Source of the DNA: Bacilli bacterium
GTDB taxonomy: Bacteria; Bacillota_I; Bacilli_A; RF39; UBA660
NCBI GenBank assembly: GCA_017404555.1
Contig: JAFRCD010000002.1
Coordinates: 59,793-123,792 of the forward strand
Direction of reading: 5' to 3'
Length of the DNA stretch: 64,000 nt
Shown: piece by piece, positions 1 to 64,000 of the stretch
How positions within the stretch are numbered: the first letter of the stretch is position 1
Layout of the letters: the number at the start of each line of letters is the position of its first letter
The notes under the pieces: model-generated
Told to the model about the DNA's origin: nothing
Databases searched by the model: none
The model's input: only the letters and a program-made list of their open reading frames with translations
Position numbers and translations under genes: made by a program

Positions 1-684
1 TTTTCCTATAACTAAATGATATTTTTGAAAACCTTCATCATTCATACTACATGTCTGTAATATAATTATATTATCATTTTCATCTAATTCAATACCTGTT
101 TCATATAAAGACTTGTTTTTTAATTTATTAATATGTTCTTCCCAACTAAGGCCATTAAAAGAGTTTAAATTAACATAATCATAATCACTAGTCTCTATAT
201 AAGAAGAGTATATCTTATATTTTCTTATTCCTTTCATTGTATACAGATTAATACTATTATGTTTTTTCCAATAGTCTTTCTCAATATAATTATTTAGTTT
301 TAAGAAAGGTAATTCTTTTTCTTTGCCACTATGTCCATAAATTAATAGTTTTCTATCACTTAATTCATTTCTATAATCTAAAACAATACTGCCTTTATTA
401 TCATATTCCTTTTTATAATTATGATTCAAATAGTAATCATTATCATCACTTTGAAGTACTATACTACTAGTAACTTCTGGTATTTCGATATACGCCACAA
501 TATCATTATTCTGATATTTTTCTCTTAATTTATTAATATCGATACTTTCAGTTTTTTTCTTTTCGGCTACAATAGGTTTATTTTTATCTTTTGGTTTAAC
601 CTTTGAAGTACGATAAGAAAAAAGACTACATATAATAAGTATTACTACTAATAGAATTGTTGTTTTCCATAATCTATTTTTCAT
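1..684 (-). CDS. Class B sortase, truncated at the window edge (the C-terminal part lies outside)
   Basis: Reverse-complement translation from an ATG at 682-684 gives MKNRLWKTTILLVVILIICSL... with a signal-anchor, a catalytic His in LLIYGHSG and a sortase TLxTC-type motif ILQTCS. There is no stop before position 1. Confidence 0.7.
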   Translation of the reverse strand, partial: MKNRLWKTTILLVVILIICSLFSYRTSKVKPKDKNKPIVAEKKKTESIDINKLREKYQNNDIVAYIEIPEVTSSIVLQSDDNDYYLNHNYKKEYDNKGSIVLDYRNELSDRKLLIYGHSGKEKELPFLKLNNYIEKDYWKKHNSINLYTMKGIRKYKIYSSYIETSDYDYVNLNSFNGLSWEEHINKLKNKSLYETGIELDENDNIIILQTCSMNDEGFQKYHLVIGK

Positions 685-738
685 AATACCCCTCCAATTC
701 CCGTATATTATAACACAGTACACAAAAAAAAGAAAAAA

Positions 739-2205
739 TTAATTAAATCTTTTCTTTATCCTTAAACTCAATCCAAGTACACCTAATAATACTATAAACA
801 AATAAGCGTTAGAAGTCTTATTAGGATTAATTCCAGTTACTGGAGGAACTATTTCTGTTTTGCCAGTATCTTTTTTATAGTTAATTAGAGTTAATTTTAC
901 TTGGTGCTCTTCATCATATGGATTGTACCATCTAATTCCTAGTAAGTTTTGATAAGCGCCATTATCAAAATTATAAGCTGATATATCATAGGCGGTATTA
1001 TTGGTAAAAAACATGTATAAGTGCATATCTGCTGGATGGTGATCTCTATCACTGACTAAGTATTGATATAACTCATAGTATCTAGCAAGTTGAGCTTTTA
1101 CAGTGGCATTGTTTTTAGCATTATGATCTCCACCATTCCAGTGTCTAGCTAAAGTACCAAAGGCATTTCCATTACCAACACTAGTTGTGAAGACATCTGA
1201 TCCTAATGGAGCATTAGGAAGATAAATAAAACTTCTGAAATGAGTATATAAATACCAATAATATCTACCATCATAATAATAATCTTCAACGCCTTCAGGT
1301 ATAGCGCTTATTCTGGTTACTCCTTGAACTCTTGTCAAACCAGCATTTGTATAATTCTTTAAAGCATTCTCAGTAATATATCTAATTTCTGCTTCAGTTA
1401 AATCACTAAATAAGTCACTTGCTAATTGACGATGATAAATAATATCTAAGATTTTGTCATATAATTGTTGAGAACTTAAACTTTGATCAGATATGTCCCG
1501 AGGCTCTTTATTTTGTTCGGCATCAACATATACTGTTTGCACCATAAAATCCCTAATATCAGATGCAGTTAAAACTTCTCCATCATAATTAGAGTTTTCA
1601 TCGGGTGTTTCCCAATCTTGATTAATACAATAAACTTCTTCTTTGTGGCCATTAAAATCTACATAATATAAAGGTGTACCACCATAATGAGAACAAGGTG
1701 TTTTTGACCAATCAACACCAGCATCAAGATCAATAACCTCTACTTTAGCTGTAAAGGCCTTATCTTCAGCTTTTATATATCCCTCGGGTGCAGATACTTC
1801 ATGTAAAACATATTCTCCTTCTGGTAGTAAAACTTCATGACTAGTTCCATCAGAAACCCACTCATCAACAACAATACCATTAGAATCTATAATTTGGATT
1901 GTTGCACCTACTAAAGGATTACCAAGTTCATCTGTTTTATTAATAATAACAGAAATTTTATGAACCTCATTAATAATTACTCTTTCAGTAGTTGGTTCAT
2001 TAGTGTCTTCTATTTCATCACCAATTTCTCTAACTACTGGTATTTCTTCTATTTCTTCTAACGAATCATTACCTTCTTGTTCAACTTCTTCACCAATAGT
2101 TGGTTCTTCCACTACATCAGTATTTATTTCTTCAGCATTAACATCTAAAGAAATGAACATAAAAGAAAAAGCAATTAGTATAATCAAAAGTCTTAGATAT
2201 TTCAT
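739..2205 (-). CDS. Cell-surface protein with an acidic region, a CnaB/prealbumin-like domain and a C-terminal PPVTG sorting signal (predicted sortase substrate)
   Basis: Start moved to the internal Met (MKYLRLLIILIAFSFMFISLDVNA signal peptide), which is preceded by a GGGAGG RBS. The motif EGEYVLHEVSAPEGY is typical of CnaB-type domains. The C-terminus PPVTG + hydrophobic stretch + RIKKRFN is a sorting signal. Confidence 0.6.
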   Translation of the reverse strand: MKYLRLLIILIAFSFMFISLDVNAEEINTDVVEEPTIGEEVEQEGNDSLEEIEEIPVVREIGDEIEDTNEPTTERVIINEVHKISVIINKTDELGNPLVGATIQIIDSNGIVVDEWVSDGTSHEVLLPEGEYVLHEVSAPEGYIKAEDKAFTAKVEVIDLDAGVDWSKTPCSHYGGTPLYYVDFNGHKEEVYCINQDWETPDENSNYDGEVLTASDIRDFMVQTVYVDAEQNKEPRDISDQSLSSQQLYDKILDIIYHRQLASDLFSDLTEAEIRYITENALKNYTNAGLTRVQGVTRISAIPEGVEDYYYDGRYYWYLYTHFRSFIYLPNAPLGSDVFTTSVGNGNAFGTLARHWNGGDHNAKNNATVKAQLARYYELYQYLVSDRDHHPADMHLYMFFTNNTAYDISAYNFDNGAYQNLLGIRWYNPYDEEHQVKLTLINYKKDTGKTEIVPPVTGINPNKTSNAYLFIVLLGVLGLSLRIKKRFN

Positions 2206-2283
2206 ATTATTCCTCCCATGAAGCACCAAAGCATGACGCTTACTTAATTTATTATAATAAATGGTTAAAATGATTTTGTCAAA

Positions 2284-2318
2284 CAAAAAAGTATTTGCCA
2301 TCTTATTGGTAAATACTT
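2284..2318 (-). terminator. Rho-independent terminator after the MBL-fold gene
   Basis: Imperfect inverted repeat aagtatttgcca/tggtaaatactt (2289-2318) abutting the stop codon, followed by a U-run on the minus transcript. Confidence 0.5.
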
Positions 2319-2320
2319 TT

Positions 2321-2956
2321 TTAAAAATACAATTTTTCAATTACTTCAATATTTGTATCAGATAAGCACTCTTTTAGTTTTTTACCATCATCTTTATCTC
2401 CTATTATAGAACCATAATGAATAGGTATTACTATTTTAGGATTAATTGTTTTTACTAATTCCGTTGCTTCATTAACATCCATAGTAAAATATCCTCCAAT
2501 TGGAATAAAGGCAATATCACAGACTACACTTTCTGCTTCTTTAGTCTTATCAGTATCTCCAGCTATATAGTAAGTTATATTATTATAAGTTACTATATAA
2601 CCTAACCAATTATTTTCTCTTGGATGGAATTCTTTATTAATATTATAAGCTGGAATAGTTTTAATACTAATATTATCTATATTAGTTTCTTCATTAGGAT
2701 CTAAAAATATATAGTTCTTAAACTCCATTTTACTTATTACTTCCTTCATAGACTTAGGAGCAATTATAATGGTATTTTCATTCTTTACTTTTTCAATTGA
2801 TTCTTTATCTAAATGATCATAATGTTCATGAGTAATAAATATAATATCTGCATCCTTACTTTCTTCTTCAATTTTAAAAGGGTCAAAATAAATAATTTTA
2901 TTAAGTTCTAATCTAATACTACTCTGGGTATTAATTGTTACATTATCTGTTTCCAT
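2321..2956 (-). CDS. Small metallo-beta-lactamase-fold hydrolase
   Basis: HxHxDH motif (ITHEHYDHLD) and downstream His/Asp ligands; 211 aa with no signal peptide. Confidence 0.6.
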   Translation of the reverse strand: METDNVTINTQSSIRLELNKIIYFDPFKIEEESKDADIIFITHEHYDHLDKESIEKVKNENTIIIAPKSMKEVISKMEFKNYIFLDPNEETNIDNISIKTIPAYNINKEFHPRENNWLGYIVTYNNITYYIAGDTDKTKEAESVVCDIAFIPIGGYFTMDVNEATELVKTINPKIVIPIHYGSIIGDKDDGKKLKECLSDTNIEVIEKLYF

Positions 2957-2970
2957 ATTACCTTCCTTTT

Positions 2971-3813
2971 TTATTTTGTTTTAAATGATTTAAAGTCATT
3001 GCGAAAAGCTCCTGTTAAGGTCTTTACTACCATATCATGGCTTATGTCACTAGGTTTTCCTGAAGCAATTAATGGGATGTAGTGTTTTTCATATTCTTTT
3101 TGGATACTAGCATACGTAGACAGGTATTTATCATAATTATTATATCCAAATTCATAAGGAACCTCATATCCATGGAAATTTATTAGTTTGTCTTTCAGAC
3201 TTTCTTTATTAGCCCTATATAAATCACGTACTTTTCCTTCAGCTATCATATCTAGGTAAACATATCTTCTATCATCAAAAGAAATATCAATATTATCATT
3301 TTCCGGAACTCTATCGCATATGTTTTTTAAAATGTCATAGGACATATATTCATTTACTAATTCATAAATATAATCACCGTTTTGGCCGGTAAAACCAACC
3401 GATGGTTTAAACCGATGAATTAAAAAGGCCGGATTAGATATCTCACTTGGTTTTCCAATACCAAGATGTAAGGCGTGATTAAGTTCGTGAATTAAAGCAT
3501 GTAGTGAAAGAGGTTTGTTTACTTTATAAATTATAACAGGTGGTAATAAATTGGGAATTAGACCACCTAAAGTTTCTTCAATTTCTTTTAAATACTCATT
3601 TACTTTAATCTGTTCTTTATTATCTAAATCATTTATCTTAATATCTGAACATACATGGTTATTTCTATCTATAAAAACAAACCTAGTAGAGTCAATGGTA
3701 TTACTTATTCTATCTTGATACTCTTCACCATAAAAAGAAACAAATCCTTCCTTTAAAACAGGTAATAATTCATCAATATTCTTTTTAAATTTATTATTGT
3801 ACTCTTTATCCAT
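2971..3813 (-). CDS. Hypothetical cytoplasmic protein with an HExxH zinc-metallopeptidase-like motif
   Basis: HELNHALHLG motif and no signal peptide; AAGGAG RBS upstream of the start. Confidence 0.4.
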   Translation of the reverse strand: MDKEYNNKFKKNIDELLPVLKEGFVSFYGEEYQDRISNTIDSTRFVFIDRNNHVCSDIKINDLDNKEQIKVNEYLKEIEETLGGLIPNLLPPVIIYKVNKPLSLHALIHELNHALHLGIGKPSEISNPAFLIHRFKPSVGFTGQNGDYIYELVNEYMSYDILKNICDRVPENDNIDISFDDRRYVYLDMIAEGKVRDLYRANKESLKDKLINFHGYEVPYEFGYNNYDKYLSTYASIQKEYEKHYIPLIASGKPSDISHDMVVKTLTGAFRNDFKSFKTK

Positions 3814-3856
3814 AGTTTTACTCCTTTTATAAACCTCGTGAAATTAACTCTTTTTG

Positions 3857-4828
3857 TTATTTTTTCGCAACTATTGTATATTCATAAGTTGTTGTTGCTT
3901 TATAGTATGGTTTTAACACATTATAAGATACTTCTTTTATTCTATTACCAAATTCATCATATTCATATTCAATTGTATATGTGCCATTAGGACTACTCTG
4001 TGTTTCCTTAGTGATATTATCATCTTTATCATATTCATAGATATAAGTCATCTTATAATTGGTTTTATAATTAATAGTTGTTTTCTCTAATGTTTTTCCT
4101 TTAGAAGTCTTTTTATAACTATAGTGCCAAGTATTATCTTCAGTTGTTTTTCCATCTTTTATCTTTCTAAATCTTTCTGTTTTAATCTTATCATCTTTGT
4201 TATAAGTATAATTAATCCTTTCTATACCATAACTAGCAATTGAATACTCAACTATTTCTTCTTCCAAATTGTTCTTACTATTATATTTCATCTTATGAGT
4301 GGCATTAGAAGTACCACTAGTTTTAAAAGAAGTAATATTGTGAGTCTTAGAATCTACTTTATAATCAGAATAAAATATATTTCTAGAAAGTCCTGTTGTT
4401 TTAGTTTTAGCTAAAACCAGTTTTTCTTTAACTGTTTTACTATCTAACATAAGAGCATCTGTTAATTTAGGATTAGATATCATATCTTCTAGTTTTCCTA
4501 CTACAACTATTTTATCTCCTTTATTTAATCCCTTTAAAACTTCTTTATCTAAATAAACGTCAATTGGAGTTAAGGATCCTAGCTGACAATGATCCTTATT
4601 AATAGAGTATACTTCTCCCATATATAAATACCATTTTCCTTCATAGTCTTCAGCTTTAGCTTCATTAACAAAAACTTTGGAATGAACGGATTTCCAATTA
4701 AGAATTTCAGCTTTTTCCACTGGATCAATTGCTTTTTTTACTAGATCAAAAACACTACAACCAGTTAAACCTACTATTAATAATGCACTTATTAATATAC
4801 TTAAAAACATTTTTTTCATTTGTTTCAC
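3857..4828 (-). CDS. Lipoprotein with C-terminal YD/RHS-type repeats
   Basis: Lipobox LTGCSV after an N-terminal signal; repeated Y-x-Y-D-x-x-G-N units (YEYDEFGNRIKE, YIYEYDKDDN). Confidence 0.5.
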   Translation of the reverse strand: MKQMKKMFLSILISALLIVGLTGCSVFDLVKKAIDPVEKAEILNWKSVHSKVFVNEAKAEDYEGKWYLYMGEVYSINKDHCQLGSLTPIDVYLDKEVLKGLNKGDKIVVVGKLEDMISNPKLTDALMLDSKTVKEKLVLAKTKTTGLSRNIFYSDYKVDSKTHNITSFKTSGTSNATHKMKYNSKNNLEEEIVEYSIASYGIERINYTYNKDDKIKTERFRKIKDGKTTEDNTWHYSYKKTSKGKTLEKTTINYKTNYKMTYIYEYDKDDNITKETQSSPNGTYTIEYEYDEFGNRIKEVSYNVLKPYYKATTTYEYTIVAKK

Positions 4829-4851
4829 CTCTTTATTTTATTATAACTCAT

Positions 4852-5076
4852 TTATCTTCTTCTTTTAATATATGGTTCATCGTCATCAGTTAGATAATTA
4901 GTTAGATCAATATCATTATCAATAGCCATTTTTACTAATGTTTCTGGATTTGCTCGTTCTACTTTATCTAGTTCTACCATTGCTGCTGGAGAAACATTAA
5001 ACATTATCCCTTGGTAGTGTTGTTCTAAATCATCACGTAGTCTATCAATATCTAAAGTTATATCATCATTATCCAT
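4852..5076 (-). CDS. Small acidic hypothetical protein (74 aa)
   Basis: ORF with a Asp/Glu-rich sequence and no recognisable motif. Confidence 0.3.
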   Translation of the reverse strand: MDNDDITLDIDRLRDDLEQHYQGIMFNVSPAAMVELDKVERANPETLVKMAIDNDIDLTNYLTDDDEPYIKRRR

Positions 5077-5085
5077 AAATACCTC

Positions 5086-5724
5086 CTAATTAAATTTAAC
5101 ATATTTAAAGCCTAAGCTTTTATAAAAATCTGCTGCTCTTGGTAAGTTTAGCGCTCTAGCAATCAACAAATTGTACACTTCATCAAACATGACTATACTA
5201 AATAAAGTAATACTTAGTATTAAGAATGCTTTCTTAGACATTTTTTTAGATAAATATATACAAAATGGTACTATTCCATAGATTAATAAAAGTGAAGATA
5301 CTCCAAAGAAGAGAACACTTCTTAAACAGATAAAACCACCTATATTACCAAAATTCCATATTTCCTGATTATAATCCCATAGTCTTAGTCCATCACCTAT
5401 TTTATAGATTACAAGCCCTGAGAAATATTCTAATAGACCAGTAATAACAAGGGCCGCAATAAAAACTAATAGTGGTTTGTTTCTTATTTTCTTAGTGAAA
5501 AACATTACTAATAGAGCACCATAAGCATAAATATTAATCCAAGGAAGAAAATTACCTCCTTGCATATAAAACTCTTTACAGCCACCATCAAAGTAATAAA
5601 GAATAAATTCATATATCCAACCAAAGATACCAGCAAGAACAATAGTTAAGAATATAACTCCTACTTTCTGGTACATTTCAAGTGAAAGCTTATTTTCTTT
5701 ATATTTATTTATTATCTCTTTCAT
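5086..5724 (-). CDS. Integral membrane protein (4-6 TM), function unknown
   Basis: Multiple hydrophobic helices; possibly a CmpB-like small permease, but this is not verifiable here. Confidence 0.4.
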   Translation of the reverse strand: MKEIINKYKENKLSLEMYQKVGVIFLTIVLAGIFGWIYEFILYYFDGGCKEFYMQGGNFLPWINIYAYGALLVMFFTKKIRNKPLLVFIAALVITGLLEYFSGLVIYKIGDGLRLWDYNQEIWNFGNIGGFICLRSVLFFGVSSLLLIYGIVPFCIYLSKKMSKKAFLILSITLFSIVMFDEVYNLLIARALNLPRAADFYKSLGFKYVKFN

Positions 5725-5794
5725 AATGTCTCCTCATTACCATAAAAATATCATATATTTAGTTTTATTTCAAATAAAAAGAATAGATATTAAT

Positions 5795-7135
5795 CTATTC
5801 CTTCACTTTTCTCTCTTCCTTCTTTAAGTGCATAACTAGTAGTGTTCCTCCTACACCAATACCGGCTAGTATTACATAAGGTAGTATTGTAAAGATTAGT
5901 CCTGTTACTGGTGACATTTCTTTTGTATTATAGAAATCTACTGTTACTGTGTTTGAATCAGTATTCATATTATATAACCCAGTAGCACTAACATAGTAGC
6001 CACTAGTAGAACTTCCTCCGTTTACCGAGAATGCTGGAGTGTAATCACCTGGACTCTCCTCAATAGTGAAATAACTTCCATAACAAGTCTTTCCATCAAC
6101 AGCAGCTAATTTCTTGACGCTAGGCGTAGTTGAAAAATCGTATTTCTTATGATCAGGATCAGGATCAATATCGGGAGTTTCTTCCCCACAATAACCCCCA
6201 GGAATTACATCAAATGTGTTTCCTTCACTTGTTACTTGTCCGATGGTTGCTGTCTGGCCATGTTTTAAATATATTGTAGTCGGGGTTCCATCAGTTATTG
6301 TTGTTGGATTAGTTATGGTATTACCATTATAGGTTACTGTTGCGTCTATTCCACTTATTGGATATACCCATCCACTACTATCAATTATATTTGGCACTGC
6401 TCCTTCAGTAGTTTCATCTTGAACCAAGCCACTATCATTATCTATATTTATTGTGAATGGAAAATACTTAGTTGTATCAGCCCCAATGCCTTTTACAGTT
6501 TTAGATAGTTCTATGTGCCCAAATCTATTAGGATTGGTTTCTAAATAATGATCTGCATATAAGACCCCAGAAACTGGGGAAACTTTTTCTTCGTCATACT
6601 CATACTCCTCAGTTTGCTCATTATAGACAAGCCGTCTAAGTATTAATGAGACAGTATAATTACCTGTTGGTGTATTATTAGCATCTACTACATTTCTTAC
6701 TGATATTGTCACATCATAAAAAGCTGAATCTGACGAAGGAATAAAATAATTATTTAATATTTTTCCTTCACCAGCCTCTAGGCTACCTTGAAGGATATAG
6801 TATTCATAATCGCCTGGTTTTGTAAATGTTAAGCTTGATAAATTCATTGTTGTAGACTTCGTTATTTGATAGTTAGTTGGGGTATCACTCGCTGTATAGT
6901 TTATTGTTGCAGTTGCTACATCATTATTGCTCGAATATTCCACAAGAGTATACTTCATACTAGCCACTATTGGATTTGCTGTGTTTCTTATAGTCTCCCT
7001 AATAGTTATACTACTTGGTCCAACCCAGGTTACTGTTCCTGCGGCTTTTGCTTCTTTTATGTTTAGACTTAGTACTCCTATTAGTACTACTACAAGCATT
7101 AAAAATCCATTACGTATACTAAATACTTTCTTCAT
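5795..7135 (-). CDS. Cell-surface protein with an SPVTG sorting signal (predicted sortase substrate); paralogue of 27674..29611
   Basis: N-terminal signal peptide; C-terminal SPVTG + hydrophobic stretch + KKEERKVKE. Shares N-terminal (AAGTVTW) and C-terminal (FGHIELSKTVKGI, TATIGQ) modules with 27674..29611. Confidence 0.6.
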   Translation of the reverse strand: MKKVFSIRNGFLMLVVVLIGVLSLNIKEAKAAGTVTWVGPSSITIRETIRNTANPIVASMKYTLVEYSSNNDVATATINYTASDTPTNYQITKSTTMNLSSLTFTKPGDYEYYILQGSLEAGEGKILNNYFIPSSDSAFYDVTISVRNVVDANNTPTGNYTVSLILRRLVYNEQTEEYEYDEEKVSPVSGVLYADHYLETNPNRFGHIELSKTVKGIGADTTKYFPFTINIDNDSGLVQDETTEGAVPNIIDSSGWVYPISGIDATVTYNGNTITNPTTITDGTPTTIYLKHGQTATIGQVTSEGNTFDVIPGGYCGEETPDIDPDPDHKKYDFSTTPSVKKLAAVDGKTCYGSYFTIEESPGDYTPAFSVNGGSSTSGYYVSATGLYNMNTDSNTVTVDFYNTKEMSPVTGLIFTILPYVILAGIGVGGTLLVMHLKKEERKVKE

Positions 7136-7143
7136 ATACTTAC

Positions 7144-7164
7144 CTACCTTATATATTTATTATA
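7144..7164 (-). promoter_or_regulatory. Conserved 21-nt promoter/leader motif (ctaccttatatatttattata) shared with 29622..29642
   Basis: An identical 21-mer lies upstream of both paralogous surface-protein genes. On the minus strand it contains TATAAT-like sequence. Confidence 0.4.
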
Positions 7165-7200
7165 GCTTATCATTAAGGAACGTGTCAATTAAATGGGGAT

Positions 7201-7224
7201 ATAAAAAAGAGGTTTAAACCTCTT
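7201..7224 (-). terminator. Rho-independent terminator of the agu operon
   Basis: Hairpin aagagg-tttaaa-cctctt immediately after the arcC stop, followed by a U-run on the transcript. Confidence 0.6.
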
Positions 7225-8148
7225 TTATTTTGTAATTATTGTTGCTTCATTACCTTCTAAAGCATTAGTTAAATTATTTAAATCAGTGATGATAGCATCA
7301 TTACCTGTTTCTTTAACAAACTCAATAGCTGCTTCTACTTTAGGAAGCATACTTCCTTTAGCAAAGTGTCCTTCAGCTATATACTTTTCCATAGTAGCAA
7401 TATCTACTTTACCAATATCTTGAGCATTATCAGTATTATAGTTAATCTGAGCCTGTTTTATATTAGTTAGAATAACTAATAGATCAGCATTAATATTACG
7501 TGCCATTAATGAACATAATTTATCTTTATCAATAACAGCACTAGCACCTTTAGTAGGTTCATCTAAATAGACAGGAATTCCTCCACCGCCACCAGCAATA
7601 ACTATATTATCTTTTTCAATTAAATCTCTGATGGTATCTATTTCTACTATTTCTATTGGTTCTGGTGAAGCTACTACTTTTCGGTAACCACGTCCGGCAT
7701 CTTCAACATAAGTATCACCACTAGTTTCTTTTAATTTATCAGCTACTTCTTTAGTATAGAATGGTCCGATTGGTTTAGTAGGGTTTTTAAATGATGGATC
7801 ATTCTTATCAACCTTTACTTGGGTAATTAAACTAACTACACTTTTACTGATATTTTCTTCATTTAAGACCTCTTTAATTCCTTTTTGTAAGTGATAACCA
7901 ATATATCCTTGGCTCATGGCAGTACATTCAGCAAGCGGCATATAAGGAATATCTTCATTATCAAGACTGTTTTCAAAAGCCAAGTTAATAATTCCTACTT
8001 GAGGACCATTACCATGACCAATTACTACTTTATCACCAGCTTTTACTAAAGGAACAATAGTCTTAACAGCTTCCTTAATTAAAGCTTGTTGCTCGTCGGG
8101 AGTATTACCTAAAGCATTACCCCCGAAAGCAATAACTATTTTTCTCAT
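7225..8148 (-). CDS. aguC: Carbamate kinase
   Basis: [13 protein letters not shown] ... GHGNGPQVG carbamate-kinase signature; last gene of the aguBDAC arrangement. Confidence 0.9.
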
Positions 8149-9245
8149 TTTTTACCACTAGGTAATTGTTGAGTTATACAGTGAATATTACCTCCACCTA
8201 ATAGTATTTCTCTAGCATAGATTGGTTCAATCTTACGACCAGGGAATACTTCTTCTAATAACTTAATTGCTTTTTCATCATTAGGATCATTAAATACTGG
8301 TAGAGCAATAAAACCATTACCGGTATAAAAGTTAACATAACTAGCCGCTAATCGATCTCCTTCTTCACGAGGTAGAGTTCCGTCAACAGCATCTACACCT
8401 TCACTTTCTTCTTTAGTAATTAGAATAGGTGCTGGTGTATACATCTTATGAATAACTAGTTTTCTTCCCTTAGCATCTGTTTCACTTTCTAAGTAATCAT
8501 ATGCTTCTTTACTTCTTTCATATTGAGGATCATTCTCATCATCAGTCCAAGCAAGTAGTACTTCTCCTGGTTTAACAAAGTTACACATATTATCTACATG
8601 ACCATTAGTCTCATCATTATAGATTCCTCTTGGTATCCAAAGAACCTTTTCTACATTTAAGTATTCTTTTAATTTATCCTCAATTTCTTCTTTACTCATA
8701 TGAGAGTTTCTTCCTTCTGATAATAGACATTCAGCAGTTACCATACAAGTTCCTTCACCATCAACATGGATTGATCCACCTTCTAAGATAAAGTCATCAG
8801 TACGGTAACTATCAACACGTTCTAATTCACACATTTTACGTGCTATCTTATCATCAGAATCCCATGGGAAGTATAATCCATCTACTAATCCTCCCCAAGC
8901 ATTAAATGTCCAATCAACTCCTCTTACTTCTCCTTCATCTTTAACAACGAAAGTAGCACCACAATCACGTACCCAAGAGTCGTCATTAGCCATTTCTACT
9001 ACTCTAACATTATCATCTAAATGATGACGAGCATTATCAAATTGTGCTTTAGAGACAATTACTGTCATAGGTTCATATTTACCAATAGTATTAGCTACTT
9101 TAGTAAATACTTCTTGAGCTGGTTTAGCACCTAGTCTCCAGTTATCTGGCCTCTCTGGCCATATCATATAACATCCATTATGATGTTCAAATTCACCTGG
9201 CATTCTATAGCCATCTTTTTTTGGTGTTGTTTCTAATCTTTTCAT
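8145..9245 (-). CDS. aguA: Agmatine deiminase
   Basis: The N-terminus [16 protein letters not shown] and the C-terminus [11 protein letters not shown] are typical of agmatine deiminase. Start moved to the Met preceded by an AGGAGG RBS (ATG at 9243-9245). Confidence 0.85.
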
Positions 9246-9292
9246 ATTTCCTCCTATAATTAAATTAGTAGGTTTAAAACCCACTAATTTTT

Positions 9293-10702
9293 TTATTCTT
9301 TTACCTTTTTATCTTTTATTCTGGCTACGAGTATTTCCTCAATAATGAATGAGATTACTACTCCGGCAATAAGTGGAATGTTACCTATAATATAATCTTT
9401 TGTAAAGTCACCGAATAATGTGAATAATACTCCTAGTATTAATATTACAAATGGTACGATAGCAGCAACATGAATCATTACATTACCACCAGGTACTTTG
9501 TAAGGTCTTTTAGCATCTTTATCTGTTTTTCTAAGCTTCAAGAAAGCTAAGAACATTGGGATATAACCAACAAGTAGAGTTATCCAACTTAAACAGAAGA
9601 ATAAACTGAAGCCAGCTTCAAATGATTCACTAACGAAACTAGCAATTATTCCAGCAATAACAATTATAGAAGCTACGATACCATTAATGATTGAAGCCAT
9701 ATATGGTACGCCTTCTTTATTAGTTTTAGTAAATGCTTTTGGTAGCGAACCATCTTCAGCAGCATATTTAGCTACTTCGTTAACTCCAAAGCTCCATGAA
9801 GCTATATTAGCAATAAATGTATAAACAAACATACATCCAGCAATTATAACTAGTACTTTAATAGCAGAAGCACCTAAACCAACAGTAGCAAATAAAGCAT
9901 TTAATACATCAACAACTATTTCGGCACCTGCTCCTATCCAATCAGCATTAGCTGGTAGGGCAACATTGAATCCTGTTGCTGGTAAAACATAGAAGAAGGC
10001 CATTAAAAGTCCTCCAATGATTAGGGCTTTTGGTATTTGTTTCTTTGGATCATCCATATCATTAGCCCAAGTTCCTACTACTTCAAATCCCATGAAGTTG
10101 AATAGGATGATAGAAACGAATGATAAATCTCCTAAATTAAGTCCAGGGAATAAATCCTTTGCACTAGTAATTGGGTTAGCACTATGTCCTGTTGATATAA
10201 AGGCATAAATACCAAGAGCTCCAATTCCTAATAGTAATACTACTTTAAATACTGTTCCTAAGTTAACAATATATTTACTTTCGCCAACACGTTTAGTTCC
10301 TAAGAATGTAACAAACCAAATGTATAGTAATTGAATACAAAGTAGTGTTACAATACTTAGTTCTACACCGAACATTCCCGCAATAATATCTGTCACAGCT
10401 ACAGCTAATGAAGATATCCATAATGGGAAGTTAATCCAGTAGTTCCAGGCAACACGACCTGCCCATTTAGGGCCAAAAGCACGTTTTACCCAGTCATACA
10501 TCCCTCCTTCTGAAGGATATGTTGTTCCAAGCTCTGCTGTAATCATTCCGTATGGTAAGCAGAAGCATACCAATAGTAGGATCCACCAGAAATACTGAGT
10601 ATTACCAATAGCGGCGGTTGGCATTACAGATTCACACACTAAGGTAAGACAAACAGTTCCTAAAATGGCATCCATCAATTTAAATTTTCTTTTCTTTGCC
10701 AT
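9293..10702 (-). CDS. aguD: APC-family amino acid/polyamine antiporter, probably the agmatine:putrescine antiporter
   Basis: About 12 TM helices and an APC-family profile; sits between aguB and aguA as in known agu operons. Confidence 0.7.
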
Positions 10703-10703
10703 A

Positions 10704-11693
10704 TTAATTTTCCTTTCCTAATAATTTATTACATTCTTCACAGGCTTCATCCTTCTTACCCATGAAGTATACTAAAAGCCCTCTCATGGCTGTTAGTCGA
10801 TTTTCAGCTTCATCGAAGCAAATAGAAACATTCTCATCATCCATAACATCATCAGTTACTTCTTCACCTCTAGTTGCTGGTAAACAGTGCATAAACTTAA
10901 CGTTTGGAGCACATTTAGCTAGTAACTCTTTATTAACTTGATATTTAGGATAGAATATTTTCATTCTCTCTTCTTTAGGCATTTCTGATTCATATAATCC
11001 ATACCAAACATCGGTATAAACGAAATCAGCATCTTTTAAGGCTTCTTCAGCATTATCAGTTATTAAGTAAGTACCTCCAGATACTTTACAGTTTTCTTCT
11101 AAAGAATCAATATAATCTCCTCGAAGTTGGAATCCCTCTGGTCCAAAGTGAACAAAGTGACCACCCATCTTCGTAATCATCATTCCAAGTGATGCACATA
11201 CTTGAGTACAATCACCAACAAAGACAACTTTGATATCTTCTAATCCTTTACCTTCTGGTAAGTGTTCAAAGATAGTAATGATGTCACCCATTTCCTGAGT
11301 TGGATGATTATAATCACTCATACCATTTAGTACTGGTACTTGTGAATATTGCGCTAACTCAGCAATAGTCTTATGCTCAATTACTCTAGCCATGATAATA
11401 TCAACAAGTCTTGACATAACAATAGCCGTATCCTTCATACTCTCATGTTTACCAAGTTGTAAGTTTCCTGGAGCAAAATACTGAGCATGTCCTCCTAACT
11501 GTGTCATCGCTGTCTCAAATGAAACCCTCGTTCTCGTAGAAGCTTGTTCAAAGATCATTCCTAAAGTCTTATGATATAACGTATTTAACGTATGACCAGC
11601 TTTAAGAGTTTTTTTGATTAATAAGCTTAACTGGAGAATATCCAAAAGTTCCTCTTTAGTAAAATCTTGGGTTGTAACATAATCTTTTTTCAA
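10704..11693 (-). CDS. aguB: Putrescine carbamoyltransferase
   Basis: Carbamoyltransferase STRTR motif (STRTRVSFE) and HCLP motif. The start codon appears to be TTG (caa at 11691-11693 on the plus strand), preceded by an AAGGAGG RBS. Confidence 0.8.
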
Positions 11694-11726
11694 ATTATCT
11701 ACTCCTCCTTATATTATTACAATACA

Positions 11727-11755
11727 ATTATAATTCTTATTTAAAAATTTTACAA
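11727..11755 (-). promoter_or_regulatory. Sigma-A-type promoter for the agu operon (TTGTAA-17-TATAAT)
   Basis: On the minus strand, -35 ttgtaa (11750-11755) and -10 tataat (11727-11732) are separated by exactly 17 nt and lie about 35 nt upstream of the aguB RBS. Confidence 0.5.
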
Positions 11756-11787
11756 TACTTTTACAGTTTCTTTACACTACTTTACTA

Positions 11788-12783
11788 TTATTTCATTTTA
11801 GCCCAAGTTTTATCATATTTTTTTATATTAGAACCTATATTACGAATATAGCTACCATTCTTTAATATTCTCTTAAGTTTTTTATTACTCATTTGGGAAA
11901 CATTTCTATTAGTCGCAATATATGGATATTCAGAAACTATTCTTTTAGCAATATCATCTCTTAATAAATAATCAATGAATAAATAGGCGTTATCAACATT
12001 TTTACTACCTTTAACAATACAATAATTATCCATACTTAAAGCATAACCATCTTTTGGATAAATAATCTTTATTTTAGGATTATACTCTTGAGCTAAAAGA
12101 GCTTCAGCATTCCATAAAAGACCAATATTTACTTCACCAGTCATTAAAAAGGTCTTTGGTGAATCACTATCAAAAGCTTTAACATTAGGTTTCATCTTTA
12201 AGAAGAATTTTTTAGCCTCTTCTAAATGCTTGTCATTAGTATCATTAATGTCATATCCATTAACTTGAAGACAAGCACCAATAATTATTCTTTGATCATC
12301 AATTAAAACAATATCATTTTCATACTTCTTATTTAAAAGATCTTTATACCCTTCTATATTTTCTTTAATATGTTCAGTATTAACTGCTAAAACAGAAGTA
12401 GCTAATAAAAATGGTAGAGAATAATTGTTTTTAGAATCATATTCTTGTTTTAAGAAAAGAGGATTAATGTTTTCATAATTATTAAATCTCTTTTTATCTA
12501 TTTTAGTTAACATCTTCTTTTCTTTCATTAAAGAAACCATATAATCACTAGGAAAGACCACATCATATGTTCCTTTTTTAGATGAAGAAAGCTTCGCCAA
12601 AAGTTCCTCGTTAGAAGAATAAGTACCATAATTAACTTTAATATTATACTCTTCTTCGAAATCACTAATGACATCATCAGGAATATAACTGGTCCAGTTT
12701 AATACATTTAATTGATTAGTGCTTTTACTAGTACAACCCGTTATTAATAATAGACCTATTAGGAAGAAAAGAATCTTTTTCAT
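11788..12783 (-). CDS. potD: Spermidine/putrescine ABC transporter substrate-binding lipoprotein
   Basis: Lipobox ITGCTS; PotD-family periplasmic binding-protein profile; last gene after potA, potB and potC. Confidence 0.8.
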   Translation of the reverse strand: MKKILFFLIGLLLITGCTSKSTNQLNVLNWTSYIPDDVISDFEEEYNIKVNYGTYSSNEELLAKLSSSKKGTYDVVFPSDYMVSLMKEKKMLTKIDKKRFNNYENINPLFLKQEYDSKNNYSLPFLLATSVLAVNTEHIKENIEGYKDLLNKKYENDIVLIDDQRIIIGACLQVNGYDINDTNDKHLEEAKKFFLKMKPNVKAFDSDSPKTFLMTGEVNIGLLWNAEALLAQEYNPKIKIIYPKDGYALSMDNYCIVKGSKNVDNAYLFIDYLLRDDIAKRIVSEYPYIATNRNVSQMSNKKLKRILKNGSYIRNIGSNIKKYDKTWAKMK

Positions 12784-13574
12784 GCTACCACCTTCTTCCT
12801 AATCTTTCTTGATTGATAAATTATTGAAATAGTTAAGATGATAATTACCGTTAGTAGCATTAAACTAGTTAAGGCATTGACATCCGGAGTAATTCCCGTT
12901 TTAATCATTGAATATATCTTTAATGGTAAAGTGTTACTACCAGGCCCAGCTGTAAAGTAAGAAATAACTACATCATCCATTGATAACGTAAAAGCTAAAG
13001 TAGCTCCACTAATAACTCCTGGTCTTATAAGCGGCAAAGTTATCTCTTTAAATACTTTGAACTTGGAAGCACCTAAGTCTTCAGCTGCTTCTTCAATCTT
13101 TTTAGTTGTATCAGATAAAGTTGAACGAACACTAGTAATTACAAAAGGAATAGAAAAAGCAATATGCGATAAAATTAAAGTAAACATTCCTAAATTAAGA
13201 TTCATTAAAGTATAAACACTAAGTAAGGCAATACCTAATACTATTTCTGGAATAATAATTGGTATATAAAGTAATTTGTTCACAAAGTTTTTACCAAGGA
13301 ATTTATACTTATATAAACCAACAGCAGCGGTAGTACCAATAACTGTTGAAGTAACAGTAGATGTTACAGCAATAATAATTGTATTTATAAATGCTTCTAA
13401 AAGATCTCTATTTTTAAATAGTTCAGTATACCATTTTGTGGTAAAACCAGTGAAAACAATGTTAGTTTTGGCTTTATTAAAAGAATAAATGACTAAAACT
13501 GCAATTGGTAAATAAAGAAAGATAAAGACTAAAATGATAAAGAGGTTTCTTAAGAATTTATTTTTATGTTCCAT
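12780..13574 (-). CDS. potC: Spermidine/putrescine ABC transporter permease
   Basis: Six-TM permease with the EAA-type loop (EAAEDLGASKF). Confidence 0.85.
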   Translation of the reverse strand: MEHKNKFLRNLFIILVFIFLYLPIAVLVIYSFNKAKTNIVFTGFTTKWYTELFKNRDLLEAFINTIIIAVTSTVTSTVIGTTAAVGLYKYKFLGKNFVNKLLYIPIIIPEIVLGIALLSVYTLMNLNLGMFTLILSHIAFSIPFVITSVRSTLSDTTKKIEEAAEDLGASKFKVFKEITLPLIRPGVISGATLAFTLSMDDVVISYFTAGPGSNTLPLKIYSMIKTGITPDVNALTSLMLLTVIIILTISIIYQSRKIRKKVVA

Positions 13575-13575
13575 C

Positions 13576-14442
13576 TTACATTCCTCCTAACTCATCGATG
13601 TTTCCACCGATTTTCTTATATACTCTAACTAGAAGGAAAGTTACAATAATTAAGAAAATAGAAATAGCAGAACCAAAAGGCCAGTTACGGGCTGTTAAGA
13701 ATTGATCTTTGATTAAGTTACCAATAATCATTTGTTTTCCGCCACCTAAAATATCAGAAATAAAGAAATAACCAATAGCTGGGATAAAGACCATTAAAGA
13801 ACCATTAAAGGCTCCTGAAATTGTTTCTTTAAAGATAATATCTTTAAAAACATGGAATTTATTAGCTCCTAAGTCTTTAGCGGCCTTAATTAGATTAGGA
13901 TCTAATTTATTAACCGCAGCATAAACTGGTAATATCATAAAAGGAAGTAAGGTATAAACCATACCAATAATAATACCAATATTGTTATACATTAAACTTA
14001 AAGGTTCTTTAATAATATTTAGGGAAGTTAACCCATTATTAATAATTCCGTTTTTGCGAAGTAAAACAATCCAACCATAAGTTCTAATAAGGGAATTAGT
14101 AAGAAAGGGAATCATTACTAACTTAATTAAAGCATTTCGAACTTCTTCTTTTTTATCCATTAAAAAGATGGCGAATGGATAAGCAATCACTAAACAAATT
14201 AACGTTGTTATAATTCCAATTAAAGCTGATTTGGCAAATATTAATAAATAAGTACTATCAATAATCGTTAAATAATTAACAATACTAAAATGGTAGTTAA
14301 TACCTCCAACATAGTCTGTTTCACAGAAACTTAAAAATAATATATAGAGAAGTGGTAAAAGAATTAAAACAAAACTATATATTACTACTGGCCATAAAGA
14401 AATATTTTTAAAAAGATCTAACTTCTTATTCATTTTTGTCAC
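13576..14442 (-). CDS. potB: Spermidine/putrescine ABC transporter permease
   Basis: Six-TM permease with the EAA-type loop (KAAKDLGANKF). Confidence 0.85.
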   Translation of the reverse strand: MTKMNKKLDLFKNISLWPVVIYSFVLILLPLLYILFLSFCETDYVGGINYHFSIVNYLTIIDSTYLLIFAKSALIGIITTLICLVIAYPFAIFLMDKKEEVRNALIKLVMIPFLTNSLIRTYGWIVLLRKNGIINNGLTSLNIIKEPLSLMYNNIGIIIGMVYTLLPFMILPVYAAVNKLDPNLIKAAKDLGANKFHVFKDIIFKETISGAFNGSLMVFIPAIGYFFISDILGGGKQMIIGNLIKDQFLTARNWPFGSAISIFLIIVTFLLVRVYKKIGGNIDELGGM

Positions 14443-15502
14443 CTAAAACAATAATATATTTTTTAGGAACTTTAAGATATACATCACTACCCTCTTTAAA
14501 AGAAGAGGCATCCATTAAATTTATTCTTAATTCGGTATTATCTTTTTGAACAATTAATTTAGTAATCATACCATCATAAATATATTCTTTAACAACTCCT
14601 TTGAAGGAATCAAGACTTTCAATAGAACTAATATCAAAGCATTCAGGTCTAATAACAACTGTTTTCTCTTCCCCTACTTGATAATTTTTATTATCAATTG
14701 TTAAGTCCATATTATCAGGTAACGAAACAACTGCTTCATTTTCACTTACTTTCGTTATTTTACCAGTTAGTATATTAGCTTCACCAATGAAGTCTGCAAC
14801 AAACTTAGTATGTGGTTTCCGATAAATGTTTTCAGGAGTATCAATTTGTTCTACTGTACCATTATTAATAATCGCAATTCGATCAGACATGGTTAAAGCC
14901 TCATCTTGATCATGAGTAACATAAATAAAAGTAATCCCTAGTTGTTTTTGAATCTTTTTAAGTTCAATCTGCATCTCCCGTTTTAACTTTAAATCTAAAG
15001 ACGCTAAAGATTCATCAAGTAAAAGTACTTTATGATTTAAAACAATTCCCCGGGCAATCGCTACTCTTTGTTGTTGTCCACCAGAAAGTTCATCTGGTTT
15101 TCTATTTTCGAAACCCTTTAGTTTAACTAAATTAATCGCATCTTTAATTCTTTTATCTGCTTCAGTTCTAGGTACTTTATGCATTTTTAAACCGAAATCT
15201 ATATTATCCCAAACAGTCATATGTGGGAATAAAGCAAAATTTTGGAAAATAGTATTTACTTCTCTTTTAGCAGGTACAATATCAGTAACGTCTTTACCAT
15301 CAATAATTACTTTACCACTAGTTACTTTTTCCAAACCCGAAATCATTCTTAAAATAGTTGTCTTTCCACAACCAGAAGGTCCTAAAAGGGTTAAAAACTC
15401 CCCTTCATAGATATCGAGATTTAAATCTTTGATAACGTGTTCTTTACCAAATTTTTTAGATAAGTTTTTTAATTCTACTAATACCCTTTTCATTCTATCC
15501 AC
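14426..15502 (-). CDS. potA: Spermidine/putrescine ABC transporter ATP-binding protein
   Basis: Walker A GPSGCGKTT, signature LSGGQQQRVAIAR, and a C-terminal TOBE-like regulatory domain. Confidence 0.9.
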   Translation of the reverse strand: MDRMKRVLVELKNLSKKFGKEHVIKDLNLDIYEGEFLTLLGPSGCGKTTILRMISGLEKVTSGKVIIDGKDVTDIVPAKREVNTIFQNFALFPHMTVWDNIDFGLKMHKVPRTEADKRIKDAINLVKLKGFENRKPDELSGGQQQRVAIARGIVLNHKVLLLDESLASLDLKLKREMQIELKKIQKQLGITFIYVTHDQDEALTMSDRIAIINNGTVEQIDTPENIYRKPHTKFVADFIGEANILTGKITKVSENEAVVSLPDNMDLTIDNKNYQVGEEKTVVIRPECFDISSIESLDSFKGVVKEYIYDGMITKLIVQKDNTELRINLMDASSFKEGSDVYLKVPKKYIIVLGDKNE

Positions 15503-15535
15503 CTATTATAATTATACCTGTTATTTATTTAAAAG

Positions 15536-15563
15536 TAAATAAAAAGTCAGTTATTACTGACTA
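15536..15563 (-). terminator. Rho-independent terminator after lepB
   Basis: Hairpin agtcag-ttatta-ctgact overlapping the lepB stop, followed by a U-run on the transcript. Confidence 0.5.
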
Positions 15564-16070
15564 TTTTTTATTACCAAATCTATTAAACGGATAAATAGTA
15601 AATGTAGCATGTCCTAAAATATCTTTTATATTAACAGGACCTATAATTCTACTATCCTGAGAATGTGGTCTATTATCTCCCATGACAAAGTATTCTTTTT
15701 CTTTTAATTTAACTTCTTCAAAATCAGCTGTATCCGCATGATAAAACTTTTCTTTGACTGGTTTATTATTAATATATAAAGTTCCACCACTATAAGATAC
15801 TTTCTCACCAGGTAGACCAATTACTCTTTTAATAATATATTCATTTTGATATTTAATTACTACAATATCAAAACGCTCTATCTTTTTAAGTTTATATCTT
15901 GTCTTATTTAAAAACATTATATCTTTATCGTGTAAAGTATAATACATTGAAGCTCCGTTTACTTTAATAGGAGTTACAACAAATGTCTTAACTAGAATCA
16001 CAACAACAATAATTATTAAATAAGGTATTAATTCTTTAAACTGTTTACTATTCATATTATCCCTCTTCAT
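15561..16070 (-). CDS. lepB: Signal peptidase I
   Basis: The GASMYYTL (catalytic Ser) and GDNRPHSQDSR boxes. Confidence 0.85.
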   Translation of the reverse strand: MKRDNMNSKQFKELIPYLIIIVVVILVKTFVVTPIKVNGASMYYTLHDKDIMFLNKTRYKLKKIERFDIVVIKYQNEYIIKRVIGLPGEKVSYSGGTLYINNKPVKEKFYHADTADFEEVKLKEKEYFVMGDNRPHSQDSRIIGPVNIKDILGHATFTIYPFNRFGNKK

Positions 16071-16121
16071 CTAATATTATAATTAATCTTCCTCTCAGCT
16101 TCAAGTAAAAAAAAGAAGTGT

Positions 16122-16487
16122 TTACGCTTCTTTGTCTTTTTTCTGAGTTCCTCTTTCTTTAATACGGTATTGACCAACCATATCTTTTAAGAAGTTTAGT
16201 TTAGCTCTTCTAACTTTTCCTTTACGAACTACTGTAATTTTATCCACTTTTGGTGAATGAATTGGGAATGTTCTTTCTACCCCAACACCACTGGATACTT
16301 TACGAACAGTAAATGTCTCAGAAACGCTACCACCACGGCGAGCAACAACTATTCCTTCAAAAGCTTGGATACGTTCTCTTTTACCCTCGATGATCTTAAC
16401 ATCAACACGAACAGTATCTCCTACACGGAATTCAGGAACATCTTTTTTCATTTGTTTAGTATTAATCTTATCAATAACATTACTCAT
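16122..16487 (-). CDS. rplS: 50S ribosomal protein L19
   Basis: Full-length match to the L19 family (FRVGDTVRV ... RRGGS ... FTVRK). Confidence 0.95.
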
Positions 16488-16611
16488 GAATAGGTCTCCT
16501 TTCTAAATATATAATCCAGTAATCATTACATTAATAAGCGGATTACTTTCCAACGTGTTAAATTATACCATCTATTTAGAGAAAATGCAAGAAGATAAAG
16601 AAAAAGAACCA

Positions 16612-17304
16612 TTATTTGGCTCTTATTGCATATATATATGAATTTATTTTAGCTATCCAAGTACCGCTTTCAGCATATCTTGGACCAATAAGTTCAACTG
16701 TATTTAGTCCTCTACTATAGTAATTACGAGCTAGATTATCAATCATACCAACAATTCCGGCATCAAGTGTTGGATAACCTTTATAACCACCATTACCACA
16801 GACTGGAGATCCTTTTTGACCACCAACATTATTACAAGCTACTACTAGATTACTACAACGCCAATTACAACCAGTTTCGTGTAACATAATAGCGGTCGCT
16901 ACTATAGGGTCAACACCAACTTGTAAAGAGTGCTCCGCAATTAAACGTCCTTTACCAGCTAAATTACTATTTAAACTACGATCTAGTTTAGCAGCTAGTT
17001 CATCAAGCGTCATATGCTCATATACTTCTACTCTTGGTGGAGTTACTGGTTTTGGTTCTTCTTTTGGTACCGCTTCCATAGAAACTGCTTCTACTTTAGC
17101 CTCTTCTTTTTTAGGCTCTTCAGTAACCTTAGGAACTACTCTTTTCGCAGCCGCTAAATCTTTAACTTCCACTACATCAGTAGAAATAACTGTACTTTCT
17201 ACTTTTTTCTTTAAATTTATATTGTGTTCAACAAAACCTGCTACAGCAAACATCACCCAAGCTGTAACAACTAGTAGAGCCCCAATTATTCGATATTTAT
17301 TCAT
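16612..17304 (-). CDS. Membrane-anchored putative peptidoglycan hydrolase (GH73 glucosaminidase-like, cysteine-rich)
   Basis: N-terminal TM helix and a Lys/Glu/Pro-rich linker. The C-terminal domain has GH73-like blocks (LHETG, ACNNVGGQKG, YKGYPTLDAGI ... ARNYY). Confidence 0.4.
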   Translation of the reverse strand: MNKYRIIGALLVVTAWVMFAVAGFVEHNINLKKKVESTVISTDVVEVKDLAAAKRVVPKVTEEPKKEEAKVEAVSMEAVPKEEPKPVTPPRVEVYEHMTLDELAAKLDRSLNSNLAGKGRLIAEHSLQVGVDPIVATAIMLHETGCNWRCSNLVVACNNVGGQKGSPVCGNGGYKGYPTLDAGIVGMIDNLARNYYSRGLNTVELIGPRYAESGTWIAKINSYIYAIRAK

Positions 17305-17367
17305 GAGTACACCTCTTTATAAACATATTAATATTACCATCAATATATTATCTTGTCAATTCGACAA

Positions 17368-18942
17368 TTATCGCAACTTAAATGTTAAATAAGCTCGTTT
17401 ATAGACAAGAATTAGCGCTATTATAATATATAAAGCAGCTGCAATTATAACCATTAATGAAAAGTTTAAAGGAGCAAAGTGATAATGAGTACTTTCATAA
17501 CAAACAAAATAAGTTAAAAAGCTTACTATACTATAACTAATACTTTTCATGCGTAGATTTACATCATAAGGTTGTAATAAATAATAGATTACCAAATAAT
17601 GTACTGAGAAAAAGACACTAATCGCAATAACAGCTATAAATAATAGGATGTATTCCATAATACTCAAAGGATTAGTACTTAGAATTAGGATTGTTATTAA
17701 GCCTCCTCCCAGTACTAAGGCTGGTAAAAGATTAACTTTAGTGACTATTTTAAGTCTTTCTTTAAAAAGATTTAATATTACTTTTGGTTCCCTATAAAAA
17801 TTAAAGGAAAGCATAAAATGATCACAGTTAATAAACATGGCTTCAGTAATAATAGAACCTCGATTAATAAAATACATGATAATCAAAAGTGCTGGTAAAA
17901 ATTTAATAATGCCATCCCCTATTTCTTTAGCGTAATTATCACTAAATAATATTAAAATAATAGCTCCAATAATTACTACCCCAATGAAAAAAGTAAAATG
18001 AAGAGCTGATCTTTGTAGTATTGCTTTATGTCTTTCAAAGAAAATAGTATTAAAATAATTATAGCCATGTTTATTCTTTAGTTTTCTAGGATCAATATGA
18101 TAGTCTTTTTTTCTAATTTCTACAGCCATTTCCCTAGTAGTCATATTTTTACTTTCTTGTGCCATTATAACACTTTGACTATTAATCTGTTTAAAGAAGA
18201 ATGGTAGTTTATCTTCTTTAGATATTTTAATAAAACTAAGAATAGCTAATCCTAAAGAAATAATAGATCCAATAAATAAAAACAAGAAAGGAATCTTTAC
18301 TTTTAATAGAACTATTAATAATAGAATAATTCCTACAATAATTAGAACTGTCGTTACTAAAAAGGTCGAAGTAATTACTTTTTTATTGTATTTTTTATAA
18401 TATAAAATATTTAGATATTCACCTATTACTTTTATAGATACTGATATTAAGGATATCAATAATATAGTTACAATATCTAAGTGTAAGATACTATTAAAAG
18501 TAAGCATTACTAGTGTATTAAGAAGTATATCACGAATAAAACTATATATAATATAAGCACAACTATACTTATTCGCATCCATTCCTAATAAAATAACATT
18601 ATAATACTTTTTAATACCACTTTTTAAAGTATCGGTATTTAAACACATTCCCACAATAGTAAGCGCAAGAAAGACTTCTTTAAAACAACTTGTTCTTTTC
18701 AAAAGATATAAAAGATAAATAATAATTCCAAAATAGAATATTCTAAAAGCAACTAATCTTAAAAAAGATAAAACTAATGATAAGTATCTAATAAAAGTCT
18801 TTAAACCTTTTTTCTGATAGTAATTACCCGTAAAAATACCTTTAAGAAGTTTGTTATGGGTAAGAGCATAAACAAAAGAATTAAAGGCTGATACAATATC
18901 AATTTCAAAAGACTTTTTTAATGTCTTAAACATCTTTCTCAT
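17368..18942 (-). CDS. Large polytopic membrane protein, probable permease partner of the adjacent ABC ATPase
   Basis: Many hydrophobic helices; overlaps the upstream ATPase gene. Confidence 0.45.
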   Translation of the reverse strand: MRKMFKTLKKSFEIDIVSAFNSFVYALTHNKLLKGIFTGNYYQKKGLKTFIRYLSLVLSFLRLVAFRIFYFGIIIYLLYLLKRTSCFKEVFLALTIVGMCLNTDTLKSGIKKYYNVILLGMDANKYSCAYIIYSFIRDILLNTLVMLTFNSILHLDIVTILLISLISVSIKVIGEYLNILYYKKYNKKVITSTFLVTTVLIIVGIILLLIVLLKVKIPFLFLFIGSIISLGLAILSFIKISKEDKLPFFFKQINSQSVIMAQESKNMTTREMAVEIRKKDYHIDPRKLKNKHGYNYFNTIFFERHKAILQRSALHFTFFIGVVIIGAIILILFSDNYAKEIGDGIIKFLPALLIIMYFINRGSIITEAMFINCDHFMLSFNFYREPKVILNLFKERLKIVTKVNLLPALVLGGGLITILILSTNPLSIMEYILLFIAVIAISVFFSVHYLVIYYLLQPYDVNLRMKSISYSIVSFLTYFVCYESTHYHFAPLNFSLMVIIAAALYIIIALILVYKRAYLTFKLR

Positions 18943-19630
18943 CCTTTAAGGCATTAATAATCTTGTTTTTATACTTAGTAGTATTTAAGTTTTTCTTTTC
19001 TACTAATTCTAACTTTTTATTATTAATAATTACTATTTCATCACATAAAGATAGTGCTAGTTCTAATATGTGAGTTGAAAAAATAATAATATGTTCCTTC
19101 TTTTTCTTCTTTAAGAGTGTTTTCATCTCTTCACTAACAACAACATCTAATGATGTTAAAGGTTCATCTAAAAGCAAAACATCTTTATTATCAATAAAAT
19201 TAATTAAAAGTTGCATTTTGTTTTTCATACCATGAGAATAATCCTTCATTAATTTATCCCCATCTTCTTTAGATAATCTAACCATCTTTAGATATTCATC
19301 AATACTTTTTAAATCTTTTATTTTATCTTCATTAATATCTAAGAAGAATTGTAAGAATTCTCTACCAGTTAAAAACTCAGGTACTTTAGGAGTTGCGATA
19401 ACATAGCCAATATCTTTAGACTTTAGAGGGAATCTAATTTCTTTTTCTAAGTAGATATCACCACTAGTTTTTTCAATATCCTCATTTAGACAATTGAAAA
19501 AGGTCGTTTTACCGGCTCCATTACGACCAATAAGACCATATATCTTACCTTCTTCAAAAGTAAAGTTAACATCGTCTAATACTCTATTATCACCATAATC
19601 TTTAGTTAAGTTTTCTACTACTAACTTCAT
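18926..19630 (-). CDS. ABC transporter ATP-binding protein
   Basis: Walker A GRNGAGKTT, Q-loop, and signature-like region LLLDEPLTSLD. Confidence 0.8.
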   Translation of the reverse strand: MKLVVENLTKDYGDNRVLDDVNFTFEEGKIYGLIGRNGAGKTTFFNCLNEDIEKTSGDIYLEKEIRFPLKSKDIGYVIATPKVPEFLTGREFLQFFLDINEDKIKDLKSIDEYLKMVRLSKEDGDKLMKDYSHGMKNKMQLLINFIDNKDVLLLDEPLTSLDVVVSEEMKTLLKKKKKEHIIIFSTHILELALSLCDEIVIINNKKLELVEKKNLNTTKYKNKIINALKDEKDV

Positions 19631-19643
19631 AAATCTTCTCCTC

Positions 19644-21017
19644 TTAGTTATTATATTTATTGATTAAATCAGTAAACTCCTTTTCTAATTCTTCTAATCT
19701 TTCTTTAGTTTTGGCCTCAAAACGAGCTGTTATATTAGGGCCAGTATTACTAGCTCTAACTAAAGCAAAGGCATCAGGATATAATACTTTAACCCCGTCA
19801 ATATCTAAATACTTATAGTTTTTTTCTTCTGCATACTCTTTGATTCTTTCTACAACATTAAATTTCTTATCATCAGGTGAAGCAAATTTTATCTCTTCAG
19901 TAGAATAGTATTTTTCCATACCCTCTAATAATTCATCAACAGTTTTATCAGTCTTAGAAAGAATCTCTAATAATCTTAGACCTGCATAAAGTCCACTATC
20001 AAAACCTGGCCAACGGTCTCTAAAGTAAACGTGTCCTGATAACTCCCCACCAAAAGGCAAGTCATCATCACGTACTTTAGTCTTAGTATAAGAATTTCCA
20101 GTTCTAAAACAAATACCCTTGCCGCCTAATTTTTCAATTTCATCTTCTAAAGCTTTAGAACATTTAATATCATATAGAAACTCTTTTTTAGAAACTTTAT
20201 TAATAATATCTCTAATGATAATGATCATATATTGATCAGTAGGAATAAAGTTTAAATTACTAGATACTACTCCCAAACGATCTCCATCTCCATCAAAAGC
20301 TAATCCAACATCAGCACCCTCTTCTTTCACTTTAGCTTTTAATTGGTCTAAATTCTCTTCTACACAAGGATCGGGATGATGATTAGGAAAAGTACCATCT
20401 GATTCACCATTAATAGTTATTAAATCTATTGGGAACATTTTATATAATTCCTCAGCAATAATACTAGTAGTTCCATTACCTGGATCAATTACTACTTTTA
20501 GTCTTCTATCGCCGAAGTGTAAATTTTCTTTAAATAGTTTTAAATAATCTTCTCTAATATTCTCTTCTCTTAGATGACCTTCGCCTTCAGTGAAGTTACC
20601 AGCAGTAGTAAAATAATAGAAATCCTCAATCTCTTTTCCTTTAATATTACCAGACTCATCAATAGCCATTTTAAAACCATTATCATCTTTTGGATTATGT
20701 GAAGCTGTTACCATGATGCCTGAAGGATTATTATATTTAATAGCGGCATAATAATACATAGGAGTCGTGACCAATCCTAGAGAAATAACATCAGTACCAC
20801 TTTCTAAAAGACCTTTAATTAAGGCATTATATAACTCATCACTAGAGATACGGTTATCATGACCTACTAAACAGGTATCTTTACCAAACTTTTTTAGATA
20901 ACTACCAAAACTTTTACCTATGGTATAAGCAAAGTTAGCATCTAAATCTTTACCCGCAACACCTCTAATATCATACCCTCGAAATACACTTTTATCTAAT
21001 TCTTTTAAAATCTCCAT
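19644..21017 (-). CDS. Phosphoglucomutase/phosphomannomutase family protein
   Basis: Active-site TASHNPKDDNGFK phosphoserine loop and the GDGDR Mg-binding motif. Confidence 0.8.
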   Translation of the reverse strand: MEILKELDKSVFRGYDIRGVAGKDLDANFAYTIGKSFGSYLKKFGKDTCLVGHDNRISSDELYNALIKGLLESGTDVISLGLVTTPMYYYAAIKYNNPSGIMVTASHNPKDDNGFKMAIDESGNIKGKEIEDFYYFTTAGNFTEGEGHLREENIREDYLKLFKENLHFGDRRLKVVIDPGNGTTSIIAEELYKMFPIDLITINGESDGTFPNHHPDPCVEENLDQLKAKVKEEGADVGLAFDGDGDRLGVVSSNLNFIPTDQYMIIIIRDIINKVSKKEFLYDIKCSKALEDEIEKLGGKGICFRTGNSYTKTKVRDDDLPFGGELSGHVYFRDRWPGFDSGLYAGLRLLEILSKTDKTVDELLEGMEKYYSTEEIKFASPDDKKFNVVERIKEYAEEKNYKYLDIDGVKVLYPDAFALVRASNTGPNITARFEAKTKERLEELEKEFTDLINKYNN

Positions 21018-21534
21018 TTTTATTATCCTCCTTTATATTTAAAAATATATTTTCCATTTTTATTAATTTGTCTTCCTCTATACTCTGATCAAAAGAATGA
21101 ACATATTCATAGAAAAGAGTTTGATCAATTCTACTAAAACTATCACATAATAATAAATCTGAAAGTTTTTTACCTGTTTCTGTTTTAACTAATTCTTCAT
21201 TTGGAAAAACACCTAACTTTTCATTTAGTTCTTCATCTCTAAAAACAAATTGTTCATAAGTAGGATCAACTAAATAATAATCATCTTCGATATTATCAAA
21301 AACCAAGACAAATTTATGACTGAACTTACTATTACTAACATCACTAATATCAACAATTCTATTTAAAATGTGCTTGCTATTTAATTCATGACTAATATTA
21401 TTAGCGACATAAGTACATAAACCCTCTGTTTCATAAATATCCCGCATTTCTTTATCAATTACAAAAGCAATTTGTTTAGTAATGGGAATATTTGCAGGTT
21501 TTAAAATTTTATAATATTCTTTTAATTCTTTCAT
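20992..21534 (-). CDS. Hypothetical protein (180 aa)
   Basis: ORF only, no recognisable motif. Overlaps the downstream phosphomutase gene by 26 nt. Confidence 0.3.
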   Translation of the reverse strand: MKELKEYYKILKPANIPITKQIAFVIDKEMRDIYETEGLCTYVANNISHELNSKHILNRIVDISDVSNSKFSHKFVLVFDNIEDDYYLVDPTYEQFVFRDEELNEKLGVFPNEELVKTETGKKLSDLLLCDSFSRIDQTLFYEYVHSFDQSIEEDKLIKMENIFLNIKEDNKNGDFKRIR

Positions 21535-21653
21535 AGTCTTCTCCTCTTGCTAATTTTTATCTGAATAATTAATAGTAATAAAAAATGATTAAAAGTGCCT
21601 AGGCATTCCATCGTTATCAACTATAAAAATGATATCATAGATACCCAAAATAA

Positions 21654-21682
21654 GCAAAAAAAAGAACTATAAGTTCTTTTTA
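21654..21682 (-). terminator. Rho-independent terminator after the ZIP transporter gene
   Basis: Hairpin gaact-ata-agttc (21664-21676) followed by a U-run on the minus transcript. Confidence 0.5.
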
Positions 21683-22432
21683 AAATAAAGCCGAAATAAG
21701 CATAATAATTATTCCTAAAGCTACACCATATGTCTTTATCTGACGATTCTTTTTAGTCTTAACTCTAGGATATAGTTCATTTACCAAAATATAAATAAGC
21801 ATACCTACTGTAACTGATAATAAAACACCAATTAATACCTCACTTAAAGCTGTAACATTCAAGGCATACATAATTAGACCCCCTAAGAAGGTTGAAAAGG
21901 AAAGAGCTAGAATAATAATTAAGGTCTTCTTCTTAGAACGATTAGTTTGGTACAAAGTACTAGTAATAACCATTCCTAATGGAATGTTATGAGCCCCAAC
22001 ACCAATCATTGTTGCTAAGGCAGTACTGGTATTTACTAAGCCAGCTGAATAAATAGCCATTCCTTCAATAATGTTATGAATAATTAAGGCTATTGATGAT
22101 AAAACACCAATGTGAACTAAATTATCTTTCTGTTCTTTTTTAGTCATCTTAGCGTCTTCATGATCAGGAATAAAGTCATCTAAAATATCTAATACTAAGT
22201 AACCAACTACACCAAAAATAATAAATAGATAAATACTCTTAATACCAAATGCATCAGCAACTTCAGGTAATAAATCAATTAGAATCAACATGATAATAAC
22301 TGAAAAAGCTAAAGAGATGGAAAAATCTACATATTTTTCTTTGGAGTTAGATACAAAAGAAATAACACTTCCAATTAGAATAAACATTCCTAAGATTAAA
22401 GTAATAATTAAACCAAAAACTTTATAATCCAT
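21680..22432 (-). CDS. ZIP-family metal (zinc) transporter
   Basis: Eight TM helices with the ZIP-family His-rich motifs HNIIEGMAI and GVGAHNIPLG. Confidence 0.75.
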   Translation of the reverse strand: MDYKVFGLIITLILGMFILIGSVISFVSNSKEKYVDFSISLAFSVIIMLILIDLLPEVADAFGIKSIYLFIIFGVVGYLVLDILDDFIPDHEDAKMTKKEQKDNLVHIGVLSSIALIIHNIIEGMAIYSAGLVNTSTALATMIGVGAHNIPLGMVITSTLYQTNRSKKKTLIIILALSFSTFLGGLIMYALNVTALSEVLIGVLLSVTVGMLIYILVNELYPRVKTKKNRQIKTYGVALGIIIMLISALF

Positions 22433-22441
22433 AGTTACCTC

Positions 22442-23257
22442 CTATTTAATAAGTACTAATAGAATAACTATTATAGCTAAAACTATTCGATATATCATAA
22501 ATACTTTAAAGTCATGCTTTTTAAGATATTTAAGTAAGAACTTAATACAAATTAGACCCATAACAAATGAAGAAATAATACCAATTAAGAAGATACCTAA
22601 ATTATTAAGAATCATCACCCAAGTACTTTTCTTAACTAGTTTCAAAATGACTGCTCCTAAAACAACAGGTGCACTCAAATAGAAAGAAAATTTAGCAGCA
22701 TCTTCTCTATTTAGTTTTAATACTCTAGCACTAGCTATTGTAGTACCACTTCTAGAAAAACCTGGTATTAAAGCCAAGACTTGACTACAACCAATGATTA
22801 AAGCTTCTTTTAAAGTAAGTTTCTTTAATGAATTAGTACTCTCACTTAACTTATCAGCATAATAAATAATGATACCCATAACAATTAGAGCTAAAGCTAT
22901 AATAATATAATTAGACCTAATCATATCTTCAATAGCATCTTCAAATAAGAGTCCTACTATAGCAGCTGGTATTGTCGCTATGACAATAGCCCAGAAAAGT
23001 TTACCTGATGTTGTTTTAACTCCTTTAGTAAGACCTTCACTAATCATTTTAATAAAATCATTGAAGAAAAAAACAATAATAGCTAATAATGTTCCTAAAT
23101 GAAGAGCGACATCAAAAGTAAACTCTAAGTTTTTACCCATGAACATACCAATACCAAAAACATCTCTAAAGATAATTAAATGAGCAGATGATGATATCGG
23201 TAAAAATTCAGCTATTCCTTGTACTATTCCTAAAATTATTATTTGTAATGTATGCAT
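22442..23257 (-). CDS. uppP: Undecaprenyl-diphosphate phosphatase
   Basis: BacA/UppP N-terminal signature GIVQGIAEFLPISSSAHL. Confidence 0.9.
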   Translation of the reverse strand: MHTLQIIILGIVQGIAEFLPISSSAHLIIFRDVFGIGMFMGKNLEFTFDVALHLGTLLAIIVFFFNDFIKMISEGLTKGVKTTSGKLFWAIVIATIPAAIVGLLFEDAIEDMIRSNYIIIALALIVMGIIIYYADKLSESTNSLKKLTLKEALIIGCSQVLALIPGFSRSGTTIASARVLKLNREDAAKFSFYLSAPVVLGAVILKLVKKSTWVMILNNLGIFLIGIISSFVMGLICIKFLLKYLKKHDFKVFMIYRIVLAIIVILLVLIK

Positions 23258-23258
23258 A

Positions 23259-24089
23259 TTATTTATCTCCTAACTTATAACCAATAGTAAGTCCTAAAAA
23301 GACTAAAACTAAGGCTACTAAAACTTCATATAGACTAGGACTTAGTCCAAATAATGGAACAATTAAAGCTATTATTGAAGCTAAAACAAATCCTAGAATA
23401 CCATAATAAGTTTTTGTTTTATATTTATTGAGTAACATTTCAATTAATTTAGCAATTAAGACTATGCCAATTAAGATACCAAGTCCAAATGGTATTAAGA
23501 TTAATAAACTATGAGTAAAGTTATCCGTCAAATGACTAATAGTATTAATAATTGGTTTATAATATCCTAAAAGCATTAGAACAAAAGATCCCGATACACC
23601 AGGAATGATCATAGTACCAGCCGCTACCATTCCAACTAAGAATAATAAACAGCCACTACCAAGGGTTAAAGTATCTAAAGTTACTGCTTTAGTATCGGTC
23701 TTCATAAATGTCATAGCCATAATTAAACCAAAGGTAATTAGAAAGACTATTACATTAGAGACTGTTACCTTCTCTTTTTTTACTTTACGACCAATTAATG
23801 GTACTCCACCTAATATAAGAGCAATAAAGAATAAAGTAGTTGGGAATGGATATTTAGAAAGACACCAATCAATTACTTTACTCATTAATAGAATAGCTAA
23901 GCCAGCACCAATAATAATTGGTAATAGAAACTTAATATTCTTCTTAAAATTAGTAAAGAAGTGACTAATAGCTTTAATTAGGTCTTCATAAATACCCAGA
24001 GTAATAGCTAATGTTCCCCCACTTACTCCTGGGATAATATTAGCTATTCCAAAGACAAAGCCCTTAATTCCTAAAATAATATTTTTCAT
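23259..24089 (-). CDS. DUF368-family membrane protein (PopT-like putative undecaprenyl-phosphate translocase)
   Basis: Duplicated PGVSGG/PGVSGS motifs characteristic of DUF368. Lies immediately upstream of uppP with a 2-nt gap. Confidence 0.7.
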   Translation of the reverse strand: MKNIILGIKGFVFGIANIIPGVSGGTLAITLGIYEDLIKAISHFFTNFKKNIKFLLPIIIGAGLAILLMSKVIDWCLSKYPFPTTLFFIALILGGVPLIGRKVKKEKVTVSNVIVFLITFGLIMAMTFMKTDTKAVTLDTLTLGSGCLLFLVGMVAAGTMIIPGVSGSFVLMLLGYYKPIINTISHLTDNFTHSLLILIPFGLGILIGIVLIAKLIEMLLNKYKTKTYYGILGFVLASIIALIVPLFGLSPSLYEVLVALVLVFLGLTIGYKLGDK

Positions 24090-24097
24090 GTCATCAC

Positions 24098-25654
24098 CTA
24101 GTTTTCAAAATATTCCATCATCAAAGGAACAATATGCTGTTTTCTCGACATACATCCTTTAATAAAAGTTCCTTCTTGTAAATCATCAACACCATAGACC
24201 ATTTCTATAGTTTCTTTAGCTTTGGTATTATATAAAACATAAGAACCATCTTTATTAATATCAGTAATATATAAAGTAACTAAACTATAATTATTGGCAC
24301 TAGCTACTTGATCTAATACTTTAATATATTCAGGAAGTTCTTCTTTTATTTCAGTATAGTTATTAGTGAAGAACTGTCCAACTGCAAAGATATGATCTTT
24401 GGTATTATAAACTTTAAAGTCATTATAAAGAATATCTTCTTTACTCATGTTTTCTAATGAATTACCTGCAGCAATTAATTCCATACCATATCTTTCATAA
24501 TCAATACCGGTAATTCTAGATAGTTCTTTAACTGCTTTAATATCAGCTTTAGTAGCAGTAGTACTCTTTAATACTAGAGTATCTGATAAAATACCAGAAA
24601 GTAACAATCCCGCTATTTCTTTAGGTATTTCTATCTTACTAGCAGCAAACAAATAATAAATAATAGTACTAGTAGAACCAACAACCATAGCTGTATAATT
24701 AAGAGCTTTATTAGTAGTTAAATTACCCAAATTATGATGATCAACTATTTCAATAATTTCAGCTTCATCAATACCATCAGCACTTTGCATCTTATCATTA
24801 TGATCAACTAATACTACTTGCTTTCTTCTCTTGTCATTTAAATCAGTTATCTTTAATAATCCTAAACATTTATTATGTTTATCAACTATTGGATAATTAG
24901 CATGTTTAAGCTTTTTATTAACATCTAATACATTATCAACATAATCATCTTCGGAGAACTTAATCGTATTATAATTCTCAACCAAAGTATTAGTATAATT
25001 AGAAAGACTAATTAATCTACCAACATTATAACTATCATATAAAGTAGATATAACATTTATTCTTTTTTCTTTAACTATTTCTAATTCAGAAGCAGATAAC
25101 TCATTACTATTAATCAAAACAATTAAATCAATATCATCAAGAGAAATATTACTTATCTTATCAGTAACAATTACTCTTTTATTAACTAAAGTACTTTCTA
25201 TTTCAGAAGTCACTTTTAATACTTCTGTTCCTTTTAAAACATCTAATAAATTATCATAAGAAGTTATTAACTTATTAGTATTATTTAAAAAATCACGAGC
25301 TAAATCTTTAATTGTAATAAGTCCTAGAAATTCTTTATCTTTATTAACAACGGGAATAGCTGTTAAATCATCAGTTACCATCTTTTGATAGGCTGTATAA
25401 AGTGGTTCATCCTCTTCAATATAGAAATCATGATGATAGTTAATGTCTTTTAATTGTAATTTAACATCATTTAAATACTTTGGTACTGCAACACGAAAAT
25501 AATCGAGAACATATTTAGTCTCCTTATTAATGTCTCCTAATACACGTGCTTCAGTATTCATCCCCAATTTATTCTTTAAATAAGAAAGGGCAATAGATGA
25601 AACAACGGAATCAGTATCAGGCTTCTTGTGACCAAAGATATATACCTTATCCAT
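24098..25654 (-). CDS. ppaC: Family II (Mn-dependent) inorganic pyrophosphatase with a CBS-domain insertion
   Basis: DHH N-terminus (FGHKKPDTDSVVSSIA), an internal CBS pair, and the DHHA2 C-terminus. Confidence 0.85.
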   Translation of the reverse strand: MDKVYIFGHKKPDTDSVVSSIALSYLKNKLGMNTEARVLGDINKETKYVLDYFRVAVPKYLNDVKLQLKDINYHHDFYIEEDEPLYTAYQKMVTDDLTAIPVVNKDKEFLGLITIKDLARDFLNNTNKLITSYDNLLDVLKGTEVLKVTSEIESTLVNKRVIVTDKISNISLDDIDLIVLINSNELSASELEIVKEKRINVISTLYDSYNVGRLISLSNYTNTLVENYNTIKFSEDDYVDNVLDVNKKLKHANYPIVDKHNKCLGLLKITDLNDKRRKQVVLVDHNDKMQSADGIDEAEIIEIVDHHNLGNLTTNKALNYTAMVVGSTSTIIYYLFAASKIEIPKEIAGLLLSGILSDTLVLKSTTATKADIKAVKELSRITGIDYERYGMELIAAGNSLENMSKEDILYNDFKVYNTKDHIFAVGQFFTNNYTEIKEELPEYIKVLDQVASANNYSLVTLYITDINKDGSYVLYNTKAKETIEMVYGVDDLQEGTFIKGCMSRKQHIVPLMMEYFEN

Positions 25655-25703
25655 CCTATCACTTACTTTCTCTTAAATTATAGCAAAAATATATCAATAA
25701 GTA

Positions 25704-25739
25704 AAATAAAAAAATCTAAAATCTTTTTCTGATTTTAGA
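25704..25739 (-). terminator. Rho-independent terminator after rpmF
   Basis: Inverted repeat tctaaaatc/gattttaga with a 7-nt loop, followed by a U-run on the minus transcript. Confidence 0.55.
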
Positions 25740-25741
25740 CT

Positions 25742-25942
25742 TTATTCTTCAGTTTCAACAACTTTATTTTTCTTATAAGATCCACACTTAGGACATACAC
25801 GATGAGGTTTAATCATTTCTCCACAGCTTGGACATTTTACTAAACCTTTTACTTCGATTGCATTATGGCTTCTTCTAAGTCTTTTTCTTGTTTTTGATAC
25901 CTTACGAGCTGGTACTGCAAAAAGTTGAATATTAAGTCTCAT
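25742..25942 (-). CDS. rpmF: 50S ribosomal protein L32
   Basis: [18 protein letters not shown] and the CxxC...CxxC zinc-ribbon. The ORF carries a 9-aa N-terminal extension relative to typical L32. Confidence 0.85.
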
Positions 25943-25946
25943 TTTA

Positions 25947-26414
25947 TCACTCCTTATTTATTTCTTCTAATAATTCTTTAAAAGGATTATTGGTATTTAT
26001 CTCTTCATCTTCCCCTCTTAAAGACCAATCTTTTCCTTGATACTTGGAAAAGTCATTGACTTCGGTATACCTAACCGGTACCTCTAGGACAATATTTTGC
26101 CACAAAAACTCATATAAATCAAGTGAATTTGGTAAATTTTCCTCGTTTTCGAAGAGATTACCATCTACTTTAGCATTAAACTCATAATAAACATCTTCTA
26201 AAGAAATAGCATCTTCTAAAAGCATTTTCCCAGTTATATCAAGATCAACTTTAATTTCATCAGCACTATCTCTAAAAATACTACCCAATACTTTAATACC
26301 ATTTAATTCCTTAACATCACTATTTTCAAAGTAGTTTTTAGGAATATCTACTACTCTATCTATTTCTATTTTATCAACATTATGCGAATTGAGCATTGTT
26401 AAATCAATATTCAT
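25947..26414 (-). CDS. yceD: YceD/DUF177-family protein (large-subunit accumulation protein)
   Basis: Acidic 155-aa protein immediately upstream of rpmF, the conserved yceD-rpmF arrangement. Confidence 0.55.
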
Positions 26415-26514
26415 ATTATCACCACTATTATTATAGCGATAAATAATCTTAAAGGCAATTCCATTTGCACCTTTTTATTCTTTTTGATAAACTTTGTGTA
26501 AAGGAGGGATCTCT

Positions 26515-27660
26515 ATGAAAAGCATTGGTATAATCGCTGAATATAATCCTTTTACTAAGGGACATCTATATCATTTAGAAAAAGTTAAAGAAATGTTTCC
26601 TGATTATGCAATAATTGCGGTAATAAGTGGTAACTTTACTGAACGAGGTGATGTTTCTATAATTGATAAATTTACTAAAACTGAAATAGCTTTAAAGATG
26701 GGAATAGACTTAGTAATAGAACTACCTTATGGCTATGCGACTGATTCAGCTGATTTCTTTTCTTATGCTGCTTTAAAAATATTAAATGAATTACAAGTAG
26801 AAAAAATAGTCTTTGGTAGTGAAAGTGCTAATATAGATGATATGAAAATTATTGCTGAAACTCAAGTTAATAATAAAGACTTCGATAATTTAGTAAAGAT
26901 TAATATGCGACTAGGTACTAACTATCCAACAGCCATCTCCAATACTATATATGAACTAACTAATAAGAAGATTACTACTCCTAATGACCTTTTAGGAATA
27001 AGCTATTTAAAAGAAATATATATAAATAAATATAATATAGAACCTATATCTATTAAAAGAACAAGTGATTATAATAGTACTAGTCTAAATAATAAATATC
27101 CTAGTGCCAGTGCGATTAGAGAGGCTCTAGAAAAAGGTAAAGAAATAAAGAATTATGTACCAAAAGAAGTATACAATATATTAAAGAAAACCACCCTGCA
27201 CTTTCAAGATGATTACTTTAGTATCTTAAAATATAAAATAATGACTACAGACGATATATCTATTTATCATGGTATTGATGAAGGAATTGAAAATAAAATT
27301 AAAAAGAGTATCTTAAAAGCCAACAATACTGACGAATTAATCGATCAAGTAAAATCAAAAAGATATACTTATAACAGAATCAAAAGAATGTTAAACCATA
27401 TACTATGTGAATATACTAAAGACAAAAAGAAAGAAATTAAAGATATTAATTATATTAGAGTATTGGGTTATAATGATAAAGGAAAAGTATACTTAAACAA
27501 AATAAAGAAAGATACAAACATTAAAATAATAAGTAACTTTTCTAAAGCTAAAGATCCTTTAATGGATTTAGAATTCTTAGCTACTATTACTTATGCTTCT
27601 ACTCTAGATGAAAAAGAAAAACAAAATTTAATAGAAAAAGAATTTAAGCATCATCCTTAA
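26515..27660 (+). CDS. tmcAL: tRNA(Met) cytidine acetate ligase (UPF0348/YlbM family nucleotidyltransferase)
   Basis: N-terminal IGIIAEYNPFTKGHLYHL HxGH-like motif. Start moved to the ATG at 26515 behind an AGGAGGG RBS. Divergent from yceD-rpmF, as in Bacillus ylbM-ylbN-rpmF. Confidence 0.7.
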   Translation: MKSIGIIAEYNPFTKGHLYHLEKVKEMFPDYAIIAVISGNFTERGDVSIIDKFTKTEIALKMGIDLVIELPYGYATDSADFFSYAALKILNELQVEKIVFGSESANIDDMKIIAETQVNNKDFDNLVKINMRLGTNYPTAISNTIYELTNKKITTPNDLLGISYLKEIYINKYNIEPISIKRTSDYNSTSLNNKYPSASAIREALEKGKEIKNYVPKEVYNILKKTTLHFQDDYFSILKYKIMTTDDISIYHGIDEGIENKIKKSILKANNTDELIDQVKSKRYTYNRIKRMLNHILCEYTKDKKKEIKDINYIRVLGYNDKGKVYLNKIKKDTNIKIISNFSKAKDPLMDLEFLATITYASTLDEKEKQNLIEKEFKHHP

Positions 27661-27673
27661 ATTCTTTTTTATA

Positions 27674-29611
27674 TTACTTTTGATGTTTCACCTTTAATTT
27701 TTCTCTATTTTGAAATAATAACACTCCTCCAACACCTATACCGACTAGTATTAGATAAGGTAGGATTGTTAGAAATAATCCTGTCACCGGTGAACCTTCT
27801 CTTTGATTATAGAAATTAACAACATTACCATTATGAGTTATCGAGTTAGATCCCGTATCATTTCCACTAGACTCACTTCCACTATTTATCTTAAAGGTTG
27901 TGGTATAGTCACTTTCTGTACCTTCTATTATCTTGTAATAATCATCTATAGAAATAGAGTCGTAAGTATTGTTGTTATATGTAAACTGTCCTATAGTAGC
28001 TGTTTCTCCATGATTTAGAGTAATTGAATCTTTTGTACCACTCTTACACTTAGTTACTTCAGAACCATCTTCAGGTACTCCTGTTCCTTTTATTAAGTAT
28101 TTCTCACTTCCAGAGTAACTTTGACAAGCACTACTTGCAGCATCATCTACTTGAACACTGAAACTAAAGTCTTTAGTTCTATCAGCCATAATACCTTTAA
28201 CTGTTTTAGTTAGTTCTATATGTCCAAACTTAGTTTCATCCTTTGGCTCATTAAAAGGCATATTACTTACTTTGGTATCATTATCATCTTTAATAACAAA
28301 CTTAGCATTAAAGTTTCCTGTTGGAGTTCCATTTTGATCAGTTACATTTGTTACTTGTACTATTACTGTATATTCATTATCATTATCTACTGGATATGCA
28401 CTATTACTAGTAGCAGTCTCTTTCACAGTCAATTCATAATTGCCTGGTTTTTTAAAGCTTAGTCCCATATTAGCAAAATTAATTGTTGTACTCTTATTTA
28501 CTGTATAACTATTACTTACAGTTTCAGTTCCAGCGAAAGATATGTCTTGGGTGTAGAATACTATTCCACTACCAAAAGTTGGTGATTGGGATGGAGATGA
28601 TACTTGACTACCCTTTATAACGTTTGATCCTGCTGATTTAGTAGCGATTATATTATCAATATTAGAAGTTCCACTCCCATAGTTTACTGATATTTGGGTT
28701 CCTGATTGCGTAGCTGCATTAGTAAAGGCACCACTATAATTTGTTGGGTTAGCTAATATCTGAATTGTCCCAGAAGCATTTGTACAACCATTGAACATAT
28801 TATTAACATTAGTCACCCTTGAAGTGTCCCAATTACTAATACTATTTATATTGCTCAAACTACTACAGCTATCAAACATCCCTCCCATATTTGTTACTTT
28901 GGAAGTGTTCCAATCTGATAAAGAATTTATACTTGTTAAAGAACTACAGTAAATGAACATGGCAGACATAGTAGTTACATTTGAAAGATCCCACGCACTT
29001 GTTGCATCTACACTAGATAATTGTGAACAATATGCAAACATCCAAGATGTATTAGTTGTTTTAGAAGCATCTACTAAACTAAGGCCTGATATATCCATTA
29101 ATCCTTGCATGTTTCTAAACATGTTGGCAGAAGATGAATTCAAGTATATTTTATCTGCTTCACTATAATAATACATCGTTCCGTCCGTACTATCAAAAAA
29201 GATGTATATTGGAAACTCCGAATTGGCTACCGATACTGTGTTTGCTGCGGTTGGAACAAAACCACTTGGTAAAGAACCAGCTTTTTTTATAGATTTTATT
29301 GCAGTGTCAGGTGAGCTGTATGTCTTTGTTGAACCATTAGCAAGAGTTTTCATTATTCCATTAACTGTTGTTCCTGTGTTAAAAGTTGCCAATCTAATTA
29401 GTGAGGTATCTTCTGTTGATATACTATAAGTAAAATCTACTACAGGAGCATTATAAACGTTTTGTATTGTCCTTGATATTGTTGCAGTACTACCATCTGG
29501 CCAGTTAACAGTACCTGCCGCTTTTACTTCCATTGTTTTGAATGTTAACACTCCTACTAGTGCTACTACAAGTATTAAAGTTATATTGTATAAATTAAAT
29601 ACTTTTTTCAT
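27674..29611 (-). CDS. Cell-surface protein with DUF285-type repeats and an SPVTG sorting signal; paralogue of 5795..7135
   Basis: Signal peptide. Tandem repeats of about 26 aa with W-[DN]-[TL]-S-x-V-T-x-M-x-x-M-F-x-x-C. C-terminal module shared with 5795..7135, then SPVTG + hydrophobic stretch + NREKLKVKHQK. Confidence 0.6.
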   Translation of the reverse strand: MKKVFNLYNITLILVVALVGVLTFKTMEVKAAGTVNWPDGSTATISRTIQNVYNAPVVDFTYSISTEDTSLIRLATFNTGTTVNGIMKTLANGSTKTYSSPDTAIKSIKKAGSLPSGFVPTAANTVSVANSEFPIYIFFDSTDGTMYYYSEADKIYLNSSSANMFRNMQGLMDISGLSLVDASKTTNTSWMFAYCSQLSSVDATSAWDLSNVTTMSAMFIYCSSLTSINSLSDWNTSKVTNMGGMFDSCSSLSNINSISNWDTSRVTNVNNMFNGCTNASGTIQILANPTNYSGAFTNAATQSGTQISVNYGSGTSNIDNIIATKSAGSNVIKGSQVSSPSQSPTFGSGIVFYTQDISFAGTETVSNSYTVNKSTTINFANMGLSFKKPGNYELTVKETATSNSAYPVDNDNEYTVIVQVTNVTDQNGTPTGNFNAKFVIKDDNDTKVSNMPFNEPKDETKFGHIELTKTVKGIMADRTKDFSFSVQVDDAASSACQSYSGSEKYLIKGTGVPEDGSEVTKCKSGTKDSITLNHGETATIGQFTYNNNTYDSISIDDYYKIIEGTESDYTTTFKINSGSESSGNDTGSNSITHNGNVVNFYNQREGSPVTGLFLTILPYLILVGIGVGGVLLFQNREKLKVKHQK

Positions 29612-29621
29612 ATGCTTTTCC

Positions 29622-29642
29622 CTACCTTATATATTTATTATA
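29622..29642 (-). promoter_or_regulatory. Conserved 21-nt promoter/leader motif (identical to 7144..7164)
   Basis: ctaccttatatatttattata lies upstream of 27674..29611. Confidence 0.4.
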
Positions 29643-29692
29643 CCTTTTATTATAATGTAAAAACAAGGTATTTAGCCTTGTTTACAATTCTT

Positions 29693-30931
29693 TTACATAT
29701 TCTTGGGTAAAGTAATACTTACTGTTGTTCCTTTATTAGGTATTGATCTATATTTAATTGTTCCACTATGAAGTTCTATTATTTCTTTAGATAGAGGTAC
29801 TCCTAGACCAGTTCCTTTACTTTTAGTAGTAAAAAACATTTTATTTATCTTGTTTAAAGTCTTTTTATCCATACCAATACCATTATCTTTAATTATTATC
29901 TTTACTTCTTTAGTACTATTTATTACTTTAATATTAATAAGCATTTTATCTTTTACTTTTTTAGCTTCTAAAGAATTTTTTAAGATATTTACTAATACTT
30001 GTTTCAATCTATTATAGTCAGCATTAACAATTATTTCTTCACTTTTAATATCAGTTTCCACTTTAACATTATTCTTTTTTAATAAAGTATTAGAATTAGT
30101 TATTACTTCTTCGATTAAAACATTAATATCCATTTCCTCTTTATTTATTTTGATCTTAGTATAATCTAGAAAATCATCCATTAATATTAGAGTCCTTGAT
30201 ATTTCCTCATCTATAATATTTAGGTACTTTTCTCTATTCTCTTCCTTAATATTATCTTTTTTCATCATGTCAATATACCCTTTACAAACGGCAATAGGAT
30301 TTTTAATTTCATGAGTCATTTTAAATAATGATTCTCTTAAAGCTTTTTCCTTTTCTAATTCACGTAAAGTAATATTTAAACTTACAGTTTCTTCAACCTT
30401 CTTAATTAATTCAGTTATTATATAAGTAGTAACACTTAGAATAATCATTTCCATAAATATTAAGAAAACATTATACATAAATGAAGCATGAGGCATAATA
30501 TAGATAAATATTTCTAAACTAATAATAAAAGCTTTTATAATTAAGAACCTGCTTATAAATTTATTAAAACTAGTTGTTTTGATAAATAGCACATAATAAA
30601 TAATGTATTCTATTATTAAAAGGACAATATTAATATTAAAATCAATATATGAAAGTACTATCACAATAATTGATATTATAATAGAAAGATCTTTTCTTTT
30701 CTTTAAATAAGCTACTAGTAAGGGAACATTTATTAAAAGTAATTGATATATCCACAAATCTTTATTATGTAATTTAACAAGAAGAAATATTGATGATAAT
30801 AAAGCTAATTCTAATAGTTCTTTTCTTTCATTAATATCTAAGTTTTTAGTATAAACAATATATAACAAATAAGCCATTATGGGAAATAGTATATATATTG
30901 AAGTGAGTATAATAGTTTCAAATAATTGCAT
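29693..30931 (-). CDS. Orphan membrane sensor histidine kinase
   Basis: Five or six N-terminal TM helices, an H-box HEIKNPIAV, and N/G1/G2 boxes (NLLKNSLEA, DNGIGM, GTGLGV). No response regulator is adjacent. Confidence 0.8.
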   Translation of the reverse strand: MQLFETIILTSIYILFPIMAYLLYIVYTKNLDINERKELLELALLSSIFLLVKLHNKDLWIYQLLLINVPLLVAYLKKRKDLSIIISIIVIVLSYIDFNINIVLLIIEYIIYYVLFIKTTSFNKFISRFLIIKAFIISLEIFIYIMPHASFMYNVFLIFMEMIILSVTTYIITELIKKVEETVSLNITLRELEKEKALRESLFKMTHEIKNPIAVCKGYIDMMKKDNIKEENREKYLNIIDEEISRTLILMDDFLDYTKIKINKEEMDINVLIEEVITNSNTLLKKNNVKVETDIKSEEIIVNADYNRLKQVLVNILKNSLEAKKVKDKMLINIKVINSTKEVKIIIKDNGIGMDKKTLNKINKMFFTTKSKGTGLGVPLSKEIIELHSGTIKYRSIPNKGTTVSITLPKNM

Positions 30932-31007
30932 TCTACCACCTCAATGATATAGTACTATTTTCTGGTGTCGAATTTTGTCGAAATATGAAAAAAATAGCAA
31001 AAATTTG

Positions 31008-31322
31008 CTATTTAAGGTCGTCAATATATTTTTTTAATTGTTTAGACTCAGGTCCTAAAATTATTTTTAATTGATTATCAATTTCTACTACTCCCTTAGC
31101 ACCTAAGTTATGAATTCCTTCTTTATTAGCTTTAGAAACATCGTTTAGAGTAACGATAAAGCGAGATAAATTACTTTTAGTATCGATAATATTTTCTTTA
31201 CCTCCTAAAAGCTCTACTAATCTGTTTAAGTCTAAAGATGCATCTTTCTTATTAGCCTTTAAAACCGCTAATAAGATTATTAATAAGACTACTCCTATTA
31301 TAATATATTGAATATAATTCAT
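31008..31322 (-). CDS. Membrane-anchored PTS EIIB(Glc)-like domain protein lacking the phospho-Cys
   Basis: TM helix, then an EIIB-like profile GGKENI...SRF...LGAKGVVE...IILGP, but the CATRLR Cys is replaced (KSNLSRF). Confidence 0.4.
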   Translation of the reverse strand: MNYIQYIIIGVVLLIILLAVLKANKKDASLDLNRLVELLGGKENIIDTKSNLSRFIVTLNDVSKANKEGIHNLGAKGVVEIDNQLKIILGPESKQLKKYIDDLK

Positions 31323-31334
31323 AAATTCTCCTTT

Positions 31335-32654
31335 CTACTTAATCGTAATGATAAAGGGACTGTCTTTAGTACCTATTCCATCTTTAATATAAGCATCACT
31401 TCTAATATAAAGAGCTATTTTAAAAGCAAGTTTAGTATTAGATCTTATTGCTCCTGATAAAGAATCACTATATATAACTCTATTATACTCTTTATCATAA
31501 GGAGTAATTAAGAAATAATCATTCTTTTCATTGGTTGTAAACATTTCTCCATATCTTAGAAGTCCTATTTTAGCATTAACATATTCTCCTTTAATAATGT
31601 CTTTATAACTATCTTCATAAGTACATTTACTATTATAGAATTTACCTTCTACTAATAGGTCTTTAGAATTATCACTTAATTTCTCATACCAATCATGATT
31701 TAAATAATAAGCAATATTTTTCTTATCATTTAAATCAAATTTAGATTCTTTGGAAGAAAACTTTTTATTATTAAGTGTTTTCATAGAAACTAATTTAGTC
31801 TTTTCTTCATCAATAGTTACTATGCGATAAAGTTCATCATTAAAATGAACATATTCACCAATAGACCTAGTATTTAAAAGAGCATTATCCTCTACATAAT
31901 CTTCTAAATAATAAGGATTACTTTCACTACCATCTCCACCTTTAATTTCTACACTACTTAGAATATTAATGGCTGGTCTAATTAGATGGGTTAATTCTTT
32001 AGAAGATGTTTCTACCTTACCCTCTTTATTTACAATCATATTACTGTCATTATCATAAGTATAAGTAACCCAATTAGTATTATTATTTAGATAACCATCT
32101 CCAATACTTTCAGTAGTACCATTATATGATAATTGATAATCATAAGTAGTTAATAATCCAACTGGATTAGTAATAGTTTCATAACTTTTAGATTTTCTAA
32201 TATCTCCTAAGATACGACCATCATTATATTTAGTCCAAATACTATCTTGTTTAATATAATCTTTATAACTTTTTAAACTACCTAAGAAACCATTATTACT
32301 AGTATCATTTAAGAAATAATCAATATCATCATTACCAGATAAAGTATTAATACCTTTATCAGTAACCATTTTAACGGTATTTTCTTTGTTATTGATTGAT
32401 ACTGCTCGCCATAATTTACCACTATACCAAACATAGTTATTAGGCTTTTTAGAAGTAATAATACTATCATCATCAACTTCTTCAATATTATTAGATAAAT
32501 CACTTATTAACATATTGTATAATGCTTTATTATCAGCTACTGGCTTAGAAGCTGCTCTACTAATATTTAGTATTAAATTAGAGGATACTCCTAAAAAAAT
32601 AAGTACTAGGGCAAGAATTAATAAATTATACTTATTTCTAATTAAAAAGTTCAT
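31335..32654 (-). CDS. Secreted/membrane-anchored hypothetical protein (439 aa)
   Basis: N-terminal signal-anchor and an extracellular Asn/Tyr-rich sequence. No assignable domain. Confidence 0.3.
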   Translation of the reverse strand: MNFLIRNKYNLLILALVLIFLGVSSNLILNISRAASKPVADNKALYNMLISDLSNNIEEVDDDSIITSKKPNNYVWYSGKLWRAVSINNKENTVKMVTDKGINTLSGNDDIDYFLNDTSNNGFLGSLKSYKDYIKQDSIWTKYNDGRILGDIRKSKSYETITNPVGLLTTYDYQLSYNGTTESIGDGYLNNNTNWVTYTYDNDSNMIVNKEGKVETSSKELTHLIRPAINILSSVEIKGGDGSESNPYYLEDYVEDNALLNTRSIGEYVHFNDELYRIVTIDEEKTKLVSMKTLNNKKFSSKESKFDLNDKKNIAYYLNHDWYEKLSDNSKDLLVEGKFYNSKCTYEDSYKDIIKGEYVNAKIGLLRYGEMFTTNEKNDYFLITPYDKEYNRVIYSDSLSGAIRSNTKLAFKIALYIRSDAYIKDGIGTKDSPFIITIK

Positions 32655-32732
32655 ATTAATTCCTCCTTTCGTACTCTATTTATAGTATATCTTATTTTAG
32701 TATTTTTTTCAATAATTTAGGTATATATATGA

Positions 32733-32760
32733 ACAATTTAAGTATTATTTACATATTCTA
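32733..32760 (+). promoter_or_regulatory. Sigma-K-type promoter motif upstream of the cotY/Z-like pair (AC-17-CATATTCTA)
   Basis: AC at 32733-32734, a 17-nt spacer, CATAttcTA at 32752-32760, 27 nt upstream of the ATG. This matches the SigK consensus AC-N16-18-CATAnnnTA. Confidence 0.4.
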
Positions 32761-32787
32761 TAGTAGAGTTAAAAAGGAGAGATAGAT

Positions 32788-33177
32788 ATGGATAATAATG
32801 ATTGTTGTCTAGGAAAACTATTAAAAGTTATTGATACATTACAAAAAAACGCCAACAACGAATGTCCAATTGATGAAGGTTGTAGTCGTCCTTATTTAGG
32901 AACTTTTACTAGTTCTTTGTGTTATAACACAAGACCAGTAACTTTATATTTAAAAAATGGTGATTTATTTAGTGCTCCTTATAATAGTACTGGTACTACA
33001 TCTTCTGTTTTCAGAGTGGAAAGAGTTAAAGATTGTTGTGCTAAGTTAAGAGTCTTAGAGCCAGTTGTTAATGAGGGTGTTACTACTTATAATGCTACTA
33101 ACTTTTTTGTTGATGTTAATTTACAATGTATCTGTGCTATTAAATGTTTAGCTGACATTATTTTAGAAAATATTTAG
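32788..33177 (+). CDS. CotY/CotZ-family cysteine-rich spore coat/exosporium protein
   Basis: The SVFRVERVKDCCAKLRVL and FFVDVNLQCICAIKCL blocks match the CotY/CotZ hallmarks (FFRVE...CCATL...CIEVDL.CFCAI.CL). AAGGAG RBS. Confidence 0.75.
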   Translation: MDNNDCCLGKLLKVIDTLQKNANNECPIDEGCSRPYLGTFTSSLCYNTRPVTLYLKNGDLFSAPYNSTGTTSSVFRVERVKDCCAKLRVLEPVVNEGVTTYNATNFFVDVNLQCICAIKCLADIILENI

Positions 33178-33192
33178 AAAGGAGTTTTTTCC

Positions 33193-33594
33193 ATGTGTGA
33201 GGAACAAAATAATACTTGTTGTTTAGAAAATACTTTAGCTAAGATTATTAAATTACAATGTATAGATTCTATCTGTGATGTTGAAGGAGGTTGTGATAAA
33301 CCTTTTTTAGGACCTACTCCTAGTATGGTTTGTTATAATACCAGACCAATTAGTCTTTATAACTGTTGTACTGGAGCTCTATGGAGTTTTCCCTATACCA
33401 GTGGAGAAACAACAGCCAATTCCACTGTCTTTAGAGCCGAATCACTAGATGGTTGTTGTCTTACTTGTCGGATCTTAATTGATAATGGCAATGATACTTA
33501 TACCGATACTTCAGAATTCTTTACTATAAACCTAAAATGTTGTGGTGCTCTACAATGTCATAGTGATGCTTTCGTTGAATTTAATAATAATTAA
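33193..33594 (+). CDS. CotY/CotZ-family cysteine-rich spore coat/exosporium protein (tandem paralogue)
   Basis: The TVFRAESLDGCCLTCRIL and FFTINLKCCGALQC blocks. Lies 15 nt after the first gene, with its own AAGGAG RBS. Confidence 0.7.
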   Translation: MCEEQNNTCCLENTLAKIIKLQCIDSICDVEGGCDKPFLGPTPSMVCYNTRPISLYNCCTGALWSFPYTSGETTANSTVFRAESLDGCCLTCRILIDNGNDTYTDTSEFFTINLKCCGALQCHSDAFVEFNNN

Positions 33595-33595
33595 A

Positions 33596-33620
33596 AAATC
33601 CTCATTGGATTTTTTATTTT
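33596..33620 (+). terminator. Bidirectional rho-independent terminator
   Basis: Hairpin aatcc-tcatt-ggatt followed by a T-run; also abuts the stop of the convergent gene 33614..33895. Confidence 0.5.
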
Positions 33621-33895
33621 ATCGTTATATCAATAATATCCCCTATATTAATCTTGTCATTATCAATAGTTAAAACATAATTATTATTCTTACTAATTAA
33701 ACTAGTATCATAAATTCTATCTTTAGTTGTAATTAAAACATCTTTATTAAAAGCAAACCCATTACCATTAAAGATTTCTTTTAAAACATCATATTTATTA
33801 AGACTAATATGATCTTTACTAATCCGTTCTATTTCTTTATTATGACCTATCTTTTTGGTGATTATATTCTTATAAATGGGTGAAAGTTTTTTCAT
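33614..33895 (-). CDS. Small hypothetical protein (93 aa), beta-rich
   Basis: ORF only; a YabP/YqfC-like character is weakly suggested. Confidence 0.3.
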   Translation of the reverse strand: MKKLSPIYKNIITKKIGHNKEIERISKDHISLNKYDVLKEIFNGNGFAFNKDVLITTKDRIYDTSLISKNNNYVLTIDNDKINIGDIIDITIK

Positions 33896-33979
33896 AGAAC
33901 CTCCTTTTTAATAATTTTATGTATTTACTAAATAAAAATTGAATAAATTTGTTATAATACTATTAACGGGGTGATTTCT

Positions 33980-35104
33980 ATGTTACGTCAAAAAATTAGT
34001 TTTAAAATTATTATCCCTGTAATTTTATTTGCGATTATCAGCATTGTTACTATTTATAGTGCTTCTACATATATTTCTGCTGGTATGGGTAACTTAGCTT
34101 TAAAACAAGCTATTTGGTATTTAGCAGGTATAGTGGTAGTTATTTTTATCGTTAAGATGGGTAATAATTATTTATATGACAAAGCCTTTCTTTTCTATAT
34201 TTTTGGAATAGTATCCCTTTTAGGATTATTACTTTTCGCAACACCTATTAATAGTAGTAAATGTTGGTATATTGTACCAGGTTTAGGAAGTATTCAACCA
34301 AGTGAATTTATGAAAATATTCTTAATGCTTTACTTAGGAGTATTTATTCATGATTTTAGGGATAAGTATACTAATCCTTCTATTAAAGAAGAATTAATCT
34401 TTATTATAAAATCGTTTGTTATCTTCTTAATACCCGCTGTTTTAACCTTCATGCAACCTGATACAGGATCTGTTATTATTTATTTAGTAATATATCTTTG
34501 TATGATGTTTTTATCAGGGATTAGAGCCAGATGGTTTATTATTGCTTTTGGAATTATTGGTGCTATCTTAGGTACCGTTTTAGGAATATATTTCTTCAAT
34601 GGTGATATGTTTATAAAAGTTTTTGGTACTGATTTATTCTACCGTTTAGATAGAATATTTGCTTGGACTAGTGGTAGTGGATTACAACTAGAAAATGCTT
34701 TAGCATCCATTGGTTCAGGGGGTTTAGTTGGTCACGGATTTAACCATACTCCATTATACTTCCCTGAATCAGGAACAGATTTTATCTTTGCTGTTTTCGC
34801 TTCTAATTTTGGTTTTATTGGTTGTCTATTACTAGTTGGTCTAATTCTTTATTTTGATATTAATCTAATACTACTTTTCAAAAAGAAAATCCAAGATACA
34901 GAAAAGTTCGTTTTAGCAGGTATTGTGGGAATGCTTTTATTCCAACAAATCCAGAATATTGGTATGACAATTGGTCTATTACCTATAACTGGAATTACTT
35001 TACCATTTATATCTTATGGAGGAAGTTCCCTTCTATCATACATGATATTAATTGGTATTTTGATAAACATTTCTAATGAAAAAGATCATAAATATAAATA
35101 TTAA
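33980..35104 (+). CDS. SEDS-family peptidoglycan glycosyltransferase (FtsW/RodA/SpoVE)
   Basis: Ten-TM protein with SEDS blocks (QPSEFMK, GHGFNHTPLYFPESGTDFIFAV, PFISYGGSS). Start at the ATG at 33980 behind a GGGGTGA RBS. Confidence 0.85.
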   Translation: MLRQKISFKIIIPVILFAIISIVTIYSASTYISAGMGNLALKQAIWYLAGIVVVIFIVKMGNNYLYDKAFLFYIFGIVSLLGLLLFATPINSSKCWYIVPGLGSIQPSEFMKIFLMLYLGVFIHDFRDKYTNPSIKEELIFIIKSFVIFLIPAVLTFMQPDTGSVIIYLVIYLCMMFLSGIRARWFIIAFGIIGAILGTVLGIYFFNGDMFIKVFGTDLFYRLDRIFAWTSGSGLQLENALASIGSGGLVGHGFNHTPLYFPESGTDFIFAVFASNFGFIGCLLLVGLILYFDINLILLFKKKIQDTEKFVLAGIVGMLLFQQIQNIGMTIGLLPITGITLPFISYGGSSLLSYMILIGILINISNEKDHKYKY

Positions 35105-35115
35105 AAAAGTGATGA

Positions 35116-35856
35116 TTACTCATCACTTTTAATTACGCTTGTAAGTAAATATTCATCTCCATATTTCTCAAAACGATATAAGTAAGTATCCAGTTTATCA
35201 CTCAACTGTTTTTGTTCTTCGTCAGTAAAATTAGGTTCTCCCTCAAATTCATATACTTTCTCTTTGGCCTTTGGATCCTTATATACTTCGTTTTTTATAA
35301 TTTTAGGTTCCTCAATAACAGTTAATTTTAAAAACAATAGTTTTTGAGCAACTACTATATAATCAGTGTAGAGTTCTTTAAACTCAGTTTGTAAAGGAAA
35401 TATATTTAAATTATTATCCTGACCATTATATAAGTACTTATCATCTTTAACTTTATAAACTGTCAAATTATTACTCTTAATTGGTTTTTTATAATAGTTA
35501 ACACTTAGAAAGTATTTATACTTGGTTTCATCTAATTCATCAGTAGAAACTTCCTTTTTAGAACCATCTTTATTTATACTTGTTAATAATACTAAAGTTT
35601 TTTGCATATCATTAATTTCATCCAAGTTCTTAATTGGATAATTTTGTCCTAAAACATTATTGTATACTTCTATTTTAGGAACAATTAATTTATCATAAGT
35701 ATGAATAAATTCATTAAGTTCTATTTCTTGATGATCTTTCTCTTTAGCAGGTAATTTATCCTTAGTAAAACTTATATTTTTACCATATAGAAGTAATCCA
35801 CCACCAAAGATTAATATCAATCCAACTATAATTAATAATAGACTTTTTTTATTCAC
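35116..35856 (-). CDS. Membrane-anchored hypothetical protein (246 aa)
   Basis: N-terminal signal-anchor only. Confidence 0.3.
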   Translation of the reverse strand: MNKKSLLLIIVGLILIFGGGLLLYGKNISFTKDKLPAKEKDHQEIELNEFIHTYDKLIVPKIEVYNNVLGQNYPIKNLDEINDMQKTLVLLTSINKDGSKKEVSTDELDETKYKYFLSVNYYKKPIKSNNLTVYKVKDDKYLYNGQDNNLNIFPLQTEFKELYTDYIVVAQKLLFLKLTVIEEPKIIKNEVYKDPKAKEKVYEFEGEPNFTDEEQKQLSDKLDTYLYRFEKYGDEYLLTSVIKSDE

Positions 35857-35868
35857 TATAGTTCCCTC

Positions 35869-37779
35869 CTAAGAATAAACATATTTATAATTAGCTTTGC
35901 ATTTACTAACCCAATAAGAACAAGTCTTTTTCACTCTTGTTGACCTACAACAACGATACTTATTACCACTACGTTCAATAGTTAAACCATTGGCAGAAGA
36001 ACACGCTATTCGGCCATTATTAGGAACCGCCCAACCACTACATGATTTTGTCGTATAAGAACAATCATAATACTTTGTACACCCTGTATAATGAGAAAAT
36101 ACTGATTTTCTCTTATATGTTTTAGAAAAAGCTTTACTATTTCCGGCATTATCTGTACAAGTACTACTTATTGTTACACTGGTTCCACTCATTTTTTTAG
36201 AAGTATTGCCACTCTTAATTCCACTTAAGGCATCAGAACATGTTAATTTAGCAGTTCCGCCTGCAGCTATTTGTCCACTAGTAAAGCTTCCTGTAGGATT
36301 AGTACGATCCAGTTTTATAGTATAATTGCTAGAATATGATGAACAATTTCCTAATTTATCACATGCACGATACTTAATATACGATACCCCTTGTGCTTCG
36401 ATGTTGCGAGCTGAAGCTTTTATATTGGTGTCGTTGGAAGTTTTTCCAGTTGTTGTATATTGATAATATACCCCTCCTGCTCCACTATCAGTAGCACCAC
36501 TAGCATTTGTATAGACTTTTCCAGAAAACCAAGTATTATTTGGATAAGCACTTAAGCCACTGGCATTCGCTGGTTTTGTACTGGCATTCTTCCATTTATA
36601 AAGACCTACTTTTAACCCTGTTGGGGCGGTTTTATCAAAATAAGCATCATAAATACAAGATTGAGTGTTTCCCACTTTATCTTTAATCGTTTCCGTGTAT
36701 TTTGCGGTAGTACCACTAGAAAATGTTCTTTGATAAGGACTTTTTTCACAACCACTCTCGTTATCAGCACATGCCAATTTTATTGTTCTACTACTATTAG
36801 TCCAGGTTGTACTTGCCCCTGTAGCCTTTCCACATGTTGGCGGCGTTATATCAATATAAACATTATAAGAGCAAACTTTTTCATTACCGGCTTTATCAGC
36901 TATTGTTACTGAGGCTCTCTTAGTAGTTTCTAAATAAGTATTATTGTAACTACCTCTTGCACAATTACTTCCACCTGTATCATTACAAACTTGGTTTATT
37001 GTACGAGCTTTTTTCGTCCATACATCACTAGCATTTTTTGCCTCTCCACAAGTTGGTGGTGTTTTATCTATTTTTACTTCAACTACTCTGCTTTGGCAAG
37101 TAACTCCGTTAGCACCTCTACCTATTATTCTATATTTGCTTATTCCAGGTTCACTTATAGTAATTGTTTTTTCTTCGTGATTATCGGAATCAAATTTAAC
37201 CCAACCAGCTGCAGTTTGTTTTAGAATATCAAAACTTTCTATTTTGGTAGGTTTTTTAGCTTTCAATATTACATCTTGATTTGTCCATATATTAGCTGGT
37301 GTAGCCTGCAGTATATTATCACAATTTATTATCTTTCCCATATTTGGATCTGCTGTACTTTCTATAACTTTATTTTTATAATTAGGGCAATTCAAATACG
37401 TTTTATAATCATATTTTTTCTCGCCTGTTTTGGTTATTACTACATAACTTTTTTCATCATAAGGCTCACTGGCATTAGGATCACATACTTCTTTAGCATA
37501 ATCTTTTACTTGTTCTATATAATCCTCACTTTGTAAATCAGCTAACGCGACTTTATTTGATTGACCAACTCTAATAGGGCGTTCTCCCTTATGGTCATTA
37601 TAGTAATCCATTCCAGCTGCTACCACTAATTTATCTATTCTTCTATAATAGCTTTTTTCTAAACTCTTCCGTACACCACTTACACCCATTATAGCTAAAG
37701 TTGTTAAAACAGCTACTATAGCTAAGGTTGTTAATAGTTCTACCATTGTAAAACCTTTTTTATTCTTCACTATCATCAC
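35869..37779 (-). CDS. Large type IV prepilin-like protein with cysteine-rich Ig-like repeats
   Basis: Class III signal KGFTMVELLTTLAIVAVLTTLAI (G/FTxxE). Four repeats of about 75-90 aa begin D-x-T-[PAN]-PT-[CG] and carry conserved Cys pairs; a Cys-rich C-terminal tail follows. Confidence 0.6.
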   Translation of the reverse strand: MMIVKNKKGFTMVELLTTLAIVAVLTTLAIMGVSGVRKSLEKSYYRRIDKLVVAAGMDYYNDHKGERPIRVGQSNKVALADLQSEDYIEQVKDYAKEVCDPNASEPYDEKSYVVITKTGEKKYDYKTYLNCPNYKNKVIESTADPNMGKIINCDNILQATPANIWTNQDVILKAKKPTKIESFDILKQTAAGWVKFDSDNHEEKTITISEPGISKYRIIGRGANGVTCQSRVVEVKIDKTPPTCGEAKNASDVWTKKARTINQVCNDTGGSNCARGSYNNTYLETTKRASVTIADKAGNEKVCSYNVYIDITPPTCGKATGASTTWTNSSRTIKLACADNESGCEKSPYQRTFSSGTTAKYTETIKDKVGNTQSCIYDAYFDKTAPTGLKVGLYKWKNASTKPANASGLSAYPNNTWFSGKVYTNASGATDSGAGGVYYQYTTTGKTSNDTNIKASARNIEAQGVSYIKYRACDKLGNCSSYSSNYTIKLDRTNPTGSFTSGQIAAGGTAKLTCSDALSGIKSGNTSKKMSGTSVTISSTCTDNAGNSKAFSKTYKRKSVFSHYTGCTKYYDCSYTTKSCSGWAVPNNGRIACSSANGLTIERSGNKYRCCRSTRVKKTCSYWVSKCKANYKYVYS

Positions 37780-38547
37780 CTACTTTGTTATTTTCTTTCT
37801 TTGTATTTTATAAGTTGTTTTTAGAAGGGCTTTATCGCTTAATAACCTTTTAAAAAATTTAGTAAGTTTAATCCTTCCTCCTGGGATTATTTCTCTTTTA
37901 TGTTTAAACATTTCTTCTACGGCATATTTAGCTACTACATCAGCCTTCATAGCTTTAACCCCAAATTTGACATTAGCTACTTTATTAAAATTAGTGTCAA
38001 CAGGTCCTGGTGTTAAAACTGATATATGAACATTACTCTTATTCTTCTTAAGTTCATACCAAATACTATTAGTAAGGCTTAAAACATAACTCTTAGTAGC
38101 GTAATAAGTTGCCATTAGAGGTCCTCCTGGCAAGAATCCTGCTGATGAGGCAACATTTAAAATATATCCTTTATCTTTTTTAACAAAATCACGCAAAAAA
38201 GCTTTGGTTAGAATATGCAAAGCTTTTACATTGGTCTCTATCATCTCTAATTCCCGAGATAATTCTAATTCAACAAAATTACCACATAAACCAAAGCCAG
38301 CATTATTTACAAGAATATCGATATCTTCTCTTCTCGTTTGGACATAAAGCTCTTTAGCTTTTTGTTCTGAACTCAAATCCATAATAATGATCTTTGATTT
38401 AGTTTTTAATTCTTTTTGTAAGGTTTCTAGTTTTTCTTTATTACGGGCTACTAAAATAAGTTCGTACCCTCTATTTGATAAGCATTTAGCTATTTCTCTA
38501 CCTATACCACTAGAAGCACCAGTTACTAAAGCCTTCAATATTTTCAC
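37780..38547 (-). CDS. Short-chain dehydrogenase/reductase
   Basis: TGASSGIGREIA Rossmann motif, NNAG, and YxxxK (YYATK). Confidence 0.85.
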   Translation of the reverse strand: MKILKALVTGASSGIGREIAKCLSNRGYELILVARNKEKLETLQKELKTKSKIIIMDLSSEQKAKELYVQTRREDIDILVNNAGFGLCGNFVELELSRELEMIETNVKALHILTKAFLRDFVKKDKGYILNVASSAGFLPGGPLMATYYATKSYVLSLTNSIWYELKKNKSNVHISVLTPGPVDTNFNKVANVKFGVKAMKADVVAKYAVEEMFKHKREIIPGGRIKLTKFFKRLLSDKALLKTTYKIQRKKITK

Positions 38548-38552
38548 CTTCT

Positions 38553-39455
38553 TTAATTCTTGATAGTACTACTTTCAAAATAATAGTTTTTATTATCTAT
38601 ATGGAAACGATATTCAATAGTATTAGCTTTATCTTTATCCATATAATCATCAATATTAATTGTACTATCATTAATTGAGTTGGCAGCTACTGTCTTGCTC
38701 TCAATTAATCTAGTTTTAGCATAATCAGAATAAACATTAATTATTACATTAGAACCTGAAGGTTGCTGAGAAGTATAAACTACTCTTTCAGTTAATACTA
38801 AAGTATTGCCTTTTTTCTTAGCCTTAGTCAATTTAGTATAAGCAGTCTTTATTTTGTTCTTATTAGCTTCTGCTGTATCAAAAGTAGATTTATATGATTT
38901 TAGGTTTTCATCATAGACTAAATTCACCATATTACCACCATCTTTACTAAATGGTAAGATAATACGATAAGATCCTTCTCTATGATATGGTATAACTTTA
39001 CCAAAGAATTTTTTAAGAGCTTGTTCAAACTCATCAATTGATACCGCATAGATTTTCTTGCCATCTTGCGTTTTACCAGTATCTAAGAAATTATCAGTAT
39101 TTAAGAATTGAGTAGCATAGAAAATCTTTTCAGCATTATCAAAGTTATCAAGAGTTACCTTTCGATTAGTTAAGAAATAATCTTTATTATTGGCATTATC
39201 TCTACCATAAGTAACATAGTTATAAGTAGTAACTATTCTTGGACTCTCAATTGATAATGTCTCTTCAACATTACTTGCTGGTGAATTTTTATCTTCCTTT
39301 GGTTTAGATGAACTATTTTTACCAATCATATTAAATAATAGTACCAAAAGAACAATAACTACTATTGCTCCAACAACAATTCCTATTAATTTTAAAAGTT
39401 TAATTATATTCCCCTTTTTAGGGTTATTTTCTTCTGTTTTTATTTGGTCATACAT
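38553..39455 (-). CDS. Membrane-anchored hypothetical protein (300 aa)
   Basis: N-terminal TM helix and an extracellular domain with no assignable motif. Confidence 0.3.
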   Translation of the reverse strand: MYDQIKTEENNPKKGNIIKLLKLIGIVVGAIVVIVLLVLLFNMIGKNSSSKPKEDKNSPASNVEETLSIESPRIVTTYNYVTYGRDNANNKDYFLTNRKVTLDNFDNAEKIFYATQFLNTDNFLDTGKTQDGKKIYAVSIDEFEQALKKFFGKVIPYHREGSYRIILPFSKDGGNMVNLVYDENLKSYKSTFDTAEANKNKIKTAYTKLTKAKKKGNTLVLTERVVYTSQQPSGSNVIINVYSDYAKTRLIESKTVAANSINDSTINIDDYMDKDKANTIEYRFHIDNKNYYFESSTIKN

Positions 39456-39557
39456 GAAACCATCTCCTACTTTAATTAAATTATATCATTATTTAGAAAC
39501 TTTGTCTTAATTTTTGTCAATAGATATGTAAAGTATAATTACAAAAAGATTACTATA

Positions 39558-40832
39558 TTAGTAATCTTTATTAACCATTTTTAATACAACTTTATTACTT
39601 AAGTTGAGTTTTTTAATAACTCTATCTAAATCTTTTTTATTTAATCCTTTAATAATTTTTAATTTGTTATCAATAATCTTATTATATCTGACAATATCCA
39701 TAAAAATAGAATCAGCAGCATTATCAACGTTTTCATAACTTCTTACTAAATTAGCAATCCATATTTTCTTATACCGATTAAAGTCATCAGTACTTATCTC
39801 AATATTTTTAGTGTATTTTTCAAAAGTCTTGATAAACTTATCTGGTTCTTTAGTGGTAGCATATACATAAAGGGTTTTAAAACCATCAACTGTCTCAGAG
39901 AAAGTACCAAATGAAAGAGCAATATTATTCTCTACTATTTCTTCATAATAATCACTACTACGTCCTAAAACTACCGCAATAATCATATAAAGATAATAAT
40001 CTAATTCGACTTCATTTTTAATTGGATAATCCTCTGTTTTAGTCTTAAAAGCCATTCCTACTTTCGGAATTTGGACATTCATTTTTATTTCGTCTTTTGC
40101 TTTAGCAACTGTTAAATCTTCCTTATAATCAATCTTTTTAGGAACTGGATAAGAAGTAATACCATCAAAATTATGATGAATTATTTCCATAGCCTTTTTA
40201 ACATCAATATTACCTGTAGCAATAATGAACATATTACTTGGTTGATAAAAAGCACTATAACAGCGATATAAATCCTCTTTAGTTATCTTTTCAATATCTT
40301 TAACACTACCAATAACGTTATTCTTTCTAGGTAAGTTTTTGTAGGTATTTTTCCTTAAGGTATCCGCTAAAACACGATCTGGATTATCAAGACCCATATT
40401 AATTTCTTCTTTAATAATACCCTTTTCTTTAGCGACGTTTTCATCAGTAAAATAAGGGGTATTTACATATTTCAATAGAAAAGCTAAGTTCTCTTCATAA
40501 TTAGTAGTACCTGTAAAATAATAAGCTGTTACATCATAATTAGTAAAAGCATTAGCATCACTTCCTTGTTCAGCATAGAAAGTAAAAGGATCTATTCCTT
40601 CTTCTGTTTCAAATAACTTATGTTCTAAGAAGTGGGCAATACCATTAGGAACCCTTACTTTTTTCTTCTTACCATTAGGAACAAATTCTATTCTATCTGA
40701 TCCGTATTTAGTGACATACATAGTAGTATAACTACTTTTATTTTTGATTGGACACAAGAAAACTTCTAAACCATTTTTTAGTTTTTCATAGAAAATAGAA
40801 GTATCTAATCCAGTTAGTTTTATTTCTTTCAT
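39558..40832 (-). CDS. M16-family zinc peptidase (active subunit)
   Basis: Inverted zinc motif HxxEH (GIAHFLEHKLFE). Confidence 0.8.
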   Translation of the reverse strand: MKEIKLTGLDTSIFYEKLKNGLEVFLCPIKNKSSYTTMYVTKYGSDRIEFVPNGKKKKVRVPNGIAHFLEHKLFETEEGIDPFTFYAEQGSDANAFTNYDVTAYYFTGTTNYEENLAFLLKYVNTPYFTDENVAKEKGIIKEEINMGLDNPDRVLADTLRKNTYKNLPRKNNVIGSVKDIEKITKEDLYRCYSAFYQPSNMFIIATGNIDVKKAMEIIHHNFDGITSYPVPKKIDYKEDLTVAKAKDEIKMNVQIPKVGMAFKTKTEDYPIKNEVELDYYLYMIIAVVLGRSSDYYEEIVENNIALSFGTFSETVDGFKTLYVYATTKEPDKFIKTFEKYTKNIEISTDDFNRYKKIWIANLVRSYENVDNAADSIFMDIVRYNKIIDNKLKIIKGLNKKDLDRVIKKLNLSNKVVLKMVNKDY

Positions 40833-42094
40833 GAAACATCACCTTCTAAACAATAGATAGTATCCATTTTAATTTTCTTAGCTAAAGCAATGATATCTCT
40901 TTTAGTTACTTTCTTAATCATTTTTTTAGCTGTTTTAATATCATCTTCACCTAAAGTATCAATACTATAATACATATTAATAACATTATAAGGATTCTCT
41001 TCTACCGTATTCATATTAGATAAAAGAATAGCTTTAGATTTTTTAATATCCTTTTCTGTTAAATGACCTCTTTTAATTTCAATCATAATATCATCAACTA
41101 AACGAATTACATTTTTCAAATTCTCTTTAGATATTCCTGCTCTAATTAATAGAGTATGATCTAATTTATATGAACTAGAATAAATATAATAAGCATAGGA
41201 ATATTTTTCTCTAATAATCTTAAAAAGCTTACTATCGCCAGTTGATCCTCCTAAAATTAGATTGTATACAGGCAAAACATATTGTTCTTCAAATTTAGTT
41301 AGCTTTTTAATTCGACAACCAATAGTTAATTTAGATTGATTATGATCATCTTTTTCAGTAATAATTAATGGTTTCCTAAGAGCTTTTTTCTCTTCTAAAT
41401 AAAAACCTATTCTTTTCTTCTTTAATACTTTAGACGAGAAGTTAGTAGTAATAATTTTTTCCATTTCTAAAAAATTAATATCTCCTACTACATAAACATC
41501 CATCATTGAATTATCAATCATATCTTTATAGTGTTTATACAAATTAGTAACATTAATATCTTTTAAATCTTCTAAATAACCGCACATTCTAAGAGAACTA
41601 GGTCTTTTCTTATCCATCTCTTCACTTAATCTAATCGCACTAAATAAGGAAGTGTTTTCTTTTAGACGTTCTAAATACTCTTTATTATCTTTTTTAATAA
41701 TATTAACTACTTTAGGATTAAATCTTCTACTTTCAACATCAGGGTTATACATAACTTCACTTAACAATTCAATTGCTTCCTTGGCATTACCTTTTTCAGT
41801 ATACTTATCATTTAAAATATCAATCGAAAAAACTGTCGTTAAGTAATTACCAAAACGATAGTTATTGACTGTGATATTGGAAGCATATAGTTCTTGTTCC
41901 CTAATATTTAAAAGTTTATTGGTATTATAAGTCTTAGTTGAATAAGTTAAGACATCAGTTAAGATATTACGCATAGTAATATCTTCTCTCTTAATAGGTT
42001 TCTTTAAATATATTTTAACTACTACTTCTTTAAAATTATCAGTCTTTATTAAATGAATATTATATGATCCTTTATCAATCTTTTTATATTCCAT
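40829..42094 (-). CDS. M16-family peptidase-like protein (non-catalytic partner)
   Basis: Same length and fold class as the neighbour but without HxxEH. Overlapping gene pair, like Bacillus ymfF/ymfH. Confidence 0.55.
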   Translation of the reverse strand: MEYKKIDKGSYNIHLIKTDNFKEVVVKIYLKKPIKREDITMRNILTDVLTYSTKTYNTNKLLNIREQELYASNITVNNYRFGNYLTTVFSIDILNDKYTEKGNAKEAIELLSEVMYNPDVESRRFNPKVVNIIKKDNKEYLERLKENTSLFSAIRLSEEMDKKRPSSLRMCGYLEDLKDINVTNLYKHYKDMIDNSMMDVYVVGDINFLEMEKIITTNFSSKVLKKKRIGFYLEEKKALRKPLIITEKDDHNQSKLTIGCRIKKLTKFEEQYVLPVYNLILGGSTGDSKLFKIIREKYSYAYYIYSSSYKLDHTLLIRAGISKENLKNVIRLVDDIMIEIKRGHLTEKDIKKSKAILLSNMNTVEENPYNVINMYYSIDTLGEDDIKTAKKMIKKVTKRDIIALAKKIKMDTIYCLEGDVS

Positions 42095-42140
42095 TGTCTT
42101 CTTCTCCTCTTATTTATTATGTCCGAGTTATAGTTTTTTA

Positions 42141-42848
42141 TTAAATAGAATCTAGGGCCAATAAAATCATATCATTTAATTTAGTTTCCCGATCCCCACT
42201 AGATATTTCAATATTACTAAAAGATGAATCTACTATCGTTAGAATAGAAGCTGCTTCTTTATTGAGATGTTTAGCTATTGCGAAAAGAGCTGCGGTTTCC
42301 ATTTCAGAAGCCAAAGTATCTAAATCAGCTGGATAATTCGCAAAATACTTTTCCTTATCAAGATAAACATCAAAGACATCAGAAGTTATAATTCTACCTC
42401 TTTGATAAGATAGATTCTTTTCTTTAGTTATCTCTTCTAATTTATTAGTAAGTTCTTTGGTAGCATAATACTCTTTTTCTGAATCATCAAAGAAAAGTTT
42501 AGGATATGCTGATAATGTGAACGCACTATCAGCAATAACTATATCTAAGACATTAACTTCTTTTTTATTAGCTCCTGCGGTACCTACTCTAATAATTTTT
42601 TCAACATCATAAAACTTATATAGTTCATAAGCATAGATACCCATACTAGGCATACCCATACCAGATGCGAAAACAGTAACTTCTTTTTCCTTATATTTAC
42701 CAGTAAAAGCTAACATACCCCGAACATCATTTACTTCTTTCACATCAGTTAAAAAATTATCCGCAATATATTTAGCTCTTAGGGGATCCCCAGGCATAAT
42801 TACTGTTTTAGCAATATCTCCTTTTTTAGATTCAATGTGTGCAGTCAT
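42141..42848 (-). CDS. deoD: Purine nucleoside phosphorylase, DeoD-type
   Basis: MTAHIESKKGDIAKTVIMPGDPLRAKYIA N-terminus typical of PNP family 1. Confidence 0.9.
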   Translation of the reverse strand: MTAHIESKKGDIAKTVIMPGDPLRAKYIADNFLTDVKEVNDVRGMLAFTGKYKEKEVTVFASGMGMPSMGIYAYELYKFYDVEKIIRVGTAGANKKEVNVLDIVIADSAFTLSAYPKLFFDDSEKEYYATKELTNKLEEITKEKNLSYQRGRIITSDVFDVYLDKEKYFANYPADLDTLASEMETAALFAIAKHLNKEAASILTIVDSSFSNIEISSGDRETKLNDMILLALDSI

Positions 42849-42884
42849 TTTTACCTCCTACTAAATAAAGAGAATTCCTTCTCT

Positions 42885-45071
42885 TTATTCTTCTTCGTCT
42901 CCTTCTAATTTGATTAATACTTTTCGTGGTTTAGAACCATTTGCTGGTCCCACTATACCTCTTTCTTCTAATAAATCAATAATCCGAGCCGCTCTATTAT
43001 ATCCTAGTTTAAACTTTCTTTGTAATAAAGAGGCACTAGCTTTACCATTTTCAATAACAAATTCTACTACTTCATCATATAAAGGATCATCATCACTACC
43101 TTGTTCAGCTTTAGATGAAGTAGCTTTAGGACTAGCATCCAACTTCAATAATTCTTCATCATAAGAAGCTTTTTGCTGATTAATAGTATGATCTATTATT
43201 CGTTTAATCTCTTCATCTGTGATAAAGGATCCTTGTATTCTAGTTGGTGTATTCATTCCAATAGGTAGATAAAGCATATCACCTTTACCAAGTAGTTTTT
43301 CAGCACCAGTTTGATCTAAAATAGTTCTAGAATCAACTCCAGATCCTACTGAGAATGATATTCTTGATGGAATATTAGCCTTAATAAGACCAGTAATAAC
43401 ATCAGTAGATGGTCTTTGGGTCGCTACAATTAAATGCATTCCCGCTGCTCTAGCTTTTTGGGTAATTCTAAGAATAGAATCTTCTACTTCTTTAGCCGCT
43501 ACCATCATTAAATCAGATAACTCATCAATAATAATTACTACATAAGGCATCTTCTTCTTTGGTTCATCTTTATGTTTAGCATTGTATTTATTAATATAAT
43601 TATTGTATCCTTCAATATTCTTAGTCTTAGTTTCATTAAATTCTTCATATCTGCGTTCCATTTCTGCTACCATCTTGGCAAGAGCAACAGCGGCTTTTTT
43701 AGGATCAGTTACTACTGGACACATAAGATGAGGAATACCATTATAAACCGATAATTCTACTACTTTTGGATCAACCATTACTAGTTTTACTTCATCCGGT
43801 TTAGCCCTCATCAAAATAGAACAAATAATACCATTAACACAAACTGATTTACCACTACCTGTAGTACCAGCAATTAAAAGATGAGGCATCTTATTAATTT
43901 CACAAACACCAATTTCTCCCATAATACTTTTACCTAGAGGTACCATCAGTTTTTTATCAAAAGCATTCTGCATTTTTTTACTATTAATTATTTCATAGAA
44001 ACTAACTGGAATTGGTTTATCATTAGCAAACTCAACACCAACAGTATTCTTACCTGGAATAGGTGCTTCAATTCGAACATCTTTCTTAGCTAAAGCTAAA
44101 GAAATCTCCCTATTGATAGCTAAAATACGATTAACACGAGTACCACTAGCAATATCTAATTCATATTGAACAACAGATGGTCCAACATGAACTTCTACAA
44201 CTTTACCAGATATCTTGAAATCATTAAGAACTTTCTCTAAAGTTTCAATGTTCTTCTCAATAATAGCTTCATTAGCTTCTTTTTTAACCGCTTTTGGTTT
44301 ATTAAGAAGATCCATACTTGGTAAAACATAATTAGCCATAGACCCCTCTTCTTTAGGAGCATCTTTTTCTTCAAGAGGAACTTTTTTCAATTCATCAATG
44401 CTAGAAATAACCATTTTTTCATCTTCGTCACCAGCACTAATCTTAACATCTCTTCTTTTTCTTTCTTTTAGGCCCTTATTCTCTGCTCGTTTTTCTCTAT
44501 ATTCAGCAAAGGTTTCTTTTAAAGTTTCCATAATAGAGAAACCAGTAAATAGTGCTAAACCTAGGCCTACTAAAACCCAAGATATGATCTGCATACCAGT
44601 AAATGAGAATAGTTTGTCAAAGAGAATAGCTAGACTACCACCAATAATACCTCCACCGACATCAAATAGATTCTCAACACTACCATTATTCATAATTGAA
44701 TTAAAAGACGCAACCAATTCATTAATGGTTTCTTTGAAAATAGCCGCCATATTAGAATCATTTTCTAAGACAAAATCTTTATGCATCATGATTAAAAGAC
44801 CAATTACAATTAAATAGATACCAATCAGTCTACTTTGTAAGAAATCAGGCCACTTTCTTTTGATAATTAAGTAAAGACCTAAAATACATAAAACTACTAA
44901 TAAAACCATGTAAAGAGATCCCACTAAGAAAAGAGCAAATGAGGCCAACATTCTACCGACAGGACCATATTTACCAATACCTAAAATAGCGATTAAAACA
45001 AACAAAACACCATATAGTTCTTCGCTATGTTCAAATCTTTTTACATGCTTTCTATTCTTTTTCTTTGCCAT
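42885..45071 (-). CDS. ftsK: DNA translocase FtsK/SpoIIIE
   Basis: N-terminal TM helices, FtsK motor domain with Walker A GTTGSGKSV, and a C-terminal gamma winged-helix. Confidence 0.9.
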   Translation of the reverse strand: MAKKKNRKHVKRFEHSEELYGVLFVLIAILGIGKYGPVGRMLASFALFLVGSLYMVLLVVLCILGLYLIIKRKWPDFLQSRLIGIYLIVIGLLIMMHKDFVLENDSNMAAIFKETINELVASFNSIMNNGSVENLFDVGGGIIGGSLAILFDKLFSFTGMQIISWVLVGLGLALFTGFSIMETLKETFAEYREKRAENKGLKERKRRDVKISAGDEDEKMVISSIDELKKVPLEEKDAPKEEGSMANYVLPSMDLLNKPKAVKKEANEAIIEKNIETLEKVLNDFKISGKVVEVHVGPSVVQYELDIASGTRVNRILAINREISLALAKKDVRIEAPIPGKNTVGVEFANDKPIPVSFYEIINSKKMQNAFDKKLMVPLGKSIMGEIGVCEINKMPHLLIAGTTGSGKSVCVNGIICSILMRAKPDEVKLVMVDPKVVELSVYNGIPHLMCPVVTDPKKAAVALAKMVAEMERRYEEFNETKTKNIEGYNNYINKYNAKHKDEPKKKMPYVVIIIDELSDLMMVAAKEVEDSILRITQKARAAGMHLIVATQRPSTDVITGLIKANIPSRISFSVGSGVDSRTILDQTGAEKLLGKGDMLYLPIGMNTPTRIQGSFITDEEIKRIIDHTINQQKASYDEELLKLDASPKATSSKAEQGSDDDPLYDEVVEFVIENGKASASLLQRKFKLGYNRAARIIDLLEERGIVGPANGSKPRKVLIKLEGDEEE

Positions 45072-45154
45072 ATTTATACCTCTATATAAATTATAGCATC
45101 ACTAAATCACAAATGACAATAAAAAAGTGTCAAATAAAGACTTTGTTTACACAT

Positions 45155-45178
45155 GAAAAAATCAACCTAAAGGTTGAT
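45155..45178 (-). terminator. Rho-independent terminator after ftsZ
   Basis: Inverted repeat atcaacct/aggttgat directly after the ftsZ stop, followed by a U-run on the transcript. Confidence 0.5.
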
Positions 45179-46306
45179 TTAAAAATTCCTGTTTTGTAAG
45201 AATGGTGGCAATTCAAATTCATCACCATTATCATCGTCATCATCAGCATTTGTTGTAGCAACATAAGCTAATTCTGGTTCCTTACTTTTTTGTTTTCTTT
45301 TAGACTCAATATTTGATTGGAATAGAGTCTCTGGTTCTTCTTTTTCTTTTTTACTCTTCTTATCAAAACCAGTAGCAATTACAGTAACAATTACTTCATC
45401 AGATAAGTTCTCATTGATAACTGAACCAAAGATAGTATTAATATCATTATCAGCAGCAGCTCTTACTACTTCAGCAGCTTGTTCTGCTTCAAACAAAGTA
45501 AGGTTTACACCACCAGTAATATTAATTATAGCATCTGTAGCACCAGAAATAGATGTATCCAAAAGTGGTGACGCTACAGCTTGTTTAGCTGCTTCAATAG
45601 CTCTATCTTCACCCATACCTATACCAATACCGATAATAGCTTTACCAGATTTCTCCATTACAGCTTTAACATCGGCAAAGTCTAGATTGACAAGTCCTAC
45701 TACAGCAATCAAATCAGAGATAGATTGAACACCTCTTCTTAGAACATTATCAACCTCTTTAAAGGCTTCTAACATTGGTGTTGACTTATCAACTATTTCT
45801 CTTAAACGATCATTAGGAATAACAATCAAAGTGTCAACATGTTTTCTTAATTCACTTAAACCTTTTAAGGCATTTTCCATTCTTCTTTTTCCTTCAAAGG
45901 AGAAAGGTTTAGTAACAATAGCTACTGTTAGTGCACCTAAAGCTTGAGATATTTCAGCAATTACTGGAGCAGCACCAGTACCAGTTCCTCCACCCATTCC
46001 ACAGGTAATAAAAACCATATCAGCACCAGCTAAAGCATCTTCAATCTCTTTTTTAGATTCAATAGCAGATTCCTTACCAATTTCTGGCATACCACCAGCA
46101 CCTAGTCCATCAGTAAGAGATGCTCCTATTTGAATCTTAGTATCAGCTTTAGAGTTATTTAATACTTGTAAATCAGTATTAGCAACCATAAATTCAACGC
46201 CTTTGACACCAGACTCTACCATTCTATTAACAGCATTATTTCCGCCGCCACCGACACCAATTACTTTTATTTTTGCTAATTGATCCATTTCTAATCCGCC
46301 TAACAT
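45179..46306 (-). CDS. ftsZ: Cell division GTPase FtsZ
   Basis: GGGTGTG tubulin signature; AGGAGG RBS before the first ATG. Confidence 0.95.
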
Positions 46307-46317
46307 ATTATCCTCCT

Positions 46318-47541
46318 TTAATCAAAAAAGTGTCCAAACATCTTGTTTATTACGCCAGCATTTTTATCTTCATTTATATTAGTTTTAACAAAATTATCAT
46401 CTATTAATGTTTCCTCTTGATCTCTAAGAGCTAATTTTTCATCATAGTATTTAATTAATCCTAAAGCTGCACTATACTTATTTTCTCTAGCTCCTAAAGT
46501 AGTCATATTGAAGACTGTTGCCTTGTGACGAAAAACATCATCAACAACATATGAAAAGCCTGATAGCTCTGTCATGCCTCCTGTTATAATTATATATCTT
46601 ATTTCTCTTTTTGTTAAGTTTTTTATCTCTTTTTTTGCAACTTTTAAGATCTCTACAATCCGTGCTTCTACTACTTTAGAAATATCTAACTGAGACACTT
46701 CTTGTTTTTCATTACTATTATCAACAATCTCTACTTTATCCATGTCATCAGAGTAGTTTTCAGAAGCAGTTGCGAACTCTTCTTTTAGTCTATTAGCTGT
46801 TGTTCTATCTATTTTATAAACATAAGCTAAATCATTATTAACATGGTGTCCACCAAGAGGAATAGATGAAGTATTAATCATAATTCCTTTAGTAAATATT
46901 GATATAGTAGTAATATCTTCACCAATATTAATAATTGCTCCTACTTCTTGATCAATATCTTTATTGTGAACTGTATAATAATCCCCAATAGTTTTATAAG
47001 CCATATCAACAACTTCTAAACCAGCTAAATCAATAACACCTAACATTTGGTAAAGACTTGTTTTAGGTGAAGTAGTAAGCACTACTTTAACTTCTAGTTT
47101 TGTTCCTCTTTTCCCTTTAGGATTCTTTATTTTTTCTAAATCGTTTATTCTAAAGAATACTGGTGTTACTGTTACTAGTTCTTCTTTATTTAATATTTTT
47201 TTAGAAGCTGCTTCTTTAATTACTTCAGAAATATCACTACCAGTAATTACTTTTTCTTCTTCAAACTCTATTTCTCCTTCAGCCATATCAAATTTAGTTT
47301 CATCTTCATATACACAAGCAATTACTTTATTAATTTCTGTATTTAATTTGGCTTCTTGTCTTTTCTTTACTTCTTTAATAGCCTCCACTACTTTAGCAGC
47401 ATTAACTATTAAGCCTTTTTTAACCCCGTGCGATTTAATACTATCGGAAGCTAATGGATAGAATTTGCCATTATGTTTTTTGACAGTAACAAGTTTAACT
47501 GTATCACTACCAATATCGATAGCTGTATATATATTACTCAT
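46318..47541 (-). CDS. ftsA: Cell division protein FtsA
   Basis: Actin-like ATPase with N-terminus [18 protein letters not shown]; located immediately upstream of ftsZ. Confidence 0.9.
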
Positions 47542-47568
47542 ATCTTACCTCCGATCCTTATTAATACA

Positions 47569-47597
47569 ATTATACTATATTTTTACTTTTAAGCCAA
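47569..47597 (-). promoter_or_regulatory. Candidate sigma-A promoter for ftsAZ (TTGGCT-17-TATAAT)
   Basis: On the minus strand, -35 at 47592-47597 and -10 at 47569-47574 with a 17-nt spacer, about 25 nt upstream of the ftsA RBS. Confidence 0.35.
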
Positions 47598-47613
47598 CTT
47601 TTTTCCTGCTTAT

Positions 47614-48294
47614 TTATTTCATTATCTTAAAATGATTACCACTATCTAAGTAAAGAATACCTTTTTTACCTTCTAGTTGAGCTAAAACATCATTATAATA
47701 GTTCATCTTTTTAAACTTAGTTAATGTTAAATAAACTGAATTATCATCATCCATGAATAGTAAAAACCGGTCTTTATCGTATTGATTAGGGGTATAAGAT
47801 ATTTCTGATACTTTAACTAGAATAGTCGGTTTAATTGTCTTCATTTTAGTAACTAGTTTTTTATATGTTTTAGGAGGAACCTCATTAGTAAGTCTAGGTA
47901 CTAATAAATCAGCATCGCTTTCAATAGCATGACCATTATCTAATACATATTTATTTTTCAAACTATCAAAGAAAAGAGGTTCGTGTTCTGTAACAGTAAT
48001 CGTCATAGTGTGATAGAAACCTTTCTGAACTTTAACATCTTTAATATAAGGACTCTTCTTTAGTTTCTTTCTAACTGACCAACTAGAAGTATGCCAAAAA
48101 CTAGGATAGTCTTCTATACCAGCTTCCTTCATTATATACTCATCAGTCAAATAATTTGTCTTTAAAATAGTTATATTTTTGATAGGAGTATTTAAATATA
48201 ATTCCACACCCAAAAAGATTAATGCTAGAATAACTAGCATTATGAAAAAAGGTAAAAGCTTTAATTTCTTCTTCTTGACTATTTTTTTGGCCAT
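47614..48294 (-). CDS. divIB: Cell division protein DivIB/FtsQ
   Basis: Lys-rich N-terminus, single TM helix, and a POTRA-like extracellular region; position between murB and ftsA. Start at the Met behind a GGGAG RBS. Confidence 0.6.
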   Translation of the reverse strand: MAKKIVKKKKLKLLPFFIMLVILALIFLGVELYLNTPIKNITILKTNYLTDEYIMKEAGIEDYPSFWHTSSWSVRKKLKKSPYIKDVKVQKGFYHTMTITVTEHEPLFFDSLKNKYVLDNGHAIESDADLLVPRLTNEVPPKTYKKLVTKMKTIKPTILVKVSEISYTPNQYDKDRFLLFMDDDNSVYLTLTKFKKMNYYNDVLAQLEGKKGILYLDSGNHFKIMK

Positions 48295-48296
48295 AA

Positions 48297-49202
48297 TTAC
48301 TCCCAATTTACAAATTCTTGTTCAACTTTTAATTCGACATGATAATTCTTTTTAACTGTTTCTTTAGCAAAATCAATTAAATACTTAATATCATCACTAC
48401 TGGCATTACCCATATTAACGATAAAATTAGCATGTTTGTCACTAATCATAGCGCCACCTTTTTTAAGACCCTTTAAACCGCTCTTTTCAATCAATTCACC
48501 AGCAAACATTCCTTCAGGATTACGGAAAACACTACCAGCTGAAGCATATTCTAATGGTTGAGACGCTATTCTTCTTTTTCTTCTTTCGTTAATAACTTCT
48601 TCAATAGCTTCTCTTTTACCACGAGCAAGTTTAATAGTAGCTTCCAAACAAACATATTTAGGATGTTTCTTTAAGAATGAAGTTCGATAATGGAAATTCA
48701 TTTCTCTATTAGTCATAACAATTATTTTTAACTCTGGTGTTAATACTTTGACATTAGTCACAATATAACCCATATCACTTTTATAAGCACCAGCATTCAT
48801 AAAGACAGCTCCACCAATTGTTCCAGGAATACCAGAAGCAAACTCTAATCCAGTTAAAGAGCGTTTAGCTGCTAAATGAGATAAACGTGGTAATGATACT
48901 CCAGCACCCACTGTTACTTTATTACCGTTCCATTCTATTTTATTAAATTCAGTTAATTTAATAAGAACTCCATCATACTTTTTGCTACTAAACAAAAGAT
49001 TAGAACCATTACCTAAAATCTTATATTTAACTTTATAATACTTAATTAAATTAATCAATTCTACTAGTTTTTCTTCATTTTTAGGATAGACAATAGCTTT
49101 AGCTATTCCTCCTACTTTATAAGTAGTGTATTTACTCAAAAAAACATTTTTTTCTACCTTACCAATATTAGAAGAAATAACTTTATTTAAAAATTCATCC
49201 AT
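48297..49202 (-). CDS. murB: UDP-N-acetylenolpyruvoylglucosamine reductase
   Basis: FAD-binding FASGIPGTIGGAVFMNAGAY motif. Confidence 0.9.
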   Translation of the reverse strand: MDEFLNKVISSNIGKVEKNVFLSKYTTYKVGGIAKAIVYPKNEEKLVELINLIKYYKVKYKILGNGSNLLFSSKKYDGVLIKLTEFNKIEWNGNKVTVGAGVSLPRLSHLAAKRSLTGLEFASGIPGTIGGAVFMNAGAYKSDMGYIVTNVKVLTPELKIIVMTNREMNFHYRTSFLKKHPKYVCLEATIKLARGKREAIEEVINERRKRRIASQPLEYASAGSVFRNPEGMFAGELIEKSGLKGLKKGGAMISDKHANFIVNMGNASSDDIKYLIDFAKETVKKNYHVELKVEQEFVNWE

Positions 49203-49203
49203 G

Positions 49204-50295
49204 TTATTTCCCCTCTTTCAGTTTTACTATTTCATCATATATTTTAGAAGCACTATCTTTAACTCCTAAACTTAGTGATCCTTTTTTCATCTTTTGATAT
49301 AGTTTTTCATCACCTAGTATTTCCGAAATAGTAGTTAGGACATTTTCCTTATTAAAATCATCTTCTTCAATAATTCGACAGGCATTATTTTTTTCTAGTT
49401 CTTTAGCATTTTTAAGTTGATGATTATTAGTAACATATGGTGATGGTACTAAAATAGCTGGTAAGCCAATAGAAGTTATTTCAGCAATAGTTGAAGCTCC
49501 TGCCCTAGAAATAATTAAATCAGTATCTTTCATAATAGAAATTAACTCATCAGAATAAGGAATAATTAAAACATTTTTACCATGTTTAATGTTTTTATAC
49601 TCATCATAGTAATTATTACCAGTTATTAATAATACTTGATAAGCTTCTTTATCAAACTCTGGAATTAATTCCTTTAGCTTAGTTGTCATTGTTGTAGAAC
49701 CTAAACTACCCATGACAATAACTACTAATTTTTTGTCTTTAGAAAAACCATATTTAGTACGACTAATACTTTTAATCTTAATAATCTCTTCACTACGAGG
49801 ATTACCGGTATAAACCACTTTATCTTTTAAGTCATCTTCAATATAATCTAATGTTTCTTTTAGAGAAACACATAGTTTATCTACTTTTTTAAGAAGCATT
49901 TTATTAGTCATCCCTAAAACAGCATTTTGTTCATGGATTATAGTTTTATATCCCAATTTGGTAGCAGCTGAAATAACTGGAGCAGTAATATAACCACCAA
50001 CTCCAATTACAACATCAGGATCAAAATCTTTAATTACTTGTCTTGCCTTTTTCAAAGCTTGTTGATACGTCAATAAAACTTTTATATTCTTGAAAATATT
50101 CTTCCTATTTATTCCCTGCATAGCAATACCCTGGTAATCAATACCCATTTTAGGAATAATATCTTTTTCCATTCTATCAGTAGTACCAATATATAGAAGT
50201 TGCAGATTCTTGTCTTTTTCTTTTAATTTATTGATGATGGCTACTGCAGGATAGATATGTCCCCCGGTACCACCAGCAGAAATAATTACTTTCAT
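49204..50295 (-). CDS. murG: UDP-GlcNAc:undecaprenyl-PP-MurNAc-pentapeptide GlcNAc transferase
   Basis: GGTGGHIYPAVAI N-terminal signature. The ORF-track start is GTG; the ATG three codons later has an AAGGTGA RBS. Confidence 0.9.
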   Translation of the reverse strand: MKVIISAGGTGGHIYPAVAIINKLKEKDKNLQLLYIGTTDRMEKDIIPKMGIDYQGIAMQGINRKNIFKNIKVLLTYQQALKKARQVIKDFDPDVVIGVGGYITAPVISAATKLGYKTIIHEQNAVLGMTNKMLLKKVDKLCVSLKETLDYIEDDLKDKVVYTGNPRSEEIIKIKSISRTKYGFSKDKKLVVIVMGSLGSTTMTTKLKELIPEFDKEAYQVLLITGNNYYDEYKNIKHGKNVLIIPYSDELISIMKDTDLIISRAGASTIAEITSIGLPAILVPSPYVTNNHQLKNAKELEKNNACRIIEEDDFNKENVLTTISEILGDEKLYQKMKKGSLSLGVKDSASKIYDEIVKLKEGK

Positions 50296-50405
50296 TATAA
50301 TCACCTTTATATTTATATAGTATTTTAAATACTCTTAATCGTTACTTTAATTATACCTTTAATTTGATTATAAGTAAATAAAAAACAGTCGTTAGACTGT
50401 CATGT

Positions 50406-50963
50406 TTATTCACTTTCTTCTACTTTAATAAGGCCATGATAATGACCATCTTTATCAAGATTTAAATTAGTGTCTTTATCAATCCATAATCTAATAGTAT
50501 AATCAGCTGTTTTACCAGGTTCAATAATATCAGTAGCTAAAACACCGTTTTCTAATTCATTTAATAAAACGATATTATTATGTTCCTTATCCTTATGATA
50601 ACCAAGCTTAATACTTTCTATTGGTAGTTTAGTATCACTGCATCCATCAAGATCATACTCTTCTTTATCATCAAGAATCTTAACAGTATATTTCAAATTC
50701 ATCTTACTGTTGTTTTTAATACTAATCGTATATCCTTTAGATGAAAGACCTAAAGCATCAGTTAATGGATTTACTTTAGTAATACTGATCTTGTCTTTTT
50801 CTTTTTCATGAAAAGTTACTTCTAAATTCTCAACAGGAGTAACTTGATCATTCTCTTTACTAAATTTATCATAAATAAATCTAGTAGCTACTATTGCGAA
50901 AAGTAAAATAAAGGCAATAACAATACCTCTTTTGAGATAATACTTTAATAAATACTTATTCAT
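50406..50963 (-). CDS. Membrane-anchored hypothetical protein (about 185 aa)
   Basis: Start at the internal Met (MNKYLLKYY...) behind an AAAGAGGTG RBS. Single TM helix, then a probably extracellular beta-rich domain. Confidence 0.35.
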   Translation of the reverse strand: MNKYLLKYYLKRGIVIAFILLFAIVATRFIYDKFSKENDQVTPVENLEVTFHEKEKDKISITKVNPLTDALGLSSKGYTISIKNNSKMNLKYTVKILDDKEEYDLDGCSDTKLPIESIKLGYHKDKEHNNIVLLNELENGVLATDIIEPGKTADYTIRLWIDKDTNLNLDKDGHYHGLIKVEESE

Positions 50964-50976
50964 AAAGCACCTCTTT

Positions 50977-51264
50977 CTATAGTGTGTCTGGAAGCTCTTT
51001 TTTAGAGTGAGCATACTTAATATTTTGACTACTTAAAACTTCATTATTTAACGATCTAGTATCTATTTCTGAAGATAGTAAATCCTTAATATATTCTGCA
51101 CTAGCTTCAGTGGCATAAACACTCTTCATATTTTTAATAAGTTCATTTAAATTATCAGCTTGTTTAGTAAATGCTTTGGTAAGATCAGCAATGTTTTCTT
51201 TACATAAATCTATTTGTCTTTCCAAAGCTAATATTGTATCTTCGGAGATTAATTGATCTTTCAT
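50977..51264 (-). CDS. Small alpha-helical hypothetical protein (95 aa)
   Basis: ORF predicted to be helical. Second of a small-protein pair upstream of the membrane-anchored protein. Confidence 0.3.
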   Translation of the reverse strand: MKDQLISEDTILALERQIDLCKENIADLTKAFTKQADNLNELIKNMKSVYATEASAEYIKDLLSSEIDTRSLNNEVLSSQNIKYAHSKKELPDTL

Positions 51265-51275
51265 AATGATACCTC

Positions 51276-51713
51276 CTATATAACATCTATTTTTTCAAAA
51301 TTATTATTAATATTCACTAGATTACTATTATCACTTAAAACATCTTCCACTTTCTTAACACTTTTAGCTATTTCTTCAGAAACACTATCTAATTGCTGTG
51401 GTTCTAAGTTAAATTTATCTAGATTTTCTAGTATTTTGAAATGAAGAGGACTATTAAGATATTCAACAACTCTATCATATCCATCTATTTTGACATCCCA
51501 AAAAGATTGGTCCATAACTGTAGAAGCTAAAGCATTACCAAAAGCAGAAGTTGGTGCTTTGGTACCATCACACTCTTTTAAAGCGTTGATGGTATGGGCC
51601 AAAAGATTAATTTCATCAACTAGATTAGTATAAGTATTCGTAAGGTTGTTTATTTCAGTTCGTAGTACTTTGGATACTTCACTTATTCCTTTTACCGATA
51701 CTGTACTTTCCAT
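51276..51713 (-). CDS. Small alpha-helical hypothetical protein (145 aa)
   Basis: ORF predicted to be helical/coiled-coil. First gene of the small-protein pair. Confidence 0.3.
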   Translation of the reverse strand: MESTVSVKGISEVSKVLRTEINNLTNTYTNLVDEINLLAHTINALKECDGTKAPTSAFGNALASTVMDQSFWDVKIDGYDRVVEYLNSPLHFKILENLDKFNLEPQQLDSVSEEIAKSVKKVEDVLSDNSNLVNINNNFEKIDVI

Positions 51714-51802
51714 AGTCTCTCCTTTTTTAATATACTAATATTATTATACAAAATATATTTCTTTTTGAATATAGTTTTCCCTATTTTTTTTACATTAATT
51801 TA

Positions 51803-51834
51803 CAAAAAAAACAAAACCACTATAATAGTGGTTT
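51803..51834 (-). terminator. Rho-independent terminator after tRNA-Arg
   Basis: Hairpin aaaccact-ataat-agtggttt followed by a U-run on the minus transcript. Confidence 0.55.
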
Positions 51835-51844
51835 TATATCAAAA

Positions 51845-51921
51845 TGGTACCCGCGAGGCGACTCGAACGCCTGACCGATCGCTTAGAAGGCGATTGCTCT
51901 ATCCAACTGAGCTACGCAGGC
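51845..51921 (-). tRNA. tRNA-Arg (anticodon UCU), CCA encoded
   Basis: The reverse complement GCCUGCGUAGCUCAGUUGGAUAGAGCAAUCGCCUUCUAAGCGAUCGGUCAGGCGUUCGAGUCGCCUCGCGGGUACCA folds as a cloverleaf with anticodon loop CUUCUAA. Confidence 0.85.
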
Positions 51922-51942
51922 ATATAGCACAGATACATATGA

Positions 51943-51971
51943 ATTATACACTAAAAAAAACTATTTTTCAA
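51943..51971 (-). promoter_or_regulatory. Candidate sigma-A promoter for tRNA-Arg (TTGAAA-17-TATAAT)
   Basis: On the minus strand, -35 at 51966-51971 and -10 at 51943-51948 with a 17-nt spacer, about 20 nt upstream of the mature tRNA 5' end. Confidence 0.4.
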
Positions 51972-51975
51972 GTTT

Positions 51976-52920
51976 TTAGGGTAAATCTTTTCTAGTTATC
52001 TCTTTTATTTTTTGACCATTTACTTTAAATACTACTTTCTCTTTTTCCAAGGTTTCAAATACTGAATATGATATTGAATAAATAACTTCTTCTAAAATTT
52101 CCTTTTTACGGTCAAAAATACCCGAATCAAAATCTAGAGTTATAGATGTATCATCTTCGTCATAACCTTTTAGATGAGTATTATTATTTAAAAAGCTCAT
52201 TAGATTAGGTTCATAAATATAACTACTAGCTAATTCATCAATAATAACTTTTATTTTTTGATCTTTAGTATTTAAATACTTAGTTACTGGGACATAATAA
52301 TTATTGCTATCAATTTCTTCTAAATAGTATAAGACTACTTTTTGTGTATCTTCTCTTTTATGGATATCTATTCTTTTATTAATTCCTATTTCCCGAGTTA
52401 ATACTTCCGGTAAAGGAATATTAGTATTGGGATAAGTTTTTAAAACTTGATCTTCTACTAAGATTTGAACTTCTTTAATATCAGCGATATCAGTAATACT
52501 AAATACTAAAGATTCTATTAGTTTTTTAGAAAGATGAGGAGTTATGTTAAATAGTTCTTTAGAAAAGTTAAGTATTGCTCTTCCATCTTTAACATTGATA
52601 CTTTTTATTTTGGTATTTTTAGGAATTGTTCCTCTTAAACCAGTTGGTTTTAATGTTTGAGAATCATCTTTTAAAATATTTATAATCTTGCGAATATTCT
52701 TTTCATCAGATTCTTCATCTAAAATTATTCTATTTTTAACTAAATATTCATTAGAATCCATTAAATAAACACTGTTAGTTCCCAACCCTGATAAATACTC
52801 TATTTCTAAACCAACCGGTAACTCTTCTTCTTTATTGGTAGGTAAAAAATAAATAGTCATAAGAACAAATGCAGTTAGGGTTGTTATAAAGATTTTTCGA
52901 AGAGCCTTTTTCTTAAGCAT
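51976..52920 (-). CDS. Membrane-anchored protein, possibly GerM-like (GerMN-domain) sporulation/germination protein
   Basis: N-terminal anchor. Repeated segments (ILNFSKE..., ITLDFDSGI...) resemble GerMN domains. Adjacent to gerE. Confidence 0.3.
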   Translation of the reverse strand: MLKKKALRKIFITTLTAFVLMTIYFLPTNKEEELPVGLEIEYLSGLGTNSVYLMDSNEYLVKNRIILDEESDEKNIRKIINILKDDSQTLKPTGLRGTIPKNTKIKSINVKDGRAILNFSKELFNITPHLSKKLIESLVFSITDIADIKEVQILVEDQVLKTYPNTNIPLPEVLTREIGINKRIDIHKREDTQKVVLYYLEEIDSNNYYVPVTKYLNTKDQKIKVIIDELASSYIYEPNLMSFLNNNTHLKGYDEDDTSITLDFDSGIFDRKKEILEEVIYSISYSVFETLEKEKVVFKVNGQKIKEITRKDLP

Positions 52921-52934
52921 TGTATCACCTAAAA

Positions 52935-52962
52935 AAGTATATGAAAAAACGCACTAAAAAAG
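52935..52962 (-). terminator. Possible terminator after gerE (hairpin with a G-U pair)
   Basis: On the minus transcript, CGUAC-uuuuuua-GUGCG is followed by UUUUUU. Confidence 0.3.
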
Positions 52963-52967
52963 TACGT

Positions 52968-53174
52968 TTATAAAGATATTTCATTTAGTTTTAATAATTC
53001 AACTACGGCACTAGCGCGACCACTAACACCTAGTTTCTGCATTGCATTTGATATATGATTACGAACTGTTTTTTCACTGATGTTTAACTCAGTAGCTATT
53101 TCTTTAGTTGTCATATTATCAACTAAAAGTTCAAATACTTCTCTTTCTCTATTAGTTAAAATTCTTTTAACCAT
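52968..53174 (-). CDS. gerE: Sporulation transcription regulator GerE (LuxR-type HTH)
   Basis: The 68-aa sequence LTNREREVFELLVDNMTTKEIATELNISEKTVRNHISNAMQKLGVSGRASAVVELL is almost identical to Bacillus GerE. Confidence 0.9.
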   Translation of the reverse strand: MVKRILTNREREVFELLVDNMTTKEIATELNISEKTVRNHISNAMQKLGVSGRASAVVELLKLNEISL

Positions 53175-53206
53175 TTTTTCACCTCTTTATACTGAATACC
53201 TATCAA

Positions 53207-53234
53207 TATTTTATGAGGTGAAGTCATCTCCTGT
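53207..53234 (-). promoter_or_regulatory. Sigma-K-type promoter motif upstream of gerE (AC-17-CATAAAATA)
   Basis: On the minus strand, CATAaaaTA (53207-53215) and AC (53233-53234) with a 17-nt spacer, about 32 nt upstream of the gerE ATG. Confidence 0.4.
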
Positions 53235-53743
53235 TAATTCTTATGCCCATTTTGGAATTTAACAGTAGTAAAGACTCGTTCTTGATACTCTTCTTGAATA
53301 GTTCGCATGATATCATTAGCTAAAACTTTATCATATTTATCACTAATAGCGACTACAGATATATTACTATTATCTATTTTAACAAAACTATCTATTTTTA
53401 AGTTATCTTTTATTTTATTTTCTAATTTCTCTTCTTTACCCTTTAATCCATTTAAATACTTTAATTGTTCATAAGCATTATTCTTTTCATCTGCTGTTAG
53501 ATCTTTATTAGTTAATTGTTCTTTTAAAGTTGTAGTTAATTCTTCCCTTTCTTCTTCTAGTGATACTCGCATAGCTTCTAATTCATTTGTCTTTTTAACT
53601 TTAGCCTTTTTAAGTTTACTTTTTTCTACTACTTCTTTAGTGTTTTTTAAAACTAAGTCATTAGGCATTGTAATATAATATACACTTAGTACTAATATCA
53701 AACTGAAGAGTGTTAAAAACCACAAATTTTGTTTATTAATCAT
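53234..53743 (-). CDS. spoIIIAH: SpoIIIAH-like sporulation protein (YscJ/FliF-type domain)
   Basis: N-terminus MINKQNLWFLTLFSLILVLSVYYITMP closely resembles Bacillus SpoIIIAH (..WLLTMLSLVVVLSVYYIMSP). Coiled-coil Lys/Glu-rich middle and a C-terminal ISVVAISDKYDK...VFTTVKFQ region. Confidence 0.55.
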   Translation of the reverse strand: MINKQNLWFLTLFSLILVLSVYYITMPNDLVLKNTKEVVEKSKLKKAKVKKTNELEAMRVSLEEEREELTTTLKEQLTNKDLTADEKNNAYEQLKYLNGLKGKEEKLENKIKDNLKIDSFVKIDNSNISVVAISDKYDKVLANDIMRTIQEEYQERVFTTVKFQNGHKN

Positions 53744-53810
53744 CCGAACATTTCCTCACTTTCTAATTAAGTGTATGATTAATTAAATAATTTAGAACTA
53801 CTTTTTAAGA

Positions 53811-53836
53811 CAATAAAAAAGCGCTTAATGCGCTTT
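53811..53836 (-). terminator. Rho-independent terminator after gene 53841..54470
   Basis: Hairpin aagcgc-ttaat-gcgctt followed by a U-run on the minus transcript. Confidence 0.5.
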
Positions 53837-53840
53837 AAAA

Positions 53841-54470
53841 CTATCTCAAGTCTTCTAAGAAGTGATCAAGTTCTGATTCATTATCATAGCTATATAAGTA
53901 TTTAGTAGTATAACTACTAGCATAGTTTTCAACATCAATTGCGACTAAAAGAGATTTCTTATTATCTTTATTTGGTACATAGACAATATTTAATAAGTCT
54001 CCTTGATTAGTAGAACTATAGATATTATCTGAGATTGAGAAACTATAACCAGGACAAGTAACCTCATATTTTATTTCTTCTACTTTAGAGGCTGCTTTTA
54101 GTTTATTAAAGACCTTAGTAATAGAGTCTTTAGAAAGTATCTTATGGGTTTTATCAAAAGCATTACTACTGCTGGCATCAGCAAGTTTACAAGTTGATAA
54201 ATAAGGGTGGGTACTCTTAACATTATCCATATAGTCCTCTATCTTAGCCTGCATACCATCATAATCAAACTTAGAGTTTTTAGCAACCACTTTTTCTTGT
54301 TTTTTTTCATCATTACTAGGTGGTACTGTTTCCTTTTTATAAGTTGTCTCTTTCTCTTTTGGTTGATAATCAGCTACAGCATCAAAAACTATATAAGCCC
54401 CCATTGCTAAAACTAATAGCCCTAAAACACATACTACAATAATAAATATTACTCTTTCTGTACTCTTCAT
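53841..54470 (-). CDS. Membrane-anchored hypothetical protein (209 aa)
   Basis: N-terminal TM helix and an extracellular domain with two Cys. Sits between efp and spoIIIAH where Bacillus has spoIIIAA-AG. Confidence 0.3.
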   Translation of the reverse strand: MKSTERVIFIIVVCVLGLLVLAMGAYIVFDAVADYQPKEKETTYKKETVPPSNDEKKQEKVVAKNSKFDYDGMQAKIEDYMDNVKSTHPYLSTCKLADASSSNAFDKTHKILSKDSITKVFNKLKAASKVEEIKYEVTCPGYSFSISDNIYSSTNQGDLLNIVYVPNKDNKKSLLVAIDVENYASSYTTKYLYSYDNESELDHFLEDLR

Positions 54471-54519
54471 ACTTCCTCCTTTATTTTATTATACAATAAA
54501 ACATGCTCTTAAAAAGAGC

Positions 54520-55077
54520 CTAAGCTCTTGATGAATATTTACCATTAGCAGTACTAATAAGTATTTTTTCTCCCTCTTCAATAAATAGAGGTACTTTTAC
54601 TACTAGCCCTGTTTCTACTGTAGCATCTTTCATAGCATTATTAGCAGTATTACCTTTAACAGCTGGTTCAGTGGCTGTTACTGTTAATTCTACTTTATCA
54701 GGTAAATCGATACCTAATAGTTCTCCTTCATAAAGGATAACTTGGACATTCATGTTTTCGATTAAATAATTCGTGGCATCACCAATTTGATCTTTAGAAA
54801 GTTCTAATTGCTCATAAGTATCCATATTCATGAAATAATAAATATCACCAGTATTATATAAATACTGAACATTTTGTTTACTAATATTTGCTCTAGCAAA
54901 TTTTACATTAGTATTGAATGTCTTATCAAGAATACCTCCAGAACGAAGATTTCTTAATTTAATCTTCATAAAAGCAGGACCTTTACCTGGTTTTACATGT
55001 AAAAATTCAACTATTTGATAAATCTCATTATCAATCATAATAGTCATACCATTTTTAATATCATTTATGTTAATCAT
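54520..55077 (-). CDS. efp: Elongation factor P
   Basis: Full-length EF-P match (KNGMTIMIDNEIYQIVEFLHVKPGKGPAFMKIKLRNL). Confidence 0.95.
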   Translation of the reverse strand: MININDIKNGMTIMIDNEIYQIVEFLHVKPGKGPAFMKIKLRNLRSGGILDKTFNTNVKFARANISKQNVQYLYNTGDIYYFMNMDTYEQLELSKDQIGDATNYLIENMNVQVILYEGELLGIDLPDKVELTVTATEPAVKGNTANNAMKDATVETGLVVKVPLFIEEGEKILISTANGKYSSRA

Positions 55078-55089
55078 CTTTTACACCTT

Positions 55090-55254
55090 CTATTTCTTTT
55101 CTTTATGAGTTGTATGTTTTCTACATTTTGGACAATACTTACTTATTTCTAATCTATCAGTAGTATTTTTAACATTCTTATCTACACGATAGTTTTCTTC
55201 TTTACATTCACTACATACAAGTGTCTTATATTGTCTGTTTCCTACTTTTGCCAT
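55090..55254 (-). CDS. rpmG: 50S ribosomal protein L33
   Basis: Absent from the ORF track because it is short. Reverse translation gives [54 protein letters not shown] (54 aa) with the CxxC...CxxC motif. Confidence 0.85.
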
Positions 55255-55317
55255 AATATCACTCCTTTTTTATCTGCTAGTATTATATCAAACTTTTCTT
55301 TTACTAGCAATCTTTTT

Positions 55318-57408
55318 TTAATATCCGTACATATCAAAATATTTAGCTGTTATCTCCTTAGAGATTCTCATTGTAACTAAGGAAGCGTAATCACTCTTAG
55401 AATTTGGGTAAGATGAGTTTGGTGAAACAACAGTAATAGTAAATCTTGGGTTAACTGAAGGTACATATCCTAAGAAGGAACTAGTAATAGTTTCTGTATC
55501 AATTCTACCATCATCATCAGTATCAATAAAGCTTTGAGAAGTACCAGTTTTACCTGCTGAATCATGGTCATAAGCTACATAGCCACGTCCATAACCATCA
55601 CCACGCATAGTAACCGCATGGAACCCTTCTTTAACTCGATTGAAGTATTCATCTTTAGTATCAACTTTATTTAACACTTCTCGTTTAGATTTATAAATGA
55701 TTTTACCTAAAGCCTCCGTATTAGTTGCTTCATGAACTTCTCTTAACATCTGCGGTTTAATTCGCTCTTTGCTATCACCAGCAAAAGTTGTTATATACTG
55801 GGATAATTGCATTGGAGTATATGTTTCATACTGACCCATAACATAATCAAGTAAATTACCTGATGATTTGTCTTTTCCTTTACCGGAAACACCTATTGAT
55901 TCAACTGGTAAGTCTATTTCTGTTTTAACTCCTAGTCCAAAGGAATTATACATTTTTCGATATTTATCAAAGACATCTTGTCTAAAAGGAACATATACAC
56001 CATGATAATATTCTACTCCTGAAAGACGCATTGCGATTTTAAATTGATAAACATTGGAAGATTTAGCTAAAGCTGTAATATCATCGATAGTTCCTAAGTT
56101 ATCAACAGAAGAACACTTCTCTGGAGCTCCCGATATTTTAACACATTCATCACGCATGTACTCTCCTATTTCAACTCCACCGTTATTATAACCAACTAGC
56201 ATAGAAGCTCCTTTTACAACGGAACCTGGAGTAACTGGTGAAGTAAGAATAGCTGGAGTATAATCTTTAGCTACCCAATGACCATTTTCTAAAACAGCTT
56301 GTTTACCACTAATAGCTAGTATTCCTCCATCTTTAGGATCTTGTAGAATGACAAATGAATGATCATAGTAAGCAGTGTTTTGTTCTCCTTTAGTACTAAT
56401 TACTTGTTGAGATAAAATACGATCTACTTCTTGCTGAAGTTTAATATCAATATTTAAAACAATATCGTTTCCTCTTTTACCTTCGCTTATTAAAGATAAA
56501 GTTTTTGAATTAACAACTTCGTATTTTTCTTTAGTACCATGTAAATAGTTTTCATATTGTTTTTCAATATAACTTGTACCAACTCGATCACTTAGGCTAT
56601 AACCATTAGCTAAATAATAGGCTTTTTCCTCAGCTGGTAGTCCTTGAGTAGCTGAAGAAACATTACCTAAAATAGTTTTTAAAGTATCTCCATAAGGATA
56701 AGTTCTTTCCCAATCTAGTCTAGTATTAAATCCAGATAAATTATTACTATTCTCTGTAAAATAAGCATACTCTTCTTCTGTAACGTTAGTCTTAATTATC
56801 TTATCATCATAAGCATAGCCTTTATTCATTAAATAATAAATATAAGTTGCTTTATTATCATCATTAGTAAAACTATTTAAAATATTATCTGTTATTCTTT
56901 CTTTTTGTCTTTTTAAGATATCACTACTAGTAATTTTTCTTTCTTCTAAAGCAGTCCATTCATTTTGAGTAATTAATTTCTTAGCTTTAGTAGGATACTT
57001 TTTTAAATAAAAGTCTTTTTTCATATCAATAGTTAATTTGGAAATATCCAATTCAATATGAGGTGCAACTAAATAAGCTAGTTCTATTTCTTTTTTAGTA
57101 GTATTAGTTTTTTGTTTTTTATAATAAATAGTTTTAACCGCAACATTATCAACCAAAATATTATAGTTTCGATCATAAATTCTTCCTCTTGGTGATGATG
57201 GACCTTCAACATCATCATAAGAAAGTTTAGTTAGTTTCTTTTCATATTCTTTTTTATCAACAATCATTACTTGAAATAATCTAGTTATAATAACTAAAAA
57301 AACAAAAATAGTTATCCCCAGCAAAAAAATACTCCTCCTAGACAAAATTTTGTCAAAAGAAGTTCTTTTCTTACTACGATTAATTCTCTTTGTTTTCTTT
57401 TTAGCCAT
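55318..57408 (-). CDS. Class B penicillin-binding protein (transpeptidase; PBP2B/SpoVD-like)
   Basis: N-terminal anchor, dimerisation domain, and transpeptidase motifs SVVK (SxxK), SSN-like and KTGT. Start moved to the Met (MAKKKTKR) behind a GGGGGAAAA RBS. Confidence 0.85.
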   Translation of the reverse strand: MAKKKTKRINRSKKRTSFDKILSRRSIFLLGITIFVFLVIITRLFQVMIVDKKEYEKKLTKLSYDDVEGPSSPRGRIYDRNYNILVDNVAVKTIYYKKQKTNTTKKEIELAYLVAPHIELDISKLTIDMKKDFYLKKYPTKAKKLITQNEWTALEERKITSSDILKRQKERITDNILNSFTNDDNKATYIYYLMNKGYAYDDKIIKTNVTEEEYAYFTENSNNLSGFNTRLDWERTYPYGDTLKTILGNVSSATQGLPAEEKAYYLANGYSLSDRVGTSYIEKQYENYLHGTKEKYEVVNSKTLSLISEGKRGNDIVLNIDIKLQQEVDRILSQQVISTKGEQNTAYYDHSFVILQDPKDGGILAISGKQAVLENGHWVAKDYTPAILTSPVTPGSVVKGASMLVGYNNGGVEIGEYMRDECVKISGAPEKCSSVDNLGTIDDITALAKSSNVYQFKIAMRLSGVEYYHGVYVPFRQDVFDKYRKMYNSFGLGVKTEIDLPVESIGVSGKGKDKSSGNLLDYVMGQYETYTPMQLSQYITTFAGDSKERIKPQMLREVHEATNTEALGKIIYKSKREVLNKVDTKDEYFNRVKEGFHAVTMRGDGYGRGYVAYDHDSAGKTGTSQSFIDTDDDGRIDTETITSSFLGYVPSVNPRFTITVVSPNSSYPNSKSDYASLVTMRISKEITAKYFDMYGY

Positions 57409-57479
57409 AATTTTCCCCCATCTATAGTTTATCACATAAATGGAAAGTTATTTCATATATTTTTAAAAAGGAGAAATTT

Positions 57480-57731
57480 ATGCCTAATGAATTAATAAAA
57501 AAATATATAAACTTACTTACAATTGACCATATTAAAAAGTATGCCTTAGCTAACAATATAAAAATAACTGCTGATGAAGCAGCAGTTATTTATAGTTTTA
57601 TTAAGAATAATTATCAAGATTTATTAACTGGTAATATTAATAATTTATTACCATTAAAAGAAAAGATAAATTCTAATACTTATAATAATCTAGTAATTCT
57701 TTATAAAGAAGCTTGTATTAAGTATTTATGA
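57480..57731 (+). CDS. Small hypothetical protein (83 aa)
   Basis: Isolated plus-strand ORF in a minus-strand region; AGGAG RBS present. Confidence 0.25.
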   Translation: MPNELIKKYINLLTIDHIKKYALANNIKITADEAAVIYSFIKNNYQDLLTGNINNLLPLKEKINSNTYNNLVILYKEACIKYL

Positions 57732-58727
57732 CTTTAAAACCTTTTTATATATTTCTACTAATTTTTTACCTACTTTTTTAATATCTCTTTCTGAAGCCAC
57801 TTTATAACTTTCTTTAGTTAAATCTGGCAATTCATTGTTTAGGATTTTTTTAATTTTCTTTTCAAATTCATTTATGTCTTTTGCTTTATAAACATTTTTA
57901 CCATCTATTAACCAATCATCAAAAACTGGAATATCTCTAATTAGAGCTTTAGTTTCACAAGCACAAGCTTCAATAATAGGAATTCCTTCAGTTTCTTCAT
58001 AAGTTGGGAAGACATATAGATCACAACTATTAAGAGCTTCTTTGATTTCCTTTTGGGGAACATATCCTGTAAAAGTTAAATTAGGTAATTTAGTATTAAC
58101 AGCTTTTCGTACTTTACTAGTAGTAAGATAAAGTGGTGATGAACCAAACCAAACAAACTTATATTCTGGTAAGCGTTTAGCTAGTTCTACAAAATCAATA
58201 ATTCCTTTTCTTTCAATATAAAGGCCAATCGCAATAACTATTTTATCTTCTTTAGAAAAGTTATATTTTTTTAGGAATTTACTACGCGCTTTTTTATCTT
58301 TCTTAAATAAATCCAATTCAATACCATTGCTTAAAGCATAGATAGGTTTTTTAATACCATAACCTTCTAATAGCCTTTTAGAATATGGTGTTGGAGTAAT
58401 AATTACATCCCCTAAGTTATAACACTTAATAATCCATTTTTTAAATAATTTAGATGTCGCTTTACTGAAGAAGAAACCATCTCTAAAATCTTCTTCTGTA
58501 GAGTGGGCATGATATACTACTTTTTTACCCATTTTATGTGCTTTTTTAGCAAAAAAATATGATTTTGGTCCATAGAAATTAATATGAACAATATCAAAAT
58601 CATCATTTTTATCAGTTGTATAAGGAATACCATTTTCTTTTAAGGCTTTCTTTTGATGTTCTATAGCCTTACCAAGACCACTATTATGCAGGAGTTTTTC
58701 ACCTTCGGTATATAATAGAATTTTCAT
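57726..58727 (-). CDS. Glycosyltransferase family 4 protein
   Basis: GT-B fold with the EX7E-type region (FPTYEETEGIPIIEA). Confidence 0.7.
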   Translation of the reverse strand: MKILLYTEGEKLLHNSGLGKAIEHQKKALKENGIPYTTDKNDDFDIVHINFYGPKSYFFAKKAHKMGKKVVYHAHSTEEDFRDGFFFSKATSKLFKKWIIKCYNLGDVIITPTPYSKRLLEGYGIKKPIYALSNGIELDLFKKDKKARSKFLKKYNFSKEDKIVIAIGLYIERKGIIDFVELAKRLPEYKFVWFGSSPLYLTTSKVRKAVNTKLPNLTFTGYVPQKEIKEALNSCDLYVFPTYEETEGIPIIEACACETKALIRDIPVFDDWLIDGKNVYKAKDINEFEKKIKKILNNELPDLTKESYKVASERDIKKVGKKLVEIYKKVLKS

Positions 58728-58774
58728 ACTTCTCGCCTCGTTTTAATTATATCATAATCTAATTCTTCAGTCTA

Positions 58775-60145
58775 TTATTCAGCACTTTCAAAGAAGGCTA
58801 AATAGGCTCTATAAGCCTCATAAATATCAAATTTACTAGTTACTTCATATGGAGAATGCATTGATATTAATGGTACTCCACAATCAATTACTTCAACCCC
58901 TTTATTAGCTAAGATATAGGCAATAGTGCCTCCACCACCAAGATCTACTTTACCAAGTTCAGATAATTGATATTTTATATCATTCTCTTCAAAAATACTT
59001 CTTATTTTAGCAACAAATTCAGCATTAGCATCACTAGCTCCACTTTTACCACGAGCACCAGTGTATTTATTGACATCAAGGCCATATCCAATGTAAGATG
59101 CATTGTTTTTTTCTGAGGCTTCGGCATAATTAGGATCAATACCCACTCCTACATCTGCTGATAACATCATTGATTTATTATATATTTGAGAAAGAAGCCC
59201 TATTTCATTAAGTCCCATTTTATTTAGTACTTCATTAATAAACAAATCAAAACTTTCGGAATACATTCCCGTATTACCAACACTACCTATTTCTTCTTTA
59301 TCGGCAAAGATAGCCACTTTAGTAGAAGCAGTTTCTTTAGCATTAATTAAAGCCAGTAAATTAGCATATGAACATGATCTATCATCTTGACCATAGGCAG
59401 CAATCATACTTTGATCAAAGCCTAAACTTCTAGCTTTAAAAGCTGGGACTAATTCTAGTTCAGCACTATTAAAATCACGTTCTGTAATGTCATACTTTTC
59501 ATTGATTAGTTTCATTATATTTTCTTTAATTTTATCATCACTATTAGGAATACTACCAACTAAAACATTTAAGTTTTCTCCTTCAATAGCTTTTTCTAAT
59601 TCTTTTTTCTCTTGTTCTTTGGCTAAATGAGGTAATAAATCAGTAATTGTAAAAATAGGATCTTTATCATCCTCACCAATATTAATTCCTATTTTTGTAC
59701 CATCAGCTTTTACTACTACTCCATGTAAAGCAAGGGGAATAGTTGTCCATTGATATTTCTTAATACCACCATAGTAATGAGTTTTAAATAGAGCTAATTT
59801 ATTACTTTCATATAAAGGATTAGGTTTTAAATCTAGTCTAGGGCTATCAATATGAGAACCCACAATTGATAAACCATCTAGTATATTATCACCTATTATC
59901 ATGGCATAGACACACTTATTCCTATTAAGATAATAAACATGATCACCAACAGATAATTCCTCTATTTCTTCAATATTAACAAAGTTATATTCTTCTAATT
60001 TATTAACAATGAAATCAGCAGCTTCTCTTTCAGTTTTTGAAGCATTTAAAAAATCTATATATTTATCACAAAATAAATATATCTTTTTTAGTTTATCTTT
60101 AGATATATCTTTATAACCGCACTCTTTCTTATTCATTAACTCCAT
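58775..60145 (-). CDS. M18-family aminopeptidase
   Basis: SHIDSPRLDLKPNP matches the M18 AHTDSPCLRVKP motif. Length 456 aa. Confidence 0.65.
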   Translation of the reverse strand: MELMNKKECGYKDISKDKLKKIYLFCDKYIDFLNASKTEREAADFIVNKLEEYNFVNIEEIEELSVGDHVYYLNRNKCVYAMIIGDNILDGLSIVGSHIDSPRLDLKPNPLYESNKLALFKTHYYGGIKKYQWTTIPLALHGVVVKADGTKIGINIGEDDKDPIFTITDLLPHLAKEQEKKELEKAIEGENLNVLVGSIPNSDDKIKENIMKLINEKYDITERDFNSAELELVPAFKARSLGFDQSMIAAYGQDDRSCSYANLLALINAKETASTKVAIFADKEEIGSVGNTGMYSESFDLFINEVLNKMGLNEIGLLSQIYNKSMMLSADVGVGIDPNYAEASEKNNASYIGYGLDVNKYTGARGKSGASDANAEFVAKIRSIFEENDIKYQLSELGKVDLGGGGTIAYILANKGVEVIDCGVPLISMHSPYEVTSKFDIYEAYRAYLAFFESAE

Positions 60146-60209
60146 ACTTTCACTCTCCTATTATTATTTTATCATATTATTTAAAAAACATTATTTTTTT
60201 ATTTATTAG

Positions 60210-60239
60210 TTTACATTTAAGGCTATTTTATGTTATAAT
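60210..60239 (+). promoter_or_regulatory. Candidate sigma-A promoter for tRNA-Lys (TTTACA-18-TATAAT)
   Basis: -35 at 60210-60215 and -10 at 60234-60239 with an 18-nt spacer, about 13 nt upstream of the tRNA 5' end. Confidence 0.4.
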
Positions 60240-60252
60240 TATTAAGTCTTAT

Positions 60253-60328
60253 GGACCCTTAGCTCAGTTGGTAGAGCAACTGACTCTTAATCAGTGGGTC
60301 TAGGGTTCGAATCCCTAAGGGTCCACCA
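60253..60328 (+). tRNA. tRNA-Lys (anticodon CUU), CCA encoded
   Basis: GGACCCUUAGCUCAGUUGGUAGAGCAACUGACUCUUAAUCAGUGGGUCUAGGGUUCGAAUCCCUAAGGGUCCACCA. The acceptor stem pairs 7/7 and the anticodon loop is CUCUUAA. Confidence 0.9.
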
Positions 60329-60337
60329 GATAAAAAT

Positions 60338-60363
60338 AAAGGACGATATCGTCCTTTTTTTTA
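60338..60363. terminator. Bidirectional rho-independent terminator
   Basis: Hairpin ggacgatatcgtcc flanked by an A-run and a T-run. Terminates tRNA-Lys on the plus strand and the acyltransferase gene on the minus strand. Confidence 0.7.
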
Positions 60364-61350
60364 TTCTACCAAAAAGCTTAAAACCTTGGTCTTTTTAATC
60401 AAGTATACACTCATTAAACTACAGATTAGAATAATCAGGGAAAAACCTGTTATTCCTAGTAAGGAATTAATTTCTTGATAAGAGAAATATTTAATTGTAA
60501 TATCTAAGAATATTCCATGAATTAAATATACTCCTAAAGACATACTTGATAATATAGTTATAAATTTACTTAAATGTTCCTTTTTATAGTTCGCTATTAC
60601 TAAAGTATAAAGTGCCATTGAAGCAACCATAATAAATGGAGTTCTATAAGCAAAGAACAAATTATAAAACATATGATATTTTATTGAATAAATATAATTT
60701 AAAGTTACACTAATGGTGATAGCAGCAATGGTAGAAGATACTAATAAAGGATTGTATTCTCTGTTGTATTTCTTCTTAGCATAATCATAAAGGTACTTAC
60801 CAATGATAAAATAACCCATATGGGAAAAGATAGTAAATACTTGAGCTATAGTATTATTAACAATACTAATAGTTGATAAAGTTATCCAAATAATTAGTAA
60901 TACTATTTTTATTTTTTTATCTGTTTTATCTAAAACTTTTTTTAGTATTGGTTGAACCAAATATAATAACAGAATAGTATATAAAAACCATAAGTGAGCC
61001 CGATAAGGCTGAATTAATAGCATATATAATTTATCATAAGTAATTCCTAAAAAATAGTATTCCCATAGAAGATAAATAATATCCCAAACTACTATCAGTA
61101 TTAAGAATTTTATTATTCTTTTAATATATTTTTTCTTATCAAATTTTCGATCTAGTAATAAGGCACCACTAATCATAAAAAAGATAGGGACACTTACACG
61201 CGCAGTTGTGTTAAAAAATAATGATCCTAAAAACTGCTTATTACTAATAATTCCAAAACTACGAGAATAAACATTAGATACATGAATAACAACTACTAAG
61301 GCCATAGAAATAACTCTTAAAATGTCGAAAGTATATTCTCTTTTTTGCAT
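60361..61350 (-). CDS. Acyltransferase-3 family membrane protein
   Basis: About 10 TM helices; N-terminus FDILRVISMALVVVIHV typical of the family. Confidence 0.7.
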   Translation of the reverse strand: MQKREYTFDILRVISMALVVVIHVSNVYSRSFGIISNKQFLGSLFFNTTARVSVPIFFMISGALLLDRKFDKKKYIKRIIKFLILIVVWDIIYLLWEYYFLGITYDKLYMLLIQPYRAHLWFLYTILLLYLVQPILKKVLDKTDKKIKIVLLIIWITLSTISIVNNTIAQVFTIFSHMGYFIIGKYLYDYAKKKYNREYNPLLVSSTIAAITISVTLNYIYSIKYHMFYNLFFAYRTPFIMVASMALYTLVIANYKKEHLSKFITILSSMSLGVYLIHGIFLDITIKYFSYQEINSLLGITGFSLIILICSLMSVYLIKKTKVLSFLVE

Positions 61351-61369
61351 AAACTACTCCTTCTAGTTT

Positions 61370-61753
61370 CTAAAACACCTTTTTAAATTCTTCTATTGTA
61401 TAAAGATTACCATCCTTTTCATATTTTACATATGAATAAGCTCCATTTTCTTTAGCAACTTTAAATACATCTTTCTTTTTCTTTAATTTCTTTTGTTCTA
61501 AAACTTCTTCATTCCACATTGAACTATCATTATGATCTAGTTTAGTAATAGTATTGATATAACTATACTTCTTTTTGTTCTTCTTTCCTTGATATAAATA
61601 TGTTGTATGTACTACATCAGTAGATTCTCCTTTAAAGACAGCAATATATCCTGAAGGAATACTATTTTCATTAGCATTAAACAATACAATTACAACAGTA
61701 CTTAATAAAACAATGAAAGCAATAATTATAATTATCCAAACATTCTTTTTCAT
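61370..61753 (-). CDS. Small membrane-anchored hypothetical protein (127 aa)
   Basis: N-terminal TM helix and a Lys-rich soluble part. Confidence 0.3.
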   Translation of the reverse strand: MKKNVWIIIIIAFIVLLSTVVIVLFNANENSIPSGYIAVFKGESTDVVHTTYLYQGKKNKKKYSYINTITKLDHNDSSMWNEEVLEQKKLKKKKDVFKVAKENGAYSYVKYEKDGNLYTIEEFKKVF

Positions 61754-61807
61754 AATTCACCTCATAATAAATTATTAAAGCGAATGAATATCATTCGCTT
61801 TAGAAAA

Positions 61808-63019
61808 CTATTTTAATTTTTTAGTTCCTTTTACTCCTCTCCTAGCTTGATATCCAGCTAAGATATTACTATCAAACGAATGAGTTTTACTTATTCTTTT
61901 TTTGTAATCTTTTACCCCAATATTAATTAGATTATTTAATAATTCTGTATAATCTATATTAATTGGTTCAAATAAATAGAATGAAAGAGATCCAGGAATA
62001 GAATTGATTTCATTGATGTAAACTTTCTTTGTTTTAGAATCAATTAAGAAATCAAAACGACATACACCAGATGATCCTAAAGCTTTAAAAGCTTTTAGAG
62101 CCATAGTTTCAATTTCTTCTTGCATATCTTTAGGTATCTTGGCTGGTATTTCTCTAGCAGCTGAAGCCATTCCTTTTGATCCTTTAGCTGGAACTTTAGC
62201 TCCTAATTTACCTTTAACTTTAGAAGAACCAATATATTTATCTTCATATGTTAGGAACTTATTACTTGATAAAACCTCTTCAATAGCACTAACTGTTTGT
62301 GATTCATAGTTACCTAAAATAGCAATATTACATTCCTTTAGGTTTTCTACTAATTCTTCAACAATAATTTTATTATCATAATTAATAGCTTCATCAAGCC
62401 CATCAATTAATTCTTTATCATCTTTACAAACAGCAATACCTACAGATGAACCAGTAGTTGCTGGTTTAACAATTACAGGATAAGATAGTTTTTTAATTTT
62501 CTTTAAAACTTCTTCTTCATTATCTTTGTACTCATTATCATAAAACCAAACATATTTAGTAATTGGTAATTTTTCATGTTCAAAGATATTTTTCATATAA
62601 ACTTTATCTTGTCCTACTACAGAAGCATAGACATTAGATCCTGTAAATGGTATTCCGATAGAAGTAAGATATCCTTGTAAAACACCATCCTCTACATTAG
62701 TACCATGAACTATTGGTAAAGCTATATCAATATCTGTAACTATTCTTTTAAAGCCTTTTTTATTTTGTAATACATATTTACCATCTTTGTAATATAGTAC
62801 AACATTAGTGGCATATTTCTTTAGTAAACTCATATCACTAAAAGTATCAATATCCATTAACATATGTCCTGTATACCACTCTCTTTTTTTATCGATATAG
62901 ATTGGTATTATCTCATATTTTTCTTGATTAATTTTATTCATGGCTTGAATAGCAGATATAATACTAACTTCATGTTCTACTGATTCTCCACCAAAAATAA
63001 CTCCTACTTTAATTCTCAT
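61808..63019 (-). CDS. ddl: D-alanine--D-alanine ligase (with a Lys/Ala/Gly-rich insertion of about 25 aa)
   Basis: MRIKVGVIFGGESVEHEVSIISA N-terminus and the ATP-grasp core. Insertion SSKVKGKLGAKVPAKGSKGMASAAREIPAKIP after the conserved KY motif. Confidence 0.9.
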   Translation of the reverse strand: MRIKVGVIFGGESVEHEVSIISAIQAMNKINQEKYEIIPIYIDKKREWYTGHMLMDIDTFSDMSLLKKYATNVVLYYKDGKYVLQNKKGFKRIVTDIDIALPIVHGTNVEDGVLQGYLTSIGIPFTGSNVYASVVGQDKVYMKNIFEHEKLPITKYVWFYDNEYKDNEEEVLKKIKKLSYPVIVKPATTGSSVGIAVCKDDKELIDGLDEAINYDNKIIVEELVENLKECNIAILGNYESQTVSAIEEVLSSNKFLTYEDKYIGSSKVKGKLGAKVPAKGSKGMASAAREIPAKIPKDMQEEIETMALKAFKALGSSGVCRFDFLIDSKTKKVYINEINSIPGSLSFYLFEPINIDYTELLNNLINIGVKDYKKRISKTHSFDSNILAGYQARRGVKGTKKLK

Positions 63020-63030
63020 ATATTTTCCTC

Positions 63031-64000
63031 CTATTCATTATATGTATCTGGTAGATCATTTTCAAAAAGTGCATAAACCTTTTCCTTACCACCAGTCAAT
63101 GTTCCTATAAATTTATATGCATCTTTAACATTATTATATGTAATAATATTGTCTTTAGGATAACCTTCTTCTATTAATCCTTCATAGATAGGTTTGGTTT
63201 TCTTTTCACCAATTAAAACTACATAATTGGCATCTGAAAGAGTCGCTATCTGTTTACCTAGTTCTTTATTATAATAATCTTCTTTATCACCTAATTCAAT
63301 CATTCCTGGAGTAACAACGACTTTAATACCATCAAACATTCCTAAAACTGTCATAGCACTTTTAGCACCAATTGGATTAGAGTTATAGGCATCATCTATT
63401 TGATAGAAACCTCCTAATTTCTTGATTTCTAAGCGGTGTTCTATCGGTTTAACTGTTCTTACTGCTTGAATTAGTTTATCCATTGGAATACCAAATTCTC
63501 TTCCACAGGCAATACCAGCTAAAATATTATAGACATTATGATAACCTAAAAGTTTAGTTGTAAATTGATATTTTTTCTTATCACCTTTAATCTTAAGGTC
63601 AAAAGTAGTTCCTTCGTGATTACATTTAATATTTGTAGCCTGGTAATCAGCATTTTCTTCTATACCAATCCAAATAACTTTAACTTTGTTTTTAAGTTCA
63701 TATTCTACTTGTTTAGGATCATCCTTATTTAGAATAGCAAAACCATCTTCAGGAAGAGATTCAATAAGTTCAAATTTACCATCTCTAATATTTTCCTCAC
63801 TACCGAAACTCTCTAAATGAGCTGTACCTATCCTAGTTAGAATACCATATTTAGGTTCTACTAGATCACATAGCTCCTTTATTTCACCTTTTTTATAGGC
63901 TCCCATTTCCGCAATAAAGATATCTGTAAATTTATCCAAAGTATTATTAATTGTCATCATTAGACCATTAGGAGTATTTAAATTCCTAGGACTTGGATAA
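63031..64000 (-). CDS. murF: UDP-MurNAc-tripeptide--D-alanyl-D-alanine ligase (C-terminal part; continues past the window end)
   Basis: Mur-ligase C-terminal domain (GAYKKGEI...TAHLESFGS...). The reading frame remains open upstream of 63960 to position 64000. Confidence 0.8.
   Translation of the reverse strand, partial: YPSPRNLNTPNGLMMTINNTLDKFTDIFIAEMGAYKKGEIKELCDLVEPKYGILTRIGTAHLESFGSEENIRDGKFELIESLPEDGFAILNKDDPKQVEYELKNKVKVIWIGIEENADYQATNIKCNHEGTTFDLKIKGDKKKYQFTTKLLGYHNVYNILAGIACGREFGIPMDKLIQAVRTVKPIEHRLEIKKLGGFYQIDDAYNSNPIGAKSAMTVLGMFDGIKVVVTPGMIELGDKEDYYNKELGKQIATLSDANYVVLIGEKKTKPIYEGLIEEGYPKDNIITYNNVKDAYKFIGTLTGGKEKVYALFENDLPDTYNE

Follow-up and report, generated by a model that had tools for sequence, protein, structure and literature searches.

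A class B-family sortase without the canonical arginine, beside a predicted thioester adhesin, in an uncultured ruminant-gut Bacilli genome

The class B sortase of Clostridioides difficile, SrtB (CD2718), recognizes (S/P)PxTG signals (PMC5118464, PMC4155245), which in its substrates are followed by a transmembrane segment and a basic tail. Residues Ser163-Asp164-Tyr165-Asp166-Tyr167 of this enzyme hold the P4 proline, the S163A and Y167A mutants are inactive, and mutation has shown that the same pocket matters for cleavage of PPKTG (PMC5118464). The substrates (CD2831, CD3246, CD2537, CD3392) are dispersed in the genome and include CnaB-type adhesins, and there is one sortase in the organism (PMC4155245). 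SPXTG is also the signal of the Ibp superantigens of the gut commensal Mediterraneibacter gnavus, a member of the Clostridia, in which one particular SrtB paralogue, SrtB3, anchors SPXTG proteins to the wall (PMC13121745), and it has been reported for an IgA protease of Thomasclavelia ramosa. More generally, gut Firmicutes have multiple SrtB paralogues, and several SrtB homologues branch separately from the textbook SrtBs and have candidate substrates encoded beside them (PMC13121745). The iron-regulated SrtBs of S. aureus, B. anthracis and Listeria likewise adjoin their substrate and use non-LPXTG signals (NPQTN, NPKTG, NxxTN).

In the S. pyogenes FCT-2 pilus (Cpa/Spy0125, Spy0128, Spy0129, SipA, Spy0130) and the S. 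pneumoniae PI-2 pilus (PitA, PitB, SrtG1), a thioester adhesin and a two-domain pilin fold occur together with a class B sortase. Spy0129, the class B sortase that polymerizes the FCT-2 pilus, uses the non-LPXTG motifs EVPTG and VPPTG and a lysine on the top loop of the pilin N-domain, and it carries the catalytic Arg, a residue said to be strictly conserved throughout the sortases (PMC3019223). Thioester (TIE) adhesins, such as Cpa, SfbI and those of C. perfringens and B. anthracis, have a thioester motif defined as [YFL]C-hydrophobic-hydrophilic and a second, hydrophobic-Q-hydrophilic motif (PMC4450167).

We analyzed a 64,000-nucleotide stretch of DNA (the window) from an uncultured ruminant-gut Bacilli MAG, an organism whose murG, murB, ftsW and FemAB genes indicate that it is walled. 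The first 684 nucleotides hold a sortase gene with the following features.

1..684, minus strand: sortase of the class B family, 'QTC' subtype (translation; TIGR03064, Pfam Sortase and PDB matches)
16..18, minus strand: His223, at the canonical catalytic Arg position, start of strand beta8 (HMMER, MAFFT)
49..60, minus strand: LQTC motif with catalytic Cys212 and invariant Gln210 at Cys-2 (xQTC in 254/260 homologues)
175..189, minus strand: P4-proline pocket S166-D167-Y168-D169-Y170 (alignments with C. difficile SrtB)
331..333, minus strand: catalytic His118 (in YGH), invariant in two family alignments

The window edge cuts this reading frame (684..1), leaving residues 1-228 of 230 inside; the full-length protein, ending in VIGKEV, was read from the same contig (L001) and has an N-terminal membrane anchor at residues 5-24. 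By sequence the protein is a class B sortase, as a preliminary description of this DNA had proposed. The class B model TIGR03064 was its sole NCBIfam match (116 bits, which falls short of the equivalog cut-off of 153.75 bits), the Pfam Sortase domain was also matched, and all 15 of 15 PDB matches were SrtB-family structures. A family profile placed C. difficile SrtB at the top of the PDB matches (2.6e-36), followed by the iron-regulated SrtBs of S. aureus, B. anthracis and Listeria (1e-28 to 1e-33), Spy0129 (5e-21) and the SrtB-family sortase 4y4q (2e-18); in a single-sequence search with the window sortase, Listeria SrtB was marginally ahead of C. difficile SrtB. The pocket residues S166-D167-Y168-D169-Y170 are identical to those of C. 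difficile SrtB, and a D[FY]DY motif is kept in all of the related sortase loci, whereas the corresponding loop of the iron-regulated SrtBs reads TTDF[YF]Y. Unlike the iron-regulated systems, the window pair has no isd or haem-uptake genes near it. The literature and the shared pocket agree with the earlier identification of (S/P)PxTG as the C. difficile SrtB signal, but the suggestion of a specificity particular to the C. difficile lineage did not hold up: the host belongs to the Bacilli, the two enzymes are only distantly related, and SPXTG is also used in M. gnavus and T. ramosa. The likeness to M. gnavus SrtB3 is drawn from its published description.

The active site is where the window sortase departs from its described relatives. 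Its Cys212 lies within IILQTCS. HMMER pairs KGRMVI of Listeria SrtB with KYHLVI of the window sortase, and in a global MAFFT alignment the Arg of LSTC-type SrtBs falls in the column of His223, so that His stands where C. difficile SrtB has Arg217 and Spy0129 has Arg229; the full 230-residue protein has no Arg C-terminal of Cys212. Among 260 homologues the Arg covaries with the residue at Cys-2: the canonical Arg is absent from 235 of the 254 with xQTC and present in all of the xSTC relatives (6/6). Thus, within the QTC branch the Arg is usually replaced, most often by Gln but also by K, S, H, T, Y, N and others, while Gln at Cys-2 is invariant. Our searches place the window sortase in this branch of the class B sortases, which is large and made up of uncultured organisms only; 347 clusters passed E <= 1e-30 when the library searched had been clustered at 50% identity. 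Canonical SrtBs, including the iron-regulated ones, carry LSTC where the window sortase has LQTC. Because the missing Arg is held to be strictly conserved, activity cannot be assumed for the window sortase; the fact that His118, Cys212 and 23 other columns are fixed across 48 diverse homologues down to 40% identity, with Gln210 invariant too, argues for a working enzyme.

Immediately upstream of the sortase gene, on the same strand, is the gene for a secreted protein.

685..738, minus strand: 54-nt spacer between the adhesin stop and the sortase start (sequence, terminator scan)
739..2205, minus strand: predicted secreted thioester adhesin, 488 aa (Pfam SpaA, PDB CnaB2/SpyCatcher, AF2, Foldseek)
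832..855, minus strand: extended sorting motif E-I-V-P-P-V-T-G, with PPVTG at 832..846 (sequence)
949..951, minus strand: predicted thioester Gln419 in YQNLLG, invariant in a 60-sequence alignment
1627..1629, minus strand: predicted thioester Cys193 in VYCINQDWETP, invariant in a 60-sequence alignment
2254..2282, minus strand: promoter-like site with 11/12 consensus positions, upstream of the adhesin-sortase pair (promoter scan)

The two genes are probably transcribed together: the spacer contains a GGAGG ribosome-binding site (691..695), and a terminator scan found no terminator-like site within it. The preliminary description had recorded the sortase with ILQTCS beside a CnaB-domain surface protein ending in PPVTG, a hydrophobic stretch and RIKKRFN. 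All of these are in place, including the CnaB domain, but the description missed the thioester domain. After a signal peptide and an acidic linker, a SpaA/CnaB-type domain (residues 85-156, 1738..1953; Pfam PF17802, E 1e-11) that matches CnaB2/SpyCatcher structures in the PDB is followed by a thioester domain (about residues 157-445) and the cell-wall sorting signal. With the AF2 model (pLDDT 82), the best Foldseek match was Cpa/Spy0125 (6.6e-12), the top matches included thioester domains, and TM reached 0.75 to 5a0g. The motifs expected of TIE adhesins are present, YCIN in 116 of 120 homologues and YQNL[LI] in 112 of 120. Based on the model and these motifs, the protein is predicted to be a Cpa-like thioester-domain adhesin; like FbaB, it has a stalk domain of CnaB2 type. 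It differs from known TIE adhesins in that the CnaB domain precedes the thioester domain, the match to Pfam TED stays below threshold, the TQxA helix motif takes a degenerate form, TENAL, and sorting depends on a class B-type signal and not LPXTG.

Across the 60 gene-like ORFs of the window (19,989 residues), [SP]PxTG occurs exactly three times, each time 35-39 residues from a C-terminus, compared with chance expectations from amino-acid composition of 0.19 anywhere and 0.02 in C-terminal tails. The same ORFs contain no further xPxT[GASN] followed by a transmembrane segment and a basic tail. An LPITG in 33947..35104 was rejected as a sorting signal since this ORF encodes an FtsW/RodA-family protein and the motif falls within one of its internal membrane helices. 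In the adhesin, the polar spacer INPNKTSN comes after PPVTG and leads to the transmembrane segment and RIKKRFN. A comparable arrangement recurs in 23 related loci, which come from independent MAGs of gut and rumen origin: immediately upstream of the sortase, an ORF encodes a large (446 to 3,047 aa) secreted protein that ends in E-[IV]-x-P-P-[NKQVHT]-T-G/S, a spacer of 3-13 residues, a transmembrane segment and a basic tail. The E-I-x-P-P-x-T-G of these neighbors is strict regardless of whether R or Q/H/Y/T occupies the Arg position of the sortase, a pattern that is difficult to account for unless recognition and cleavage are under selection. The signals of adhesin homologues are all class-B-style (NPQTG 24, PPVTG 18, SPQTG 15, NPPTG 9, plus NPKTG, NPQTS, NPQTN and others); NPQTG, NPKTG and NPQTN recall the iron-regulated SrtBs. 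Conserved adjacency to one substrate, the extended motif and the polar spacer that follows it all distinguish this system from that of C. difficile.

The other two [SP]PxTG matches are SPVTG signals which, as previously described, precede a hydrophobic stretch and then a basic tail, in proteins encoded farther into the window.

5795..7135, minus strand: predicted two-domain pilin-fold surface protein, 446 aa (Spy0128/T-antigen-like, DUF7601; Pfam, profile, AF2, Foldseek)
5900..5914, minus strand: SPVTG pentapeptide of this protein (sequence)
6584..6586, minus strand: candidate pilin-linking Lys184 in EKVSPVSG (conservation, model)
7159..7188, minus strand: perfect sigma-70 consensus TTGACA-18-TATAAT upstream of this gene (promoter scan)
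27674..29611, minus strand: surface protein, 645 aa, with SPVTG at 27779..27793 (Pfam, NCBIfam, tail sequence)

The family profile of the first protein matched PitB (6e-6) and Spy0128 (5e-4) in the PDB, and Foldseek with its AF2 model (pLDDT 83.6) found Spy0128 (3e-17, TM 0.61-0.65), with T-antigens and PitB also among the best matches. The second has a PARCEL/DUF285 repeat head before the same two domains (Pfam DUF285 and DUF7601; NCBIfam PARCEL repeat and streptococcal pilin isopeptide domain). The SPVTG proteins are thus predicted to have the Spy0128/PitB shaft-pilin fold. Two family members lie within the window, the genome encodes at least nine paralogues, some with a PARCEL-repeat head, and the signal peptide and sorting signal are conserved across the family. 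In the first protein, SPVTG runs without a spacer into the highly conserved transmembrane segment LIFTILPYVILAGIGVGG and then a basic tail. In both substrate families of the window lineage P2 is Val; in other lineages the position is taken by N, K, Q or H. The pentapeptide before the hydrophobic tail is conserved among homologues of both families, which argues against the tails being ordinary membrane anchors.

The likeliest function of the system is wall anchoring. We consider it reasonably probable that the thioester adhesin and its dedicated class B-family sortase form a two-gene module that anchors the adhesin to the wall, with the SPVTG proteins as further substrates. The secreted adhesin would be held in the membrane by its transmembrane segment and basic tail, and the sortase would bind E-I-V-P-P-V-T-G with the first proline in the D-Y-D-Y pocket, as in C. 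difficile SrtB. Cys212, with His118, would cut between Thr and Gly, Gln210 at Cys-2 or the substrate itself supplying the hydrogen bonding that normally comes from Arg, and a peptidoglycan precursor amine would resolve the acyl-enzyme, leaving the adhesin covalently on the wall. The SPVTG proteins are most likely substrates of the same enzyme, just as C. difficile SrtB accepts SPxTG as well as PPxTG. Dispersal of substrates would be as in C. difficile, although no c-di-GMP riboswitch lies upstream of those in the window.

Three dispersed substrates of one sortase had been proposed, and all three signals are there, but the assignment of the two SPVTG proteins is not certain because, unlike C. 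difficile, this genome has at least two sortases. The second (269 aa, TLVTC...KIDARMV, Arg present, TIGR03064 59.9 bits) is class-B-like and lies on contigs of the same population (L046:19985-20794, also L047), 8.7 kb from an SPVTG paralogue. It is possible, if rather doubtful, that the window sortase serves only the PPVTG adhesin and that this Arg-containing sortase, or another one, takes the SPVTG family. The PPxTG and SPVTG signals do differ in spacer and transmembrane conservation, and sortase adjacency is conserved only for PPxTG proteins, the SPVTG genes never adjoining a sortase in the other loci compared. However, unrelated housekeeping genes part the second sortase from the SPVTG paralogue, its neighbors are different ones, and the two that are fully readable have no recognizable sorting signal; moreover, the pocket through which C. 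difficile SrtB accepts both motifs (PMC5118464) is the same here, and the Val at P2 is common to both families.

The pilin fold of the SPVTG proteins opens another reading, since substrates that match parts of class-B-sortase pili might be polymerized instead of simply anchored. A pilus of the FCT or PI-2 type, with an SPVTG shaft linked through Lys184 by the window sortase and the PPVTG adhesin or the PARCEL-headed paralogues at its tip, strikes us as unlikely. All three types of part are present, the motifs are again of xPxTG type, and the near-invariant Lys184 sits on the loop that leads into the final strand of the N-domain, judged against the position of Spy0128 Lys161 (PMC3019223). But no SipA/LepA-like gene is among the Pfam entries listed over about 150 kb of genome sequence, and instead of a pilus operon there are single pilin-fold genes scattered among housekeeping genes, apparently each with its own promoter. 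Lys184 is kept even in the PARCEL-headed forms that would be tips, the conserved partner of the sortase elsewhere is a protein of 1,000-3,000 aa and not a pilin, the signals are SPVTG and PPVTG instead of EVPTG and VPPTG, and the sortase is nearer to the anchoring SrtBs than to Spy0129 or 4y4q. Finally, that the sortase is a decayed enzyme, inactive or merely binding its partner, with the tails as plain membrane anchors, would fit the absent Arg, the seemingly unconstrained residue in its place and the sub-cut-off TIGR03064 score, but is very improbable given the invariant active-site columns, the size of the clade, the strict motif of the neighbors and an SrtA that is reportedly still active with citrulline replacing Arg197, which suggests that hydrogen bonding and not charge may be what matters.

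Wall anchoring by a dedicated sortase therefore remains our preferred reading. The preliminary interpretation was largely right but too narrow, and what we add to it is the His223 in place of Arg, the predicted Cpa-like thioester adhesin, the SPVTG family with its predicted Spy0128/PitB fold, and the second sortase. As a surface-anchoring system this one would be of a known kind; the Arg-less enzyme and its large family of relatives are the departure.

The four genes at the centre of this analysis are all on the minus strand of the window:

684 to the window edge (684..1), minus strand: sortase of 230 aa, residues 1-228 of which are encoded within the window
739..2205, minus strand: 488-aa surface protein with a PPVTG tail (the adhesin)
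5795..7135, minus strand: 446-aa SPVTG protein
27674..29611, minus strand: 645-aa SPVTG protein with a PARCEL/DUF285 head

The preliminary description had named a sortase, an adjoining PPVTG protein and two SPVTG proteins, and all of these are present as claimed. The final residues of the sortase (...KEV) were taken from an identical metagenome contig. Its translation has an N-terminal membrane anchor, His118 in YGH and Cys212 in IILQTCS, and the histidine and the cysteine (ILQTC) are unchanged across 48 homologues. The only NCBIfam match is TIGR03064, class B sortase (E 1.2e-33, 116 bits), which does not reach the equivalog cut-off of 153.75, partly because the local alignments break off right after the TC motif. 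The alignment covers profile positions 8-228 of 235, so the regions of the class-B N-terminal helices and of the beta6/beta7 insertion are present. All 15 PDB sequence matches are SrtB-family structures, and NCBI names the relatives 'class B sortase'. When the single sequence was searched, Listeria Lmo2181 (9.4e-25) and C. difficile SrtB (about 1e-23; 8e-24) ranked highest, with B. anthracis, S. aureus and C. perfringens SrtB and S. pyogenes Spy0129 lower; when a 29-sequence family profile was searched, C. difficile SrtB came top (2.6e-36), although these are search scores and not a tree. Neither the profile nor the PDB searches group the enzyme with class A or D, so the proposed assignment to class B stands.

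Sortases are both drug targets and popular tools for protein ligation, and textbooks give their mechanism as a His-Cys-Arg triad. The conserved arginine at the start of strand beta8 is Arg233 in S. aureus SrtB. It corresponds to Arg217 in C. difficile SrtB and Arg229 in Spy0129. The window sortase has no arginine anywhere past Cys212, its tail being SMNDEGFQKYHLVIGKEV. Because the phmmer, hmmsearch and hhalign alignments end just past the TC motif, one Listeria alignment excepted, a global MAFFT alignment was used as well. HMMER pairs KGR-MVI of Listeria with KYH-LVI of the window sortase, the arginine of five canonical LSTC-type SrtBs falls in the same column in MAFFT, and both methods thus place His223 in the canonical catalytic arginine column. 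A minority of the family retains an arginine in the identical context, KYRLVIG, which confirms the column and indicates that the arginine is ancestral.

We collected 260 homologues: a word-indexed search yielded 120, and the other 140 came from 1.84 billion cluster representatives that were searched exhaustively with an HMM. Nearly all of them (254/260) have xQTC, with glutamine two residues before the catalytic cysteine (Cys-2), and 235 of these 254 lack the arginine, which is replaced by Q (76), K (50), S (32), H (24), T (13), Y (12), N (10) and others. The six xSTC homologues among the 260 all have it. Within the close family, the glutamine at Cys-2, His118, Cys212 and about 20 further positions are invariant, and the neighbouring substrates retain PPxTG regardless of whether the sortase has R, Q, H, Y or T at the arginine position. 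These observations point to a functional enzyme that would no longer need the arginine, and the invariant glutamine is the obvious candidate to replace it. The QTC sortases fall into hundreds of clusters at 50% identity, and the distant ones are metagenome-derived without exception. In the literature that could be searched, we found no report of sortases without the catalytic arginine, nor of LQTC sortases, and no match for R197 with citrulline. We tentatively propose, as an idea with a reasonable chance of being right, that the QTC enzymes are an undescribed and widespread class B subclass of uncultured gut Bacilli that sorts without arginine, with the Cys-2 glutamine and the P1 threonine of the substrate taking over transition-state and substrate positioning, and that the window sortase might, in addition, assemble fibres of the Spy0128 type from a multigene family of interchangeable pilin-fold subunits.

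The sorting signals were examined in the window and in related loci. [SP]PxTG occurs only three times in ~20,000 residues of gene-like window ORFs, each time 35-39 residues from the C-terminus; with ~0.02 such tail matches expected by chance, we rejected a chance origin. We also rejected an LPITG at 33947..35104 as a fourth substrate: the motif is part of an internal helix in a protein of the FtsW/RodA family, and this false positive recurs, as 'IPVTG', in other loci. The adhesin gene ends 54 nt upstream of the sortase, with a GGAGG site between the two and no terminator-like hairpin. Directly upstream of the sortase in 23 related loci is a gene for a secreted protein of 446 to 3,047 aa, which ends in E-[IV]-[TVIL]-P-P-[NKQVHT]-T-G (T-S once) followed by a polar spacer of 3-13 residues, a hydrophobic stretch and a short basic tail. 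Finding so constant a motif on giant proteins that are otherwise unrelated, and always next to this enzyme, argues strongly, on comparative grounds, for what is probably a cognate enzyme-signal pair. The tail of the window adhesin is of this kind (...KTEIVPPVTG-INPNKTSN-AYLFIVLLGVLGLSL-RIKKRFN), and adhesin homologues in other MAGs have class-B-style signals only: NPQTG (24), PPVTG (18), SPQTG (15) and NPPTG (9), as well as NPKTG, NPQTS, NPKTA and NPQTN. In the 446-aa and 645-aa proteins, SPVTG is followed directly by the hydrophobic segment and a lysine-rich tail. Among 38 homologues of this SPVTG family, KEMSPVTGLIFTILPYVILAGIGVGG is nearly constant, SVVTG, SIVTG, SPFTG and APLTG are rare, and the motif is kept in 35 if the variants SVVTG, SIVTG and APLTG are counted. 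The conserved pentapeptide said to precede the C-terminal hydrophobic tails is therefore kept both in this family and in the PPxTG neighbours of the sortase.

Gene content around the QTC sortases varies among the relatives. Several have two QTC-type paralogues (L008:14001-14837; L019 and L027 in one MAG; L035 and L040 in another), and mostly each paralogue adjoins its own giant PPxTG protein. Four other database loci (L011, L015, L018 and L024) are without an upstream PPxTG gene and encode a ~613-aa protein ending in NPKTG/TPKTG, a TM segment and RSRKR ~3 kb downstream of the sortase, which in these loci has Tyr or Thr at the arginine position.

In a model of C. difficile SrtB, the P4 proline of the substrate contacts Tyr167 and Asp166, and the P2 residue contacts Ser163 and Asp164; activity is lost upon S163A or Y167A mutation (PMC5118464). 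S166-D167-Y168-D169-Y170 of the window sortase matches C. difficile Ser163-Tyr167 residue for residue. D[FY]DY is retained in all related loci, and the four arginine-containing LSTC relatives that align across the pocket loop have TDF[YFD]Y instead. The suggestion of C. difficile-type substrate specificity thus holds at the level of the binding pocket, with five identical residues, but the specificity is not lineage-specific as had been supposed, because SPXTG signals occur in other gut Firmicutes: SPXTG substrates of a SrtB paralogue have been reported in Mediterraneibacter gnavus (PMC13121745), and an SPXTG tail has been reported for a Thomasclavelia ramosa IgA protease. Publications already pair a class B sortase with (S/P)PxTG in C. 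difficile and, by now, in other gut Firmicutes. What is new is the active site, QTC with an invariant glutamine and without the arginine, and the extension of the motif to E-I-x-P-P-x-T-G.

For the adhesin, annotation by sequence accounts for only part of the protein. Residues 85-156 are a CnaB2-type domain related to the FbaB domain behind SpyCatcher, and the remaining ~290 residues had no confident annotation. In the CnaB2-like domain an isoleucine aligns with the isopeptide lysine of SpyCatcher, Lys31; we do not claim an intramolecular isopeptide bond at this position, and the domain may be without one. Between the signal peptide and this domain, residues 25-80 form an acidic low-confidence linker of ~55 residues (EEINTDVVEEPTIGEEVEQEGNDSLEEIEE...). 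An AlphaFold (AF2) model built from 60 homologues has a pLDDT of 82, and >90 over most of residues 160-430. Foldseek matched it best to the S. pyogenes pilus adhesin Cpa/Spy0125 (6.6e-12), and also to the C. perfringens thioester domain (TM 0.73-0.75) and the thioester domains of SfbI and FNE. Thioester domains have two motifs, [YFL]C-hydrophobic-hydrophilic and hydrophobic-Q-hydrophilic-hydrophobic-hydrophobic (Walden et al., PMC4450167), and the adhesin has both, as Y192-C193-I-N and Y418-Q419-N-L-L, invariant in the 60 homologues. The Pfam thioester model TED (PF08341) scored below its gathering threshold of 22 on the adhesin (14.3 bits, E 0.058) and gave weak matches in 22 of the 60 homologues (best 2.4e-4). 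We conclude that the 488-aa protein is a thioester-domain adhesin, in which a Cys193-Gln419 thioester bond probably forms.

The SPVTG proteins belong to a pilin-fold family whose sequence profile matches PitB (6e-6), Spy0128 (5e-4) and FctB. The 645-aa protein has the same two domains as the 446-aa protein, behind its PARCEL/DUF285 repeat head. The genome with locus tags IJH13_* has at least six short and at least three PARCEL-headed SPVTG paralogues, with near-identical signal peptides and sorting signals and variable middles. Besides the two in the window, copies are found in database loci:

L044:10001-11287: SPVTG-family copy
L045:2217-3596 and L045:10001-11263: two SPVTG-family copies
L046:10001-11320: SPVTG-family copy

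These genes are dispersed singly among housekeeping genes, some beside leuS, spo0A or a glucosaminidase gene, and those in the window are 3.6 kb and 25 kb from the sortase. As a multigene family in one small genome, it resembles a variable surface-antigen family. Lys184, a candidate linking lysine, is near-invariant on the loop that precedes the last N-domain strand. The loop itself (EKVSPVSG, 6566..6589) resembles the sorting motif of the same protein (EMSPVTG, 5900..5920), and short paralogues keep it as K[VI][SN]P[VS]SG, often after a Cys...Cys acidic insert.

The best-supported reading of these results, and in our view a probable one, is wall anchoring: a dedicated adhesin-sortase module would attach the thioester adhesin to peptidoglycan, and the SPVTG family would supply additional substrates of the same sortase, just as SPxTG and PPxTG proteins are both handled by SrtB in C. 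difficile. In this lineage the PPVTG and SPVTG families share Val at P2, which fits a single reader enzyme.

It is also conceivable, at rather lower probability, that the SPVTG proteins use another sortase, a reading that overlaps with the anchoring and pilus readings. The same genome or population encodes, outside the window, a second class-B-like sortase of 269 aa, more divergent, with TLVTC and with the arginine kept in KIDARMV:

L046:19985-20794: second sortase
L047:11635-12444: second sortase

The signals of the two protein groups differ, PPxTG having a polar spacer and SPVTG having no spacer and a highly conserved TM segment. Clustered with the second sortase are genes for three proteins: a multi-pass membrane protein of 518 aa, a Big-like protein of 594 aa that has no sorting signal, and a secreted protein of 996 aa, the C-terminus of which is off the locus. 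The preliminary description had counted at least three dispersed substrates; the three motif-bearing proteins are in the window, but the two SPVTG proteins may belong to the second sortase.

Pilus assembly of the FCT or PI-2 type by the class B sortase seems unlikely to us. The FCT pili of S. pyogenes and the PI-2 pili of pneumococci are polymerised by a class B sortase via a loop lysine, and the same types of parts are found here: fold and profile searches returned an adhesin with a thioester domain like that of Cpa, proteins of the Spy0128 fold and a class B sortase. Lys184 of the SPVTG family, on an N-domain loop, is a candidate counterpart of the loop lysine, Lys161 in Spy0128. However, no SipA/LepA-like gene (S24/S26-like Pfam) was found in the gene lists of the window and four other genome regions (~150 kb), the pilin-fold genes are scattered and multi-copy rather than in one island or operon, and Lys184 is also kept in the PARCEL-headed forms. 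In other genomes, the partner conserved beside the sortase is a giant protein instead of a pilin.

Two promoter-like sites lie upstream of the surface-protein genes:

7159..7188, minus strand: perfect sigma-70 consensus TTGACA-18-TATAAT, upstream of the 446-aa SPVTG gene
2254..2282, minus strand: promoter-like site, 11/12 match, upstream of the adhesin-sortase pair

Judged from these matches, the promoters suggest strong constitutive expression. CD2831 and CD3246 of C. difficile are under c-di-GMP riboswitch control, whereas an Rfam scan of the window gave two tRNAs only and no riboswitch, and we rejected such control for the substrates in the window.

The 446-aa protein is 100% identical to IJH13_00820 at NCBI ('MAG: Bacilli bacterium'). 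The 40 loci that encode relatives of the sortase all come from uncultured MAGs, obtained from the gut of goats, sheep, cattle or humans. Their labels read Bacilli, Erysipelotrichaceae, Tenericutes or Mycoplasma, and a closed chromosome of 1.26 Mb (OZ006994.1) is among them. Given that the relatives are all uncultured Bacilli MAGs and the locus tags are IJH13_*, C. difficile or a close relative was rejected as the source organism. That this organism has a cell wall follows from the murG, murB, ftsQAZ, ftsW, mreCD and two FemAB genes in the window and its sister contigs. Spo0A, CotZ-like and Cse60-like genes in this small-genome MAG (L045:9155-9919, L049:17656-18045 and L044:12257-12469) hint at sporulation capacity or its remnants. 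Directly downstream of the 446-aa SPVTG gene is an agmatine deiminase pathway cluster (7225..11693, minus strand) of carbamate kinase, agmatine deiminase, an amino-acid permease and putrescine/ornithine carbamoyltransferase. A 636-aa protein (35869..37779, minus strand) with a weak N_methyl (type IV pilin-like prepilin) Pfam match adjoins a 246-aa protein of unknown function and faces an FtsW/RodA gene.

Sortases of the QTC type that lack the arginine would be surprising to a sortase specialist, and if our reading of them is true, the textbook His-Cys-Arg triad is not universal. Given the invariant His, Cys and Gln and the strictly conserved motif of the neighbouring substrates, this large natural clade appears to be under selection, which makes it a ready-made test of what the sortase arginine does (peptides Abz-KTEIVPPVTGINPN-Dnp and Abz-NTKEMSPVTGLIFT-Dnp). 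The clade is also a possible source of ligases with proline-rich E-I-x-P-P-x-T-G recognition, orthogonal to LPXTG. The pairing of (S/P)PxTG with class B sortases reaches beyond Clostridioides, and this aids the annotation of surface proteomes from metagenomes. The locus illustrates surface decoration in uncultured rumen and gut Bacilli with small genomes, which use a covalent-binding thioester adhesin together with a pilin-fold multigene family, some members of which are PARCEL-headed.

Follow-up and report, generated by a model that had tools for sequence, protein, structure and literature searches.

Why should two genes for differently built surface proteins be preceded by exactly the same 21 nucleotides? 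We addressed this question in a 64,000-nt stretch of DNA (the window) from the MAG of an uncultured 'Bacilli bacterium', which appears to originate from the ruminant gut. A sequence-only reading of the window had described two minus-strand genes, gene A (5795..7135, 446 aa) and gene B (27674..29611, 645 aa), as a paralogous pair that shares an N-terminal and a C-terminal module, differs in the middle and carries an identical upstream 21-mer, suggestive of a duplicated promoter or leader, co-regulation or cassette exchange. The open reading frames are as described, and their similarity is genuine but largely ordinary: A and B belong to a dispersed family of pilin-shaped surface proteins, and the 21-mer is part of the core promoter and leader that this family has in common.

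A dispersed gene family

Genes A and B are two of at least nine paralogues within this single MAG, which together likely form a lineage-specific family. A homologue search retrieved six A-type and three B-type proteins with IJH13 locus tags or on the same contigs, and this count is a lower bound. The paralogues are single-gene units scattered along the chromosome, each directly following a housekeeping gene (leuS, rplQ, spo0A, PRK/gap, a glucosaminidase, pnp or valS); within the window, A is preceded by a carbamate-kinase-like gene and B by a histidine kinase gene. While A and B are paralogous, the closest relative of neither is the other, so that the proposed kinship stands but the notion of a special pair does not. 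Distant relatives were also seen in gut Saccharibacteria, a hint of exchange across phyla.

A two-domain pilin fold

Gene A (protein P0001) encodes a predicted Sec signal peptide (AKA/AGTVTW, with the cut after AKA), two pilin-like beta-sandwich domains, an SPVTG sorting signal, a transmembrane helix and a KKEERKVKE tail, and is devoid of DUF285 or TIGR02167 repeats. Residues 7-26 are helical in the AF2 model of the protein (pLDDT 82.6). Foldseek searches with this model returned Spy0128 as the top match (3B2M, 3GLD; E 2.4e-17, probability 1.0), and also PitB, with TM-scores of 0.63-0.67 when normalised on the target. Likewise, hmmsearch with a family profile against the PDB recovered PitB (E 7e-6) and Spy0128 (E 4e-4). 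Foldseek and hmmsearch thus both support the presence in A of the two CnaB-like domains of the Spy0128/PitB fold, at a sequence identity to these pilins of only 11-15%. The DUF7601 profile (PF24547) scored 25.7 bits in A, just short of the gathering threshold of 27, and 29.0 bits in B, above it; precomputed database annotation lists PF24547 for A and most members. A CnaB-like domain, DUF7601 is predicted to form a Lys-Glu-Asn isopeptide bond (PMC12617251).

Within the C-domain, K212 and N403 do not vary among members, and conservation of E360 is at least 90%. These residues align to Spy0128 chain positions 166, 245 and 290, that is, K179, E258 and N303, which points to an isopeptide bond in this domain. 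No such conservation holds for the triad of the N-domain: a conserved Lys is missing from the first strands of the mature protein (AGTVTWSGPSSITIRETI), and the position of the Spy0128 catalytic Glu117 is occupied by Gln116 in A and by a Glu (E398) in B-type members. Given the missing Lys and the Gln in A, the N-domain is probably not cross-linked. Taken together, we propose that the mature protein is built like a two-domain FctA/T-antigen pilin of streptococci and acts as a stalk stabilised by its C-domain isopeptide bond, which would display hypervariable loops on A-type members and a BspA-type LRR head, seated in an N-domain loop, on B-type members. The family proteins may accordingly serve as adhesins or antigens.

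The LRR head of B-type members

By ORF listing, BLASTP and domain profiles, gene B (protein P0033, named BspA family LRR surface protein by NCBI) has the signal peptide, N-terminal strands, pilin domains and SPVTG of A, plus an inserted LRR head. The DUF285 repeats noted earlier in this protein are borne out by both PF03382 (E 2.6e-21, 76 bits against a cut-off of 25; Pfam match at aa 162-282, 28766-29128) and the PARCEL repeat profile TIGR02167 (E 1.3e-22, 79.1 bits against a cut-off of 30). BLASTP aligned A and B over residues 1-64 (48% identity) and, separately, A 75-446 with B 354-645 (33% identity, E 7e-42). Shared terminal modules therefore do exist, but the similarity is much wider than first described; rather than being limited to the signal peptide and the sorting signal, it covers the two pilin domains. 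In the same vein, the stretch of repeats is specific to B, yet a mere difference in the middle is not an adequate description: B is best viewed as A plus an insertion of ~290 aa between two homologous parts of the N-terminal domain. The insertion, specific to B-type genes and carrying the DUF285/PARCEL LRRs (BLASTP, Pfam, NCBIfam), spans aa ~65-353 (28553..29419, minus strand) and its position corresponds to the N-domain loop of A between strands 58-66 and 72-80. This topology rests on sequence alignment, since AF2 modelled B with confidence (pLDDT ~90) only across residues ~70-340, the remainder being unreliable. Repeat number differs among B-type paralogues.

Probable export and wall anchoring

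A putative Sec signal peptide, with an MKKVF start, a hydrophobic core and a cut between AKA and AG, is common to A, B and all 36 aligned members. Every member also ends in SPVTG, a transmembrane segment and a basic tail, as in SPVTG, LIFTILPYVILAGIGVGG... and KKEERKVKE, with T411 and G412 invariant. In Clostridioides difficile, SrtB cleaves an (S/P)PXTG motif (PMC4155245). The SPVTG of the family fits this class, and a further ORF of the window (739-2340) has PPVTG. FemAB, VanY and PBP genes in the genome demonstrate that a cell wall is made. Pfam scans of 20 window proteins yielded no sortase; one is encoded at 19985-20794 of a contig (L005) that also bears the family members P0022, P0034 and P0036, where it adjoins no family gene. 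It matches the Pfam Sortase profile at 34.1 bits (cut-off 26.6) and its best NCBIfam match is a class B sortase (E 2e-16), yet at 59.9 bits against a cut-off of 153.75. Anchoring by a sortase is the most likely fate of the family proteins: following Sec export, they would be attached covalently to peptidoglycan by the class-B-like sortase of the genome.

Alternatively, the proteins could be true pilus shaft subunits, polymerised head-to-tail by a sortase that links each SPVTG Thr to a Lys in the following subunit, possibly into mixed pili. In line with such a role, the top structural and profile matches, Spy0128 and PitB, are backbone pilins, which in streptococci are assembled by class-B-type sortases, and the nearly invariant K184 (at least 90% conserved, in the loop before the last N-domain strand) would lie roughly at the linking Lys161 of Spy0128. 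However, the genes do not sit in a pilus island: all examined loci are flanked by housekeeping genes, and beside no copy examined did we find a dedicated sortase, a SipA/LepA-type chaperone or a minor pilin. Moreover, the proteins have SPVTG in place of [EQ]VPTG as their sorting motif and lack the isopeptide triad in the N-domain, and the large head of B-type members would obstruct stacking. Shaft subunits are hence a possible, if doubtful, interpretation, and we favour individually anchored stalks.

The 21-mer as core promoter and leader

What, then, is the 21-mer? As reported previously, CTACCTTATATATTTATTATA occurs in two exact copies, at 7144-7164 and 29622-29642; there are exactly two, and the window has no third site with up to three mismatches (shuffle expectation 0.13). 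Motif search and promoter scan resolve the copy of A (7144..7164, minus strand; TATAATAAATATATAAGGTAG on the coding strand) into a -10 hexamer (7164-7159) and 15 nt of leader. The hexamer belongs to a sigma-70-type promoter (7159..7188, minus strand) composed of TTGACA, an 18-nt spacer and TATAAT, with 12/12 consensus matches, and is followed by the SD-like AAGGTAGGTAAG at 7150-7139 and an ATG at 7135-7133. The copy of B (29622..29642, minus strand) comprises a TATAAT at 29642-29637, which precedes the leader with its SD (AAGGTAGGGAAAAGCAT) and an ATG at 29611. Here, the -35 element is weak (TTGTTT, 3/6), lies within a terminator T-run and was not called by the promoter scan; the B promoter, as we read it from TTGTTT and the -10 box, is therefore putative, and the transcription start sites of both genes are likewise predicted.

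Between A and B, the upstream repeat extends to 29 nt (7140-7168 and 29618-29646; 27/29 identity). Beyond this pair, the upstream regions of all paralogues align from the -35 element through the ATG, and 14 family promoters, anchored on the -10 box, have TATAAT-N3-(T)ATATAAG(G/A)TA in common. The suspected duplicated promoter/leader was thus confirmed and is general: homologous promoters stand before every paralogue examined, and the shared 21-mer is the common core promoter and leader of the family, namely the -10 box and the first 15 nt of the leader. As family copies of the 21-mer range from 0 to 5 mismatches, the exact identity between A and B in all probability signifies no private link between these two genes. 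We propose that the 21-mer was passed on by duplication of whole units and kept by constraint on promoter and leader function, each unit having its own terminator and consisting otherwise of a sigma-70 promoter, a Shine-Dalgarno-containing leader (~20-25 nt) and a gene whose Sec signal peptide is strongly conserved. More generally, a short identical motif upstream of two paralogues is usually an inherited core promoter. Co-regulation of A and B is plausible.

The boundaries of such units can be traced in the window. A hairpin with T-run (7205..7226, minus strand; terminator scan) terminates the upstream carbamate-kinase-like gene and makes gene A a separate transcription unit. Over the stop codon of A, we noticed a weak A/T-rich hairpin of 8 bp followed by T5 (5776..5800, minus strand), a candidate terminator which, with fewer than three GC pairs, was missed by the scan; at the equivalent position of other paralogues, the hairpin is kept via changes on both arms. 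Upstream of B, the terminator scan and comparison of paralogues revealed a hairpin, AAACAAGG-N7-CCTTGTTT, with T-run after the histidine-kinase gene (29661..29683, minus strand). As this AACAAGG...CCTTGTT hairpin is found upstream of B-type paralogues and P0026 only, it appears to belong to the duplicated unit, which in the B-type subgroup would thus include the upstream terminator.

Compatible with an inherited core promoter, the 15 nt 3′ of the -10 box (AAATATATAAGGTAG; family core ATATAAG[G/A]TA) could in addition be an operator or 5′-UTR element for a dedicated regulator, so that all family members, and perhaps also gap plus a further surface-protein gene, would form a single regulon. Conservation indeed exceeds the needs of a -10 box in 14/14 family promoters as well as upstream of gap and of a gene for an 815-aa surface protein, and the core is otherwise rare: when ~206 kb were searched with up to four mismatches, sites were located upstream of family members, except for the unrelated gap gene (preceded by a 2-mismatch copy), one neighbouring surface-protein gene and one intracoding site. 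On the other hand, the 15 nt have no dyad symmetry, no regulator gene adjoins them, Rfam contains no element matching upstream of family genes, and the motif varies at up to 5/21 positions between members. Strong promoters of low-GC Firmicutes, besides, commonly have A/T-rich initial transcribed regions. We consider a dedicated regulator unlikely.

Could the identity instead stem from gene conversion, or a swap of promoters, that recently and specifically involved the loci of A and B? The exact run of 21 nt surpasses the longest exact run in the coding sequences (11 nt, at 69% identity), the leader of the four further B-type genes inspected deviates somewhat (AAGATAAAATAGGAG), and segmental conversion does occur within the family (see below). 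Still, the identity ends abruptly on both sides, where flanks are unrelated or have indels, and with P0014 and P0002 deviating from the 21-mer by one base, P0026 by two and P0031 by three, A and B merely mark the end of a continuum. Furthermore, the sole documented mosaic gene retained its resident promoter, and a 21-nt tract is too short to separate conversion from constraint. A swap of this kind is thus very improbable. Chance resemblance in an A/T-rich genome (~28% GC; 2/100 shuffles gave at least two matches at three mismatches) can practically be dismissed, as both copies are exact, lie in the same distance class from the ATG of homologous genes and, effectively refuting it, belong to an alignable promoter common to all paralogues.

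Exchange between paralogues

The suggested cassette exchange holds for coding segments but not for promoters. In a DNA alignment, the 3′ half of B (27772..28452, minus strand) is shared with P0037, which in another strain occupies a different locus (behind pnp); the shared tract spans 681 columns with 24 differences (96.5% identity) and a 171-nt exact run. Compared with the gene resident at the pnp locus in the present genome, the same P0037 tract is 73-84% identical, and two samples processed with two assemblers (L027 and L028) are identical over the P0037 gene ± 400 nt. The tract thus probably arose by gene conversion. Additional mosaics, at the protein level, are P0010 and P0012, whereas the mosaic P0005, whose downstream flank switches locus as well, is possibly a chimeric assembly product. 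Together, this supports exchange of coding segments between paralogues; exchange of promoters is not supported, since P0037 keeps the promoter of its own (pnp) locus. In this genome, conversion is neither frequent nor recent, given that paralogues are 65-76% identical at the DNA level and long identical tracts are absent. We found no silent promoterless cassettes, every copy having its own -10 box and SD, and neither flanking inverted repeats nor simple repeats at A or B. A (TA)n run occurs only at the spoVS-locus paralogue. Within the family, diversity would arise as loops diverge, repeat numbers change and segments pass between paralogous loci by gene conversion.

Relation to known systems

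With respect to anchoring, the closest parallel are the SrtB substrates of C. difficile (PMC4155245), in which a motif of the same (S/P)PXTG class likewise precedes a hydrophobic segment with a basic tail behind it; similarly, the sole sortase found here so far is class-B-like and unlinked to its presumed substrates. In contrast, the similarity of this sortase to the class B model is only distant, and the proteins described here are pilin-fold members of one large family of paralogues. As for the B-type head, a CnaA/CnaB pilin domain of the tip adhesins RrgA, GBS104 and Spy0125 accommodates an inserted binding domain (PMC12617251). Placed within a loop of a pilin-type stalk domain, the B-type head resembles their vWFA or thioester domains in this respect, but is a BspA/DUF285 (PARCEL) LRR array, its topology being given by alignment only.

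Like the FctA/T-antigen pilins (S. pyogenes Spy0128; PitB of S. pneumoniae and S. oralis), family members combine two tandem CnaB-like domains with a C-domain Lys-Glu-Asn triad and a C-terminal sortase signal, and vary mainly in surface loops. Yet FctA/T-antigen pilins come as one shaft-pilin gene per FCT or PI-2 locus, within a pilus island that also harbours a sortase, a SipA-like chaperone and minor pilins, rather than as at least nine dispersed single-gene copies outside such islands. Their sorting motif is EVPTG, QVPTG or VTPTG instead of SPVTG, and the N-domain triad is not conserved in the family. The FctA/T-antigen pilin fold is therefore not confined to single-copy genes in streptococcal pilus islands: in an uncultured Bacilli lineage, apparently of the ruminant gut, it has expanded into dispersed, self-contained genes with a common promoter, some fused to BspA-type LRRs, and with exchange between loci. 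For annotation, this means that 'hypothetical protein' or 'BspA family' entries in these MAGs may be interpreted as sortase substrates of the (S/P)PXTG class whose stalk is stabilised by an isopeptide bond.

Finally, Mycoplasma vsp/vlp and Neisseria pilE/pilS are multigene families of variable surface proteins with conserved 5′ regions. What they share with the present family are the many paralogues with conserved promoter, leader and signal peptide, a divergent mature part and segmental exchange. They differ in that the copies studied here each have a promoter and an SD, with no silent cassettes, are dispersed among housekeeping genes instead of clustered, show no invertase or switch repeat at A or B, and encode proteins predicted to be sortase-anchored rather than lipoproteins or type IV pilins. 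One may nevertheless speculate, and we regard this as a decidedly long shot, that the paralogues constitute a surface-variation repertoire of a Gram-positive gut commensal, wherein all copies are expressed from near-identical promoters while segments move between loci by gene conversion, producing a continually reshuffled coat of pilin-fold stalks, some polymerised in mixed pili and some bearing LRR heads. If true, the family would parallel the pilE/pilS or vsp systems in a form that depends on sortase.

A and B are members of a dispersed surface-protein family

Genes A (5795..7135, minus strand, 446 aa) and B (27674..29611, minus strand, 645 aa), both present as the sequence-only reading had described them, are members of a dispersed family of self-contained genes that encode surface proteins with an FctA/T-antigen fold, most likely anchored by sortase. 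BLASTP aligns residues 1-64 of the two proteins at 48% identity and, as a second homologous block, A 75-446 with B 354-645 at 33% (E 7e-42), so the likeness extends beyond signal peptide and sorting signal and the proposed paralogy is borne out. In outline, B is A plus an insertion of ~290 aa containing DUF285/PARCEL leucine-rich repeats (LRRs). A weak NCBIfam match to the 'MiiA motif' at B residues 34-46 (E 0.0099) lies under the cut-off, and a literature search returned no explanation of this motif.

The paralogy stands, but the idea of a special pair does not. Besides A and B, tblastn of the window found no third paralogue; the same genome (IJH13_* locus tags), however, holds six genes without an LRR head (A-type: P0001, i.e. 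A, as well as P0003, P0014, P0016, P0022 and P0026) and three with the LRR insertion (B-type: P0033, i.e. B, P0034 and P0036). A homologue search returned 38 close relatives, all in uncultured 'Bacilli bacterium' metagenome-assembled genomes (MAGs) or metagenomes, which appear to be of ruminant gut origin. Among the loci fetched for comparison (L numbers), P0003 follows leuS (L001), P0014 rplQ (L002), P0016 spo0A (L004), P0022 a glucosaminidase gene (L005), P0034 pnp (L006) and P0036 valS (L007), and P0026 sits between PRK and gap (L004). Each fetched copy is thus a single gene directly 3' of a housekeeping gene and in the orientation of its neighbours, and the copies are spaced ~8-50 kb over three contigs. 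Next to A and B, too, the neighbours are housekeeping genes, and no sortase or pilus-assembly gene was found there. The presence of FemAB, VanY, PBP and Spo0A genes shows the host to be a walled, probably spore-forming Firmicute.

After A and B, a 533-aa ORF (739-2340, minus strand) is probably the third sortase substrate of the window: it has a SpaA domain, which is CnaB-like (PF17802, E 1.2e-11), and ends in PPVTG, a transmembrane segment (TM) and a RIKKRFN tail. Its sequence is unrelated to A and B, and its true start is uncertain, since the TTG listed as start codon lies within the upstream gene. A 636-aa protein (35869-37779, minus strand) shows a prepilin-type methylation motif at its N-terminus (PF07963, E 5.4e-06) and may form part of a cluster for a type IV pilus or a competence pseudopilus.

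The pilin fold and its isopeptide triads

The AF2 model of A (29 family sequences in the alignment, pLDDT 82.6) finds its best PDB matches in Spy0128/T-antigen, the major pilin of S. pyogenes (E 2e-17, probability 1.0), and in the streptococcal pilin PitB, and the family profile recovers both from sequence alone (PitB E 7e-6, Spy0128 E 4e-4). Within the family, K212 and N403 are invariant and E360 nearly so; these residues fall on Spy0128 chain positions 166, 290 and 245, respectively. With a constant offset of 13, positions 166, 245 and 290 become K179, E258 and N303 in the numbering used in publications on Spy0128, the isopeptide triad of the C-domain. The N-domain triad is unconserved in the family: the first strands lack Lys, and A has Gln in place of the catalytic Glu. 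B scores above the cut-off for Pfam DUF7601 and A just under it; this domain is listed as CnaB-like, and a Lys-Glu-Asn bond is predicted for it (PMC12617251). The LRR module of B is placed at the hypervariable loop of A, between strands 58-66 and 72-80, and differs in repeat number among B-type genes. As the seven-sequence alignment behind it is too shallow, the model of B is confident for the LRR part only and does not confirm the topology of the insertion.

The 21-mer as probable inherited core promoter and leader of the family

The exact 21-mer occurs at 7144-7164 and 29622-29642, as reported before, and nowhere else in the 64-kb window with three mismatches allowed; a repeat finder stretches it to 29 nt (27/29 identity). 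Its coding-strand sequence is TATAATAAATATATAAGGTAG, ending 8 nt before the ATG in A and 10 nt before it in B. Its TATAAT is the -10 element of a perfect TTGACA-18-TATAAT promoter in A (7188..7159, minus strand), the -35 of B being weak, and its remaining 15 nt open the leader and continue into the SD-like AAGGTAGG. A hairpin with T-run precedes each promoter, ending a carbamate-kinase-like gene upstream of A and a histidine kinase gene upstream of B. From this layout of promoter, leader and upstream hairpin we infer that A and B would each form a short-leader monocistronic unit. A leader RNA was sought by Rfam scan, which returned only two tRNAs in the window and no RNA element at the promoters.

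Upstream regions of all paralogues are alignable from the -35 through the ATG, and fourteen family promoters anchored on the -10 share TATAAT-N3-(T)ATATAAG(G/A)TA. P0014 and P0002 differ from the 21-mer at one position, P0026 at two, P0031 at three, and P0034, P0036 and a P0027-like gene at four. Given this gradation, the exact identity between A and B is, as judged from the sequences, only the end of a continuum and no private link. The 21-mer is instead most likely the inherited core promoter and leader of the family, which upholds the earlier suggestion of a duplicated promoter/leader, and co-regulation of A and B is plausible.

Could the element simply precede many unrelated genes? In ~206 kb from this and sister genomes, searched with up to four mismatches, it did not: all but three matches precede family members. 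The three are those upstream of gap (L004 3622-3642, two mismatches, identity over the first 17 nt) and of a neighbouring gene for an 815-aa surface protein (L001 16178), and a site within a coding region (L004 15091, four mismatches). The promoter of gap, the glyceraldehyde-3-phosphate dehydrogenase gene directly after P0026, reads TATAATAAATATATAAGAAAG; the family may have taken over a strong housekeeping promoter, or gap that of the family. The 815-aa protein (L001 16212-18659) has weak DUF11-type and InlB B-repeat matches and a C-terminal KSPNTT plus TM tail, and its gene stands in tandem with the P0027-like family member (L001 18754-20067); both have TTGACA-N17-TATTAT promoters and a ATATAAGATA leader similar to the 21-mer. 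At the paralogue of the spoVS locus (P0005/P0018; L023 ~2625-2650, L024), the promoter contains about nine TA dinucleotides extending into the -10. TA runs of this kind can produce phase variation; this one is of the same length in both samples.

Upstream of B-type genes and P0026, homology reaches further, through a hairpin TGTAAACAAGG-N-CCTTGTTTTT that is absent elsewhere in the window and the loci examined. Its AACAAGG...CCTTGTT stem was considered as a generic terminator of the genome and rejected, being found upstream of family members only. What was duplicated was therefore the entire transcription unit, upstream terminator included. At the 3' end, we infer from sequence that each copy would have its own hairpin across the stop codon, maintained despite changes in both arms. 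Just beyond the stop codon of B lies a 14-bp A/T-rich hairpin with flanking A- and T-runs (27635-27669), within the 3' end of a convergent HIGH-nucleotidyltransferase gene (26494-27660); it may be a bidirectional terminator.

Evidence for exchange between paralogues concerns coding segments

The sequence-only reading had also raised recombination-driven cassette exchange. A mobile cassette or invertible promoter finds no support in the window: apart from the 29-nt promoter repeat and the terminator hairpins, a repeat search found no inverted or direct repeats flanking the genes. Nor was recent gene conversion found among the paralogues of this genome, which share 65-76% DNA identity without long identical tracts; the longest exact tracts, 47 and 67 nt, lie in the signal-peptide/first-strand region.

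Mosaics are seen across strains, P0037 at the pnp locus being the clearest. Upstream of the gene, it matches the pnp locus of this genome (L006) at 97-100% identity. Its segment +1250..+1930 shares 96.5% identity with gene B (window 27772-28452), including a 171-nt exact run, as opposed to only 73-84% with P0034, the gene that occupies the pnp locus here. The arrangement is exactly the same in two assemblies made from different samples, and non-allelic gene conversion is its best explanation. P0037 retained the promoter of its own locus; exchange is therefore supported for coding segments and not for promoters.

A second mosaic, P0005 (with P0018 and P0002), was set aside as ambiguous, because its downstream flank also changes to that of another locus, as expected of an assembly chimera as well. 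L023 is a spoVS-locus allele (100% identical to L024) until +800 of the gene and P0002-like thereafter, the latter part extending into a downstream YhcG/DUF1016 gene at 99.7% identity to L025, where this gene follows an rplQ-linked paralogue. The switch reflects either a rearrangement via paralogues or a metagenome assembly chimera.

Wider relatives and putative anchoring

The family is of interest mainly because genes for a pilin fold are organised so unusually in the genome, and for the evidence of inter-paralogue exchange. In a full profile search, 2,983 representative clusters reached E <= 1e-3 and 55 of them E <= 1e-30; most of the proteins have 340-370 aa. In a collection of species-representative genomes that lacks the source species, the sole relatives, distant ones at 22-31% identity, are in rumen/gut MAGs of Candidatus Saccharibacteria. 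These proteins (L008-L022; rumen, sheep gut, horse faeces) have 320-370 aa, a signal peptide and the same architecture, with xVLTG/SVLTG, ILTG, VNTG or VKTG as sorting signals, which suggests a pilin-like family common to gut Bacilli and CPR bacteria.

A class-B-like sortase gene (L005 19985-20794) shares its contig with three paralogues and adjoins none. In that region (L005 15400-21320) it is preceded by two large unannotated membrane/surface proteins of 518 aa and 594 aa, the latter with a bacterial Ig-like domain, and followed by a gene whose product has 996 aa or more; no obvious sorting signal was found in these three neighbours. All members of the A/B family end in (S)PVTG, TM and a basic tail, and this signal fits the (S/P)PXTG motif class of the substrates cleaved by C. 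difficile SrtB (PMC4155245).

Follow-up and report, generated by a model that had tools for sequence, protein, structure and literature searches.

Modular pilins combine an N-terminal pilin module carrying the IPR012902 motif with at least one structural module that is not specific to type IV pili, and an InterPro survey counted more than 1,200 of them in 264 architectures, with S. sanguinis PilB and PilC as established examples (PMC8179133). They are thought to explain many of the functions of simple type IV filaments; few have been studied, all of them in cultured pathogens. We describe here a giant prepilin-type gene from a 64-kb window (the whole stretch of DNA analysed) that resembles S. 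sanguinis PilB, with its vWA module, and PilC, with its lectin module (PMC8179133, PMC9934059), in its monoderm host, in a class III leader that is canonical, short and marked by Gly-1 and Glu+5, and in its layout, in which a small pilin module and a short linker precede bulky non-pilin modules that the filament is proposed to display for adhesion. Unlike PilB and PilC, which each carry one vWA or lectin module, it bears a graft of five Ig-like domains and a putative Cys knot, lies outside any pil operon, has many paralogues, and shows replacement of the graft between strains. The type IVb tip minor pilins CofB of ETEC and TcpB of Vibrio cholerae come from diderm hosts, are encoded inside their pilus operons and are without Cys-rich repeats; we detected no sequence similarity between them and the prepilin ORF beyond alpha1. 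Their leader also differs in type and length from the leader found here.

Variation among pilin alleles is familiar from Neisseria pilE/pilS, where the N-terminal pilin region is conserved and the exposed C-terminal region is hypervariable through recombination, the same pattern as at this locus. In Pseudomonas aeruginosa, particular pilA alleles are linked to a specific gene directly downstream (tfpO and others). The pilA allele groups also parallel the present case in that one pilin locus holds very divergent alleles within a species, a variation that affects phage and ligand recognition there (bioRxiv 10.1101/150227). The displayed part of the protein recalls Gram-positive Big_3/DUF7743 Ig-like repeat adhesins, which likewise consist of tandem beta-sandwich repeats, are joined by D-x-T-x-P linkers and have a D-x-A-G-N motif. 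Export by Sec and a C-terminal LPXTG/sortase anchor are usual for these adhesins; here the anchor is an N-terminal pilin module.

We favour, with a probability of roughly 0.55, the reading that the product of the gene (Table 1) is a minor type IV pilin of the modular ('giant') kind, acting as a strain-variable adhesin. A large adhesin-type minor pilin had been one of several options raised in the first-pass annotation and is the best of them; another, a novel use of the prepilin signal, falls away because modular pilins with extra domains have already been described and surveyed (PMC8179133). The feature is real and of a known kind, so that most of what we report is clarification; the modular pilin type is established, and the strain variation of its displayed part is the new point.

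Table 1. Features at the prepilin locus, with positions in the window
Feature	Position	Strand	Remarks
300-aa membrane-anchored protein	38553-39455	-	upstream; abuts SDR gene
Short-chain dehydrogenase (SDR)	37780-38547	-	upstream; adh_short E 1e-40
Promoter-like site	39508-39480	-	extended -10 element; consensus match only
Giant prepilin-type ORF	35869-37779	-	636 aa from GTG 37779; more likely 633 aa from GTG 37770
Class III leader peptide MKNKKG	37753-37770	-	predicted PilD cut after Gly (ORF residue 9), giving Phe+1 and Glu+5
Pilin module	37375-37752	-	residues 10-135; alpha1 helix 12-62, small beta-sheet (74-78, 112-117, 123-128), conserved pair C99/C131
D1, Ig-like beta-sandwich	37069-37359	-	residues 141-237, 2 Cys; AF2 strands 150-237, pLDDT 81-90
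D2, 72-aa four-Cys Ig-like repeat	36853-37068	-	residues 238-309; opens with DKTPPTCG linker; AF2 pLDDT >90
D3, second four-Cys repeat copy	36637-36852	-	residues 310-381; from AF2, similarity to D2 and repeat conservation
D4, 108-aa beta-sandwich module	36313-36636	-	residues 382-489, 2 Cys; AF2 pLDDT 94-98
D5, short Ig-like domain	36109-36312	-	residues 490-557, 2 Cys; AF2 strands 496-557
C-terminal tail, 79 aa, 8 Cys	35872-36108	-	proposed distal binding or knot module; AF2 pLDDT 30-57 (low)
246-aa protein, N-terminal membrane anchor	35116-35856	-	AGGAGGG 7 nt before GTG; 12 nt from prepilin stop codon
Terminator-like hairpin	35105-35130	-	closes putative operon; consensus scan only; between-strain identity resumes here
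Strain-variable island	35131-37376		all that follows the pilin module, plus the accessory 246-aa gene

Class III leader and pilin module

Two in-frame GTG codons could open the reading frame. An AGGTGA Shine-Dalgarno sequence, overlapping with the SDR stop codon upstream, precedes GTG 37770 (four codons downstream of GTG 37779), and the resulting MKNKKGFT start (633 aa) is also the one chosen by gene callers and by the homologues. GTG 37770 is therefore the likely start, which makes the leader six residues long (MKNKKG, followed by FTMVE). The leader MKNKKG and the sequence after it, FTMVELLTTLAIVAVLTTLAI, have all the features of a class III signal: the leader is short and basic with Gly as its last residue, position +1 is hydrophobic, position +5 is Glu, and a stretch of some 20 hydrophobic residues is present. 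This N-terminus exceeded the curated cut-offs of both Pfam N_methyl (PF07963; 26.2 bits against 21.2) and NCBIfam TIGR02532 (26.8 bits against 16.3), and among the aligned homologues Glu+5 was invariant (54 of 54) and Gly-1 and Phe+1 were each conserved in at least 90%. The prepilin signal proposed in the first-pass annotation is thus genuine and not a coincidental similarity; it is the sole motif of its kind across the 64-kb window.

The homology to pilins extends beyond the signal. A profile built from the N-terminal 150 aa matched solved type IV pilins (geopilin, S. sanguinis PilE1, PilA, Neisseria PilE and GspG) with E values from 4e-15 to 2e-5 over up to 85 residues, and ORF residue F10 (Phe+1) aligned with residue 1 of the mature solved chains. 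AF2 modelled the pilin module as a 51-residue helix with a small sheet (pLDDT 88), so that both the predicted helix (residues 12–62) and the profile matches point to a long alpha1 homologous to that of solved pilins. The protein had been described as continuing into its large C-terminal part in place of a pilin head; a small head is nevertheless predicted (residues ~63–135, with C99/C131), with the extra domains following it. With a pilin module (residues 1–135), then five beta-sandwich domains and finally a Cys-rich tail, the protein is a modular pilin as defined by Raynaud et al. (2021).

Displayed domains and the homologue family

AlphaFold placed five beta-sandwich domains after the pilin module (residues 150–237, 243–309, 315–382, 390–490 and 496–557; AF2 pLDDT mostly >90), and the four D-x-T-x-P-T linkers, which begin at residues 238, 310, 382 and 491, coincide with their boundaries. 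Foldseek matched the displayed domains to Ig/FN3 arrays, the GhpA neck being the best match (E 3.5e-10). Four Ig-like repeats had been proposed from the linkers; the linkers are present and the Ig-like nature is upheld by structure prediction and fold search, but the repeats are unequal and D1 had gone uncounted, which brings the domains to five. D2 and D3 are true repeats (44% identity, E 2e-18), D5 is a distant, degenerate relative of D3 (33% identity, E 9e-5), and D4 is a different module. The four-Cys repeat type recurs in 358 copies in 113 family proteins, each of its four Cys being 90–94% conserved. D4 was present in 78 of the 120 listed family proteins at up to 72% identity, while whole proteins are only ~29% identical; its resemblance to NCBIfam NF047446 (OmpL47-type beta-barrel domain; residues 429–482) reached 22.3 bits, below the 40-bit cut-off for membership. 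Among the same 120 listed homologues, those with D1 were limited to the closest relatives, and the 8-Cys tail was present only in P0001 and P0002. The protein contains 24 Cys in all, even in number in every module (pilin module 2, D1 2, D2 4, D3 4, D4 2, D5 2 and tail 8); the Ig stalk is probably disulfide-stapled, a suggestion drawn only from this parity and from the conservation of the Cys, in a protein whose host is an anaerobic gut Firmicute.

The gene had been considered an orphan, yet we found more than 225 homologues (600–1100 aa in length), nearly all in gut 'Bacilli bacterium' MAGs, including other alleles of the same locus in the same species and close relatives at a second locus of the same samples. 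The family occurs in Bacilli, so far uncultured, from the guts of ruminants, rabbits, chickens and humans, and a literature search on RFN20 and pili found nothing; the locus reveals a large uncharacterised modular-pilin family in these uncultured organisms. Paralogues are scattered among housekeeping genes, with up to five within 20 kb (L066), and some members are very large (1,300–1,590 aa; L009, L015, L016 and L040). The domain content of the family is adhesin-like: the 54 members scanned contained N_methyl (53 members), Big_3_2 (11), DUF7743 (10), thrombospondin TSP1 modules (3), choline-binding repeats (1) and List_Bact repeats (1); Big_3_3 and Big_13 were also matched by homologues. On the prepilin ORF itself Big_3_2 scored 10.4 bits (E 0.76) against a cut-off of 23.3, which does not place the protein in Pfam Big_3_2/DUF7743; a likeness to these Ig-like domains is supported by the homologue matches and the Ig-like fold.

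Strain variation and neighbouring genes

Between strain L001 and the window, the proteins flanking the locus were 97–100% identical and the prepilin protein only 43%. BLASTN aligned the flanks at 98–100% and the pilin module at 73–88%, nothing between the breakpoints of the replaced segment at 37376 and 35131, and then the sequence from the terminator onwards. The comparison is a clean natural experiment, with strains that are near-identical save for the displayed part of one pilin. The P0006 allele carries one repeat fewer than P0005, and P0002, a third allele, is a three-part mosaic in which D1 has been exchanged. Its crossover, the one mapped in detail, lies in conserved DNA that codes for the D-K-T-P-P-T-C-G interdomain linker, where similarity extends over ~25 bp with imperfect identity; the locus thus displays mosaicism at the level of domains, with a crossover mapped to linker-coding DNA. 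Direct DNA repeats inside the prepilin gene were only short ones. In contrast to Neisseria pilE/pilS, no silent cassettes or partial copies occurred elsewhere in the window (tblastn with the prepilin protein and all 120 homologues), the variation is seen between strains, and crossover proceeds via linker-coding microhomology. On the evidence of these sequences, the displayed part and the linked 246-aa membrane protein make up one cassette, replaced or reshuffled from strain to strain by recombination, which may serve to alter binding specificity or to escape recognition by phage or by host immunity. Should the proteins be adhesins, the variable modules might determine host or partner specificity, or allow phage evasion, in bacteria that cannot yet be grown.

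The 246-aa gene accompanies the C-termini of the window type (L095, L096 and L091) and is absent from the P0005 and P0006 alleles, a distribution that marks it as a putative allele-linked accessory gene. Its product has only 23 representative homologues, had no match in Pfam, NCBIfam or PHROG, and showed no similarity to the small membrane proteins encoded after other giant prepilin genes (L006) or to the upstream 300-aa protein. P. aeruginosa pilA differs: the pilA products are major pilins of ~150 aa whose accessory genes encode glycosyltransferases or pilin-like proteins, whereas the 246-aa partner is without a recognisable domain and the variation proceeds by whole-domain shuffling. Upstream, the 300-aa and SDR genes (37780–39508), which are ~99% conserved between strains, are probably co-transcribed with the prepilin gene. 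Strong ribosome-binding sites were found at both the prepilin gene and the downstream 246-aa gene, and the prepilin ORF is intact in many metagenomes. A PHROG search with the prepilin protein and its neighbours gave no phage relationship.

Pilus machinery and alternative readings

The first-pass annotation had noted no pilB, pilC or pilD in the window; phmmer searches with genuine PilB, PilC and PilD sequences as queries confirmed this, and no short pilin gene was found in these 64 kb either. The prepilin gene is thus without a genetic association with PilB, PilC or a major pilin within the window, while at the level of the lineage such genes exist and are dispersed. In L017, a T2SSF-type pilC is found together with a gene for an A24 prepilin peptidase 2.5 kb upstream of a family member of 871 aa, a pilC–pilD pair shares a 58.8-kb contig with another member (L092, L018) and was found again in L097, and in related MAGs pilC–pilD adjoins rpoD–trmK. 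A solitary pilB occurs in MAG L093 together with prepilin-type genes of 378 and 484 aa (L074). Related Bacilli MAGs often have A24 peptidases, two of them sharing a contig with a family member, and none was matched in the accession range around MBQ3469208.1 (P0005). In the relatives L020 and L022, which have an FtsK 67% identical to that of the window, short major-type pilins lie ~6 kb from giant ones. A PilB Walker A motif match in L030 was assigned by Pfam to an ABC transporter. The MAGs with machinery are order- or family-level relatives only (FtsK 67% and EF-P 64% identical to those of the window), and this distance, together with the absence of machinery from the window, counts against the adhesive minor pilin that we prefer.

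Were the protein such a pilin, alpha1N would insert it into the membrane, a PilD-type prepilin peptidase encoded elsewhere would cut after Gly and methylate Phe1, and PilB and PilC would build a type IV filament of short major pilins that the pilin module would join. The filament tip would be its most likely position, as proposed for other bulky modular pilins, and the Ig stalk and terminal 8-Cys module would thereby be held off the cell, binding a ligand.

The abundance and dispersal of family members, with the five in L066 as the extreme, are unusual for minor pilins of one filament and also count against a filament subunit. They would agree with a protein that is cleaved by PilD but left unpolymerised and held by alpha1N, with the Ig stalk (five domains, ~20 nm) carrying the Cys-rich tip through the peptidoglycan, and we regard such a pilin-anchored, wall-spanning surface protein as a possible but doubtful alternative. 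It would suit a family whose genes sit beside housekeeping genes and not in pilus operons, the scatter of the machinery genes themselves (pilC–pilD beside rpoD–trmK, pilB alone), the family member that ends in choline-binding (cell-wall binding) repeats, and the members of 1,300–1,590 aa, which are awkward as filament subunits. A mere membrane anchor, however, would need neither Glu+5 nor an apparently complete pilin head with its Cys pair, both kept family-wide, and in the precedents characterised so far, S. sanguinis PilB and PilC, the protein is a subunit of the filament. On the wall-spanning reading, large variable adhesins of the lineage would generally reach the surface by way of the prepilin signal. 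A related and equally tentative proposal concerns the lineage as a whole: in these small-genome, spore-forming gut Bacilli the prepilin signal might have turned into a platform on which Ig-array adhesins in general, a large and dispersed family, are displayed, with exposed modules (thrombospondin-like, Cys-knot tips) reshuffled within species at linker-coding microhomologies and accompanied by allele-specific partner genes, and with pilB, pilC and pilD scattered among core genes. The whole would then be a surface-variation system that is based on pilins and works by shuffling domains.

It is improbable that the protein serves as a minor pilin in a ComG-type competence pseudopilus, or in another non-adhesive type IV filament, with an Ig array for DNA capture or some other filament function. 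Com pili are common in monoderm Bacilli (PMC12153270), a Com_YlbF gene lies near paralogues in L004, and the N-terminus weakly resembles ComGC, ComGD and ComGE in NCBIfam; this resemblance is confined to the N-terminal motif and scored 19.1, 15.9 and 18.6 bits against cut-offs of 75, 70 and 49, which places the protein in none of the three. The strain hypervariability and the TSP1 and cell-wall-binding modules also fit surface recognition better than DNA uptake.

Very unlikely, too, is a Cys-crosslinked protein of a spore-surface or exosporium appendage, exported by the prepilin signal during sporulation. The unusual Cys content would suit it, and sporulation genes do lie nearby: a Cys-rich CotZ-like gene pair (32788–33594) is 2.7 kb from the prepilin gene, a paralogue pair lies near cotE (L004), and the pilB of L093 is near spoIIM and a germination protease gene. 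Such proximity could be due to chance in small spore-former genomes rich in sporulation genes, and ftsW separates the prepilin gene from the CotZ-like pair, which has the opposite orientation; no spore appendage is known to use a class III signal, and nothing ties expression of the prepilin gene to sporulation.

The least credible reading, a plain signal-anchor or secreted protein with a coincidental GFTxxE, or a non-functional ORF, would accord with the lack of pilus machinery in the window but conflicts with the above-cut-off motif and its invariant Glu+5, the profile matches to solved pilins, the intact ORF with its strong ribosome-binding sites, and the A24 peptidases present in the lineage.

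Prepilin signal and pilin module

The best-supported model for the giant prepilin, to which we assign a probability of about 0.55, is that of a modular minor pilin: PilD would cleave it after Gly9, its small pilin module would be built into a type IV filament, where the bulk of the protein makes a place at the tip or close to it probable, and the Ig stalk would present a distal Cys-rich module. A pilin module bearing a grafted module has been demonstrated experimentally for PilB and PilC of S. sanguinis, whose modular minor pilin design the giant prepilin would share, and a bioinformatic survey of modular pilins covers more than 1,200 proteins in 264 architectures (PMC8179133), so that the novel use of the prepilin signal suggested in the first-pass annotation had already been described. 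Judged at the sequence level, the giant prepilin fits the definition of a modular pilin; gene neighbourhood is the sole point on which it departs from what is expected, and this holds in the same way across the lineage.

The class III signal with Glu at +5 was borne out: the N-terminus exceeded the curated threshold both for Pfam N_methyl (26.2 bits; threshold 21.2) and for TIGR02532 (26.8 bits; threshold 16.3), and Glu+5 is the sole invariant column in a 54-sequence family alignment. Both a regular-expression scan and an HMM of family N-termini detected only this prepilin-signal protein in the 64-kb window. The ORF comprises 636 aa counted from GTG (start region TAG GTG ATG ATA GTG AAG AAT AAA AAA GGT TTT). 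Since AGGTGA, overlapping the dehydrogenase stop codon, makes a good Shine-Dalgarno sequence for GTG 37770, public-assembly gene callers start there (633 aa) and family homologues start MKNKKGFT, the leader most likely has six residues, MKNKKG preceding FTMVELLTTLAIVAVLTTLAI. A 27-nt tandem duplication (81% identical) within the alpha1N coding region yields the repeated peptide LTTLAIVAV-LTTLAIMGV.

A profile of residues 1-150 from 35 family members matched solved structures of type IV pilins, best among them geopilin (E 4e-15) and S. sanguinis PilE1 (4e-13), followed by PilA and Neisseria PilE (the latter over about 85 residues), and it also matched the pseudopilin GspG; F10 aligned with residue 1 of the mature solved chains. 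Modelled separately with AlphaFold2, these residues gave a confident structure (pLDDT 88, pTM 0.73), with which Foldseek returned no significant match. C99 and C131, either of which at least 90% of homologues retain, flank the last strands of the module and resemble the D-region disulfide of many pilins. We consider the prepilin signal and alpha1 established and the pilin-type head fold, which is weakly tested, likely.

The main rival reading, in which the protein is processed but kept in the membrane as a wall-spanning stalk, would suit the many dispersed family genes and the very large family members, but the invariant Glu+5 and conserved pilin head argue against it, and we consider it the less likely of the two. 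A role in a competence pilus is improbable, one in a spore appendage very much so, and a coincidental prepilin motif hardly credible.

Predicted domains and cysteines

The AlphaFold2 model of the whole protein, built on the 54-sequence alignment (mean pLDDT 81), comprised an N-terminal helix (12-62) and small sheet (74-78, 112-117 and 123-128), five beta-sandwich domains (150-237, 243-309, 315-382, 390-490 and 496-557; pLDDT mostly >90) and a low-confidence tail (560-636). Four Ig-like repeats had been proposed from the sequence; the four D-x-T-x-P-T motifs (residues 238, 310, 382 and 491) are real, but they are linkers between five unequal predicted Ig-like domains (D1-D5). D4 scored below threshold against an OmpL47-type model (22.3 bits; cut-off 40). 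Foldseek with the whole model against the PDB retrieved Ig/FN3 domain arrays, the best being the neck of GhpA, a grappling-hook protein from Aureispira (E 3.5e-10), which supports a predicted 'Ig-like stalk' and nothing narrower.

All modules contain an even number of the 24 Cys, and the D2-type repeat (358 copies in 113 family proteins by iterated search) keeps each of its four Cys in 90-94% of copies, from which we reasonably infer two disulfides per repeat.

Coordinates of modules (residues) and of features in the window and related loci (nucleotides)
Feature	Position	Cys	Remark
Pilin module	1-140	2	
D1	141-237	2	separate Ig-like domain
D2	238-309	4	44% identical to D3, E 2e-18
D3	310-381	4	second copy of the D2 repeat
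D4	382-489	2	distinct module, 108 aa
D5	490-557	2	remote D3 relative, E 9e-5
Tail	558-636	8	limited to window allele group among 120 listed homologues
Giant prepilin ORF	35869-37779 (-)		
27-nt tandem duplication	37682-37735		
Terminator-like hairpin	35130-35105		after 246-aa gene; consensus match only
Promoter-like site, extended -10	39508-39480		upstream of 300-aa gene; consensus match only
129-aa and 133-aa proteins	32788-33177 (+), 33193-33594 (+)		adjacent, Cys-rich
GerM	51976-52920		
Membrane-anchored (N-terminal) proteins	31335-32654 (-), 38553-39455 (-), 53841-54470 (-), 50406-51014 (-)		no Pfam, NCBIfam or PHROG match
645-aa ORF	27674-29611 (-)		
pilC (T2SSF) and pilD (A24) pair	L017 4655-6889; L092 8546-10765; L097 8529-10768		

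Strain variation at the locus

The locus clearly behaves as a strain-level cassette. In the syntenic loci of another assembly (L001/L002, GCA_017404445.1), the fourteen flanking proteins compared were mostly 97-100% identical to those of the window (FtsZ and an EIIB-like protein, 100%; FtsK, 99.3%; FtsW, 99.2%; lowest, a 93-aa protein, 92%), and the giant prepilin counterpart was 43% identical. DNA identity to L001 was 98-100% across the 300-aa and dehydrogenase genes and 88, 81, 73 and 81% per 100 nt over the pilin module, with no match from 37376 to 35131; the alignment restarted exactly at the hairpin 3' of the 246-aa gene.

Alleles of at least three types are found at this position. The window type (P0001, 633 aa; D1-D5 and the 8-Cys tail, with the 246-aa gene next downstream) recurs in metagenome locus L096 and in L095, which is 100% identical over 3.3 kb (34900-38200). 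The P0005 type (651 aa) has four D2-type repeats, a different C-terminal domain and no 246-aa gene, P0006 (577 aa) is this type minus one repeat, and P0002 (565 aa) is a three-part mosaic that lacks D2. It shares 90% identity with the window type over residues 1-135 and 97% from D3 through the tail, but its D1 is of the P0005 type (93% identity, against 35% with the window type). Junction alignment placed the P0002 crossover within ~25 bp coding I-D-K-T-P-P-T-C-G. D4 is up to 72% identical in proteins only ~29% identical overall, so modules move from one family member to another. The 64-kb window contained no silent partial copies. A truncated version of the P0005 allele (454 aa, MBR0472376.1) is filed under a Methanosphaera sp. 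MAG as a hypothetical protein, almost certainly through misbinning.

Recombinational variation of the exposed parts of pilins is classical in Neisseria. The pilA loci of P. aeruginosa are, like this one, hypervariable with a downstream gene tied to the allele (10.1101/150227). What is new is the combination of a large uncharacterised Ig-array pilin family in uncultured gut Bacilli, the swapping of its whole displayed part within a species, and mosaicism at the level of domains, with one crossover located in linker-coding DNA; the cassette behaviour is testable.

The 246-aa gene (AGGAGGG 7 nt 5' of its GTG) starts 12 nt past the giant-prepilin stop codon. Its product carries a membrane anchor at the N-terminus and matches nothing in Pfam, NCBIfam or PHROG; a search of 1.84 billion representatives gave only 23 relatives of full length. 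As it accompanies the window-type C-terminus (L095, L096 and, partially, L091) and is absent from the P0005 and P0006 alleles, we treat its product as an allele-linked putative partner. In one metagenome contig (L090, 2035-3708), the first ~100 codons of the gene are joined in frame to an internal part of a phage portal protein (positions 185-595 of the 646 in the phrog_12 profile), and a second contig, L091, ends at about the same point; the L090 junction is more likely to be an assembly chimera, formed where strains diverge at a branch point, than a genuine fusion.

Family, type IV machinery and window neighbours

Considered an orphan in the first-pass annotation, the giant prepilin has 225 significant relatives among the candidates scored in a search of 5.8 billion proteins. 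The 120 listed homologues are mostly 560-1,110 aa long and Cys-rich, and nearly all open with K-G-F-T-[LM]-[VI]-E-L-L. Pfam detected N_methyl in 53 of 54 family members, Big_3_2 in 11, DUF7743 in 10, TSP1 modules in three, and choline-binding and List_Bact repeats in one each. Thrombospondin type-1 repeats (spondin, ADAMTS-type), which are rare in bacteria, end some of the giant prepilins (P0008, P0069, P0079, P0083, P0104, P0117 and P0035; L006, 13330-15795); P0003 ends in choline-binding cell-wall repeats.

Among the matches listed, relatives came overwhelmingly from uncultured 'Bacilli'/'Tenericutes' MAGs of rabbit, goat, sheep, buffalo, reindeer, chicken and human guts, including Candidatus Faecimonas, Scybalousia and Onthousia from chicken (Bacilli incertae sedis in NCBI taxonomy) and Hadza and UMGS MAGs from humans. 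The genes lie singly or in tandem beside housekeeping genes (rseP-lon, L004; rpmF, L006; efp-ftsK, L022), with five in 20 kb in L066, and the loci fetched offered no pilus operon setting. In L004 (16073-18129; same samples as the window), a 119-aa N_methyl protein adjoins a TED-domain (thioester) protein and a sortase, so sortase-dependent and prepilin-type surface proteins coexist in these organisms.

The reported lack of pilB, pilC and pilD was confirmed, phmmer seeded with genuine PilB, PilC and PilD finding no match in the 64-kb window. In related MAGs this machinery is fully dispersed. In a human-gut MAG (UMGS592, L017), the gene of an 871-aa family member has T2SSF-type pilC and an A24 prepilin peptidase gene 2.5 kb upstream; on a Candidatus Scybalousia contig (JAZOBJ010000012.1), a pilC-pilD pair (L092) and a giant prepilin (L018) lie about 22 kb apart; and L097 has the pair again. 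The order in all three is rpoD-trmK-x-pilC-pilD-dnaB/dnaI, with no adjacent pilB or pilins, within a wider setting of conserved core genes in related MAGs (dnaG-rpoD-trmK-x-pilC-pilD-dnaB/dnaI-thrS-mraZ), where many A24 peptidases share 57-85% identity with the L017 enzyme. MAG STE_87 has a solitary pilB amid core genes (L093, 10001-11566) and prepilin-type genes of 378 and 484 aa (L074); in L048, pilB adjoins six short pilin-type genes. The closest relatives with a short-pilin context, L020 and L022 (FtsK 67% and EF-P 64% identical to those of the window), carry two giant prepilins with short pilins some 6 kb away. Processing and assembly of the giant prepilin are thus supported at the lineage level only.

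Elsewhere in the window, the 129-aa protein matches Spore-coat_CotZ (E 1.3e-16), and its 133-aa neighbour has a similar Cys pattern and no Pfam match; together with GerM, and CotE in related locus L004, this pair marks the organism as a spore-former. Two of the anchored proteins (439 and 300 aa) are 98-99% conserved between strains, unlike the giant prepilin. The 645-aa ORF, whose counterpart in an identical metagenome contig has DUF285 and a weak DUF7601 match, may be another surface-repeat protein.
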